A stretch of 64,000 nucleotides of DNA from Chiloscyllium plagiosum. Its lineage: Eukaryota. This document shows, in pieces, positions 1 through 64,000 of this stretch. Both the position numbers and the translations under genes were made by a program. The stretch covers positions 1,811,930 through 1,875,929 of the forward strand of contig NC_057753.1 of the NCBI RefSeq assembly GCF_004010195.1, given 5' to 3'. The notes beneath the pieces were generated by a model. It was not told the DNA's origin, made no database searches, and was given only the letters and a program-made list of their open reading frames with translations. The stretch's first letter is position 1, and each line of letters opens with the position of its first letter.

Positions 1-619
1 TTTTAACTTTGAGGATCTGGTAGAAAATTGATGTTGGGAGGGGAGAACCCCAGCCACTGCATTAAACAGTGGAATAAACTCGAAGGTCGAAGAGATCTAT
101 TGCTGCGCCTTGACTCATGTCAAGGCAGTATCAACTTCGGGGGAGCCATCATTTATTAGATTTATTTTATTAATTCACCAGATGTGGACGTCGCTGTCTT
201 GGTCAGTTTTGTTGTTCAATTTAAGAGTCATTGCTGTGCATGTGGATTCAAATGTCAAGTAGACCAGATGTAAAAGCAGCAGCCGGTTTCTCGAAAGGAC
301 ATGAGCGAATGAATTTGTTTACCCATCAAACGTTTCATGGTCATTGGAGACACATAATTCTAGATTTGCTATTAACCTGAAATCCTACCAACCACCATGG
401 CAGGACTTGAACAAGGAACCCCAAATCATGACTTGGTATCTGTAAAGTGCTACACTAGTTCATCAATAGGCTGGGCAAAGATGCGTCCCAGAGGTTAAGG
501 TGATGGACTTCTTATGTAGCATGTTATGCGTGCGTTGGCTAAAATCAATGTCTCATCACCATTTCAGTCAATGTTTAACTCCGTGTTATTTCGGGATGCT
601 TGCCCAGCTTTTATAAGAG

Positions 620-873
620 ATTTTGCTGTGGAGAAAATTTGGTTAGAGAGAAAACAAAACTACAGATGTTAGAATTCAAAGTAGAAATGCAGCAGACTGG
701 AAGAAAACAGCAAGCCAGTCAGCATCAGGAGGTGGAGACGTCGATATTTTGGGAAGAAGCATTACATTCGAAACATCGGCTCCTTCATCTCATGTTGCGA
801 CTGGCTTGCTGAGGTCTTGCAGTCTCCTGCCTGTCTACTTTGGATTCCAGCATCTGCAGTTTATTTTGTCACT
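620..873. mobile_element. Short fold-back (inverted-repeat) insertion derived from Penelope-like element terminal repeats
   Basis: Arms at about 650-740 and 775-870 are imperfect reverse complements (cagcaagccagtc / gactggcttgctg; ttcaaagtaga / tctactttgga). Flanked by a 14-bp direct repeat, agcttttataagag (606-619) and agcttttgtaagag (874-887). The homologous unit positions near 19680 and 53470 lack the insert. Confidence 0.65.
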
Positions 874-1194
874 AGCTTTTGTAAGAGCTAGAAAGTTCTC
901 CTTCTCAATTTATCACACCAGAGAGCGTGTACTTCAGTGAAAAGTAGAAGAAGGGTTAAAAACCTTTTGACAAACCATTTTGGAATTTGGATTCAAGTGC
1001 CATAATGAAAAGGGGCAAGAATTTCCTTCGTTTCTTTCCTTCTATCATTATCTTATGTGAATTTGCACCCAAAGCAAAATAAACAAGAATGATGAGGAAT
1101 CGAAAGAGCAGAAGCACAAGTTTATCAATATAAAATTTTTATTTAACTATAGTTTTCATGGATTAGATGGGTTAGAAATAGAATCCCTATAGTG

Positions 1195-1480
1195 TAGGGT
1201 ACTACTGCGTGGAAGCAGGGCATTCGACCCATCCGCTGCACTCTGACCCTCCAAAGATAGCCCCACCCAGACCAGCCCGCTGACTCAGTCCATTGACTCT
1301 ACATTTGACATAATCAATCTGCCTTACCAGCACATTATTGAGGGGTAGGAGGTAGCCAGATCACACGGAGGATTCCCACGCAGACATGCAAAGAACGTAC
1401 GAACTCCATGTCGACAGTTTCCTCAGATTCCAATTGAACTTGGGTCCGTGACGCTGTTGGACAGCAGTGATACCATTGTG
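1195..1480 (-). mobile_element. Degenerate HE1/V-SINE
   Basis: Diverged match to the clean HE1 copies at 29294-29606 and 41828-42125 (cccacgcagac, aactcca, agcagtgataccattgtg). The same-position copy in another unit is at about 54020-54305. Confidence 0.65.
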
Positions 1481-1716
1481 TCCATTATCCTCGATTACAT
1501 GAATTCTGCCAAGAAACCAGTGACATCGGACTCCCTACAGTGATTGGAGTTTGATGTCAATCACATCTAGGACTAAACTGCATTCATTCTGACAGTTGGG
1601 AATGATCCTATCCAGTACCTGGGAGAGGATTTATCATTTTATCATGTTTATATGCATGGTCAGATGGAAGCAATGTGCTTGGGTGTAAGCATCAAAATTT
1701 GTCGTTGAAATACAAG

Positions 1717-3872
1717 GTTAGACTTCGGACTCAATTAAACGATCGTGACTCCCACCCACCCTCTGAAGACCACTTCTGCAACATCCAATATATTCTATCC
1801 TCTTGGACACCCTATCCTTGGCTCTTAACATTCCTCAGCATCTTTATCTCCAAATGCCATCGCTACATTGACCACCTCAACCTGTCTATCACTCTCACTC
1901 ACTGCAGCCTCTCAACCTCTAAAGGCACAGACCTACTTTCCCTCCACTCCAACCCTAACCTCATCTTCAAACCAGCTGACAAGGGGGTAACAGTGGTAGC
2001 ATGGTGCACTGACCTCTATCTTCGCGAAGCCGGATGCAAACTCGCTGACACCTCTTCCTACTGCCCCTTCGACCATGACGTGGAGCACTCCCACTTCCAG
2101 AACTACACCAGCACAATCCCTATTTTTTCCTTAGCTACATTGATGACTGCATCTTGGTGCCATCTTCTGTTCCCACGAGTAAGATGAACCGTTCGCCAAC
2201 ATCACTGAAACATTTCACCCTGACCTGAAGTTTCACCCTCCACTTCTTGGTCCTCTCCATCTCTGTGTCCGGTGATTGACTCAAGCCAAACATCTCATTC
2301 AAACCCAGCAACTCCCACGGCTGACTTCACTACACTTCGTCCCACATTCTCATTGTAAAAGCGCGATCTCTTCCTCCTAATTCCTCCATATCCACTTTAC
2401 TTGCACCCAGGAGCAGCGGCTGCTCTCCAGGACATCCTAAATACACTCCTATTTTAAGGACAGTAATTTCCACTCCCACATGATCCAGAATGCTGTCTAT
2501 CGCATATCTTTCATTTCCCGCACCTCTGCCCTCGAAACCCAAATCCAGAACCGCATCAAGGTAGAACCCTGCTCTGGTCCTCAGATTCCAACCACGTATC
2601 ATCGTCCATCATATTCGTCATGTCAGTCAGATCCCACCTCCAAAATATGTATTTGCCTCCCTACTCCTATATACGTTCTGCATGCACCTTTCCCTTCGTG
2701 ACTGCCTTATGAGTTACACGCTGTCACCAACACACCCGCTACACCAGGCCCCGTCACCTGCCACTGCATGAGATGCAAAACCTGCGGCCACACCACCCAG
2801 GTCACCTCCATCCAAAGTTCTAAAAGACAATTTTTAAATGTCGTCTGCTATGCAGGGTAGGTCTTATGAGGAAAGGCTGAGGGACTTGAGAATGTTTTCG
2901 TTAGAGAAAAGAACGTTAATTGGTGACTTAAATTAGACATACAAAATGATCAGAGGTTTAGATAGGGTGGACAAGGAGAGCCATTTTCCTCAGATGGTGA
3001 TGGCTAACACGAGGAGACATAGCTTTAAATTGAGGGGTAATAAATATAAGACAGATGTCAGAGATATGGTTTTTCCTCAGAAAGGAGTAAGGGCGTGGAA
3101 TGCCCTGCCTGCAACAGTAGTAGACTTGCCAACTTTGAATGGTCATTTGCTAAACGTGTGGATGAAAATGGAATAGTCTCAGTTGGAAGGGCTTCAGATT
3201 GATTTCACAGGTCGTGCAACATCGTGGGCTGAAGGGCCTGTAGTATGCTCTAATGTTCTATGTTCTTTGTGCATCCTCACACTTCATTTACTTCATCCAT
3301 TGCGCTTGATATCATCTTCTCTACTTCGGGGAGACAGAGCACCAACTCGCGGAGCAGTTCAAATAACATGTCTAATCTACATGCATCAACCAACCCCACC
3401 ACTCTCTGGCCATCTACTTCAACTGCCTAAGGACATGACAATGCTGGGCCTCCTCCACCGCCAAATCAAAGCCACCCACTGACTGGAGAATGAGCACATC
3501 ATCCTCCACTTAGGGACCCTACAACCAAACGGTATTTAACATTAACTTCACTAATTGCCAAATCTCCACTTCCCCATCTCACTACAGATCCAACTCTCCA
3601 ACTTGGCACTGCTCTCGTGACCTGACGTGCCCGGTCCATCGTCCTCCCCCCATCGACTTGTCAAAATCACATCCTATTTGCAACCAAGAATCGCCGTCCC
3701 ATCTACCTTCCTTCACCCCAAACGCAACACCTATTTATCTCTCACCCCCTTCCCCCTCCAAATTCCTGATAAATACCTTCTCCCCGAAACATTGACACTT
3801 CTGCTCCACGGATGCTGCCTGACATGCTGTGGTTTTTCCACCGCCACACGTTTCGAATCTGAGTCTCCAGCA
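1717..3872 (+). mobile_element. Degenerate Penelope-like element (RT plus GIY-YIG remnants and 3' terminal repeat), interrupted by a CR1 fragment
   Basis: Translation shows IFKPADKG (ORF 1675) and YIDDC (tacattgatgactgc, about 2135). A GIY-YIG-like region lies near 3310-3350. The 3' terminal repeat cctgataaa...cccgaaacattgac...ggatgctgcctgacatgctgtggtttttcca lies at 3765-3872. Many frameshifts. Confidence 0.7.
2835..3268 (+). mobile_element. CR1/HER1-type LINE 3' fragment nested in the Penelope-like element
   Basis: ORF 2946 MIRGLDRVDKE...TRRHSFKL...VRAWNALP is the typical CR1 ORF2 C-terminus. It is followed by a 3' tail gggctgaagggcctgt and (tgttcta)n-like repeats. Confidence 0.85.
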
Positions 3873-6800
3873 TCTTTTTCCACATTAAACTCCATTTGCC
3901 ACTGCTCAGCCCAGCTCTGCAGCGTATATATGTCCCTTTCAAACCTGCAATATCCTTCTGCGCTGACCACAACTCCACCAACCTTATTATCATCCGGAAA
4001 TTTACTAACCTGCCCTTCTACTCCCTCATCCCAAGTCGTTTATAAAAATGACAAACATCAGTGACCCCAAAGCAGATCCTTGTGTTACACCATTAGAAAC
4101 TGAATTCCAGGATGAGGATTTCGAATCAACCACCACCCTTTCTCCACTTACAGCTAACCAATTTCTGCTCCAAACCAATAAACCATCCTCAGTCCCATAC
4201 CTATACATTTTCTGCAAATGCCTATCGTTTGTAACCTCAAAAAACGCTTTACGGAAATCCATAAATACCATATCAACTGCTTTACCCTCATTCACTTGTT
4301 TGGTCACCTTCTCAAAGAACTCATTAAGGTTTGTGAGGTACGACCCAACCTTCACTAAACCGTGTTGACTATCCCTAATCACATTATTCCTTTCAAGGGC
4401 ATCATAAATCCAACCTCTTATATTTCTTTCGAAGTCTTTGCCCTCAATGGTTTATAATTACCAGTGTTGCCTCTATTCCCGTTCTTGAACAAGGGGACAA
4501 CATTTGCTATTTTCCAGTCTTCTGACACCAATCCGGGAGGCAATGGCGACATGAAAATCAAAGCAAAGTTTCTGCAATCTCCTCCCTAGCTTCCCAGAGA
4601 ATCCTTGGATAAATCCCATCCGGCCCAGGGGACGTGTCTAGTTTCACACTTTTCAGAACTGGTAGCACCTCCTCCTTATGAACCTCAATCCTGCCTCGTC
4701 TAACAGCCTAGATCTCAGCATTCTCCTCGACAGCATTGTCTTTTACCTGTGTGAATACTGAAGAAAAATTTTCATTTTGCGACTGTCCTATCTCTTCGGA
4801 GTCTACTACAACTTCCCACTACTATCCTTGACTGGCCCTAATCTTACCCTAGTCATTCTTTTATTCCTGACATTACTATAGGAATCTTTCTGGTTTTCCT
4901 TTATCCTGCCTGCCAAAGACTTCCCATGTCCCCTCCTGGCTCTTCTTAGCTCTCTGTCTGTCTTTAAGTCTTTCCTGGCTCTGTTGTAACCATCAAGCAC
5001 TCTAACTGAGCCTTCATTTCTCATCTTTACATAAAACGCCATCTTCCTCTTGACAAGAGGTTCAACTTTTCAACTTCTTCAGTAAACCATTGTTCTCTCT
5101 GTCGATCACTTCCTCCTTGCCTGAGAGGTACATACTTATCAATAACATGCAGTAGGTGTTCCTTGAACAAGCTCCACATTTCAATTGTGCCTGTCCCCTG
5201 CAGTTTCTTTCCGCATCCTATCCGTCCCAAATCTTGGCCTAATCGCATCATAATTTTCTTTACCCCAGCGATAAATCTTGACCTGCGGTATATACCTATC
5301 CATTTCCTTTGCTAAAGTAAACGTAACCGAATTGTGGTCACTATCGCCAAAGTGCTCATTTACCTCCAAATTGGCCTGGTTCAATTCCCAATACCAAATT
5401 CAGTGTGGTCTCGACTCTTGTTGGCCTATCTACATATTGTTTCAGGAAACCCTCCTGCATACATTGGAGAAAAACTGACCCGTCTAAAGTACTAGAACTA
5501 TCGCATTTCCAGTCAATATTTGGAAATTTGAAGCTTCCCCACAAAAACTATCATGTTACTTTCTTTCCTATCCGGAATAACCTTTGTCATCATTTCCTCT
5601 GCATTTCAGCAATGATTCCGAGGCCTATAGAAAACTCCCAACAGGGTGACATCTCCATTCCTGTGTCTAACGTCAGCCCATACTACCCAGTAGACGAGTC
5701 CTCATCAAACGTTCTTTATGCCACCGTAATATTGTACTTTGACCACCAATGCCACATCTCCATCCCCATCCCTTTTGTCATCTTCTCTCATCTTACTGAA
5801 ATATCTAAATCGTGGAACCTGCAACAACCATTCCTGTCCCTGCTCTATTCATGTCTCAGAAATGGCCACAATATTGAAGTCCCAGGTACCAACCCGTGCT
5901 GCGAGATCATCATATTCCGGATGATCCTGGCATTGGAGTCGACACACACCAAATCAACTTCCTGCTTGCTGGTACACTCCTGTGACCTTGACGCCTTATT
6001 TACGATCTCTCGACTGCGAACATCCTGTAGAGTGGAGCTACAATTCCGGTTCCCATCCCCTGCTCAACATGTTTAAACCTTCTTGGAGAGCATTAGTAAA
6101 TCCCTACCGCCCCAGGATATTGTAATCCCTCTGGTTCAGATATACACCATCCCTTTTGTAGAGGTCCCAACTATGCCAGAATGAACCCTAATTATCCGGG
6201 TATCTGAATCCCTCCCTTCTGCACAACCTTTGCAGGCATACATTGAACTGCACCCTCTCCATATTCCTCGCTCTTTAGGACGTGACACGGGTAACAAACC
6301 AGAGATAACAACTGTGTTTTTATTAGCGTTAAGCTTCCAGTCGAGCTCTCTGAATTTCTGCCCTATATTCCCTATCCTTTTCCTGCCTATGTCGTTGGGT
6401 GCCTATGTGAGCACGACTTAGGTGTCCCCCCTCCCGAAGTATCCAAAAAAACATGATCCGAGATATCACGGGCCCTGGAACCTGAGTGGCAATACTCCAA
6501 CTGCGAGTCCCTTTCATTCCCACAGAATATCCTATCTGTCTCCTTTAACTGAGGTGTTTCTAATGACTAATTGGCTACTCCCCTCCACCCTTCACTTCTC
6601 AGCAACGGGGACAGACTCCGTGCCAGAAACCTGTACCACATGGCTGACCTCTCGGAAGTCTTGCCTCCCAACTGTATCAAAAATAGTATACTTGTTATAC
6701 AGGGGAACGGCCACAGGCAATCACTGCACTGAATGCCTCTGACCCTTTTTAAAACTCACCCAACAACCTTTGTTTCCAGGATCAAACTTTAGCTTTTATC

Positions 6801-6990
6801 TGTAACTGTGCTGCCTCCGGAATGATCCTGAGTTCATGCAGTTCCTCAGCACCCTAACAGAGTCTTCAAGGAGCTGGATTTGGGTACGCTTCCGGTAGGT
6901 TTAAGCAGCTGGGACACTAACGGTGTCCCTCACTACAAACATCCCACAGACAAAAAAATATATTGAACTGCCTGCGCTGACATCCCTGCC
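3873..6990 (-). mobile_element. Long degenerate CR1 LINE (ORF1 zinc-finger/esterase, APE endonuclease, RT), 3'-truncated
   Basis: Minus-strand translations: RT SQHGLVK...LTNLNEFFE...VDMVFMDFRKAF, GVTQGSALG and LQSWAEQWQMEFNVEK; endonuclease FKFPNIDW, PTRVETTLNLVL and EHFGDSDHNSV; esterase-like AHIGTQ near 6400; ORF1-like start MSAQAV near 6983. Confidence 0.88.
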
Positions 6991-7879
6991 AACTTCCCTA
7001 ACTCAGAAACTAAAGAAAGAAACGTAAATCATTTCCATCTAGTGGTCTCGGGTTAGAAGGAGTGAGTAAGTGGGAAACTCTGTAGGTGTGGGGTCTCGGG
7101 TTTTGCACCCAACTTATATACCAGTAGGAAAAAAAACCTGTGCACTCTACAGAAATGAAGGCCCCTGCTCCTGCGGGGTAAGTTTTTAAATGCAACAAAA
7201 CTAAATTGCAGTCTACTGACTGAAACACGAACAAAAGAGAACCAATTTTACAATAACTTACACAGTCTGAAAACCCAGTTGAGTCAATCACAACTTAATG
7301 ATGCTGTTTCAAATACTTGAAAAACACCATAAACACCCCCTGACAAAACAAATAAAATCAATCACAGGTTATTAGAGGAGAGATAGCAGCGATAGAGGGG
7401 ATCAGCATGAAGGTGTTCTTTGACCAGCGCCTCAAAAACAGACTACTTCCGAAAACCAAAGTAATCAAAACCCTGAATTTGGGAGAACTGCCGCTCTGCT
7501 TTCATTGCACAAGTGTTTTAAAAAAACACACAGGCACTTAAAAGCTCTTTCAAATAGGTATTTCCAGACATGTTGGAACCTATGCCTTTATGGTCCTTCT
7601 GAAAAAAAAAAGGGGTGGAACAATCTCGTTAAAAAAACAGCATTGTCACATCAATCCACTTCTGTGGATGGAGTAACATATTTACATTAGGTGAGATCTC
7701 TGTTTTTATACTGGGAGCGGTTTCTCATCCATCTACGCCGTAATGTTCTACTTTGTGAATATATTGAAGGTATGGTCATTGAATAGTGCAGCTTAGTATT
7801 TTCCTGGTGAACAAGGGAGTTAATTATGAATATGATGTTGATGTTCTACTCAGAGCATTCGTGCCTTGAGGGATATATA

Positions 7880-8430
7880 AATTTGTATCACAGAAACAGA
7901 ACGTAAAGTCCAACTCTCCTTGCCGACCAACTGTTCAAAATTAATCTGGTCACATTTTCCAGCATTTGGTCCATATCCCTCTAACACATTCGTATTCATG
8001 TACCCATACAAGTTTGTTTTTAAAGAAATTGTAATTTTAAATGACTCCAATCTCCATGGCTTCCGCTTATACCTCATTCCATGCATGCACCACCAACTGT
8101 ATGGAAATAATGTTGATTAGAATCCTTATATACGCTTTCCCACCCCTGATGCCTCTGGTTTTCGATTAACTGCCACGCGAAAAGAAGTACCTTGGTTATT
8201 TACCCTATCTACGATCTTCATAAATTGTAAACTACGATAAGATCACCCTTCCGACTTTGATGCTGCAGGTAGAATGGCCCTATTCAATCTCTCCATATTC
8301 CTCAAAGCCCCAGTCCTGGCAATTGCAATGTTCATGAGTTGTGCACCTTTTAAGTAACATGTTACCTAGAGCAGACAAGATTGAACACAATGCTTCACAA
8401 GTGGCCGAACCAATCTTGTTGAATGGCTGA
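7880..8430 (-). mobile_element. Old CR1/HER1 3' fragment that belongs to the duplicated unit
   Basis: LEGYGPNAGK tail translation and RLVRPLVKHCVQ. Homologous copies at about 34820-35370 and 57755-58290. Confidence 0.7.
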
Positions 8431-9606
8431 TCAGACTGAAGTAGTAGAATGGCATATTTCCATTCCTTTTCCATCTGTTTATGTACATGGTCATACTGAA
8501 CTCGGCTTCAAGCATAAGAAGTGAACATTTAAATACGGCGTTAACTTTGTGGACTGAATTCAACAGATACTTTGGTTTATGCTTCGAAAGAAAAAAATGA
8601 TCAAATGGATACTTGTAAGGAGCTCAGCTCAAACGAGTTGGTCAGAGGTTAAACAAGAAAAGTGTTTGAATTCAACTTATTTCACAGAAGGAGAGAAATG
8701 AAGAATGAAGCGTTGGGAGATATGTAGAAAGTGCTGGAGATGTATGTGGAGCATGTGCTAAGACTGGTCGAAGCTGCCAAACCCAAATTAATTCTCTCCG
8801 GACTTTTGCTTGAAGCTCCACGATGTATTTTTTTCCCCTGGGATCACTCCGGGATCTCAGCTGCTATCTTTGATCCACAAGGATCAAAACACGTGCCTGC
8901 TTGTCTCTTTCCTGATTTAGTTGTTGATGCCTGCTTCACAATTCACAAAAACACTTCCAGGTTTTTGGAAATGTTGGGATGGTGCTTTGTTTATCAACAT
9001 CAATGTATTTAATGCGTATCAGGAACAACTATAACCCCCTGAGGGAATCTCGATGTAACCTTCCTCTTGTCAAAAACTTAACTGCGAATGATGACTACTT
9101 CATGTCAGTCAGATAACTTCGTGTCATTGTTACTGGCGTCACTTGTATTTCATTAATTCCCGTGATTTTCGTACCAAATCGTCATTCAGCACATTATTAA
9201 TGTATTTTGTCCACGTTCATAACATCAATTGTGTTTCTATTATTAACATTTTGTTTTCTCAACAGGAAATGACATGGAAAATCATGGCAGATGATTCTCC
9301 CTAAGTGCATCTGTGTAATATTTCCTGAGTTCACAACGATTTGTCCAAATAGCTGTTAAGTGCTTATCAAATTATTATTTCTGAAACATTTCCTTCTACC
9401 GAGATTAAACTAATCAGCCTTTTGTGCTTGAATTGATGTGAATGAAGATTTAACCGCATTTGTCAAGAACTGCGATGTAACTGAGTGATGTGATTAACTT
9501 TCAATTACATTAAATGACAACTGATAAAGAATTCAATAACAAATCAAATGTCACAGAATATATACTACCAATCACAAAGGGACATTTGTAAGTGAATTAC
9601 TAATGA

Positions 9607-9842
9607 AAATCAGAAACAAGAACGGATGTTACTAGAAAAGCTCAGCATGTCTGGCAGCATCTATGAAGAGAAAACAGAGTTAACGTTTCGAGTCCGCAGT
9701 AAAGTCCTGAGTCCTCGAACCAGGAATTCTGATTCTAACTCTGATTTCTCTAATCTCAGATGCTTTCCGAATTGCTGACCTTTTCCAGCAACTTCCGTTT
9801 TTGTTTCTTATTTACAGCATCAACTGTTCTTTCGGTATATAC
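9607..9842. mobile_element. Short fold-back insertion derived from Penelope-like terminal repeats
   Basis: Imperfect inverted arms (agaaacaagaacgga...gaaaagctcagca and tgctgacctttttccagcaacttccgtttttgtttct). Internal gttaacgtttcgagtc. Flanked by a 9-bp TSD tactaatga at 9598-9606 and 9843-9851. Confidence 0.65.
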
Positions 9843-10847
9843 TACTAATGATCATTTAGTTGTGTTGGTATTGTAGAACCAAAGAACAGCGTTGGTGTTT
9901 AAAATTTGGAAGAGGAGGAGGAAATTTGGACACAGCCCAATGGCGCTGACACATTCAGGGGACAGAGCAAGTCACAGGGGTCAGCGAATGTCGGGGGTGG
10001 GATGGGGTTGGATTTGGGAAAATGAACAAGCGGGAAATTCTGAATGTAGTAAAATCAATGAGTGCAGTCCATACACAAAAAATACATGTGTACACGAAGT
10101 GTGAATCGGTGAATAGAAGCCTCGAATATGAAGAAAATCAAAGAAGAGCGAGAACAGGAAGCAAAGTCAGAGTCAAACACATAAATAAAACGGGACGGAA
10201 AGGAATCACACAATTCTTGAATGTTGACACCTCAAAGCTGAAAATTGCGTCGCTACTCTCCAGTTCAGACGAAACGTCCTAGACTTTCTAACTTTACTTA
10301 ATCCCTGTCCAGGAGTCCAGATCAGATCGAGAAATTACTTCCTCGCACACCCCTCTCTGAGTCCACAGAAACTGACATTGGACTGTCTCAATTTGGGCAG
10401 CGTTAAGTAAAGCAAGTCAGAACAAATGTTGCCAGAAACCTAAGAGTTGTTTTGGGAATCATTAAGAACTGCTTCAGTGACACTCAGTGGCACTGTGAGC
10501 TCTTGAGAATCGTCATAATGTCCTGTTTTATACAATTCTCATATGTCAGATCGTCATATTATTTCAAAGTGAGATTATGTACAATATTGAAATAGTCAGA
10601 GTAGACATACATTGTTTTGCAACAATTTTCCATGTTTATCGCACGTTGCCTCTATAATGCCATACGTTTGGACGAAGAATTACTGGTGTATCTCTGGGGC
10701 CTGTCAATCATGGTAGTGAATCAGGAGAAGTCATCAGCAAAGATTAATCAAATTGACAAATGTAAATGAACATAAAAAGCAAAGTGTGAGAATAATGTTG
10801 AACCCAGATTGCATTTTACTGCGATTTACGTCATTATCATATGATCA

Positions 10848-11071
10848 TTATTTAAATCTTTTAATCACTAGTGTCAGGGGAAATTTCACGAATTTCGTTA
10901 GCTGCTGTCCGAATTTACTCTGCGTACTGGCATAAATAAATGGGGTGATGCAGGAACTCAAAAGCTGAAGCATAGTCCCACCTTCATCAAGAATTAAATT
11001 TGACTCATTGTAATTTGAGAAGTAAGTCACATTCGCAATTTGAACATAGAGGAAGGTAAGGAGAACAAAAC
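10848..11071 (-). pseudogene. GPR139/142-like GPCR copy A, 3' fragment only (TM6 end to C-terminus), cut off by the gap
   Basis: TYFSNYNESNLILDEGGTMLQLLSSCITPFIYASTQSKF aligns to TM7 and helix 8 of copy C. It has a 6-nt deletion relative to copies B and C, and NPxxY is changed to TPxxY. Confidence 0.75.
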
Positions 11072-11175
11072 NNNNNNNNNNNNNNNNNNNNNNNNNNNNN
11101 NNNNNNNNNNNNNNNNNNNNNNNNNNNNNNNNNNNNNNNNNNNNNNNNNNNNNNNNNNNNNNNNNNNNNNNNNNN
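11072..11175. other. Assembly gap (104 N)
   Basis: Run of n characters. Confidence 1.
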
Positions 11176-12086
11176 GCGCTGACACATTCAGGGGACAGAG
11201 CAAGTCACAGGAGTCAGCGAATGTCGGGGGTGGGGTGGGGTTGGATTTGGGAAAAGGAACAAGCGGGAAATTCTGAACGTGGTGAAATCAATGAGTGCAG
11301 TCCATACACAAAAATACATGTGTACACGAAGTGTGAATCGGTGAATAGAAGCCTCGAATATGAAGAAAATCAAAGAAGAGCGAGAACAGGAAACAAAGTC
11401 AGAGTTAAACACATAAATAAAACGGGACGGAAAGGAATCACACAATTCTTGAACGTTGACACCTCAAAGCTGAAAATTGCGTCGCTACTCTCCAGTTCAG
11501 ACGAAACGTCCTAGAGTTTCTAACTATACTTAATCCCTCTCCTGGAGTCCAGCTCAGATCGAGAAATTACTTCCTTGCACACCCCTCTCTGGCTCCACAG
11601 AAACTGGCATTGGACTGTCTCAATTTGGGCAGCGTTAAGTAAAGCAAGCCAGAACAAATGTTGCCAGAAACCTAAGAGTTGTTTTGGGAGTTATTAAGAA
11701 CTGCTTCAGTGACACTCAGTGGCACTGTGAGCTCATGAGAATCGTCATAATGTCCTGTTTTATACAATTCTCATATGTCAGATCATCATATTATTTCAAA
11801 GTGAGATTATGTGCAATATTGAAATAGTCAGAGTAGACATACATTGTTTTGCAACGATTTTCCATGTTTATCACACGTTGCCTCTTTAATGTCCATACGT
11901 TTGGACGAAGAATTACTGGTGTATCTCTGGGGCCTGTCAATCATGGTAGAGAAGGTGAATCAGGAGAAGTCATCAGCAAAGACTAATCAAATTGACAAAT
12001 GCAAATAAACATAAAAAACAAAGTGTGAGAATAATGTTGAACCCAGATTGCATTTTACTGCGATTTACGTCATTATCGTATGATCA

Positions 12087-12973
12087 TTATTTAAATCTTT
12101 TAATTACTAGTGTCAGGGGAAATTTCACGAATTTCGTTAGCTGCTGTCTGAATTTACTCTGCGTACTGGCATAAATAAATGGGTTGATTCAGGAACTCAA
12201 AAGCTGAAGTGTAGCCCCACATTCATCAAGAATTAAATTTGACTCATTGTAATTTGATCCTGAGAAATAAGTCACATTCGCAATTTGAACATAGAGGAAG
12301 GTAAGGAGAACAAAACGTCCGACAGCAGGAAACTGCCCGAGATGGCGAAGAGTAAAACAAATGACTTTCTCCGTTTTTCCAACTCTGGGTCACTCTTACA
12401 CTCTCCATTGCTTCGGCTGTAATGGCAAATTAAACGTGCCTGACAGTGAGGACATTGAGCTGAAAAATTGGAATGAATGGAAGACAAGGGTTTGAAATTA
12501 TGACTATTCAATTAAAAGCAATCCAACAGAGTGAGGTATAATATATTGGTTTGAGGATGCAATACCAAGGTACTTTGTTAATGATAAATGATGGCCCATA
12601 AGCAAAGTCCAATGGGATGTTTCTGATATAGCTCAAAGTGCAGGCAGTTGCTATAACCAGAGTCGCAACTTCCTCAATGCAATATTTTATTTTCAGTTTC
12701 TGGCAACAAATGGCATGAACTGATCAAAGGTGAACTTGACAGTTACCCAGGCAGTAGAATCTCTGACTCCATAAATTAATATAAGATACACAATACAGAC
12801 TGGGATCTTGTCGAGTAATGTCATCGGGAAGTAAATAACTACAATCCAATTTTATATCACAGCTTTGAAAATGACGAGGACATCCATCACCGCCATGGAT
12901 ACCAGATAATATATAATGTCCTTGGAAAGATCACACATTTCCCGTGACAGGATAACAATCACTGAAAGGTTAG
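12087..12973 (-). pseudogene. GPR139/142-like GPCR copy B, exon 2 (disrupted)
   Basis: Colinear with copy C exon 2, and the acceptor catag|CTAAC is retained. Lesions: 1-nt deletion near DRF (about 12717), TGG>TGA at 12508-12510, 19-nt deletion in ICL3 (about 12418), 1-nt deletion at about 12315, and Cys>TGA in TM7 at about 12190. Confidence 0.92.
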
Positions 12974-14101
12974 CTATGAAAAAGAGAGAAAGAGTGAATA
13001 CATGATATCAACAAATATGGACATAGTCAAATAAAGATAAAAACAGTAGTAATTACAAAGATAGAAGAATCCAAAGTTTGGACTGAAAACATTTCTGTCC
13101 AATGCAGACAAATAATCTCCATTTGGCAGTGAAGTCTCAGTATTATGTTGAATGGTAATAAGAATTCTTCACAGTAAGCGTTGTCATACTTTCTTTATAA
13201 TTCAGTTGCAGGACATCCACTTTATTTTGCTCATAGAAAATCTTAGATCTACGGCAGCAAATGCTGTCTGAAATATTGGCAAATCGAAGAAACAGTAATA
13301 TTAAAACTGAGAAAGAAATGGCCAGAAAGAAGCAGATGACATGTAAAGTAATGATATCCTAGAGTTTCACGTTGAAACAGATATCCAAGAAGAGATCTCT
13401 TAAAAATAAAAGAAAACTGACCTCTGAATGGAAAGAGATCTGGGATTGTAATTGGCAGTAATTTTAAAGTAAGGCAACAACGTTCTGTGAGAGACAAAAG
13501 TTTACTTATAGCTCTATTGGCAATGTTCTGGCTTTTGAATCCTATGATTTTGGCTTCTAATCCTACTGCAAGTCTTCAATACTGACTGAGTATTGCATTG
13601 TCCAATGTGTTGCATTTGTGTGAAACTAATAATATGGGAAATAAGAGAAGAATATACAATGTAACTGAACTGGCAAAAAGCCAGTAGAAATATCAAAACA
13701 TATCATTTTTTAATCTACACAGTAACGGAACTTTCTCAAATTTAACATGATTTTTGACTTGTTCCTTCTGCTGTCTCTGAGGCTGATTACCTATGATAGT
13801 TTAAATTGAAGGTCAGTTTGTCTCCGACTTTCAGATGAAGGACGCTTCATGATAATCTCAACCAGTGGAAGAGTTGAACCAAAATCTTGCCGTCCAGCCA
13901 TTTGAGCCAACTGACAGAATTGACCCCTTTACTATTGTATAACCTGAATAGACAATCACATTGAATTGAAACAGTTACAAGGCTAAGTCCGAAAAGACGA
14001 TGGGATCGCTTAGTGTGCAGTGTTACTACGTGCGCGAAGGGATAAACTGATGTTAGAAAATTAAAATAATTCTCATTTCATAAGTAACAGATATCCTTTA
14101 T

Positions 14102-14171
14102 TTGGAACCCTAACAGCAGCGAGGATTAGATAGGAAATAGTAAACACAAGCCCTTTTGGTAATACATGCTT
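14102..14171 (-). pseudogene. GPCR copy B, exon 1 homolog (start codon and splice donor lost)
   Basis: Reads KHVLPKGLVFTISYLILAAVRVP versus MHGIPKGLVFAIYYPILATIGVP in copy C. ATG>AAG at 14171-14169. The donor G|gtaaag has become A|ataaag. Confidence 0.88.
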
Positions 14172-16444
14172 TTCTGTCTCAAGGCTGCGGTCAAGTTTGG
14201 CACTGCAATGGATGGTAGTCAGATTTGTACTTGATGGAAGGCTCCAGGGACACAACGAGATGCCTTGGGGTTTAACAACAGTAGCAGTAAATGGGCAGTC
14301 AGGTTAGAGATATTTCTTCCCTAACCATCTTAAATTTTGATAGAATAGAAACTTTATTCATGGGCACTGGCAGTGATCTCAAGTGAAACACTTACAGGTG
14401 TTATCTTCTTGAATTAAAAAAAATGACGAAACATATCCTCATAAATGTGTACTAGAGTGCTTTGCATGAACTTCGCTTGTCTATCAATAAGTTATCTCTG
14501 ACCTGAAATATTCAGCGGCGTTTCTTCTCCCTGATCATTATTCACTACGTTTAATGAAAGGTTTACGTCTCTGTGATTAGGTTCAGGTCTCGCTGAAACT
14601 GCATAACCACTGTAAATAAGCAGTCCATGCACACTTTACGGACTTTCACATTGTATGTGTTGCTGCTTTCACAAGGCTGGCTTGTTTTTACGATTACTCC
14701 TTATGCAGATTGGATCAGATGAAAACATTATATGATATTTCGACACGCAAGCTCATCTTGACCAGATTCAATTAAGCCTACACAGCTCCAGTTCAGCGGT
14801 ATTATTAGAATTGAAATTCGCTGCTTCTAGTCAACGCATTTAGAGTGGGTAAGACTGTTTAGTGTGGTGATATTAGATGCGTACCATTGCATTCACCCTG
14901 CGTGCACTATGTCACTGTGTTTATCTTCAATACCAGAGTTGCGTGAGGCAGGGTGGGTTGAAATCCATTCATTAATCAGACACGGAGTAGTCCAATTTCA
15001 CAAGTTTAAATTAAATGCAGACAGGCTCATTCAGTACTCTCCCATAACAAAAGGACAGATCGATGTCCTCCTCGGGGTGCATTTAGTCAGAGCAGAACCG
15101 TGCATTTGAGCACAATTCATTCTAACATAGACAGAATCATTTTCACAAGTGAATGTGACTGTGAAACTGTACCAGCTAATTTAGTTGTTAGTGCACTGAA
15201 AACAATGCATTGTGAAAATTTACCTTGTGTTGGGAATTCCGATGCAGTTCGGACAACATTTGTATTCAATGTGCACGAGTTCAGTTTTGCACACTTCCGT
15301 TCATCATACACAGGCTTAGTTCTCCACACGTACATTCAACGTGCACACGATTAATGTTGGACACTTGACTTTATTATGGTGAGTCTAGTGATAGTGTTAA
15401 TTTTACTGTCAGAAGTGCTCAACTAGTTCCTAATCAGAAGTTTACACTGGAGCCGCAAAAGCTGCTCTTATGCTGTTTAGAAGGTCGTCAGATGGGAAGT
15501 ATAGATAAAGTAAAAGAAAGGTCGGAGTTGTTTTTTAAGGTCTTGAGAAGTGTCCTTAAAGCAGAGACATTGTCGTCTCAGCAAGTCCTGTGAGCAAAAT
15601 TGTCGAATTTGGTTCAATATTGAAACAACCCCCGCCCCCCCCCCACCACCCCGATTTGAATTTCATAGCCACATCGAAACCTGCACTCTACACCCTTTAG
15701 TGACCTTGTTGAGTTTCAGTGTGTCCCTTACGCGTGCAGTTTGACACAGAATGTAGGTTTATGCATAAGTTCACTGCTTTTTGGTGTTGTTATTCAAAGC
15801 TACCTGCCCCACTGCGCTAGCTGGTCTTAAATGTGCATCAGTCAATGAGTTTATGTCAAAATATTGATCTGTTGCAATTTTTCCTTCTTTATCTCCCAGC
15901 ACTTATCGTTCTGTTGGCCAATATTACAATTTGCTATGTGCACATTTACAAACTTGTTACACTATCATTACATACTTCTAACATTGGTGGAGGTCCTGAA
16001 ACTTAATTTTGCAAAGAAAAATAGAAATTGACTAAGAAATCAGAAGGCTTAACGGCATCTGTGAAGAGAAAACAAAAGGTTTAATGTAATCAATGAAGAG
16101 TAAACATTGTTAACAATTCAAATAAGTATAAATTAATTTTGCATCACCTACGTCTTCTGCTTGTTCCGCATATGGCTTCATATTTCCTTAAACCATGGCT
16201 TATTTGTTAGGCATAAATATTTCAATTGAACCAGAGAAGTAATGTTGAATAACAGAAAATGATTTGCGAATAAGTTAGGAATGTATCTTGCATTATCGAT
16301 GCAGGAATACCCAGACAGCTTCGCCTGGAGTCTGAACTTGTTTGTGACTCCAGGTACACCACGACGTGCTAGCTGATTAAAACATGTCAATTGTTCTACA
16401 GGTAACACTATATGAGCTACTAATGTCTTAGAAATACGAAAGGA

Positions 16445-16705
16445 ACAGATAGCACTGTTTACTTTCAGTGCTTAGGGCAAGGGTTTGATACCAATCTCTC
16501 TTTGTGGAGTTTCTGTACTCCAGGGTGAGTTCCCGTTGGGTGCTCTGGTTTCGTCCCACAGTTCAAAACTGCATCAGTTAGCAATTTAGGTGTGGTGGGG
16601 AAGGGAGCAGAATTACCGAGATATTGCAGTTGGTCTGTGTGGTTTGTTCTTCAGAGAGTCGGTGTGATCTCGAAGTGTGAATGGCCTGCTTCCAGACTGT
16701 CTATG
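16445..16705 (+). mobile_element. Degenerate HE1/V-SINE
   Basis: tagcactg...tgtggagtttctgtactcc...gggtgctctggtttcgtcccacagttcaaa...aatggcctgcttcc. Confidence 0.6.
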
Positions 16706-17569
16706 AACTGAGTGAGTACTCTGGCTGCATGTTCATGAATTTTGACATTGCTAATACTATTGTAAAGGCGGAATTTGGGTTCGTAAAAAGAATTGGATGG
16801 CAGAAAACCAAAAAGGAATAAATAAGCGATGGGTACGGCTCACAGGAGTCATCGTCCAGCCATAATGGATGTATACTGGGTTGATGGGTCGCCATGTGAG
16901 ATTCTAGTTGCAATCTTTCAATCCTCCTGCAATACTGGCAGAATGACAGATGAACGAAGGGTTGAATATGTTCCATCTCTGAAAATAAACTGAAAGAATA
17001 AACCAAACAATCATGAGCAAGTGACCCAAATTCAGTCTTCGGGGTCAATCTGTAGAAAACATTTTCTGTGATACAATTACATTTCACTTGGAAAATCGTG
17101 AGATAATAAATGGCATTACATATTAGTAAAATTAAAGCTCATTGGATTTACAAGCCTTGGCAGTCACAGTGTTTGCACAAAATTGGATATGGTACAGGAA
17201 ACATGAATTGGTGGCGAATGGTTGTTCAACAAATTTAAGGCACGTACTCTATGGGTATTCAGGTCACTGTTCTTTTCACATAGATCAGGAACGTAGGTAT
17301 AATTTCAAACATTGCAGGTGACTCATAATCTTTAAATGTAGTACACAGTGAGAAAGAAACAACAAATTTCAGGAAGGCATAAATTACAGAAAGTAGCAGA
17401 TAGACAACAATTCTGAGAAGTGCGGAAATGCATTTTTGGAGGAAGAATGAGAATAAGCAATTTAAAATCAGTGGTACTGCACATGTTTGCCTTGAGTGCT
17501 ATTACCTTTACAAAACCGTGCAACGTCTGAGAGAATTGAATCATTTTACTCTGTTGTCATGTTGCCACT

Positions 17570-18260
17570 GGGTCGTGTTGAGAACAGAGATACCAAGGGG
17601 TTCAGGGACATAAATCCTTGAAATGTGCTTGCAGAGGGACACGGTGTCTAAGGTAGCGTTTTGAATGCTTGTCCTCCTTGCTCATAACTTTGTATATAAG
17701 AGTTGGGACGTCATGTGAAGGTTGTACAGGACGTTGATGAGACATCATTTGGAGTACTGTATGCTCTCTGTCCGCCCTGTTATAGGAACAATATTATTAA
17801 CATGGAGAATGTTCAGAGAAGATTTACCGAGATGTTACAGCGAATGATGTTTGAGTTCTAAAAATAGGCTGGATAAGCTGGGATTTATTTTAACTGGAAT
17901 GCAGGAGATTGAAGGATCTCCTGGTAGAGGATTAGAAAATCACGAGGGTTTGTTTAAGAGGAATAGCAAATGTTTTTAGCCTCATGTGTTCAAAACTAGG
18001 AAACATATTTTTCAGGTGAGGAGAAAGATTTAAAAAGGACACGAGAGGCAACCTTTTTACACGGTGAGTGGTTAGTATATGGAAGGAAATGGATTGTGGA
18101 AGTAGTGGATCCGGGTACAGTTACAACGTTTAAAAGATATTTGGCCAGTTTTGGAGGCATTAGTCAGATGGCACTAATATGGTAAGAGAACATTGCCGGC
18201 TTGAGCCTGCTTGGACTGCATGGTGTGTTTTCATGCTGTATGACGCTATGACTGCGTATG
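17570..18260 (+). mobile_element. CR1 LINE 3' fragment
   Basis: Degenerate CR1 C-terminal coding sequence (ttgtacaggacgttgatgagac...ggagtactgt; ttacaacgtttaaaagatatttgg) and a tail tgctgtatgacgctatgac. Confidence 0.7.
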
Positions 18261-20539
18261 AAAAAGAGTAAAAGGTCCAAGATGTCTCGAACATATGCAC
18301 ACACCGTGATCAATGCTTCCATTTGGTAGAAGTGGCTTTAGTTTAGGCAGAATTTGTTCAATGTGTCTACGTGTTCAGACAGGAACAACAAGAGCTCTCA
18401 CTCTGAGCTGCAGCACTGACAGAGCTTTACGTTCTGTATGTCATTGTGGAAATATATTATGAAAGAACGATTTTAGAATGTTTATAACATTTTCCGTGAC
18501 ATAGTCTTTTCGATTCCTCTTTTACACTGTAATTCCCGGTAATAAACATCTCAATGAAGTAGACGTGAAATAATCTAGCGTCACCTTCATGTCTCTTATT
18601 GGTGACTTAAAGAGTCGGAAGGTACTTCACCAGAGCGCATATACTGCACTTGCTTCGACTCCTTGCTAAGTTTGTTTCTTCTCCACTTTTATAGCCAGAA
18701 AAAAAGAAAGATGCAAATGGATTTGATAGCTTCTCTGCCATTTTCCCATATCAGATAGAGTATCGTTTGACCCAGTCCTTTCAAGCAGACGGCTATGCCA
18801 TTGTGAGAGACTGAGATTTTCGACTGATCTGCGTTTGAATATCGACTCAATCCTATTGTTGACTGAATGAACAGGTGAAGAGTCCAGCCACTGTAATGCA
18901 TGAAAACGTTGGAACTGAATTTGAAAGATGCTTCATTTCGAATCATTGTTTAAAGCGAACAACTAAATCTGAAAAAAATGTAGAGTTCGTGCTTTTTCTC
19001 GTGAACTTATCTGAATGTATGTTCTCGCAGACACATGAAACTAATTGCTCACCACGTCTCAAAATGCATTCAGCTTATCACCTTTGCATAGGCTTTTGAG
19101 ATCTCGTGTACAATAGATGTTGGGGGTCGAGATTCCTAATCACCAAATTAAATGGCAGAGCAAGATCAGAAGTCTTACAGTTCTACTGCTGCCCCTAGAT
19201 TGATGTTATATTGCAGTAGCAATGCTCGAGGCAACCGTTCTTTATTAGATTTAATTTATTATTTCACGGAATGGGGATGTCACAGGTTCAGTCAGGGTTT
19301 GTCGTCGATTTTAGAGTTATTGCATTCACGTGCTGTATAGACCTGATAAAGGGAGCAGTTAGCTTCCCTAAAAGACATAATTAAACCGAAAAACATTTCA
19401 TAGTTATCTTCGACACTTAATTCCAGATTTACTATGAAATCAGCACAGCACCTACCTCAATGACGGGACTTGGACTAGGGATCCCAGAACATGATCTTGG
19501 TCTCTGTAAATTGCAACAACAATTCAGAAATGTTTCGCCCATATCCTGGTGCTACGAGTTGTTTGAGAGGTTAAGGCTATCAAAAGCAAATCTTGTTTGT
19601 TATTCACTGGTTGGCTCATCACACTGTCATCGCCATTTCAGGGAGTATATATCTCTATATTCTTTCATGATGCTTGCCTACCTTTTGTCAGGGCTCAAAG
19701 CTTTTAATTGTCAATGGATATTGCTAATAATATTGTTAATGTTATTATAAAGAAGAAGCTTAAGATGGTAAAAAAGAATTGGATGTGAGGAAAACAATCA
19801 GGAATAAAAAAATGACAGGTACAGCTCACAGTCGTCATCATCCAGCCAGAATGGATGCATACTGGATTGATGGGTGGAAATGTGATTTTCTCGTAGCAAT
19901 CTTTCAATCCTCGTTCAATACTGGCAGAGTGACAGATGAATGAAGGGTTGAATGCATTCCAATGCTGAAAATAAATTAAAAGTATAGACCAAGCAATCAT
20001 GAGTCAGTCACCCATATTCAGTCTTTGTGGGCAATCTATAGAAAACATAATCTGTGATAGAATTAATTTTCACTTAGAAAATCATGAGATAATAAATGAA
20101 GTTACCTATTAGTAAAATTAAACTCATTTGATTAACAAGCCCTGGCAGTCATAGTGCTGATACAAAATTGGATGTGGTAGAGGAAACAGAAAAAATATAC
20201 TACTTTTCCATTGACTAGATGATTGAGAAAAAAAAGATAAAACATATGTGAAGAGAATTCAACGTTAACGTTTTGGATTCTCTGACCCTTCTTCAGAACT
20301 GCTGGTAGTTAGGAAAATATTGGTTTATATGCAGAGAGGTGGAAGACGTAAGGAGAAATCAGTAGGTAAGGATAGAGGCCAAAGAGAAATGAACAGTTCA
20401 ACAGAGCAAACACCTCATCAACTACTAGGATGGACATGAAATTAGCATCATTGGGCATGAAAAAGGATTGACATCCCGTCGGAAAGAGGAACGACACTTC
20501 TTCAAGGTGTCAAGAAGAGATACAACAGTGAATTAACGT

Positions 20540-22290
20540 AGAATCAAAGAGTCATAGAGTCCTACAGTACGGAGACAGGTCCTTTGGCACAAACTGGTCC
20601 ATGCTGATCAAAATGTCCATTGATGCAAACTCAATTTTCCTACACTTTACCCATATCCTTCTAACCAATTCCTATATATATATATATATAGAAATATATA
20701 TATATATGCACGCATGCCTTTTAAGTGTTATTAATGTACTCACCTCAATCGCTACACTGGCAGCTCATTTCATATGCATACCACCCTCTGTGTAAGAATG
20801 TTGCCCTTCAGATTCTCTTTTATTCTTTCCCCTCTAAACTTAATCTGATGCACTCTAATTCTCGATTCTCCAATCCTGAGAAAATGTGAGAGTGCATTCA
20901 CCCTATCCATGTCTCTCATGATCTTATTAAACTCAGTAAGATTCCTCCTCAGTCTCCTGCGCTCTCAAGGAAAAGGTAATAGCTTGTCCAATCTATCCTT
21001 ATAACTCAGACAATTCAGCCCAGGCATCATCATTATAAAGGGCTTTTGTATTCTTTTTAGTTTAATAAGACTCTTCCTACAGCAAGGTGAACAAGAGGGA
21101 ACACAATGCTCCAAGTGCAGCCTCACCAACGTCCTGTGTAATTGCAACAAAACCTTCCAAATACTACACTCAATGCTCTGACTGATGCAGGCCTGTGTGT
21201 CAAAAGCCTTCTTCACTGCCCTGCCTCCCTGTTACTCCCCTTTATGAGAACTGTAAACCTGAATTCCAAGATCCCTCAGTTCCAATATATTCCCGAAGGC
21301 CTTACCATTCTCAATGAATCTCCTTACTTGATATGACTTCCAAAGTGAAAGACCTGACACTTACCTACGTTAAACTTCACTTGCTATTTCTCAGCAGACT
21401 TCTCCAGCTGATCAAGGTCCAGCTACAATTTTGATAAAATTCCGAACAGTCCACGATACTGCTTATTTTTGAGTCATCACCAAATGTACTAATCATGCCT
21501 TGTACATTCTCACCCAAATCAGTTATATAGATGACAAACAGCAATGGACTGAGCACTGACCCCTGAGGCACGCCACCTCATAGGCACCAGTCCGACAAGA
21601 ATTCTTCCACTACTGCCCTTTGCTTACTACTGTCAAGAAAATTTTGCATACAATTTGCCACCTCGCCCTGGATTCCATGCGATCTAACCATTTCAAAGCA
21701 GTCGATCAAGTATAACCTTATGAAAGGCCTTACTGAAATCCACACAGACTACGTCGAATGCCCTGCCCTCGTCAACCTTCCTGGTCATTTCATCAAAGAA
21801 CTTTAACAAATTTGTGTGACATGATCTCCATTCACAAAGCCATGCTGAGTATTCCCAATTATATCCAAACTTTCCAATACATGTATACCTGATCTCTTAG
21901 AATCTGCTGAATTACCTTACCACCATAGGTGTTAAACTTATTGATGTATCGTTCCCAGGCACTTCATTGTAGCCTTTCTTGAAGAGTGGCGCAACATTTG
22001 CTATCTGCCAGTCTTCTAGGACCTCACCCATGGCTAACGATGATGCAAAAATATCAGTCAGGGCTCCCGGAAATTATTGTCTAGCATCTTGCCGTGTTCT
22101 TGAATGTGTCTGTTTGAGACGAGGAGACTTATTCAAATTCATACATTCTAATACACCAACCACCTCCTCTATACTGGCATGGACTGTGCCCAAGATATCA
22201 GCATGATATCCCAAGCTCACAAGTGTTCACATCTTTCTCCACTGTAAACACAGAGGAGAAATATTTATTGAGAGCCAAATCAAGTATAAT
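20540..22290 (-). mobile_element. CR1 LINE ORF2 RT fragment with 3' tail
   Basis: PQGSVLSPLLFVIYITDL...FGDDSKI and LHRTLVRLHLEHCV in minus-strand translation. Tail (gagtcata)n near 20550. Confidence 0.85.
20673..20707. repeat. Interrupted (TA)n microsatellite
   Basis: tatatatatatatatatagaaatatatatatatat. Confidence 0.9.
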
Positions 22291-24522
22291 AGCATCTTTT
22301 CTATCGCAGGAAGAATTTAATACAGTATTCCAAAACTGGCTGAACCAATCTTGTTGATCATTTAGCAGACTTAATAAGGTACTGGAATATGACTCAATAA
22401 GGCATATTCCAGTACCTTATTGATATGGTTACGTGCATTAGCATACTGAGATGATTCACTCTGGTATAAGCTTGATTTAAGAGAGGCCTTTGATCAATGC
22501 TTGAAAAACATTAACAAATGACTGCTTATGAGGAACTCAGCGCCATGAAGAGAGCCAGAGAATAAGTGGAAAAAGTGACTTTTTTTAAGCTTATTTCAGA
22601 GAGGGAGTGAACAGAAGAATGAAGTCTTGCGAGAACTGGAAATAAATGGGTAGTTATATAGCAATTTATTTAACATATCTCAATGTTCATCACATCAATC
22701 GTATTACCGTCAATAACACTCTGTTACCTCAACAAAGCATGCCACAGAAAATCTTGGGAGATAAATTAGTCATAATGCATTTGTGGAAGCTTTCCTGAAT
22801 TAACAAACACGTGTCTGAATGGCAGTTAACTATTTAACAAATTAACATTTCTAAAACGTTTCCTTCTACCAAAATTAAACTAACCCACCCCCGGTTCTGC
22901 TTTTAACCTTTCATTGATGATGGTTGAAGAATTAATAGTATTTGTCAGGAGTTGTGAATTAAATAAATGAAACGATTAAATTCTATTTGCAGTTCAATAT
23001 CAAATGATAAAGAACTCGATAATCAATCAAATTTCACAAGATATAAACTACCAATCACAAATGGAGATTTTTAACTGAATGACAGAGGAAGTTCTTTTGT
23101 CATTATAGAATAAAAAAGAACAGCGTGGAGATCTAAAATTTGGAATACGAGGAGAAAATGCTGGAAACGTTCAAACGTGCTGACAGATTTAGAATAGACA
23201 GATATTGGTTCACATTTACGGCTCTGAGCAAGAGAGGTGGTTCTGGGAGTAGATGCAGGGGGGAGGTCGGATGAAGAACAAAATAAAAATTCGGTGAAAA
23301 TTGTGCAATCAATGAGATCATTCAAACCACATAATATGCGTTGGCATGATGTACGAATTGAAGCCGTTAATGTAACGACAATCATACAAGATCGAAAAAA
23401 GAAAAGAAAATCACAGACAAAAACACCATATGAAATGAGATAGAAATTAAATAACAAAAATGTTGAATTTTGACCCCTCATGTCTGAATATTGCCTCCTG
23501 GTACTGCCCAATTCCGATGAAAAGTCACAGATGTGTTACTTTTCCCTCTCCAGTAGTCACCTTTAGATCAGGAGATAACGGCGACCCCTCGTCTCCCTGG
23601 CTCCCCAGAGACTGGCATTGGATGGTCTCATATCTGTGCAGCACTGTTTGCACGGTCAGGAGACTGCGACCTGGTAGGTTGTAAATTTCTCCTTCTCTCG
23701 TACTAGATGACAAATAAATCAGTGGTGATACGTGACTTGAAAGTTTTGACAATCACACAATCCTGCAATGCTTGTTCTTCTACGTGGTGGGGTTGAGCAC
23801 TCTTTCCAGTTCTGGTCCAGTAATAGACATAGTAAATCCTTCATTGCTGCCTCTCTGACCTCTCCATCTCCTTCTGTTGCTTGATAGTGTTGACTGGTTC
23901 CCGCCCCTGAAGGACATCAGTGAACTCGTTTGGTCACCAGTGACAATCCAGCAGTGTACATGGTAATTTTGTTCCTCTCAGTGCCATCTCAACACATTAC
24001 CAGATTGATTCACTCTATTTCACTATTAGTCTGTGGTTTTTGGATTATCTAGCACTGATTACTTTTGTCTTTTGTAATAAATCATTTTCGCAAGACATTA
24101 AAAGGGTAAATTTGCAATCAGGAAACTCAGTGCAGACATGGTGGCATAACAAAATCACAGCATACACTCTGTTCTTTACTGGAAGACTTTGGATTGAATT
24201 TAAGGGAGCAGCCCATAACCAGCAAGATTTGCAACATAAGAGATGTATTGAAAAATTAATAGAAACCTCTTTCATGATATTCAACACCACTGAGAAATTT
24301 GTGAACCGCCATAATGTCCTGTTTTCTACAATTCTTATATCTCAGCTTATCATAATATTCTGAGGTGAGAATATTTAAATATTGAGATGATGAGTCTGGA
24401 GATATCTTAGTGTTCACTACTTTATACTTCTTGAAAATTTTCTTGTCTTTTTAATTGCATGTGCTTTTACAAACAACAACTGGTGTCTCTTGAGGAACTG
24501 CAAATGGCGCATTTTCATATGA

Positions 24523-25433
24523 TCATGGTTTAAATCTTCTAAACACTAGCATCAGGGGAAATTTCACTAATTTCTTTAACTGCTCTCTGAATTTACTCTG
24601 CGTCCCTGCATAAATAAATGGGTTGATACAGGAACTCAAAAGCTGAAGCATATACCCACCTTCGTCAAGAATAAAGTTTGATTCATTGTAATTTGAACCT
24701 GAGAAGTAACTGACATTCGCAATTTGAACATAGAGGAAAGTCAGGAGAACTAATAAATACGACAGGAGGAAAGTGCCCGAAATGGCGAAGAGTAAAACAA
24801 TGGACTTTCTCCGTTTTTCCATCTCCGGGTCACTCTGATCCTTTCCATTGCTGCGGCTCCAGAGTCTCCTCCGGGCTCTACTGGCCGATAGAATGTGCCT
24901 GACAGTGAGGACATTGAGCAGCAAAATCAGAATAAATGGAATACAAGGGTTAAAAACTACTATCATCCAATCAAATACAACCCAAAAGGGTGAGGTATAA
25001 TATATTGACTTCAGGCTGCAATACCAAGGTACATTGTTAGTGATAAACAATGGTTCATATGAAAAGTACAAGGGGATGTTTCTGATACAGCTTAGAATGC
25101 AGACCGTCGCTATAATCATAATTGCTACTTTCTCAGTGCAATATTTCATTTTCATTTTCTGACAACAAATGGCAATGAATCGATCTAAGGTGAAAGTGAC
25201 AGTTACCCAGACAGATGAATCTCTGACTCCATAAATAAACATAAGACTGCCACTGCAGACTGGGGTGAGGGACAGGAATGTCATTTGGAAATAAATACCC
25301 ACAATCCGGTTTAATATCACGGCTGTGATGATGACCAGGACATCCATTACAGCCATGGCTACCAGATAACATACGATGCATTTGGAAAGACCACAACACT
25401 CCCGTGACAAGATAGCAATCACCGAAAGATTAG
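24523..25433 (-). CDS. GPR139/GPR142-like class A GPCR copy C, exon 2 (intact, 303 aa from ANLS)
   Basis: Open 7TM frame with TM2 AMAVMD, TM3 Cys (TPVC) and DRF, ECL2 PWYC, TM5 NPCIP, TM7 NPFIY and helix 8 KFR. Polypyrimidine acceptor ttttatttttcaaag|CT at 25435-25434. The MYLLFFK start in the ORF track is intronic. Confidence 0.92.
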
Positions 25434-26942
25434 CTTTGAAAAATAAAAGATACATGAGAGTGATTATATGGTGTCAACAAATATAGGTGCAGCCAAACAA
25501 AGACAAAAAAAAATACATCTGGTAAGCAATGTCAAAGAGAGAAAAGAGTTCAAGTTTTGCCTGATAATATTTGCATGCACCTGTAGAAAAGACACTAATT
25601 GGCAGAGAACACTCATAGCCAGATCATTTTATCAGTTTTATACTGACGTTGTTTCTTTGCAATTCAGTTGCAGGAAGTCCAGTCTAATCCACTCTTGGGA
25701 AACTGGTACAGAGGAACAGTAACAATAATCAGATGTTGGCAAATTGAAGAAGCGGTCCAAAAAGAAGCAGAAGACATTGAATGTAAAGAAATGCCAAGAC
25801 CTTCACGTTGATGCATATATCCATGAAGGGATCACTAAACTCATTTCTAAAGTGAAAGAGATCTGGTATTACACTTAATAATGATTTCAAACAAAAACAA
25901 CACCGGTTTGTGACAGACAATAAAGCAACAGAACAGATGAATTCCAAGTGTAGCTCTTTTGGCAATGAGCACTCTTTTGGGTCCAAACGTTTGGCTTCAA
26001 ATCCTACTACAATACTTCAGTATTGACTGAGTATTGCACTGTCCAAGGTGCTGTCTTTATGTAAAACCAATAAATGGACGACATCGGAAATGAGAGTACA
26101 ATATGAAGTCTAACAGAAGTATCACATCGCTGCCGTTAATATTCCATCAGCAACAAGTTGTACAGCATGCTAAAATTGGTGTACCTCAGTAACTATGCAG
26201 ATAAAACAATGATATATTTGCAGTGTAGTAATTAATCAACAATTATACTGCTCCAAATAACCGAAATACAATTGCATAACATTCCCAGTGAGATAACACA
26301 CGTGCAGTGCTTGTGTTAGGAATACAACAGATGAGTATTTCTAACTTCTAAGAAAAAATAATAAACCATAAAAGGGGAAAAAATGATATTGCTCAAGGAA
26401 ACGGTGCATGCTAACAATGTAAAGAAGCTATACAATTGAAAAGGAGAAATTAAGTCATAAAATGCAGAAAATAACGTAGAAATTCATTGAAAACATTTTG
26501 TTGGTGAAATTGAAATTAATGTTCTTAAAAAGGTGAGGCATTCTAAACCAACGCAGGTGACATTAGCATTCTCTTACTGGATCACAGGGATTCTCTCTTG
26601 TGAGACAGAAACCACTCACAATGGTATAACCTGAAGGTCACGACACCTCAGGCAAGGTGAGAGGTTGAGAGAATCCTTCATGGTAAGCTCAGCTAGTGCA
26701 AGATTTGAAACAAAAACATGCTGTCCAGCCAACTGAGCTAACTGACTTCCTCAAAATTGTGGACCCCAAATAGCCAACACCTTTGAATATAACCAAATTG
26801 CTGGTATGAATACCAAAGAAAAACATTATGACTTCATTGGGACTGCACTATTGATAACTAAGTGAAGGTGTACACTGAGATTAGAAATTTAAAGAATCTC
26901 TTAAAAATCATTATTATGTAATAATTGACGGATGTCCTTTAC

Positions 26943-27012
26943 CTGGAACCCCAATAGTTGCTAGGATTGGGTAGTAAATAGCAAACACGAGCCCTTTTGG
27001 TATTCCGTGCAT
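26943..27012 (-). CDS. GPCR copy C, coding exon 1 (MHGIPKGLVFAIYYPILATIGVP plus phase-1 G)
   Basis: ATG at 27012 with a purine at -3, and donor CCAG|gtaaag at 26942. Splicing to exon 2 gives ...GVPANLS... and a 326-aa protein. The YY-x6-GxPAN TM1 pattern resembles GPR139 YYSLLLCLGLPANIL (from recall). Confidence 0.88.
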
Positions 27013-28689
27013 TTCTGTCTGAATCTGCAGTTCCGTTTGGTGCCACAGTGAATGATAATCACATTTATACCTGATGCCAGGCTCCAGAGACCCAATTGAA
27101 TGCATTGTTGTTTATAACCATAATTACTGTACATGTAGAAAGCAGATTAGACATATCTTTGCTTCGCTTATCTTCAATTTTAATGGATTTCAAAATGTTT
27201 TCCTGGGCATTGTCATTTATCTGAAATCAAGTGCGTACAGGTTCTGGTCTCTCTGATTGGGAAAAAAGTGAAATACGAAGTAGGCCGTTGGAAATATGCA
27301 AAAAGCTGGATCTGGTACACTACAATCACTTGATGAATGAGCAGCACTCAGAAAGCTGGTGTTTCCAAATAAAACTGTTGCACTATAAATTGTGTTGTGT
27401 GATTTTTGACTGGATCTGGCTGAGTTATCCTTTTCTACGAATAGGATATTTCGATGCTTAAATGCTTTGTTCTATTGGAATATGCGGTCACGTTTCCTTT
27501 CATGATCATTGTTCTGCCTATATGATCACTGATTAGGTTCGAATCTCTCTGAAACTGTTTACACCTTCAGAATAACTGTCTGCACGCGGTGTGTAGGTAC
27601 CTTTATTATATTTCGTTTTGTGTTCAGGGCCAGTTTATTTTTACAATTACTATGACTGCAGAACAGATCACACTTGAACCTTTATAATGTCTTCTGAAAA
27701 GTCAAACACATACTAATTCAACTTGCACAATCTAATTCAGCAAGCACATAAAAGAATCGATACTTGCTGCTTTCTGGGTAATGCCTGTTCAATGTGATTA
27801 CATTTTTCATGATGGGGATGTACCGGTGTGGGACTATGGTAGACATCGTCAGAAATCTTCACGTGACGCATCTCTCTCAATTGTGATCGCAAATAACGTG
27901 TTTCACTATAACACGGTGTCTTGAGACCTCTAACTGCATTCAGTCTATCACAGTCCAGTGCTTGCTATTGCATCACTGTGGTTGTCTTCACTTGGGGAGT
28001 TTGCATATGACAGGGTGTGGTAAAATAATTCATTGAACAGAGAGGGACAGGTCCAGTTTCACAAGGTTAAATGAAGTGCTGATAGGCTCAAACAGTACTC
28101 TCTGATTATAACTTGCCGGATCCATTCCCTCCTCAGGCATTTAGTTAGGGAAGAAACGTGCAATTCAGCACCATTCATCACAAGATGGAGAGAATTATAT
28201 CAATAGGTTAATTTACTTATGAAACTGTCGAAAAGATTTTGTTTATTAGTACAGTGAAAGCGATCTGTTACGAATATTTATATTCAGAGTTGAAAAGACC
28301 CTTTCAGTTGTGAGCATAGATGCATTCAGTGTGCACTGGCTTAGTTCAGCACAGTTACATTCAGCGTACAAAAGATCAATTGAGGCCTCTTGCGTTCATC
28401 ATGTAAAGCCCAGATCAACAGCGTGACCTATGGCTTTTGATCAAGACTGTAACACGTTGGGGAGCAGGTGAGCGCATTGAGTTTCGAATGGTGAGGTGGA
28501 ATGTGATAAAATAGCAACGATTGCGTTTCCTATGCTTATAAGACGTTCTCGTGAAGAAAGCTGTTGTTTCAGGTGAGTGCATGAAGTGTACTAGGAAAAT
28601 ATCTGAGGAGAGGCTGCTTGGAAGGACTGAAAAGTAAGATTCTAAATAGAAACCCATTGACTGCTCCGTTGTTCAAATAGATCATATAT

Positions 28690-29285
28690 GATCTGATAAT
28701 CCTCAACTTTATTTTTCTGTCTTTTTCCAAGCACTCTTGACTCTCTTACTGCAGAAACAAAATCCATCTCAAACTTGAATATACTTCGTTATACAGCCTC
28801 TACAGATCACTGTCAAGGAACTCCACAAATGCACAACGCTTTGACAGAAGAGCTTCCGCCTGGTTTCTGTGCTAATTGCTCTGAGACTCTAGTCCAAGAC
28901 TTCCCCACAATGACAAACAACCTCTGAGCATCTACCCTGCCAGGGCCTCTTTGAAATATATATGCTTCTATAAGGCCACTTCTCATTCTTCTAAACTCCA
29001 CTGTTTGCAATCTGACTTACTTTATTTCTCCTCGTGAGAAATTTCCTCTTCTGGCAACTCAGTTTTTTGTTTGCTCACTAATTCTTTATCGATGCAAATA
29101 TATCATCTGCCCACAATGAGCTCTTATTAATTAGGCTTATGTGCAGGACGCCATCGAATACTTTTCGGAAATTTATACATTTTACATACAATTTATCTTT
29201 CTGCTTGTTGCCAACTCAATTAATTATTATTAACTTGTGAAGCATGATTCCCATTTGAGTAAAGCCATGTTCAATCAACTTGGTT
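28690..29285 (-). mobile_element. Degenerate CR1 fragments
   Basis: VEFRRMRSGLIEAYI...RVDAQRLF and LIEHGFTQMG in minus-strand translation. Confidence 0.6.
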
Positions 29286-29293
29286 CGATTGTG

Positions 29294-29606
29294 TAGATTA
29301 GATTGCTGACAGTGTGGAAACATGCCCTTCGGCCCAACAAGTCCATACCGACCCGCTGAAGCGTAACCCACCCATTCCCGTACATTTACCCCTTTACCTA
29401 ACACTACGGGCAATTTAGCATGGCCAATTCACCTGACCTGCACATCTTTGTGACTGTGGGAGGAAACCGGAGCACCCGGAGGAAACCCACGCAGACACGG
29501 TGAGAATGTGCAAACTCCACACAGTTAGTCGCCTGAGTCGGGAATTGAACCCGGGTCTCTGGCGCTGTGAGGCAGCAGTGCTAACCACTGTGCCACCGTG
29601 CCGCCC
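29294..29606 (-). mobile_element. HE1 SINE (V-SINE), full length and young
   Basis: The minus strand reads gggcggcacggtggcacagtggttagcactgctgcc (A box), ggttcaattccc (B box), the V-domain tgtggagtttgcacattctc...gggtttcctccgggtgctccggtttcctcccaca, a LINE-derived tail ttgggccgaaggg, and (aatct)n. Confidence 0.95.
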
Positions 29607-30199
29607 CTAATACTTCCAAATATTAGGGGCGGCATTTACAAGAGACTCAAACATTTTAAAGGCAAATTCTAAGCTAACTAAAGTGTTTTATCTCGTTTAA
29701 TGTTCTCCAATCCTTTTGGATTTTCCAGAAGTAAGGAATATTGGTATACTACTACTATGCATCCAAAGTTTCTTTGTCTACTTTCTTTAATATCCTAGGA
29801 CTCAACCCGCCATGTCCAGGGAATTTATCAGCATTTAGACGCAATATTTTACCTATTATCTTTTTTTTGTTGGTGTTAGTGCACATTTGCATGAAAGGAA
29901 CAACCACCCACCCACACCCCCGACAAGGTCTCTATTTTGAGATTTTCTGGAAGGCTATTTCTAATTTTCATAAGACCCTTATTCATTCTCACTGCTTCTG
30001 CATTACATGATGCATTGTTGTTATAATAATATTTAGGCCTTTCTGTTACCAAATAAGCAATTTGATGTCAACTAAAATCATGATGAGAAAAAGTCATCAA
30101 AATTCTCAATAAACATCAATGCTCCTTTGAGTTTCAGTTTAAAATACAGAAGGCGAGCAATTAATTCAGTGTGGCATTTAAATTGGCCCAAAAGATTAG

Positions 30200-30900
30200 G
30201 CACAGATTAAGAAGAAGACCATTCACCCCCTTGAGCCCGCTCCTCCATTCAGTAGGTCATAATTGATCTGCAGCCGAATTCCATGTGCCTGTATTGGGAA
30301 CAGGCACTTGCTTATAACTATTTGTATGCCTCCGATTTATATTTAACAGCTGAATTTTGATGAATCACCATTTGAGGAAGAGTTCCAATTATCCATTGCG
30401 AATTATTTCTAATGGATCTATTGAATGGCCTTGCTCTAATTCTGAGACTTTACCCACTTGTTCCAAAAATGGAAACAATTTACCTTCATCTATCCTGTCT
30501 TTCCATGTTCGTATCTTGAAAACCTTAGTTAGATCACACCAAGCCTTCTAAATTCGAGGTAATGAAGGCCTAATTTATCGATTGCTAATCCCTGAAGTCG
30601 AGGTATCATTCGTGTAATATTGCTTTGAACACCCTGCAGGGCCAGAATAGGCTTCATAATATGTTATGCTCAGATATGTTCATAGTACTCTTAGTAAGGT
30701 CGAACCACGGATTTGTGTAACAGCAGCATAACATCTTCACCCTGAAACTGCAGTTCTATAGATATGAAAACTAACATTGCATTGGAGTTCTGGACTATTT
30801 TCTGTATGGGTCCATGGTATTCAAAATAGATATGAGTCCAAAGATCACAAATCTCTTTGGACATCGAACGAATTTAAATTTTTGCTTTCTATAAAATATC
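30200..30900 (-). mobile_element. Degenerate CR1 3' fragment
   Basis: agaagaccattcacccccttgagcccgctcctccattc tail, followed by decayed RT C-terminal sequence. Confidence 0.55.
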
Positions 30901-31539
30901 TGGATCTGCCCAAAAGTTAGGAACAACCGTTTTCTGAAAAGAAAATTAACACTACTTCTATCTGCAAAAAGTCATCACTCGAAACACAGATTCCCTGAAG
31001 GGTTGATTTCATAGTTAATCTGTTACATGCTTGTCGCCAATAGTCATTATATCTCAAGGGATTGATATTATGTGTGATGCTCTGAGTATAACACATTAAT
31101 TGAAATCTTCATGAATGAAAGCATTTCAATATCAAATTATGCAGATAAGGTAGCATTCATTATGTTAACATCCATCACATTTCCCTCTATCTCGTGGTTT
31201 CGGATCTCCTGAAGACTTAGCCCAGAGATTTCACATTCATATGCAAGGAATTATTTACCGAAGTTTTGCTGGACCCTATTTGCCCTTTGAGAAATATGAA
31301 AAAGTGCTCTCCTCCTCGCAACGCCTCTGCTGTTTTACAGCCGTCCCACTCTTTGCAGCCTATATTCTCTTCCTTGTAACACCTGTCTTCTCTTGCATTC
31401 ACAGTTCCTACTATGTGGTTTTCCATACTCCTGGCCTGCGGGCTCTGTTTCACATCCCATTCCAGTTACCTCTCGATCGTGACTGCCCCACGAACTCAAG
31501 CCTTCCCGGTTTCTCCTTATCATATCTTTACAGAAAGGC

Positions 31540-32075
31540 GGGAAATTGTGTGGAAGGGCTATGGTCACAGGTGATTCAAATTTATGGGGAGTAGGTAGGG
31601 GTTCTGTGCTCGAAAACGAGAGTCCCGAATGGTATGTTGCCTCACATGTACAATGCTTAGGGATGTCTCAGATCAGCTGCAAAGCATTCTGAAGAAGGAG
31701 GGTGAACAACCATTTTTCGTGTTACATACAGGCACCAAAGATATAGGTAAAAGAAAAAAAGGCACGTGGTCCTACAAGCAGAATTTAGGAAGTTAGGAGT
31801 CAAGTTCAAAAGTAGGATCTCAGACGTAGTAATCTCAGGATTGATGTCAATGCCACGTGCTAGTCAGATTATAAATGAAACAATAGGCAAGATAAATATG
31901 TGGCTTCAGACGTAGTGGAGGAGTGAGGGGTTGAATTTTTAGGACAATGGGACTAGTACTGGTGGATGTGAGACGATTATACATTAGATGGACTACACCT
32001 GGACCGGACTGGAACCAATGACCCTTGGGGCAGTTTTGGTCATGGTTTTGGAGATGGTTTAAACGAATGCGGCAG
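31540..32075 (+). mobile_element. CR1 ORF1 (SGNH esterase-like) fragment
   Basis: gtgattcaa (GDS-like), ttacatacaggcaccaaagat (LHTGTKD-like), gtagtaatctcagga (VVISG) and gatggactacacctg (DGLHL). Confidence 0.7.
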
Positions 32076-32723
32076 CGAGATCTCTGTGGTCCCTCTGATC
32101 AGGTAAGACTGTGGCAATACAACAACAACAACAACAACCTAGTTAACTTATTGCGCTGTAATTACGTCCTCCTTCAATTGAAGGAGCTGTTAAAACTTAA
32201 GTTTGCCTCCAAAAAAATAGAAAGTATCCAGTGAAGTGGTACCATCTTCAGAACTAAGCTGTGCAGCACTTATCTCCATTTGTGCTGCATCGGGAATACT
32301 ATTTCCTCACGACTTTGCTGGTTAATTTGCTGATAATGTACAGTTGTCACTGTACTGTTGTGCGACAAACGTGATTACATGTGACAATAAAACTCCTGTT
32401 AAAATCTAACGATATGCATTGAACCGAGGAAACAATATGAAATAAAAATAAATGTGAGAATAATGTTGGAATTAATGACTTTGAAATGTGGTGAAATTTA
32501 CCTGCATTCAAGTTGCAGTTGTTCCCAGACACCTTCAACTGCAGGCTGTACTTGTTTTTGACTCCAGGTATAGAAACGACATGCTAGCTCATCAAAACTT
32601 GTGAATTTGCACGACAAGTAACATAAAAGGAACCGCTCAGGATAGGCAGAGGAAAAAAAGTGGGAACTATTAGGTAAAATAAAGGAAATTGTTGGAACCA
32701 GCAAGCTTAGCACAGCAACTGAA

Positions 32724-32880
32724 GTGGCATGGTGGGTCAGTAATGAGCACTGCTGTTTCAGAGCTCCAGGGACTTGTGCTCGATTCAAACCTCCGGTGAC
32801 TGTGTGGAGTTTGCCCTCCGGGAGCTCCGATTTCCTACTTCAGTTTAAAGATGTGCACGTTTGGTAGATTAGCCATGGTG
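32724..32880 (+). mobile_element. Degenerate HE1/V-SINE with internal deletion
   Basis: gtggcatggtgg...gcactgctg...tcgattc...gactgtgtggagtttgccctccgggagctccg. Confidence 0.65.
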
Positions 32881-34149
32881 AAAGTAAGGATAACGTAGTA
32901 TGTGCGTTTGAGATGCTGTCAAGAAAGTTGATAAGAACCTGTTACGTTGTGTGCCGTGCTTCCTCAATTTTAAACTTATATGAACTGTGTGAGCACTCTG
33001 GCTCCGTGCTCATGTATTCAGATATTGCTAATGTTATGGCAAAGCGGGAGCTTCATTTGGTCCAGACGTTGGATAACAAGAAGATAAGTGAGAATAAATA
33101 AATAATTTTACTCATCAAAGTAGTCATCATCCAGCCATAATGGGTTGATAAGTGGAAACAATGTTGGAAATATGAGATTCTATCACATTCGTTCAATCCT
33201 CCTTCAATGGTAAAATGTGTTACATCTCTGAAAATAAAACGAAGTAAATAAACCAAATAATCATGAGCCAGTCACCCAAAGTCAGTCTTGGGGTGAAAAC
33301 TAGAGAAGCTATGACCTGTGATAGTAATAAGTTTCACTTAGACAAAGTAAGTGACAAACAACATGGCTTTGTAAAAGACAAAACCTGGGAAACGTGATTG
33401 ATTTGATGAAATTAGATGAACAATGAAGATCATTTCTGTTGATTTTATATATGTCGATTTAATAAGATGCCATATTGCATTCTTATATATTAGCAAAATC
33501 AAATCCCATTGGATTAAAAAGCCTTGGCAGTCACAGTGTTGATGCACATTAGGAAATGCGACAGAAAGCAAATAATGATGGTGAATGAACAGAAATTGCT
33601 GGAAAGCTCAGAAGATCTGAAAATATCTGTGGAGAGAAATCAGAGCTGACGTTTCGAGTCCTGTGACCGTTCCTTCTCTAAAGATTGCAACCCCACTTTG
33701 GAAAGTTTTCGTCCATAGGTTGGTGCTGTGAGGTGTCCAAATGGATAAGGCAATGGACTGCAAAGCTTCCATGCTGTACACTGGTTGGTTCATATCGCAC
33801 TCTCGTCGCCATTTCTCCACGTTATTTTGGTATGCTTGCCGAGCTTCTTCTTGCCGGTTCATCGAACTGGAAGGCGTGAAATTTTCTGTATTTCAGTGAA
33901 AATTAGAAGAAGAATTGGAAGCCATGACCTAAACTATATCGAAAAGTAATGTTTATTAAATTAAAATAATGGAAAGGGCGGGACATAAATTGGCCTCATT
34001 CCCTTGTTCTATTGTGACATTCTGTGGATATGAATCCAATACAAGATGAACAAGAGTACTCAGGGACGAGGTAGCAGAAACCTTAGTTTGTCACGTAGCG
34101 AAAAAAAAGCTTGCATTTTTTTATAGACCAGATGAGTAAGAAATGGAAT

Positions 34150-34412
34150 TCCTGCAGTGCAGAAGCAGGCTATCCTACCCATCGATTTCACACCGTCTCT
34201 CTGAAGATATTCCCGCCCAGGTTCACCCCTTTTCTCTATCAACTAACCCTACTTTCCCCCTGGCTAATGCACCAAACCTTCACATCTTTTGACTGTAGGA
34301 GGAAGGTGGAGCGTTCTGATGAAACACATGTGGACAGATGGAGAACGTGTAAACTCCACGGAGACAGTATCCTGAGTTTGGAATCAAACCTGAGTTCTAG
34401 ACACTGTGAGGG
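34150..34412 (-). mobile_element. Degenerate HE1/V-SINE
   Basis: cacatctttt gactgtaggaggaagg...ggagaacgtgtaaactccac...ggaatcaaacctgag. Confidence 0.65.
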
Positions 34413-36702
34413 CTTTATCCTAGTTTTCATTTATCCTGATCAGAAGCCATTGAAATCAGAGGAACTAAGTGATTCGATTTTGCTGTTAGTCACACCGAGG
34501 ACAGAAGTGTCTTTATTTTGACAGTTGGGATTGCATCTACTTATCTTTGAGATAGTTGTGCCATCACCATTTCTGTACAATGTGCTGTTTCCACAGATAT
34601 CAGCAGTTATATTTGTCAGTGTGGATGCTGACAATATGTTTGCAGAGAGACTGCAACTCGGACATACTGTTTATATAAAATATAACATAAAGCAGATGCA
34701 GTGTCATTGTCTTGTTCATGGTACAGCAAAGTATGTTCCTGGTGAACAAGGAAGTCAACAAATGTTGGGGTACACATGAAGTTGGTTTTGATGTTGTACT
34801 CAGACCAGCCGTAACCTAAGAGTCATAGGGTTGTACAGCATAGAAACAGACACGGCAGTCCAACTTGTCCGTGCCCACCAGATATCCGATATTAATCTTG
34901 TTCCATTGTCAGTATTTGGCCCATTCCTCTGTAAACTAGGTTATTCACGCACCCATCCAGATACGTTTTCGGTATTGCCTCCACCAATTCGTCTGACAGT
35001 TCATTCCATATACGCACCACCACGTGAGTTAAAAAAGACCCCTTTGATCTCTCTGAGATATTTCCCTTTTCCGCATGGCTTCCAATTTTGGACTCCACAT
35101 CCTGGGAAAAAGACTTTTTACTCTATCCATTCCCGTCATGATTTTATAAACATGCATAAATTCATCATTTAGGCTCCGACGCTCCAGGGGAAAAAAACAA
35201 CACCAATATAATCAGCATCTTCCCATGTCTCAAACTCTCCAGCCCTGGTATCATCCTTATAAATCTTTTGTGCACATTTTCAGGGATAACAATATTCTTT
35301 CAATAGCAGAACGAATTGAATGCAGCATTCCAAAAATAGCCGAACCAACTTTGATGAATGGCTGAGCCATTTCAAAGAGCTCAACGGCATATTCCAGATC
35401 TTTATTCATATATTTATATGCATTGACACACTGAGACTACCCACTCGTGTGTAAACACACAAGGTAGATCTTTAAATAGCAGGTTAGACGCTGGACTGAA
35501 TTCAGTGAGGCCTTTGATCTCTGTTTTCCTAAGGTGAGCTCGACGCCAAAGAGAGACCACGAATTAGCGAGAAACATGATTGAGCTCAATTGATACCATA
35601 AAGGGATAGAAATTAAGAATAAAGGCTTGGGAGAACGAGAGAAATTTGAGTTGATGGAGGTGGAAGTGGTTTTGGCAGTCCAAATAAATCTTCCCTGCTC
35701 TCATGTCTGGCCCTCCAGGATTTTCTTTTTTCTGAGAGTACTCCAGATTCTCAGCTGCCATCTTGGCTGCACAGTGATCACAGTGCATGCCCAATTGTTT
35801 TGGCTATTGATCTGTTTCTTGTTATCCTCAGCAAAATTCACAAAAAAGAAATTCCAAACTCCTTAAAATGTTCACATGGTGCCTCGTTTATAATGGTACA
35901 TGTCGATAATCTACATCAGGAAAAACTGATGAACCCCTGTCGAAGTTTCCTAGTCCAAAAGATAACCGTTAATGGCGACTATTTTATGTCAATCAGACAT
36001 CACAATCATTTGACGTCAATATTGCTGCAACTTCTATTCAGTGATTTTCTCAACAGGCTGTCATGGAGCAGCTTATTAAATCAGTTCCTTCGTGTTTGTC
36101 ACATCAATTATATTACCGTAATCAGCATTCTGTTACCTAAACTACAAACAAAAGTTATAGAAAACCTTGGGAGATGATGTTTCCTCAATTCATCTTTGCA
36201 AGTTTTCCTGAATTAACAAACACTTTTCCAATTCCCTTAACTGTTCGTCAAAATCACCATTTCTAAAACATTTCCTACGACCAAAGTGAAACTAACCAGC
36301 CTCCACTGCTGCTTTAAACCCTTCATTGATGACGAGAGAAGATTTCATATCGTTTGCCAGGAACTGTGACGTAAATGAGTGAAGTGATTAAATTGCAATT
36401 ACAATTGCTGACAAGTGATTAAGAATTCGATAATTAATCAAATTTCACAAGATGTAAACTACCAGCCAAAAGGGACATCTGTAAGTAAATAACTAATAAA
36501 CAACTATCATTTCTGTTGATGTTGAAGAAATGAAAAAAGCACGGTGAAATTTTAAAGTTTGGAATACAAGTAGGGAATGCTGGAGACGCTCACATGGGCT
36601 GACAGATAAAAGTTAGTTCACTATCAGGTCTGTGACGAACTGACAGTGGTCAGGGAGTCAATGTGCGTTGGAGCTGCGAAGATGAACAAAAGGAAAAGCT
36701 TC

Positions 36703-38036
36703 TGTGATGATGCTCCTCCTTGAACAAGGTTATGTTGTCCTTCTTTTCATAAATGCATAAATTCAGGAAGTCTGGGGTTAGGTTAAGAGGCAGTACAACT
36801 AGATCTAGGTGTTCTTGTACATCAGTCAATGAAAGCAAGCATGGAGGTACAGAAGGCAGTGAAGAAAGCTAATAACATGCTGTCCTTCATAACAAGAGAA
36901 ATTGAGTATCGAAGCAAAGAAGTCCTTCTGCAGCTGTACAGGGTCCTGGTGAGACCGCACCTGGAATATTGTGCGCAGTTTTGGTCTCCAGATTTGAGGA
37001 AAGACATTCTGGCTATTGAGGGAGTGCCGCGTAGGTTCACGAGGTGAATTCCTGGAATGGCGGGACTATCTTATGTTGAAAGACTGGAGCGACTGGGCTT
37101 GTATACGCTTGAATTTAGAAGGCTGAGAGGGGATCTGATTGAGATGCATAAGATTATTAAACGATTGGACACTCTGGAGGCTGGAAGCATGTTTCCATTG
37201 ATGGGTGAGTCCCGAACCAGAGGACGCAGTTTAAAAATAAGCGTTAGGACACTTAGAACAGAGTCGAGGAGAAGCATCTTCACCCAGAGGGTGGTGTGTG
37301 TGTGGAATGCTCTGCCCCAGAAGGCCGTGGAGGCCAGGTCTCTGGATACTTTCAAGGAAGAGTTGGATAGAGCTCTTAAGGATGGTGGAATCAAAGGTTA
37401 TGGGAATAAGGCAGGAACAGGATACTGAATGAGGATGATCAGCCATGATCATAATGAATGGTGGTACTGGCTCGAAGGGCAGAATGGCCTACTCTTGCAC
37501 CTATTGTCTATTGTCTATTTATGAGAATTGCTTTTAAGTTTTTAAACAAATACTTGTACAATGAAAGTGGAGTGGTCACTTCTTCCAACTCAGCTTTTCT
37601 CTGGTTTAGTTTTAAGAAGCAGTCTGTTTTTTTGAGGCTGCAGTTGTTAGCTTGGAATGGAAAAGAAACAGTTCAATAGATGAAGGTGAATCATACTGAA
37701 TATCTGTACACTCTCTCTCTCTCTGCATTTTATTTTATCTTTATTGCCAAGGGATGATTATAGGGATTGGTGCAGCAATTTGGAACAGCCTAATTAAGTT
37801 TGGATAATCTGTTGGGTTTCCTGAAAATGTAAATTATTCTATATCTTGTTCACTCTTTTTTGTGCTTAATTCAGTAATCTTACAAATAAAATTCTGTTTT
37901 GTTAAAAAATAGGTAGTATGGTCATCTGCATCACTGCTGGGATATCCATCACATATCTGTTTAAAACAACGAGCAAATTTCGAGTCCGGGTTACTTTCTT
38001 GAAATGTTTCAAGGGGGTTTGGCCAGGTTCACAACA
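36703..38036 (+). mobile_element. Putative solo LTR (TG...CA) carrying a nested CR1
   Basis: Interrupts unit sequence that is contiguous in other units (compare 10030-10060). Starts tgtgatga and ends ttcacaaca, with AATAAA near 37884. No convincing TSD. Confidence 0.4.
36790..37518 (+). mobile_element. Relatively young CR1 LINE 3' fragment
   Basis: Clean ORFs AVKKANNML...LYRVLVRPHLEYCAQFWSP and LSYVERLERLGLYTLEFRRLRGDLIE...WNALP, separated by one stop. 3' UTR tggctcgaagggcagaatggcctact and a (ctattgt)n tail. Confidence 0.92.
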
Positions 38037-39689
38037 CTGAAATTTGTCAAATCAATCAGAGCAGTGAGAACATAAAAATGTTTCTGCGTCAGATGTGAAT
38101 AGGTGAGTAGATACCTTGAATGGGAAGAAAACCACAGAAGAGCAAGAACATAAAGTCAGTTAGAAACATTAAGTAAAATGTGACATAAATCAAATCACAC
38201 AATTCTTGAAATTCGACACCTCAAGGTTATACATTGCGTACTGTTGCAACCCAGTTCAGATGAAAAGTCACAGAACTATTAACTTTACCGATTTCCGCTC
38301 CAGTAGTACAGCTCAGATCAAGAGATTACTTCCTCCCACTCCCCTCCTTTGTGCACAGATATTAATTTTGGACTGTCCCTCAGTTGGACAGTGTTGGTTA
38401 AAGAGTAAGTAGTCTACAAGTAGGTTGTAAGTTTCTACTCATCCAGTACTAGATGACAGAGAAATGAGGGCCGTCATGTGAGTTGGAAATTCTGGCCTTC
38501 ACATACGCCTGCAATACGTGTCAATCTACTCGTTGGAGGTGGGCATTTGGGGATTCTGGTCCAGATATAGACATATTCAATCCTCCATCCCTGCCAATGT
38601 CGCAATTCTATCTCTTTCTGTTGTTTGCACGCGCTGAATATTTCCCTGCCCTGCAGGACATCAGTGGTCTACTTTGGTTGAAATGACAATCCAATAGCTT
38701 TCATTGTCATTTCGTTCCTATTAGTGTCAGTTTCATTTATTACCAGAGTTAGTCTCTCGATTTAACAATTAGTCTGTGTTTCAGTGGATTATCACTGTTT
38801 CTTCCCCCTTCTGCAATAAAGCAGGTTCACAGGAACGTAGATGGCCGGCATTTGCAGGTAGAACACTCAACGAAAACATTTTGGCACAGCAGAATGACAG
38901 GCATATGCTCTCTTTCTTGCAGGATAATGTTGGAATGAATTTAAGAAAGCCGTGTAGAACCAGCATGGCTTGCAACCTGACAGTCATTTTGCTGAGTGTT
39001 AGAATCGGCTTTCATGACCTCCAGTATTACAGAGAACTTTGGGCAGCATCATAATATCCTGTTTCGTCGAACCCTCACATCCCATATTCTCATATTTCGA
39101 AATGAGGCCACATGCAAGATTGAGGCGCTGAGTCCAGATCTATCATTTTTTTCACCACGTTTTCCTTCTTGATCATTTCTTGGCCCTTCGTTCCATGTGT
39201 TTGTACGAGCACGTGCGAGTATAACTCCAGGGGTTATTGATCAGTCCACAGAAAGTAAAGCAGGAGAATTCAAGAGTGTAATGGAAAATTAACAAAATTA
39301 ACATTTATTCTTAAATCGATTTGCTCTGAAATCTGAAGGAGAATGCTTTACTAAATTTAAAACTTTTCTGATACTTGGCAACTTCGCTGAAGTCTGCAGT
39401 CGAGGAATAGCTTGTCTCTGCGGAACTTTGTAAACATTCAAATTGGCCTTGTGAACAGTCGATTTCAGATTTGAGCCAAAGAAAACATAAAGACAGTTAT
39501 CTCCACAGTAAGGGACTGGAAAATAAACAAGGACTCGAATGTCCCCAGTCCTTGTCCTGGAGCGGGTGATAAGAACGGTATATGAAGAATATGTGAATCT
39601 GGTTCGAAGCCCTTACACGAGGCAGTCCTGCCAAGTGCATTGGCCCTGCATGCAGTTTTTTAAATAAAGCTTTTCCTTTGCTCTTGCTG

Positions 39690-41520
39690 GAACCCATGTT
39701 TAGTGTTCCTGGAAAAGTGTTCAGCTCTCTCTCTTACGCGCAGTGCCAAGGTTGTTATAGCATCCAGGGACATAGTCGGCTATGATGAATTAACCCTACT
39801 GGTCCCACATGCAGTATCTTTACTGGTTTCCGAACAAAATACAGCACACATGTCGGCAGCACGTTGGCTGAGATACAATGCCGTGTATTGGACATGCCTG
39901 CTAGCCTTCTCACCTCAGAAGGAAACGGCGGTCCTCATGATTGTATTGCTGAAACTAATAAGGTTTGCAGCCCCAGATTTGCAAGTTTCACCACTTCAAA
40001 ATCAGGATATGGAGGTTTTTTTTGTGGATGGGTCCGCATTCAGGAACAAGGAGACAGGCCAGAACTGTGTTGGATATGCAGTAGTGACTACCCATGAGGT
40101 AGTCAAAGTGGGATCATTCCCTACTCATCGTTTGCTTTGACTGAGGTATATAAATTGGCTAAGGGAAATACAGTGAATATTTACTCCGATAACAGATATG
40201 CATTCGGGGTTGTACATGATTTTGGAACCCTGTGGAAACCGAGGGGTTTTTTAACCTCCACCAGAAAGCCAATCACACGCCGTGGCCTGATGTCTGACCT
40301 CCTGGAAGCGGTCCTTTTGCCCAAATCAATTTCTGTGTGTAAATGTGAAGTCCACACAAAAAATAACGATTCCATTTCTCAAGGCAATGCGAGGGCAGAT
40401 TCAGCAGCAAGAACGGCAGCTCAGCAGCCGCCATGTGATACGTTTGACATGTGTATGACAAAAATTTTTACGTCAACAGGGAGTTACAGTCACAGGCCAC
40501 GCTGGAAGAAAAGTGTGAGTGGACGAAAGCAGGATGCAGTGTGAGGGAAGGAGTATGGTGTGGCTCCAATGGTAAACCCTGTCTACCACGATTATTATCT
40601 CCATTCTATGCCAAACTGACACACGGTAAGGACCATGTGTCAAAAGAGGGGATGTATGGCAGTATTTCGGCACACTGGTACACTAAGGGATTTACTCATT
40701 TTCCCAGAGATATTGTGAACGATGTGTTATCTGTGCCACTGATAACGTGGGGAGGGGAATACAGATGAGTCAGGCAGCACACCCCGACCCCAAAAACCCT
40801 TTGAACATTTACAGATGGATTTCTTTGAACTAAGATGCAGCGAAGGAAAAAGGTATTGCCTGGTAATAGTTGATAAGTTTTCCAAATGGGTGGAAGAGTT
40901 CCCACGTCTAACAGGATGCATGTGCAGTAGCCTAGGCTCTGCTAACTGAAATAATTCCGAGATGGGACATCCCTGAAAGGCTTAGTAGCGACAATGGGAC
41001 ACCATTTGTCAATAATGCCCTACAGCAGATCAGTGATTATTTGGGATTAAACGTGAGACAACACTGTCCCCATCACCCAGCGAGCGGTGAGGCAGTGGAA
41101 AGATAAAAATGGTACCCTAAAAAAAATTGACGAAATGTTGTGAGGAACTAGGGGTGACATGGACAAAGGTACTTCCGATTGTGCTAATGATTATGCGATC
41201 TAGTAGGAGAGGAAGAGCTAATCTTAGCCCGATTGAGATTTTATTCGGTAGGTTGCCCAACCAAGGAATTGGCTCAAGACCTAAAATAAGATAGGCAACA
41301 GGCCACTGTGAGGATGAGATGTCGTATTACTGTATAAAACACTCTACAATTTTGTCTGAAGTATAGAATCAAGTGAAAGCAGAACTACCCCAATCAGCAG
41401 AGGGGAAGCTGCACGATCTGGCGACTGGATAGTGGTGAAAGCCTTCAGGAGGAAAGGCTGGAGGGCGTGGAGGTGTCTGGGACCATTTCAAGTGTTCCTT
41501 ACAACACAAACAGCTCTTAA
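39690..41520 (+). pseudogene. pol: Retroviral pol remnant: RT connection, RNase H and integrase (frameshifted)
   Basis: LTLLVPHAV...SAARWLRY; RNase H FVDGS...GYAVV, VNIYSDNRYAFGVVHDFG and GNARAD; integrase HHCC region THGKDH; catalytic core FEHLQMDF, LVIVDKFSKWVE and SSDNGTPF. Confidence 0.9.
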
Positions 41521-41827
41521 AATCACCAAGTTTTAGCCATCTAGCTATGTTTTTTGAAGACATCTGGCTCTATTTACTTTGTTGTCCTTGTTGTCATAAA
41601 ATGACAAAAAGGGGGAAAATGTAATGGAAAATGAACAACATTAACATTTACTCTGAAATCCATTTATTCTGAAATCTGAAACAGAATGCTTTACGAACTT
41701 TAAAAATTTTCTGACACTTTGCTGAAGTCTGCAGTCGAGGGACAGCTTGTCTCTGCTAAATTTTTGTAACCATTCAAACTGGCTTTGTGAGCAGTCGATT
41801 TCAGATTTGAGCTAAGGAAAACACCGT

Positions 41828-42125
41828 GGGCGGCACGGTGGCACAGTGGTTAGCACTGCTGCCTCCCAGCGCCTGAGACCCGGGTTCAATTCCCGCCTCA
41901 GGCGACTGACTGTGTGGAGTTTGCACGTTCTCCCCGTGTCTGCGTGCGTTTCCTCCCACAGTCCGATGATGTGCAGGGTCAGGTGAATTGGTCATGCTAA
42001 ATTGCCCGTAGTGTTAGGTAAGGGGTAAATGTAGGGGTATGGGTGGGTTTCGCTTTGGCGGGTCGGTGTGGACTTGTTGGGCCGAAGGTCCTGTTTCCAC
42101 ACTGTAATGTAATCTAATCTAATCT
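41828..42125 (+). mobile_element. HE1 SINE inserted into the 3' LTR
   Basis: gggcggcacggtggcacagtggttagc head and (aatct)n tail. Absent from the 5' LTR, which reads gaaaacataaagacag contiguously at 39481-39496. Confidence 0.95.
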
Positions 42126-42472
42126 AAAAAAAAAGACGGTTATGTCCACAGGAATGGAAAGAAAAAGGAATCGAATATTCCTAACCCTTGTCCTTGAGCG
42201 GCTGATAAGAGTGATACAAGAAGAATATGTGAATCTGGTTTGAAGCCCTTACACGAGGCATTTCTGCCAGGTGCATTGACCCTGCATTCAGTTTTTAATA
42301 ACGCTTTTTCTTTGCTCTTAATAGCATCTGAGTCTAGTCAGTATAATTTCCACGAGAAAGAGCACGGCTGAACCAAGATGACATATGCAAATGAACATAA
42401 AAAGCAACGGATAGACTATAACATCCAACAAAAAATGCGTTTTACTGTTATTTTAATGTGATATTTATTTAA

Positions 42473-43201
42473 TCATGTAAACACTAGTTTCAGGGGAAAT
42501 TTTGGCAATTTCTTCAGTTGCTGTCTCGATTTTCCCTGTGACCCTTCATAAAGAAATGAGTTGATACAGGAACTCAAAAGCTGAAGCATAAAATCAACTT
42601 CCTCAAGTATAATGTTTGACTCAGTGTAATATGAAACTGAGAGACAAATTGAGTCTTTCAAGTTGAGCACTGAGGAAGATCAGGAGTATCAACAAAAAGG
42701 ATAGGAACAAACTGCCGATATGTTGAAGAATAATACAACGTACCTGACAGTGAAGACATTGAGCAGCAAAAACAGAACTAATACAAGACAAGAGTTTAAA
42801 ATTACAATTATGCAATTAAATCCAACTCAAATGGGTGAGGTATAAAATATTGCTTGATCCTACAATGCCAAGCTACATCATGGTTGAAAAAGGAAGGGTC
42901 ATAACGGAAATAGAAGGGGGTATTTCTGATAAAGCTCGAATTGCAGTCAGTTAACATAATTACAGCCGTTTAGTTTAAAGCTTCCAGAAATAAATGACAA
43001 CGAATCTATCAAAGGTGAAAGTCGCTGTTCCACAGACCGATGAATCTGAAAATCTATGAATTAACAAGGGCCTTGGTCTACAGTCCAGAGTGAAGATCAC
43101 GCATGTCATTGGGAAATATATACCAACAACCGGTTTAATATCACAGCTGTAATAATGACCAGCAGATGTGTTACTGCTATGGAAACCGGGTAATAGGTGA
43201 T
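42473..43201 (-). pseudogene. GPR139/142-like GPCR copy D, exon 2 (heavily degraded)
   Basis: MLQLLSSCINSFLY, TFTFDRFVVI and VVGIYFPMT are recognisable in different frames. Deletions remove ICL3 (junction about 42738) and the acceptor/TM1 region (junction about 43201). The intron homolog continues to about 44290, but no exon 1 was found. Confidence 0.88.
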
Positions 43202-44294
43202 AAATAATGAGTGAATGTCTGTTATCAACAAACGTAGTTGTCACCAAAGAAAGACACAAGTCGACATTTAATGCATACATTTCTGGAAGCAATTACGAAG
43301 AGTGAACAGGATCCACATTTTTTACTAAAATATTTCTCTTTAGCTGCAGAAAAAGATCACTAGTTGGCACTGAATTCTGGGTAATAGGTAATAGTGGCAA
43401 TAGGAGTATAGAACTTCGTAGAATCTTTAGAGGAAACTGCCCAGTCGGCCCAATAAGTCCACACCCACCCTCCGAAGCGCATCCCTTACTCCGTTCCTGT
43501 AACCCTGCATTTCCCAAGTTGAATCCATCTAACCCACATATGCCTGGACACTATAGGCAATTTAGCATGGCCAATCCACCTAACCTGTACATCTTTGGAA
43601 CAGGGATATATAGAAATATATCATCAGTTTTGAAATTCGATCTTCACGATTCAGGTGCAAGAAATCCATTCTATCCTGCTCTTGAGATTTTTATAGAGTA
43701 ACAAAAGCTAAAGTAGTCTGCCACATTGCGAAATTGATGAAGCATAATATTATACCGACCAAGGCAATGGTCGTGAAGAACAAGACGGCATTGAATTAAA
43801 GAAATGGTATGAGTATCATATCGACACAAATGTCCAAGAAGAGATCACTTAAAGAGAAAAGAAAACTTAATTCAAAATTGAATGAAACCTGGCATTGCAC
43901 GTTAAAAAGATCGAAAACTGATGCAACATTTCTTGTGACAGATAATGAAGGAACAGAATGGATGAAGCACAGTCATAGCTCTGTTTGCAATGTTCTCTCG
44001 TTTGATTCTAATGATTTTCGCTACAATTACTATTGAAAGACTTCAGGTTTGACTGAATATTGTACGGCCCAGGGTAATGAATTATACCAAACCATTAAAT
44101 TCAAGATGTGAGGAGTAACAGTCGAATATAAAATCTAACTGAACTACCGAGAAGCAGTTCACCACGTTAACATTCAGACTCCTCAGTAGCTGTGCGTGTA
44201 ATTACAATGTGATAAATTTTGAGTGTGATAATTCATTGAAAGTTACAGTGCTCGAATATCAGTCAAAGTTTAAGTGAAATACTTAAAACTGAGA

Positions 44295-44540
44295 TAAGGT
44301 AGGTGGAATGGAAGTGAAATCCACGTTAACACCGTGTGGTTGGAGAGTCCCAATATGGAATATGAGACGTTCATCCTCCAGGCGTCAGGTGGTTCGTATT
44401 GGCGATGGAGGAGACCCAGGACCTGCATGTCCCTGGCAGATTGGAGGGACAGTTAAAGTGTTCAGCCATAGGGCAGTGGTGTTTGTTGGGTGGGTGTCCC
44501 AGAGGTATTCTCTGAAATGCTCCGCAGGTTGGCACCTGCT
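44295..44540 (-). mobile_element. Penelope-like element fragment (GIY-YIG region)
   Basis: Reverse-complement similarity to 3350-3570 (ggttggagagtcccaatatggaatatgagacgttc...ggcgatggaggagacccagg). Confidence 0.55.
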
Positions 44541-44597
44541 TAAGCCATCAATAAAAGTGTTTTAAAAAGAGAACGAATACACGCTGCTGTTGACGCT

Positions 44598-44902
44598 GGG
44601 CGGCATGGTGGCTCAGTGGTTAGCGCTGCTGCCACTAGCGCCAGGGACCCAGGTTCGATTCCAACCTCAGGTGACTGTCTGTGTGGCGCTTGAACATTCT
44701 CCCCGTGTCAGTCTGTTTATTCCATGTGCTCCAGTTTCCTCCCACAGTGCAAAGATGTGCAGGTCAGGTGGATTGGCCGTGTCAAATTCCCCTAGTACTA
44801 GGTGCATTAGTCAGAGGGAAATGGGTCTAGGTGGGTTACTCTTTGACGCGTCAGTGTGGACTGGCTGGGCCGAAGTGCCTGTTGCCACACTGTAGGGAAT
44901 CT
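44598..44902 (+). mobile_element. HE1/V-SINE
   Basis: gggcggcatggtggctcagtggttagcgctgctgcc...ggttcgattcc...tttcctcccacagtgcaaagatgtgcagg...gggccgaagtgcctgtt. Confidence 0.9.
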
Positions 44903-46089
44903 AAAAAAAAATCTTCACCCTAAATGCAGATTCGGTGAAGTCATATTTAATCTGCTCCAAGTTTGTCTTCAAAAAGTCGTTGCTACTCAAGTGATAGATA
45001 CAACGTGTGTTTCTTTAAGACGTAATTACATATTAATAGAAACCTTAATGAAATAAAAGTCAATATACTCAATATCAAATCATTTAATTAACACAGAATT
45101 AATTACACAATATTCACGACATTTCCCTTCATCCAGTAGCTTCTGCACTCCTGTCGCCGAAGGCTGCAGATTTCACATTCATCTGCATTGGACTGATTGC
45201 GTAAGGTTTGCTGGCTATTATCTCAACTTTGCGAAGTATCAAAATGCTTTCTCCTCTAAGCAGCACCTCTCTCAATTTACCGCCTATCTTGCCTCCATTG
45301 TATCTCTTGTGAATGTTTGAATTCACTTTCAAAACGTTGTGGTTTTCTATCCTCCTGGCCGTCCAGCTCTGTTTAATATTCCAGCGCAGCTACCTCTAGA
45401 TCGCGACTGCCCAACTATCTCATGACTTACTGGCTGTTGCCCCTTACCTTCTCACTTGTGGTCCAATTGCAGGATGCTCGCCCCATATTTTTGCTGTTAA
45501 TCGACTCGTCAAAGATTCCGACGATCACTACCTCACCACTTCGATCCTCTCCCCATCCAAAACCCTCCCCCATCCCCCTATATCTGCAGCTCCACTGACA
45601 CCAAACTCCAGTCCTGAAGAAGAGTTACATTCGAAAAATTCACTTCTCCATATCTTGATGCTGTGTAGTTTCCTGTGTACTTCTAGGCTCCAACTTGTCT
45701 ACCTGGTCAAAGATTGTGCCCATTCTACGACAGAGCACTGTATAATTCTTACCATGATTGAATTTGCCTGGAAGTTTTGGTAGCTTCCTGACATGAATTT
45801 GTCCAACCCTGGACAACCCCAGTTTCCTTCCACAGTTAAACAATGTGTAGGTCAGGGGTATTAGCCATGGGTAATGCAGGGTTGCGGGGATATTGCAGTC
45901 AGTCTGGTTCGGATGCTTTTGGAATGGTAGGTGTGAATGCTATGGGCCGAGTGACCTGCTTCTTTACTCCAGAGATACTATGAATAGAGTTACGACTGTG
46001 GTTCTGTGCTCATGAATTAAAATGTTTCTAATGCTATACGAAACGACGATTTTTATATGGTAAATTTTACAAGAGGAAAATAATTTTTT

Positions 46090-46580
46090 AAGTGGTTTTA
46101 TGAAGGGAAGGTCATGTCTCACCAACCTGATTGAATATTTTAAAGAGGTGCTGTGGATTATTGCAGAGGGATGCGAGTTGGTTGTAGTTTATATGGACTT
46201 TAGTACCGCATTTGATAAAGTCCCACATGGCAAAGTGGCCCAAAATAAAAAAAAAACAGTGCATGAGATTCGGTATAGGCAGGTTACATGGATACAAAAC
46301 TGGCTTGGTCATTGAATTCAGAGGCTGGCGGTTGAAGGGTGTTCTTCAGAATGGAGACTGGTAGCTACTGGTGCTGAGGTCCACTGTTTTTTGTATTATA
46401 TATAAATGTTCTGGAGGAAAATGTGGATGATCTGATTAGTAAATTTGCAGGTGATATGAAGGTGAGGTTGCTGATATTGCTGACGAGTGTGCAACCTTAC
46501 AGCAGCATAAGGCAGATGGAGTTTAATCCAAGCAAATACGAGGTGATATGTATTTTGAAGGATCAAACTGAGGTGTGAAT
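46090..46580 (+). mobile_element. CR1 RT fragment
   Basis: KGRSCLTNLIEYF...VVYMDFSTAFDKVPHG...WIQNWL. Confidence 0.85.
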
Positions 46581-48685
46581 TTCTGGATGTTGGTTTTCAG
46601 ACCTTTCACCACCATGCTAGGTAACATCATCAGTGAGACTCCGGATGAAACACTGGTGGCTTGGCCCGCTTTCTATTTGTGTGTTTAGGTTTCCTTGGGT
46701 CCGTGATGTCACCTCCTGCGGTTATGACATTTCCAGTTCTTTTTCTCAGGGCGTGGCAAATGGGATCTTAGTTAATGTGTTTGATGCTCGAGTTCCAGTT
46801 GGAATGCCGAGCTTCTAGGAATTCTCGTGTGGGTCTCTGCTTGGCTTGTCTTCAGATAGGCGCACTAACATTCAGCAGTCAAAAGGAAGGAAGCGCACCC
46901 AGTAACAATAAAGTAAAGCTGTAGAAATACTAAAAAAAAAATTCATTGTTATCATTCCTGCAGACAAAAGACGCTTGATAGTCATTTTAAATCAACGAGA
47001 TTACATTGAGAAATCGAACGCACTACTTGCAGGTACAAACACTTACCAACAAGTGGTGATCGGCTGAAGCCAACAACTAGAGAACCGAATCACAGCCATA
47101 CTCAATAAAGTTCAGAAATCTGGAGAAATAAATAAGACTGACTTCCAAACAATGAAATCAGACCGATCAAGCACACCACACTTCTATGGATTACCTAAAA
47201 TTCACAACCAAGAGCCCCCCCCCCCCAGACCCATAGTCTCACTACCTGGACCACCAACTTAAAAAATTGCCAAGGAGCTACACGAAAGACTAAAAGCCTT
47301 AGTAGAAGACTCGTACCACCCCACCCAAGAATTCCTGAAGACCATCAAAGATAGAAGAGGACGATATTATGATGTCCTTTGACGTAACAGCCCTTTTTAT
47401 ATCCATAAACATCAATCTGGCCAAGGAAACACTGACTGCACTATTAGAAGAACCAAGGATACATGCTCCAAATACCACCAACTTCATCAGCAAGGTCAAT
47501 GTGGTCAAGCTAGTGGACCGACGCCTTACCACCCGCTTCACCATCTACAACAGAACCTACAGACAAACCAACTGAACACCAGTGGGATCTCCCTTATCAG
47601 AGTTCTTAGCAGAGTCAGTAATGCGGAGGCTCAAACGAACAGCTCTGCCAACCATCTAACCCAAACTTTGGTCCGCTATGTGGATGATACCTTTGTCATC
47701 ACGAAACGAACAAAATAAGAGGAAACCTTCCAGAACGCCAATAATACTCTTCGTGGCTTAACGTTTACTAAAGAGGAGGAAAACAACAACAAACTGCCAT
47801 TACCAGATGTCGCAGTAGAGCGAACAGTCAATCGGGAACTTCAAACCAGCGTCAACAGGAAAACAACGCATACTGACCAAGTACTGGACAACAGACGCAA
47901 TCATTCAAACAGCCACAAATAAAGCTGCATGAGAACATTATTTCAACGAGCCACCACACACTGCAGCACCGAGGAACTACGCAGGACGACGGAAAATCAC
48001 CTATACAGTGTATTCAAAAAGTACGGGTACCCAATGAACACAGTCCGACAATTTCTCAGCAACAAAGCCCAACAAACAGACAAAACACGTCCAGAAACCT
48101 TAGCCACTTTCCCCTATATCAACAACATTTCGGAAATGACTCGAAGATTACTCAGAACTCTTGGCATCATGGTTGCCCACAAACCAAAATAACACTGAAA
48201 CAGCAGCTAATTAACTTGAAAGACCCTATACAGACAACAAGCAAAACCACTGCTATTTACAAAATGCCTTGCAAAATTGTAGCAATTGGAGAAACAGATA
48301 GAATACTCGCCACCAGGATACATGCACATCAACTAGCCACAGAAAGACATGACCCACTCTCACTAGTATCCTTACATGCAGATGGGGAAGGACACCACTT
48401 CAACTTGGACAACACATCCATCCTAGAACAAGCCAAACAGAGAAACGCACAAGAATTCCTAGATGTATGGTGTTCCAATTGGAACTCTATCACCTCACAA
48501 GAAAATAAGTTAATGACATCACCACAAGAACTGTCCCAAGGAAACCTTAACACATATATGGAAAGCGGGCTACGCCACCAGTGCTTCATCCGGAGGGTCA
48601 CTGATGATGTTACCTCGTATGGTGACGGAACGTCTGAAAACAAACCTTTCGGCTCAGCGGGCAAACCTACATCTAGAACCTCGAG
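46581..48685 (+). mobile_element. Penelope-like element (RT plus GIY-YIG) with an inverted 5' copy of its 3' terminal repeat
   Basis: IIPADK, FYGLPKIH, MMSFDVTALF, VGSPLS, RYVDDTF and GIY-YIG-like AIYKMPC...IGET...RIHAHQ. Bases 46581-46850 are the reverse complement of about 48426-48678; the ORF track shows LRMKHWW...FPW on opposite strands. Confidence 0.9.
48580..48652 (+). ncRNA. Degenerate minimal type I hammerhead ribozyme motif in the Penelope terminal repeat (second copy on the minus strand at 46600-46633)
   Basis: CTGATGA-t-GTTACC-tcgtat-GGTGAC-GGAA-CGTC here, and CTGATGA-t-GTTACC-tagcat-GGTGGT-GAAA-GGTC in the inverted copy. Their consensus has the CUGANGA / stem II / GAAA / GUC core. 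Confidence 0.6.
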
Positions 48686-49449
48686 CTGAGCAGTTTCGGT
48701 CGACACATTACCAGAAAAACGTGAAACTTTGGGCAGAGTGCAGAGAAGGTCCACCAGGATGCTCCCTTGTGTCAAAGGCATTGGCTATTTTAAAAAGGTC
48801 AGGATTGTTTTCATTTGTTATGGACCAGGAAAGACCTCCTCAGCACATTTCAAGAATGCAGCTCAGGTACTAAACTTTCTCGTATAAAGCATTTGTCTAA
48901 TGGATATTCCAGGAGTATTGCAGCTGGTCCAATCACTCAGCTTTTAACAAAACAGAATTTATTTGCAGGCAAAGAAAATAATGCAGAATATAAAATAACA
49001 TAATGTCGGAAAACCCAAATCTCCCCAAAAACGCAAATTAATGAGGCTGTTCGAAATAATTGCAATCCCATAAACATCCCCTTGGCAAAACAGGTAAAAT
49101 TAAACACAAGATCTTAGAGGTGAGATGCCCAATGGAGAGGATCAGCGTCGAAGTATTTCTTTTGTGTCCACAGCAGCTTCTCTCGGTTCACAGCTAAAAT
49201 GGACGAGCATCCACAAACAAAACAGTTTGCAAAACCCAAACGAACCCTTAACTGGGAGAATTGCCTACTGCCCTTTCGGTGTACAAGTGATTTTTCTTCT
49301 ATTAAAAAAAACAATCAACTCCTTCAAGTGGATAAATGTAAACATATCAGAACTTCTGCCGTTTACATCCCCTTTTGAAAAAAAGTTGAAGCACGATATA
49401 ACCTTGTTAATGAAGCAGCATCGTCACACACTGGAAAGACTGTGACTGA

Positions 49450-49840
49450 GAGGTCATCTGAAAAACGTCTATAAAATTATGAGAGGCATGGATAGGGGAG
49501 ATTTGTCAGAAGCGTTTTCGCACGATTGAAATTTGAATTACAAGTGAGCTCAAGTTCAAGGTGAGAGTGGGAATATTTAAGGGAGATGTGTGAGGGAATA
49601 TTTACACAAGGCATGGTAGGAGCCTGGAACGCCCTGCCAGCGTCGATGGTGGAATCAGGCACGTTGGCGACATTTAAGAGACATTTCGATTGTTACATGA
49701 ATGGGCGACAATAGAGGGATATGGACTGAATAAGGGCAAAAGTATTTTTTTTTAGTTTAGTTTGGGCATGATGATCGCCACAGGCTTAGTCATCGGAAGG
49801 ACCCATTCCTGTACTGTAATTCTGTTTGTTCTTTGATCTA
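49450..49840 (+). mobile_element. CR1 3' fragment
   Basis: ctgagaggtcatctg...tataaaattatgagaggcatggatagg...gcctggaacgccctgcca. Confidence 0.75.
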
Positions 49841-50869
49841 AACAACAATAAATAAATGATTGGCATGTCTCAAAGTAGTCACATTCAGCCACAATAGATA
49901 CACCCTGGGTCGTTAAGTAGAAGCAAGGGTAGAAATATGAAATTATATTCTCAATCTTTCAAACCTCCTTCAATGCTGGTATTATGATAGATGAATGGAA
50001 AGTTGAATGTCTTAAATATCTGAAAATAAAATGAAGGAAATAAACGAAGCAGTCACGCAAATATCAGACTTGGTGTGCGAGGTGGGGGCATCTATGGAAA
50101 CCATGATCTGTAGTATAAATAGTTTTCACTTAGAAAATCGTCAGTTGCTAAATGACAGCCGACATGACGTTGTGAAAGACAAAACCTGGCAAGCACAATT
50201 AAATTGTTGAAATTATATGAATGATGAAGGCAATCCTGTTGGTGTTTTATATGTGGGTTTTATAAGATGTCTCATATAAGTCTGATACTTTAGAAAAAAA
50301 TAAATCTCATTGGTTTAAAAAGATGAGACAGTCACATTTTTGATACAAAATTGGCTATGTGACAGAAAATGGGAAATGGTGGTGAGTAGATATTTTACAG
50401 ACTGAAACACAGTAACGTAGAAGATAAGAGTTGGAGGAGGCTATTCGGCCCTTCGAGCTCACTCTATCATTTTCACGATCATGGCTGACCGTTTAACTGA
50501 ATAACCTGATCCTGCTTTCTTCCCTTAACCTTTGATCCCATGTGTCCTAAGCGCTATATCTGACCATCGCTTGAATCAATCCAATATTTTGGAAGGGACA
50601 TACGTTGATTTGTTCTGTTGTTGTTCAGAGTATCACACTTTTAATACATATTATTAATATCATTATAAATTTGCATATGATATACAAGGTGCAAATGCAG
50701 GCAGAATTGAGGAAGAGAATAGCAAACTTCCAGAGGACATAAACTGCAGAAAATCGCAAATATACAAGAAGTCTGAGAAGCGTGTTAATACATTTTCGAA
50801 AGAAGAATGAGAATAGACAATTTAAACTAAATGATAACATATGTCTGCCTTAAATGCCATTACCTGCAC

Positions 50870-52010
50870 GTGGCTTAAGCTCCTCTGCCTCCCCATCCCC
50901 GCATCTTGAACATTTGTCCTCTCATGATTCACTCGCCCAACCTAGGGAAAAAGCCTCATATTTTCCACTCTATCTATGACTCTATCCACGACTCTATCCA
51001 CAATGTTTTAAACATCTATCAGGTCGCCCCTCAACCTCCTGTGTTCCAGTGAAAATAACTCAGGCTTCCAACTGTCCTTCACAAGTAAAATCCCACATCC
51101 GAGGCAACACCCTGGTAAAGCTTTTGCGTGACTTCTCCAAAGCATCCATTCTTCTTGATAGTGTGGTAATGAGAATTGTACACAGTTTTCCAAATGTGAC
51201 TGAAGTACAGTTCTCTCAATCGGCTGCTTAACTTGCAAATACTTATAATTAAAACACTGTCCAGTGAAGACAAGCATACCATAGTTATTTTTCACAACCT
51301 TATTTCCCTGCAATGCAAACTTCAGTGAACTGGGGATCGACAAACACAGATCCTTCTGCATATCAGTACTCCTAAGTGTTCTGCGATTCACTGTAAAATG
51401 TCAACCTGCAATTGAACTGACAAAATGTATCACTTCCCATTTGCCTGGACCAAATTCTACCTACCATTTTCAGCCCCGCTTCCACTAGATTCATATCCTG
51501 TTGTAACTTCTGATGATCCATGTCACCATCTGCAACTGCATCAATCTTTGTATCGTCCACAAACTTCTAATAGCATCAACCACATTTTCCTTGAAATTAT
51601 TTGTGTAGACAAGAACGATAGACACCCCAGCTCTGATGGCTGTGGAACACAACTTGTCACAACTTTTCACTTCAGAAAACATCCTTCCACAGGTTCATTC
51701 TCTATCCTATAACTCAGATAGCTCAGAACAATTTGAGCTCACGTCTGATATCATGTGACATTACATTTTCTGCCGGTTTGCCTTGAGAGGCATTGTCAAA
51801 GGCTTTACTGACGTCCATGCAGACAATGTAGACCATTTTCCCTCATCATTCGCCTTCGTCACCTTCTCAAAAACCTTGATGAAGTTATTGAGACATGACC
51901 TCCCAGATATAAAACAATGCTGTAGATCATTGATAAGTCCATTTGTTTCTAAATGTGTACAGGACTTGTTACTAAGAATCCAGTCCAATAATTTCCCTAC
52001 CACTAGGATG
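50870..52010 (-). mobile_element. CR1 RT fragment
   Basis: LQHCFISGRSCLNNFIKVFE, DDTKI and ELFSLEHRRLRGDLIDV in minus-strand translation. Confidence 0.85.
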
Positions 52011-53509
52011 GGCTGTGTTTCCATGCTGCATGACTCTCTGTGACAAACGAGAAGTGTTCAAATATAACTCAGACACATACACATACTCACATCCAAACAT
52101 CGATTTTTTACACATAAGTTTAGTCATGATAGAAATTTTTCAATGTGCATTCAAGTGGACAGAGGAGCAACATAGCTCTCATCCAGCCACAGCATTGACA
52201 AGGCTTCAGATTTTGCATATATTTGGGGAAATAGATTAAGAATTGTTTATTGAAGAGCAAATTTAGAATGTTCATGACATTTCCCTTGGCAGAAGCTCTT
52301 AGATTTCTCTGCCACACCGTAATCTAAGGTAATAACCATTTCAACTAACTAGATTTGAAAGAATCTGGCGTCTAAGTCATATTTGTATCTCTTGTTGCCA
52401 ACTTAAATAGAAGCAACGTGTTTCCCCAGAAATGCATATGCCTCGCTTTCATTGACTCCTTGTTGAGATTTTACCGCTGTTCTATTATAGAATAACAAAA
52501 ACATGTAATTTGGTAGCTTATCTGTAATTTTCATTTATTTCAGTTACAGTGCCGTTTGACTCTGTGTTTCGGAGCACCCGTGAACGTTATTGACTCCATG
52601 AGAGACTAATTCGCATGCATTGAAAAATGTGTTCAATCCTATTGTTGACTGGATGAGTTGCATCTGACCGGTTCCAAATGCAAACTTGTGGCATTTAAAG
52701 GGCAAAGTTGATCCATTTGAATCATTGTTTAAAGCGAATAATGAAACTGGAGAAAAGATGTACAGTTCATGCTTTCTTTCGTGAGCAGTAAACAAATGTG
52801 CTGTCTTGCACAACACTTGTTTCTCACCACGTCTCAAAATGCATTCTGCTAATCATTTTTCTTTTAGTTTTGCGATCTGGTGAAAAATTGATGATGGGGG
52901 TTGAGGTCTCCAATCAGCAAAATTAAATGGTGGAACAAGATGCGAAGTCCAAGAGATCTATTGCTGCCCCTCAACTCGTATAATACTGCAGTAGCAATAC
53001 CGGATGCAGCCATATTTATTACATCTATTTTATTAATTCACGGATGTGGACTTCGTTGGCGCAGTCAGGTTATATCACCAATTTTAACAGTCATTGCTGT
53101 GCATCTGAAGTCACACACAGATCGCACCCAGTAAAGACAGCATTTTAATTCCCTAAAGAACATTAGTGAACGCATTTTACCCCGACAAATGGCCCATGAT
53201 AATCCTAGACTGTGAATTTCAGTTTTGGTATTAAAGTCAAATCCCTGGAACTGCCATGTGGGACTTGAACAAGGAACCAGAGAACATCACCTGGGTCTCT
53301 GTAAATTGGAACATCACTACAGAATGTTTTCTTCTGTAGGCTGGTGCAACGATGTTTCCCAGAGGTTAGAGGCGATGGACTTGAAATCTAGTACCTCGCA
53401 TCAAATCACACTCCTGTCATTATTTCATAAAATATTAAACTCCATCTTTTTGTGTGATGCTTGTCTCACTGTCATAAGAGCTGGAAGCTTCTTCTTGTCA
53501 ATTGATCAA

Positions 53510-54363
53510 TTCCATTGATCAATTCACCTAACCTGACCTGGTTTAGCCTGTCAGAGGAAGTTGGAGCACCTTGCAGAATCGGAGAGAGAGAGACACGAGG
53601 AGAACATGCAAACTCCACATCTACAGTCTTCTGAGTTTGCAATTGAACCCATATCGCTGGCACTGTGAAGCAGCAGTGCTAACCACTGTGCTCCTTATCA
53701 CAGGTATTATTCATCCTGCTGGAAACCAGAGAGTTCAGAGGAACTACCGTAATTCAGTGAAAAGTACAACAGGGAATGGAAACCATTACCTAAACTGTGT
53801 TTGGAAATGAGGATTCACTTAAAATAATGATTAAGGACAAGAATTTCCGTGATTCTTTCCTTTTAACATTACATTCTATCGGTTTTAATTCATGCAAAAT
53901 AAAGAACAACGACCAGGAACGAGAAAGAGCAGAAGCACAAGTTTATCATGTGGAACATATCAACTTGCCTTTTTTTAAATTGAGGAGACGAGTTAGAATT
54001 AGAATTCCAGCAGCACTGGGACTACTGTGGAAGGAGGGCTTTCCACTCATCTCTCCCACACCGACTGCCTGAAGACCAGTCAACCAAGATTAACTCTCCG
54101 AGTCTATCCCGTGACACTGTATTTCCATTGATCAATTCACCTAACCTGACCTGGTTTAGCCTGTCAGAGGAAGTTGGAGCACCTTGCAGAATCGGAGAGA
54201 GAGAGACACGAGGAGAACATGCAAACTCCACATCTACAGTCTTCTGAGTTTGCAATTGAACCCATATCGCTGGCACTGTGAAGCAGCAGTGCTAACCACT
54301 GTGCTCCTTATCACAGGTATTATTCATCCTGCTGGAAAACAGAGAGTTCAGAGGAACTACCGT
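53510..54363. repeat. 241-bp near-perfect direct duplication (53510-53750 and 54123-54363) of part of an old SINE plus flank
   Basis: I found only one difference (ggaaaccaga vs ggaaaacaga). The ORF track shows duplicate ORFs 53571/54184 and 53472/54022. Confidence 0.95.
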
Positions 54364-56904
54364 GATTGTATTTAGCTGTTAAGCATACCTAGTACTGAAA
54401 ATAATTCATTCGGAAAGTTGGGATTGATTTTAACGAATATTTGAGACAAGATTTAATAATTTGGAAATTAGTTTGCTGCATTGTAAAACCTACTCAGAAA
54501 CGAAAAATCTTTCTTTATGCTGTCCGCAAACTTTTGCAAAACCTAAATAAGCAATGAGTCATTTCTACTTCCTGCATTTTATTGACTGAAAATGGGATCA
54601 TTGCTACACTGGGAACTGCAAACATATGTTGGTTAATTACTTTGTGGAGCACTATAAAAATAAGTTCTCAAAGTGGGCGCTGACGTTTTGGTCAATTATA
54701 GTTGTAATTTTCTGCCCATATCCACTCTGACTTTGGCTTCCAGGAATGTTGTAGGTAAACTGAATGGGAGCTCAACAATAGCTTTCAATTCAACATTTTC
54801 CAAGTTTCCATTCTCAACATGAAATTCATTTTTTGCACCTTAGGGCATATTCAGCTCTTGGAACACTTGCCCTGAAAATGTGCTCGGAACTGATTTTATG
54901 GATAGATTGTGCTTGCTTATCCTCATGTACCAATCAATCCTAAAATCCTTGAAAAAAAAGCACCATTAAAGTTTTACATTCTAGGGAATATCTCCGTGGT
55001 GGTGTATTTAGCAGACGGAATAAAGAGAGTGAACATATAGTTAGTTGTCCAATTCTAAAAAGTTTGCAGGGATCACGAGATTTCTGTTCCATGGACATGC
55101 ATCCTTGAAGTTATTGGGATTTATTCATCGACTGCAAAGCAAAGTGACTCTCGAGCTTCAAAAAATATTGGTATTGAGAACAAAACGCAGGCAAGTAATG
55201 TGTAACATCTATAAGTTTCTCGTGAGCCCACAAGTCTACTTCTGAGTGCACTTCAGGTCACCACTATTTACAACGATAGAGAGCGTCCTTGAGAGTTTGT
55301 AGAGTTGAGCTATCGGATTGGTGTCAGCGAAGCAGGTTGAGAAAACATTTGATTGAGTTTCAAGATGTACAACTGGTTTAAATTAGATATAAATGTACAG
55401 TTTAGTGTGATTGCCTGATTGTACACTTATTATGGTCAGATTGAAGTTTCTGAGGAAAAACAAGAGCGGAATTTGATACGAACATTTTCACACAATTGAT
55501 GGTGATGTTCTGGAACAGGCTGTCATGATAGTGTTAGGAAAAGGACACAGTGGTTGAGTTAAAAAAAATGAATTACCGTTTGAGCGAAAGATCATGCAAG
55601 CATAGAACTGAGGAATGCTTGTGATTGCATTGTTGTAGGTAGCAAGACTGGACTCAATCCACTGAATGGCCTACTATGCTGCTTAAGGGTTCTGACTCTT
55701 TGGTGCGTTCTCTCCATGTGTCTAAAATTTTGAATTCAGTTTTCACTCATCCCAAGGCTATTGGATAATTCAAATGCGTGTAGTCGAGAATTAGTTACAT
55801 CTCTCCAAGCTGAGTCTAAACACGGTTTGGTTATCTCAGTACATTGTCAATATCACTGATGGCTGAAAGTCTCCCACCGAGAGAACAGATGAATCTTTAT
55901 CGTTCAACATTTGTATGCACATGTTATTCAGACCCTGATCTCTCCGAATTTGATATAATGTATATTTTGAGTTTCCTATCTGTCAATCATCGGCTTTCAC
56001 TCGGTGATAAATTGAGAAAATCTTTAATGTCAGTTCGGGACTGAAATTCAGAATAGGCAATATTTCTCTTGCTTCGAATTTGATGAGTATAAATCCTCAC
56101 AGTCTGACATTTTGCGAAAGGAAGGTCACGCACGCGCCCTGTTGCAACTTGCTTCTCATTATATGCATGTATCTCACGGAATATTGCCCCCAGTAACGAT
56201 AGCAGCAGTAAACCGGGCCCTACCAAAGAAAACTAAATCATTGACTGCGGACCGTTCACTGCAGTAATGGAATCCGTCGTTTCCATTTCAGAATCTGTGG
56301 TTAGTTTTGTTCTTTATGAATATTCCCCGCCCAATTTGCGTTCTTCCCACCCATCCAGTTTCTCATTGTCTCACTGATTAAACTTTTCATTATACTCATT
56401 GCAGTACAAGTGACAATAAAGCTAATTCTAATACTGATTCATGAGTAAGCGTGAACAGCGGCACAGCTGTGAGCATAAAATCAGGGAATTTGGAGGCAAT
56501 GTGCGAATTCAATGCAGAGGGGAATACCTACCTGTTGTTTCCGTTTTTTGCCTGGTAGTTTGCAAGGTTTCTTACCAGAATGAATTGGAGCCCAGTATCA
56601 GGGTCTCAGCACAAAAGACTGACATCAATGTTAACTCATAATTTCACTGTTTGGTGACAGCTACTAATTTGACAAAGAGCATAGTTTTCTTTGACATTGA
56701 AGGTAAGTCACGGAAATACTTGTAGGCCAGTATGACATTTCTATAAAGTTCAAATAAGGAGTAAGTAATTAAAAGAGTGATGATTTGCCAGGTGATATGT
56801 TGTAATTGCATGGCTTTGGAACTGATGGCCACCATTCTGCTTCCCAGTGACCACAACTGCAGCCAGTAAACACCAAAAGGAAGACGTTTCTGTAATTCAG
56901 ACAT

Positions 56905-57070
56905 TAAAGCTGAAGTTGTTCAAAAAGCTCAGGAGGTATGGCAGCATCTGTAGAGAGAAATCAGAATTAACGTATTGGCTCCAACCTCCCTATCTCTGAG
57001 GAAACAACTCTGATTTCCCTCCACAGATGCTGCCAGGTATGTTCAGCTTCAGTAGCGAGTGTTGGTTGCT
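56905..57070. mobile_element. Short fold-back Penelope-terminal-repeat derivative
   Basis: ggcagcatctgtagagagaaatcagaatt ... aactctgatttccctccacagatgctgcc form inverted arms. Same family as 9607-9842. Confidence 0.6.
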
Positions 57071-59394
57071 TGAGGCACTCCGGCTCAGATTTGATGAGAC
57101 AGAGTCTGAACTCTGAACACATTGACACATCAGGAAGATGGAGAGTTACCTGGATTCTGTGTTTGACGAGGGAGTCATACTCCTTAGATTAACTACGTTG
57201 CATTTGGTCAGGGACAACAGGATTTTATTCCGAACTAGAACGGTCGAGGAATCCGGGTAGTACTGCCAAAGGAAAGAAAACCCATACGTTTTTAGCTGAG
57301 TCTAGTGTCTTAAACTCGTCTTCTGATGAGCTCCACATTTTCAACACTCTCCACTGAATTGAAGCAGGTGCTATCAAACATTAAAAGAAAACAGCGTTGA
57401 AATAGTCAGCTAACTCGTATGGTGAAAGGAACGTAGTTTAGACGATGTGGCATCACTGTTTCAGCACACAGAGCTGAAACGCTAACTCTGTTTCTCACCA
57501 CAGATATTAGGGGTTGCATTTGCCAATATTGATTCTGGGAAAATCCTTACAGAGAGACGAGAACTCTGAGACAACGGTTAAAAATAATGTGGTCCCATTC
57601 AATGGAGGAAAGAAAGTTTTGTAAAGTCATCGAATAAATGTTTCTGTTACAGATTTCTATGTTCCCAGTTGACAAGAGAGGCAATAATTGTTGGGACGGC
57701 ATGAATATGATGTAGATGTTCTACTCACCTCAATCTTGATCTTAGGGACATTAATTAGTACACCACGGAAACAGACCATCCAGTACAACTCGTCTATGCC
57801 GACCAGATAACCGCAATTAGTCTAGTTCCATTTGTCACCATTTGGCCTGTGACCCTAGAAACCCTTCGTATTCATGGCCCCATCGAGATACCTTTTACAT
57901 TTTTTAACTGCGGCTGCCTTCTCTTGCTACATTTTCCATACTCCACCATCCTCTGCGCAGAAAAAAGTTGCCCCTGCTGCCTTTTTAAATTTTTTCCTCT
58001 TTCACTCTCAACCCGTGCCCTATAGTTTTTGACTCGCCAACCCTGGGAAAGTACATTCGCTCGTTAGCCTCTTCATGCTCCAGATGATTCGACAAACTTC
58101 GATAAGTGCAACCCTGATTCTCCAATTTCCCGAAGTAAATTCTGGCCTTGCCTATCCAACCACGTAATGTAGCTCAAACTCCCCAAGCCCGCAGCGTCCT
58201 TGTAAGTCTTCTGTGAACCCTTTTACATTTAAGAAAATCTTCGTTATAGCAGGTAGACCAGAATCAATTCCAAAAGTGGCCGACTTGTTGATAACCAGAC
58301 CACACTTAAAGAAGCAGAATGGAATTTTCCAGATCCTGATTCATGCATTGCCAGATTGAAGCTATCTGCCTGGCTGTAACTATAGAAATTCGTCCTTTAT
58401 ATAAAAAGAAGTTATACGTTCGACTGAAATAAAAGACGAGTTCATGGCGGCTTGGAAAAATATTGCCAACAGGCTCCTTTCAAGCAGCTCAGTGCCAGCA
58501 AGTCGGGCAGAGAATAAGCGTGAAGATCGAGCTCCCTCAGTTCTGAAATGGAGGGAAATGAGGAATAAAGCCCCAAGAGATCTGGAGAAACTACAGATGA
58601 GTGTGGAGAATGTGGTAAAATTGATATAGGTCTCAAACACCAAATTAAATTCTGCTGACACATGTGTTTTCAGCTCCAGAATGTTTTCTTTCAGTGATAA
58701 CTCCGAGGTCTCGGCTGCCATCCTTGCTCTACAGGAATCACAGTGCATGCCAACTGTCTTGTTTACTGATCAGTATCTTTTTCTCTTCTGAATAATCCAC
58801 AAACAAAAAAGAAAAACTTCCAAACTTCTGGAAATGTTGAAATGGCTCCTTGTTCATCAGGGTATAACTCAAGAACAAACAGTGAACCCCAGTGGAACTG
58901 CTGAAATAATCCGACTCCCGCTGAAAAGATAACGGTTAATGAAGGCTCTTTCACGGTCTACCAATTTTATGTCAATGTTGATGCTTTCAATTTTATTTGC
59001 TTAACTGTACTGACGTGCTCACTATATCGCAGCATATCCATATCACCATTCCATAAGAGTCATTGAACATTTTATTAATTCATTTCTCCATGTTTTTCAC
59101 ATCAATTATATTTGCATTACTAACATTGCGTTGTCTCAACAAAAAATGTCATGGAAAATCTTCGGAGATGATTCTCCCTGAAAAAATCGATGCGATTTTC
59201 CTGAAATAACAAATGTTTGTCCTCGTGGATTTCCCTGTTAATCGATAATAAATTTCCTAATACCAAGGGAAACTAACCAGCCTATGGTGTTACTGTTAAG
59301 CCTTCATTGACGGTTAGTGAAGATACAGTATTACTTTGCAGGAACTGTGATTAAAATGAGTGAAGTGATTAAATTACAATTACAAATCGTGGAA

Positions 59395-59756
59395 ATTTAG
59401 AATCCCTACAGTTTGGAAACAGGCCAGTTAATCGATCACATCCACACCGACCCTCCAAAGAGCATCCAACTCAGACCTGCACCCCTATCCTTTCCCTGTA
59501 ATCCTGCATTTCCCATGGCTAATCCATCCAGCCTACACATCACTTATCACTCCGACAATTTAACATAGCCAATCTACCTAACTTCCACATCATTGGACAA
59601 TGGGAGCAAACCAGATCACTCAGAAGATAAAACTCCAGGCAGAAAAAGGGAGAAATGCAAACCACACACAGACAGTCGCAGGAAGGTGAAGTCGAAATCG
59701 GCTGCCTGGTGCTGTGAGGCAGAGTTGTGGAACATTGAGTACTGTGCCAGCCCGTG
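59395..59756 (-). mobile_element. Degenerate HE1/V-SINE
   Basis: tagaatccctacag tail...ctgcatttcccatggctaatcc...cacacagacagtcgc...gtgctgtgaggcag...actgtgcca. Confidence 0.75.
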
Positions 59757-61418
59757 CTAGTTAAATGGCAACCGATGAAGAATTCAGTAAGTAATTTCAT
59801 TTCTCAAGATAGAAGCTGCCAATCAAAAATGTAGATCGATAAGTGAATTAGTGATAAAGATCATTAGTCTGCTGTCGAACCTAAAAACATCGTGAATGTT
59901 TAAAAATTGAAATGTGAGCAGGAACTTTTGGAGACGCTCAATACCGTCCATAGATTCAGTCGAGACAGAATTTCGTTCACGATTCACGTTTAGCAGCAAG
60001 TGGAAGGCGTCAAGGAGTTGGCGCAAGGTAGAGGTGGCAAGATGAACAAAAGGGAAAGTCTGCAATATGGTGGCTCGGTGGGGAAATTAAGTGACGAAAA
60101 GTGAAATGAATGGGAGAGGTCAAGATGCAAAAGATGTGTCAGCAGCAGATGTGATACAAACTTTGAAAGTAAAGAAAATCATACAAAAAAAACACAAAAC
60201 AAAGTCAGAGAGAAAGACCAAATGAAATGGGATACAAATCAAATCACACAATTCTTGAACTTGATGTCTCAATGTTGACTATTGCATCCTTTTACTCCAC
60301 AGTTCAGAACAGACCAGCTAACTTTAAGTAATCCGTGTCCAGGAGTACAGCTCAGGTCAGTAGGTCATTCAACACCACTTTCCTCCCTGCCTCGCCAGAG
60401 ACTGGTATTACACTGTCCCACTTCTGGACAGAGCTGGGGAAAGAATCAGGAACATGTTACCTAGCAGCTTGTAACTTTTCACTCTTCCTGTCGTGGATGT
60501 CAGATAAATCAGGGTAATATGTAACTTGGAAGTTATGGCTTTCACCTATACCTGCATTGTTTATATGTAGCGGGGTTGAGCATTTGGGACCTCTTTCCAA
60601 TTCTTAAGTCTTTCAAATCTGCCTCTCTCACCTCTCTATCTCCTTCCGTTGTTTGCAAGTGCTGACTGGTTCTGGCCCCTGAGTGACATTAGAGAATGAG
60701 TTTGGTTTATACTGGCAATCCAGCAGCTTTCACAGTCATTTTCTTCCTCACTGTGTCAGCTCCACGCGTTACCAGGTTCATTGCCTCGATTTTTGAATTG
60801 GCCTATGTGTTCATAGATTGTCACCAATTGTTTTCCGCTGCAATAATCAGATTCACAGGAAATTAGGGGGTGGATTTGCTGTCAGGAAAACTGTTGCAAA
60901 CATTGTGGCACAGATGAGTTACTGGCATGCTATTTGCTTCTTGACAGAAAATGTTAAAATGAAATTAAGAGAGCAGCGCAGAACCAGCATGTCCTGCAGC
61001 TAGAAAATTGTATTGTGGGATAATACAAACCACTTCCATGAAATTCGGAATCACTGAGAACATTGGGACGTTTGAAAATGTCTGATTTTTGTGCAGCTCT
61101 CAACTCCAGATTACCATAATCTTTTGACGTGAGAGTATATACAAGAGTGAGAGAGTGAGATAGTGAGACCAATCATAATTTTGTTTGCACCATCTTTTCC
61201 TTCTTGAATCATTTCTCGCTCTTTTAATTATGTGTTTTCTGAATAAGCATTGATGTATCTCAAGGGAATGCCGATCACTTTACATCAGGTAAAACATGAG
61301 ATTTCAAAAGCACAGCCCAATCAAGATTTCATACGTGAATGAATAAAAAAGGAATGCATTGACATTAACTTTGAACTCAAATTATGTAATGTGATAATTT
61401 AGTCACAATATATTTAAT

Positions 61419-62332
61419 TTAATCACTCTTTAAATAATTTAAACACGTGTGTTGGGGGAATTCCAACAATTTCTTTAATTGTTGTCTGAATTTCCTCTGA
61501 GTCCCTGCATAAATAAACGGATTAATGCAGGAACTCAAAAGCTGAAGCATAGTTCCTCCTTCCTCAAGAATAAAATTGGATTCAGTGTAATTTGAAACTG
61601 AGAAATAAATCACATTTGCAATTTGAACACAGAAAAAAGTCATTAGAACCAATAAATATGACAGGAGGAAACTGCCGGAGATCGCAAAGAGTAAAACTAT
61701 GGACTTCCTCCGTTTTTCCAACTCTGGATCATTCTGATTCTCTCTATTAATCCTGATCCGAAGTCTTCTGCGGGCTTGACTGGCCAATATAATGTGCCTG
61801 ACAGTGAGAGCATTGAGCAACACAATCAGAACGAATGGAAGGCAAGGGTTTAAAATTACTGTTATCCAGTCAAATGCTACCCAACTGGGTGAGGTATAGT
61901 ATATTGGTTTGAGGTTGCAATACCAAGGCACGTTGTTAATGATAAAGGAAGGTTCATATCCAAAGTACAAGGGGACCTTTATGATACAGCTTAGAGTGCA
62001 GATAGTTATTATAACCACAGCTGCTACTCTGTTGGTGCAATATTCTATTTTCAGCTTCTGGCAACAAATGGCAATGAATCGATCAAAAGTGAAAGCGACA
62101 GTTACCCAAACGGAAGAATCTCTGACTGCATAAATTAATGCAAGTCTCACACTGCAGACTGGAGTGATGGAGAGAAATGTCATTGGGAAATAAACACCCA
62201 CAATCCGGTTTAATATCACAGCTGTGATAATGACCAGTAGATCCGTCACCGCCATGGAAATCAGGTAATGCGTGATGCATTTTGAAAGACCACAACTTTC
62301 CCGTGAGAGGATAAGAACAACTGAAAGGTTAG
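61419..62332 (-). CDS. GPR139/GPR142-like class A GPCR copy E, exon 2 (intact, 304 aa); exon 1 predicted just beyond the window end
   Basis: Open 7TM frame with DRF, PWYC and NPFIY. About 73% identical to copy C by manual count, with no internal indels. Acceptor ttcttcatag|CT at 62334-62333. The intron aligns with the copy C intron up to 64000 (equivalent to about 26740). Confidence 0.9.
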
Positions 62333-62669
62333 CTATGAAGAACACACATAAGAGTGAAAATGTGATAGCTACGAACGCAGCCAAAAAAGACAAAAACAGA
62401 CATGCAATGACACTGAAATTTCGAGATGAAATTACAAACAAGGAACAGAATCCACATTTTGCAATGTAATTATATCCATTCAGCTGCAGGAAAAATACAC
62501 CTCTAATTGCTTGTGAAGTTTCAGTATTATGTAATAATGACAGTAAGGATATTTCTCAGTTTTACAGACAGCAATAATCGTCTTTCTTTGCGACTGACTT
62601 GCAGGAAATGCATTCTATTCTGCTCTTGGACAATGTGTACAGAGGAACAGAAGCAAAAGTAGCCTTAAA

Positions 62670-62980
62670 CATTGGGAAATGGAAGAAGGTGAGGAAAGAA
62701 ATATTTAGGAAATACTGGAGGGGCAACGTCTTCATGCAGAGAGTGTTGCATAAAAGAAATGGGCTGCCATAAAACGTGCTTGAATCGGATACAACAACCA
62801 GATTTAAGAATCATTTGTTGCATGATTCGGAAGGGTTAAGAGATATATGGACGAAACAAGAGCAATTGTTATTCCACACACCTTGCATTTACAGACTAGG
62901 TGTCTGGGAGACATGTCAACTTGGAACTGATCGGGCCGAAGGGCCTGTTTCCATACTTTTTGCACTGTACTCTATGACTC
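62670..62980 (+). mobile_element. CR1 3' tail fragment in the intron of copy E
   Basis: ggggcaacgtcttcatgcagagagtg...gggccgaagggcctgtttccat...tgtactctatgactc. Absent from the introns of copies B and C. Confidence 0.7.
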
Positions 62981-64000
62981 GAAAGAGTAATATTTTATGA
63001 ACAAAGGAAATAATGAAAAGGAAGCAGACGAGATTGAACGGAAAGCACTCCTGAGAGCTTTACATTCAAGGAGGCATTTAGGAAGCAATCACTGTAAAGA
63101 AATTAAAACTCACCTCTGAACTGAAAAAAAGATCTGGGATTGCACCTGATAATTAATTTAAGCTAAAGCAACAAAGTGTTGTGACCGACAACAAAGCAAC
63201 AGAATGGTTGAAGTCCAGTTATTGCTCTGTTGGTAACGTTCTCTCCTTTAATGATTTTGGCTTCACATCGTACTGCAAGATTTCAGTACTGACTGAGTAC
63301 TGCATGGCCCAGAATTTTGCAGTTGTGCCAGCCAATAAATGCAAGGTGTGTGGAATAAAAGTCGAACAAAAAATTTAACTGAGTTATCAAGAAGCTCCTG
63401 TTAATGTTCCAGTGCAAGCAAAAAGTAGGACACCATGGTAAAATTGCAGTACATCAGCTGCTGTGCAGGGACAAATGGTAATACATTTGCAGCATGATAA
63501 TTAATTGACGGTTATGGTGTTCAAAACACAACGGAAACGCTATTAATTTGTTATCCCAGTGAGATAATTCACGTGCAGGAATGCCTTTCGGAACACAACA
63601 GGACAATCTTCTGACTTCTGGTGATAACAATAAACGAGAAAAACGGCGAAGAAATGACACTATTCAAGGAAAAAACAGTGTACTAACAATTTATAAGGGT
63701 AACTGACAGTGTTAAAGTGGACGAAAAAGATAGAAATTAATTGAAAACATTTTGTGGTAAAATGCAACATCAATACCCTAAAAATGAAGATGAGGCATTT
63801 TCACCAAACTCCAGTACTTGCCGTACTCTGACTGAACAATAGGGCTGCATTCTTATTAGAGTGAGTCCAATCGTGATGGTTTCACCTGACTGTAACCTGT
63901 GCTTAAGGTGACATGAAAGCTTAAGAAGGAGAGTCCTTCATGGTAACCTCAACCGGTGCTGAAATATAAACATAAATCTGCCACCAAGCCAACTAAGCTA

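Follow-up and report, generated by a model that had tools for sequence, protein, structure and literature searches.

A large GPR139-related receptor family of cartilaginous fishes that evolves by tandem birth and death and may be chemosensory

We have found that a 64,000-nucleotide stretch of shark DNA (hereafter the window) forms part of a multi-megabase tandem cluster of genes encoding G protein-coupled receptors (GPCRs) of class A on one small chromosome (contig C44). Tandem duplication at the DNA level and pseudogenisation shape the family, its intact copies are under purifying selection, and gene structure and profile scores indicate that the family descends from a common ancestor with GPR139 and GPR142 as a separate lineage. 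We consider the identity of the family and its mode of evolution to be close to certain. That its members are chemosensory receptors, a proposal drawn from sequence features, has in our estimation a chance just short of even, and the best joint explanation, that of an expanded GPR139-related family with this origin and evolution that would also serve as a chemosensory repertoire, is about evenly balanced between being right and being wrong.

A tblastn search of the window's own open reading frames against the window itself detected five minus-strand class A GPCR paralogs, A to E, at 10.8-62.3 kb, which bears out an earlier description of five same-strand paralogs within about 52 kb, two of them intact and three broken or partial. 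Copies C and E are intact (E with its exon 1 outside the window), B and D are pseudogenes, and of A only a 3' fragment is present, next to an assembly gap. The intact pair, reported before as about 73% identical, shares 73.9% of its protein sequence (241 of 326 positions) and 81% of its DNA. The features of the array are as follows.

10851..11071, minus strand: copy A, C-terminal fragment (about 74 codons), ended by the assembly gap (tblastn, match to 11066/11071)
11072..11175, no strand: assembly gap of 104 N between copies A and B
12087..12986, minus strand: copy B exon 2, a pseudogene whose frame is broken by three deletions (1, 19 and 1 nt)
14103..14171, minus strand: copy B exon 1 remnant, with start ATG changed to AAG and donor GT changed to AT
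14224..14250 (C44:1826153-1826179), minus strand: copy B promoter block, O/E-like TCCCTGGAG and then TACAAA
24523..25433, minus strand: copy C exon 2, in an intact gene; it opens at base 2 of the Ala codon that precedes N1.50 and ends with the stop
25434..26942, minus strand: copy C intron, GT...AG, phase 1, inside TM1, 1.5 kb; acceptor AG at 25435-25434
26943..27012, minus strand: copy C exon 1, made up of 23 codons and a single further base (MHGIPKGLVFAIYYPILATIGVP and one base), with GT donor
27064..27090, minus strand: core promoter block of copy C, TCTCTGGAGCCTGGCATCAGGTATAAA; counted from the ATG, its O/E-like site lies at -78 and its TATA box at -57
42479..43201, minus strand: copy D, degraded pseudogene with about 8 frame-shifting indels, 72% nucleotide identity to C
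61419..62332, minus strand: copy E exon 2, intact; acceptor AG at 62334-62333, as in C

Copy A is 87.7% identical to C over 227 nt. The block that contains A and 0.9 kb downstream of it (9943-11071) is 95.2% identical, over 1,142 columns, to the 3' part of B (11176-12316), and because the two are separated by the N gap alone, copy A may be an artefact of the assembly or else the product of a partial duplication that is very recent. We looked for an exon 1 of copy D and found none. Exon 1 of copy E lies about 200 bp past the window end, at the equivalent of 64200-64268 on the same contig, with its promoter at the equivalent of 64310-64336, and the full gene encodes an intact protein of 327 residues. 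The flanks of the copies are also homologous (65-72%), which argues that the copies are old DNA-level tandem duplicates rather than chance similarities.

Genes of this family comprise two coding exons and encode 325-327 residues in total. Exon 1 supplies 23 residues, namely a 7-residue N-terminus and the first half of TM1, exon 2 supplies the remainder, and a phase-1 intron of 1-3.5 kb separates them one codon before N1.50. For copy C the two exons together give 326 residues, so the length assigned to it by the first-pass annotation was correct, but only as the product of a spliced two-exon gene. The very short N-terminus described there is also what we see, with 7 residues preceding helix 1 in the AlphaFold model. 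Of 18 neighbouring loci, 17 have the start ATG, the GT donor and the AG acceptor, and the acceptor falls exactly 2 nt ahead of the N1.50 codon in all seven genes examined, which were C and E of the window, GPR139 and the GPR142-like gene of this genome, two members of the C47 subfamily and another GPR139-like gene. We note that many database gene models of the family are missing the 70-nt first exon.

The 0.58 Mb surrounding the window (C44:1.52-2.10 Mb) holds 23 loci, 15 intact and 8 broken, which supports the view that this is a tandem array shaped by birth and death. Genome-wide we count at least 187 loci by an NPFIYAG-coding pattern (187 matches against 0 in the control) and approximately 1,600 by a TM3-motif pattern (1,600 against 0), and all 123 candidates that were scored, out of 8,624 first-look candidates, match at E <= 2.5e-113. 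The family is found in sharks, rays, skates and the chimaera Callorhinchus; the expansion in cartilaginous fishes that had been suspected from the window is thus real, and its copies are far from few. Our literature searches turned up no description of this family. It is hidden under inconsistent automatic names, mostly "probable G-protein coupled receptor 139" and also GPR15-like, capa receptor-like, sex peptide receptor-like and V2 receptor-like.

The copies of a second, dispersed subfamily lie on many chromosomes and on small unplaced contigs, and they bear on whether much of the copy number could be passive. Segmental duplication, or a repeated unit of DNA, would then have multiplied the genes, most copies would do little for the animal, and the window array would be an old part of this process, partly decayed. 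Four dispersed copies are 82-92% identical at the nucleotide level over 3 kb, flanks included, and three of four arbitrarily chosen copies are broken, as three of the five window copies are dead, all of which would suit such an origin. Against it, the intact copies of the window cluster are under purifying selection (pairwise dN/dS median 0.28, range 0.16-0.54, 105 pairs), and the full 302-codon exon 2 is preserved in 12 of 12 high-scoring dispersed copies examined, with an inner-half dN/dS of 0.29. The intron is kept, so the copies are not retrocopies, and the promoter block described below is kept across subfamilies. No transposase or reverse transcriptase adjoins the window copies: a comparison of 95 open reading frames with Pfam gave only two matches, both to unrelated remnants. 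We therefore regard a passive origin as improbable, and favour an expanded family whose intact copies are maintained.

The shark also carries the genes with which this family might be confused. Its own single-copy GPR139 (G000:C21:58730750-58731682) has an exon 2 that scores 527 bits against human GPR139 over 279 residues, and its GPR142-like gene (C24:44307599-44308375) is 56% identical to that GPR139. By comparison, family member P0002 matches human GPR139 at 38.8 bits (E 6e-9), a small single-sequence margin over the 32.9 bits it obtains against the OR52 consensus structure, and identity to GPR139 is about 22-25% (22% in the structural alignment). A profile of the family scores human GPR139 at 83.8 bits, the best solved match, ahead of the PrRP receptor (69.1) and the TRH receptor (68.0). 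In a maximum-likelihood tree of GPR139-like sequences, rooted on two protostome rows, the family forms its own clade (support 100/99) and GPR139 groups with the GPR142-like genes (100/100); as the tree includes no other class A family, the proposed monophyly of GPR139/142 and the family rests on the shared intron and the profile score. The earlier suggestion that these receptors are related to GPR139 and GPR142 yet not orthologous to them agrees with each of these results. We also considered true orthology, which might seem natural given that the NCBI pipeline names most members GPR139 and that among solved structures GPR139 matches best. Such naming is inconsistent, however, and the shark's own orthologs (527 bits, against 38.8 for the family member) together with the 100/100 clade rule this out for practical purposes; GPR139 orthologs are reported to be 70-96% identical from zebrafish to mouse (PMC7318219), a range the family does not reach.

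Class A membership is clear from the protein itself. Pfam 7tm_1 (PF00001), whose curated cut-off is 30.5 bits, gives matches of 65.6 and 62.1 bits, with no other receptor model matched, the AlphaFold model has seven transmembrane helices and helix 8 (pLDDT 87.6, pTM 0.85), and all of the 50 PDB matches listed by Foldseek are class A GPCRs, the nearest folds among those listed being NTSR1, MCHR1 and GPR139. Class A receptors canonically carry the micro-switches D/ERY, CWxP and NPxxY and a disulfide between C3.25 and ECL2. The family conserves DRF, NPFIY, C83 and C162 and lacks CWxP, with S-Y-L-L at 6.47-6.50; in the dispersed subfamily NTxIY replaces NPxxY. The agonist pocket of GPR139 is formed by F3x33, H5x43, W6x48, N7x38, R6x51 and E3x32 (PMC7318219), and the same six positions in the family, with numbering assigned from the profile alignment and motif anchors, are Y, variable, Y, G, variable and variable. 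Not one of the GPR139 residues is retained, and the aromatic amino-acid ligand that had been suggested for these receptors cannot therefore be carried over from GPR139.

Variation within the family is concentrated in the outer half of the receptor, where entropy is 1.01 bits against 0.63 for the inner half (p = 1.7e-7, 74 members), with peaks at 3.29, 3.30, 3.32, 3.35, 5.42, 5.43, 6.51, ECL2 and ECL3. Many GPCR families share such outer-half variability, and it does not mark out chemoreceptors. In a young subfamily dN/dS is 0.67 [0.47-0.93] for the outer half against 0.29 [0.19-0.46] for the inner half, reaching 1.16 in ECL2 and 1.14 in ECL3. In the window sub-cluster the two halves are equal (0.272 outer, 0.267 inner; bootstrap difference -0.10 to +0.11), so no pocket diversification is visible there.

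A promoter block with homeodomain-like, O/E-like and TATA box elements is also conserved among the paralogs. Among 30 paralogs from 9 contigs, with windows 200 nt further upstream as controls, the strict O/E consensus TCCCYNGRG occurs at -90..-60 in 13 promoters (0 in controls), a homeodomain core at -100..-75 in 15 (1 in controls) and a TATA box at -65..-40 in 21 (2 in controls). A genome-wide count of the 27-nt block gives 46 occurrences (control, 3), nearly all of them within family clusters, and the block is conserved across subfamilies; since the paralogs share ancestry, this is one conserved element and not 30 independent observations. EBF and homeodomain factors also act outside olfactory neurons. 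Mouse odorant receptor promoters are reported to be enriched in O/E, homeodomain and TATA motifs, with a printed O/E consensus of TCCCyngrgar (PMC3247239). The O/E-like site of the family fits 9 of the 11 positions, a match to a short consensus as is that of the homeodomain-like site, and by its motifs the block resembles odorant receptor promoters.

We propose, as the most likely function, that the family would be an environment-facing chemosensory repertoire, olfactory or other. Small ligands would bind a variable pocket formed by TM3, TM5, TM6, TM7 and ECL2, signals would pass through an invariant face of ICL2, ICL3 and helix 8 to a common G protein, and transcription of each gene would start from a short TATA promoter of its own with adjacent homeodomain-like and O/E-like sites. 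It is also possible, if doubtful and in our view about half as probable as the chemosensory reading, that the receptors serve internal signalling, as diversified neuropeptide, amino-acid or immune-cell receptors of brain, gut and leukocytes in the manner of GPR139, GPR142 and chemokine receptors. Their nearest relatives, GPR139 and GPR142, are receptors of brain and gut (PMC7318219), their nearest folds are the peptide receptors NTSR1, MCHR1 and GPR139, and the ECL2 beta-hairpin predicted in the model is typical of peptide receptors; an EBF-type site would equally suit B-lineage or neuronal expression, and the local array has no excess of change in its outer half. What speaks against internal signalling is number: at least 187 to about 1,600 loci, about one third of them pseudogenes, are far more than in any internal-ligand receptor family known, and the known vertebrate GPCR families so large are chemosensory. 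The outer loops of the young subfamily, at a dN/dS of about 1.15 over a conserved inner face, likewise sit poorly with it.

Returning to the chemosensory proposal, a catshark study reports no GPCR among the 50 most specific genes of a brain-and-olfactory library (PMC11979771), which we take as weak counter-evidence because each receptor would be rare. Two single-cell RNA runs of unstated tissue and one small run yielded no reads over the exons, an outcome that carries no weight either way. A bolder version would make the family the main set of odorant or tastant receptors so far missing from cartilaginous fishes, and a seventh chemoreceptor family of vertebrates, with one gene expressed per sensory neuron under the homeodomain and O/E promoter logic of odorant receptor genes; we think it unlikely, with somewhat under one chance in three of being correct. 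If true, it would explain keen smell in animals with fewer than ten odorant receptors. Cartilaginous fishes have been described as GPCR-poor and as having a very small number of ORs, TAARs and V1Rs, which leaves V2Rs as the dominant receptors of the shark nose (PMC8455134, PMC11979771, PMC6368271). A class A family of hundreds of genes, under selection, with a variable pocket and present across sharks, rays and chimaera, conflicts with that picture. Whether sharks use a receptor family that bony vertebrates never expanded can now be asked with concrete genes, a promoter motif and a cluster of chromosome scale, and two further branches are now defined in the GPR139/142 group of orphan receptors, which are of drug interest.

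The family shares with GPR139 and GPR142 the class A fold, two coding exons (GPR139 is known to have two; PMC7318219), the phase-1 intron one codon before N1.50 and a similar TM1-ICL1 stretch, P-A-N-[IL]-x-V-I-[IV]-I-L-S. It differs from both in having hundreds of copies rather than one each and in its 7-residue N-terminus, and from GPR139 in a 12-residue ICL3 insertion (seen in the profile alignment) and in Y6.48 and L6.50 in place of W and P. Closer still is an unnamed, conserved single-copy "probable GPR139" gene of non-mammalian jawed vertebrates, which forms the sister clade of the expanded family (support 95/93), is 31-34% identical to it, encodes 324-345 residues and likewise has GPR139 as its best solved match (70.4 bits). 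We found no characterisation of this gene as far as our search reached. It is carried by Latimeria (P0222), catshark (P0298), sturgeon, bichir, bowfin, teleosts, amphibians, turtles and squamates and, unlike the family, appears low-copy, with 46-66% identity to the Latimeria sequence among the 120 best of 145 matches, from sharks to reptiles. As sharks retain their own sister gene (P0298, 66%), it is a paralog of the expanded family and not an ortholog.

Compared with known chemoreceptors, the family shows no specific homology to OR, TAAR, V1R, V2R, T1R or T2R, matching in Pfam only the general 7tm_1 model and having GPR139 and peptide receptors as its best solved relatives, and it differs from ORs and TAARs in that its coding region is split by an intron. 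It resembles vertebrate OR and TAAR repertoires in its large tandem clusters, its proportion of pseudogenes (about one third), its short extracellular N-terminus, its conserved cytoplasmic face and its variable TM3, TM5 and TM6 pocket positions, and it resembles OR genes in the O/E-like, homeodomain-like and TATA motifs that lie near its start.

Searched in translation against itself, the window yields five receptor loci, mutually related and without exception on the minus strand. This confirms the array of same-strand paralogs described in the first-pass annotation; the family to which they belong is real and very large, and it evolves under selection through birth and death of its genes.

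Receptor loci in the window (translated search) and splice features of the intact copies
10851-11071, minus strand: copy A, a 3' fragment
about 12087-12986, minus strand: copy B
24523-25433, minus strand: copy C
27012..26943, minus strand: copy C exon 1, GT donor after
25435-25434, minus strand: copy C acceptor AG (splice site)
25433..24523, minus strand: copy C exon 2, giving 326 aa with exon 1
42479-43201, minus strand: copy D
61419-62332, minus strand: copy E
62334-62333, minus strand: copy E acceptor AG, the same acceptor as C

Pfam 7tm_1 recognises the longest open reading frames of the window with scores of 65.6 and 62.1 bits (cut-off 30.5), and C and E appear truncated in TM1 when taken as single frames. 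For C, the coding sequence of the canonical N-terminus of database relatives (MHGxPKGLVFAIYYPxLAAIGVP) lies 1.5 kb upstream, at 27012-26944, so that C is a two-exon gene; the length of 326 aa previously assigned to it holds once the exons are joined by GT/AG. Exon 1 of E lies 200 bp past the window end on the same contig and completes an intact 327-aa gene. Copy B has a degraded N-terminus sequence 1.1 kb upstream, at 14168-14103; its start codon and donor are gone, and three deletions shift its frame, while D carries about eight frame-shifting indels. The earlier tally of two intact and three broken or partial copies thus stands (C and E intact, B and D frame-shifted, A a fragment), as does the identity of about 73% for the intact pair, which is 73.9% in protein. 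Copy A arises from a duplicated 1.1-kb block (window 9943-12316) flanking a 104-N gap, the block at 9943-11071 that holds it being 95.2% identical to 11176-12316 on the opposite side; either the assembly repeats the sequence in error or a partial duplication took place very recently.

Similarity between the units extends into their flanks at 65-72%, so that the window copies are old tandem duplicates at the DNA level. Diverged in this manner, the flanks led us to reject transposon cargo as the source of the array, an explanation also countered by the presence of only two, unrelated, retroelement remnants in the window. A retrocopy origin of the family copies was rejected because the intron is retained.

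We note several other elements in the window. An insertion at 39277-42319, downstream of copy D, looks like an LTR retroelement remnant, given its direct repeats (39277-39685 and 41620-42319, 82-84% identical) and the RNase H remnant on the plus strand at 40098-40541. An element of ~300 bp lies within the second direct repeat, at 41827-42117, with more copies at 29294-29606 and 44597-44904. Window 1-8000 has a higher G+C content (0.43-0.45) with strong negative GC skew and contains a reverse-transcriptase remnant at 4029-4451 on the minus strand, probably a decayed LINE. A very high-copy interspersed repeat occupies 16500-22400; in the DNA run X1 summed contig depth exceeds 10,000 at 20.8-21.9 kb, versus about 10 elsewhere. 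Reads over 11200-27200 from X5 and X6 (single-cell RNA of unspecified tissue, sampled at about 2 and 6 reads per 100) and from X7 (possible RNA) are confined to the interspersed repeats at 16.5-22.4 kb, with none on a receptor exon, and are no test of receptor expression. Two 245-bp stretches, 53510-53754 and 54123-54367, are 99.2% identical, in direct orientation and 613 bp apart.

The array extends well beyond the window (the slice G000:C44:1811930-1875929 of a 3.56-Gb genome). A genome search with P0002, a whale-shark family member, gave 8,624 first-look candidates, of which 123 were scored; all 123 match (E <= 2.5e-113, 56-86% identity), 108 with no stop inside the match. About 73 lie on the contig of the window, C44, between 1.5 and 13 Mb, and the remainder on C8, C10, C12, C27, C30, C37, C39, C45, C46, C48, C49 and small contigs. 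As a neighbour sample we fetched 19 loci from C44:1.52-2.10 Mb and one from C30 (L028). Of the 19 C44 loci, 18 carry exon 1 together with its ATG and GT donor, and 17 of these 18 keep the AG acceptor (lost in L018); 14 are intact (322-338 aa, including E), four are broken and one is a fragment. No exon 1 of L028 was found in the stretch fetched; among loci from other clusters, 12 of 20 have exon 1 within 3.5 kb. Window copies included, 15 intact and 8 broken loci lie within 0.58 Mb, as expected of the tandem birth-and-death array first proposed. A genome-wide count likewise found many copies: a DNA pattern coding for NPFIYAG has 187 exact matches (reversed control 0) and the TM3-motif pattern V-W-x-T-V-x-F-T-x-D-R has 1,600 (control 0).

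Most of these 1,600 matches come from a second, younger subfamily and carry a nearly identical 34-mer. Its loci (L056-L071) are dispersed rather than tandem, along C8, C7, C4, C5 and other chromosomes and over many small contigs. Across the full 3 kb, flanks included, four of the copies that we fetched are 82-92% identical in nucleotides, three of the four being broken; in all 12 high-scoring copies fetched, exon 2 is open over 302 codons behind the same acceptor, and NTxIY replaces NPxxY. The TAA found in nearly all matches was considered as a shared inactivating stop and rejected, being the normal stop codon. Among the 12 copies, a sample biased in that it holds intact copies only, dS is 0.12 and dN/dS 0.53, with 0.67 [0.47-0.93] in the outer, ligand-facing half versus 0.29 [0.19-0.46] in the inner half; ECL2 and ECL3 reach 1.16 and 1.14, and ICL1-3 lie at 0-0.16. 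In these copies the inner face is constrained and the outer loops change fast. No exon 1 or promoter was found within 1.3 kb upstream at four loci. The upstream flank of one copy, used as a DNA query, matched only an interspersed repeat of ~345 bp and was uninformative on co-amplification of flanks. A first look across the genome gives 5,517 candidates for this element (L059:1870-2211, on C4) at about 90% identity, and it is SINE-like by size and copy number.

The local intact genes are constrained. By Nei-Gojobori comparison of 15 intact local genes (105 pairs), median dN is 0.13, dS 0.48 and dN/dS 0.28 (range 0.16-0.54; C versus E, 0.34), and the tightest regions are TM6 (0.13) and TM7 (0.10). 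Largely passive amplification, the least likely of the readings we weighed, seems quite improbable to us. Within the local array no outer-half excess of dN/dS was found (outer 0.272 versus inner 0.267; bootstrap difference -0.10 to +0.11). When 74 full-length members drawn from several species are compared, variability is higher in the outer half (1.01 versus 0.63 bits, p = 1.7e-7), with peaks at 3.29, 3.30, 3.32, 3.35, 5.42, 5.43, 6.51, ECL2 and ECL3. We judge the likeliest reading, held at a little under even confidence, to be that the family could be a chemosensory repertoire; a role in internal signalling comes next and appears rather unlikely.

Database matches are 60-81% identical among the best 120 of 1,802, and the 119 named entries of these are all shark or ray (73 from Heterodontus francisci); cluster look-ups added skates, stingrays and the chimaera Callorhinchus milii (P0136, 49% identical). 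The best matches make the genome of the window that of a carpet-shark relative, and the protein collection has none of its own proteins at or above 90% identity. A comparison with 1.84 billion cluster representatives gave 104 matches at E <= 1e-30, after which identity falls sharply to 23-35%, and just below the drop stand proteins of coelacanth, salamanders, teleosts and amphioxus. Automatic names are inconsistent ('probable GPR139', GPR15-like, capa receptor-like, sex peptide receptor-like, V2 receptor-like). Database gene models are often wrong: P0001 (350 aa) runs through the intron in place of exon 1, P0003 (276 aa) begins at an internal Met within TM2 and P0004 (554 aa) spans two receptor copies, apparently through fusion of neighbouring genes; P0006, at 569 aa, is of similar length. 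We found no published description of the family in cartilaginous fishes in the literature searched, most subscription papers being outside its scope.

Human GPR139 is the best solved-structure match of a single family member, weakly so (38.8 bits; OR52 consensus 32.9), and an 87-sequence family profile scores GPR139 at 83.8 bits, the PrRP receptor at 69.1 and the TRH receptor at 68.0. A degenerate GPR139 TM3/ICL2 motif pattern has one match in the whole genome, in a reading frame (exon 2) whose score against human GPR139 is 527 bits over 279 residues, so that the shark has its own GPR139.

Shark GPR139 and GPR142-like genes
G000:C21:58730750-58731682: shark GPR139 (L029/L030), 527 bits to human GPR139
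G000:C24:44307599-44308375: GPR142-like gene (L031), 56% identical to shark GPR139

The suspicion that the array does not consist of true GPR139 orthologs was therefore correct. According to PMC7318219, GPR139 has two exons, and between zebrafish and mouse its orthologs keep 70-96% identity. In both shark genes, as in the expanded family, a phase-1 acceptor precedes the N1.50 codon by two bases, and the AG stands exactly there in all seven genes compared (C, E, GPR139, the GPR142-like gene, two divergent C47 subfamily genes and one further GPR139-like gene). Given the shared intron, and the GPR139 and GPR142-like genes located elsewhere, the family has a structural gene character in common with GPR139/142 and is orthologous to neither.

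A maximum-likelihood tree (51 rows, LG+C20+F+G4, ultrafast bootstrap/SH-aLRT) sets the family apart from GPR139 plus GPR142-like (100/100); it holds no other class A family, and the outer limit beyond GPR139-like rows lies outside it. Support is 91/68 for the chondrichthyan family alone, 100/99 with one long-branched salamander protein and 100/100 for the local array with P0002. The sister is a clade holding a coelacanth protein (95/93), whose relatives, 46-66% identical among the best 120 of 145 matches, occur in catshark (66%), sturgeon, bichir, bowfin, teleosts, amphibians, turtles and squamates; the named entries of those 120 include neither mammal nor bird. Sharks keep this coelacanth-type gene too, which makes it a paralog of the expanded family. 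These proteins (P0222, P0298-P0415) form a conserved, apparently low-copy, uncharacterised third branch of the GPR139/142 group.

The AlphaFold model of P0002 (pLDDT 87.6, pTM 0.85) has helix 1 from residue 8, an ECL2 beta-hairpin and a helix 8 of 22 residues. Foldseek ranks NTSR1, MCHR1 and GPR139 highest, in that order, and we rejected the idea that it singles out GPR139, which stands third. The family conserves DRF, NPFIY and the cysteines of TM3 and ECL2. In the profile alignment, TM6 has S-Y-L-L where GPR139 has L-W-A-P, and ICL3 has a 12-residue insertion relative to GPR139. At the six agonist-contact residues of GPR139 (PMC7318219; Ballesteros-Weinstein numbering our own) the family has Y3.33, variable 3.32, variable 5.43, Y6.48, variable 6.51 and G7.38. 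Since all six are altered or variable, the GPR139 ligand, judged from this alignment, cannot be transferred to the family.

Lastly, the sole strongly conserved non-coding block lies within 100 nt before the ATG and is conserved among subfamilies on different chromosomes. Its consensus is cat.TAATTa..TCCCTGGAGCCTG.CATCA.GTATAAAtg, with TAATT at -86, TCCCTGGAG at -78 and TATAAA at -57, and the 27-nt block, with <=3 mismatches, occurs 46 times in the genome (3 in control), nearly always in family clusters. Among 30 promoters, 13 have a strict TCCCYNGRG at -90..-60 (control windows 0), 15 a homeodomain core at -100..-75 (control windows 1) and 21 a TATA box at -65..-40 (control windows 2). Young et al. 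report O/E, homeodomain and TATA elements enriched just upstream of mouse OR start sites and print the O/E consensus as TCCCyngrgar (PMC3247239); Monahan et al. describe OR enhancers with adjacent Lhx2 and Ebf sites at fixed spacing (PMC5608512). With its O/E-like, homeodomain-like and TATA elements, which are short sites in non-independent paralogs, the family block may be likened to mouse OR promoters, and we regard this resemblance as a lead.
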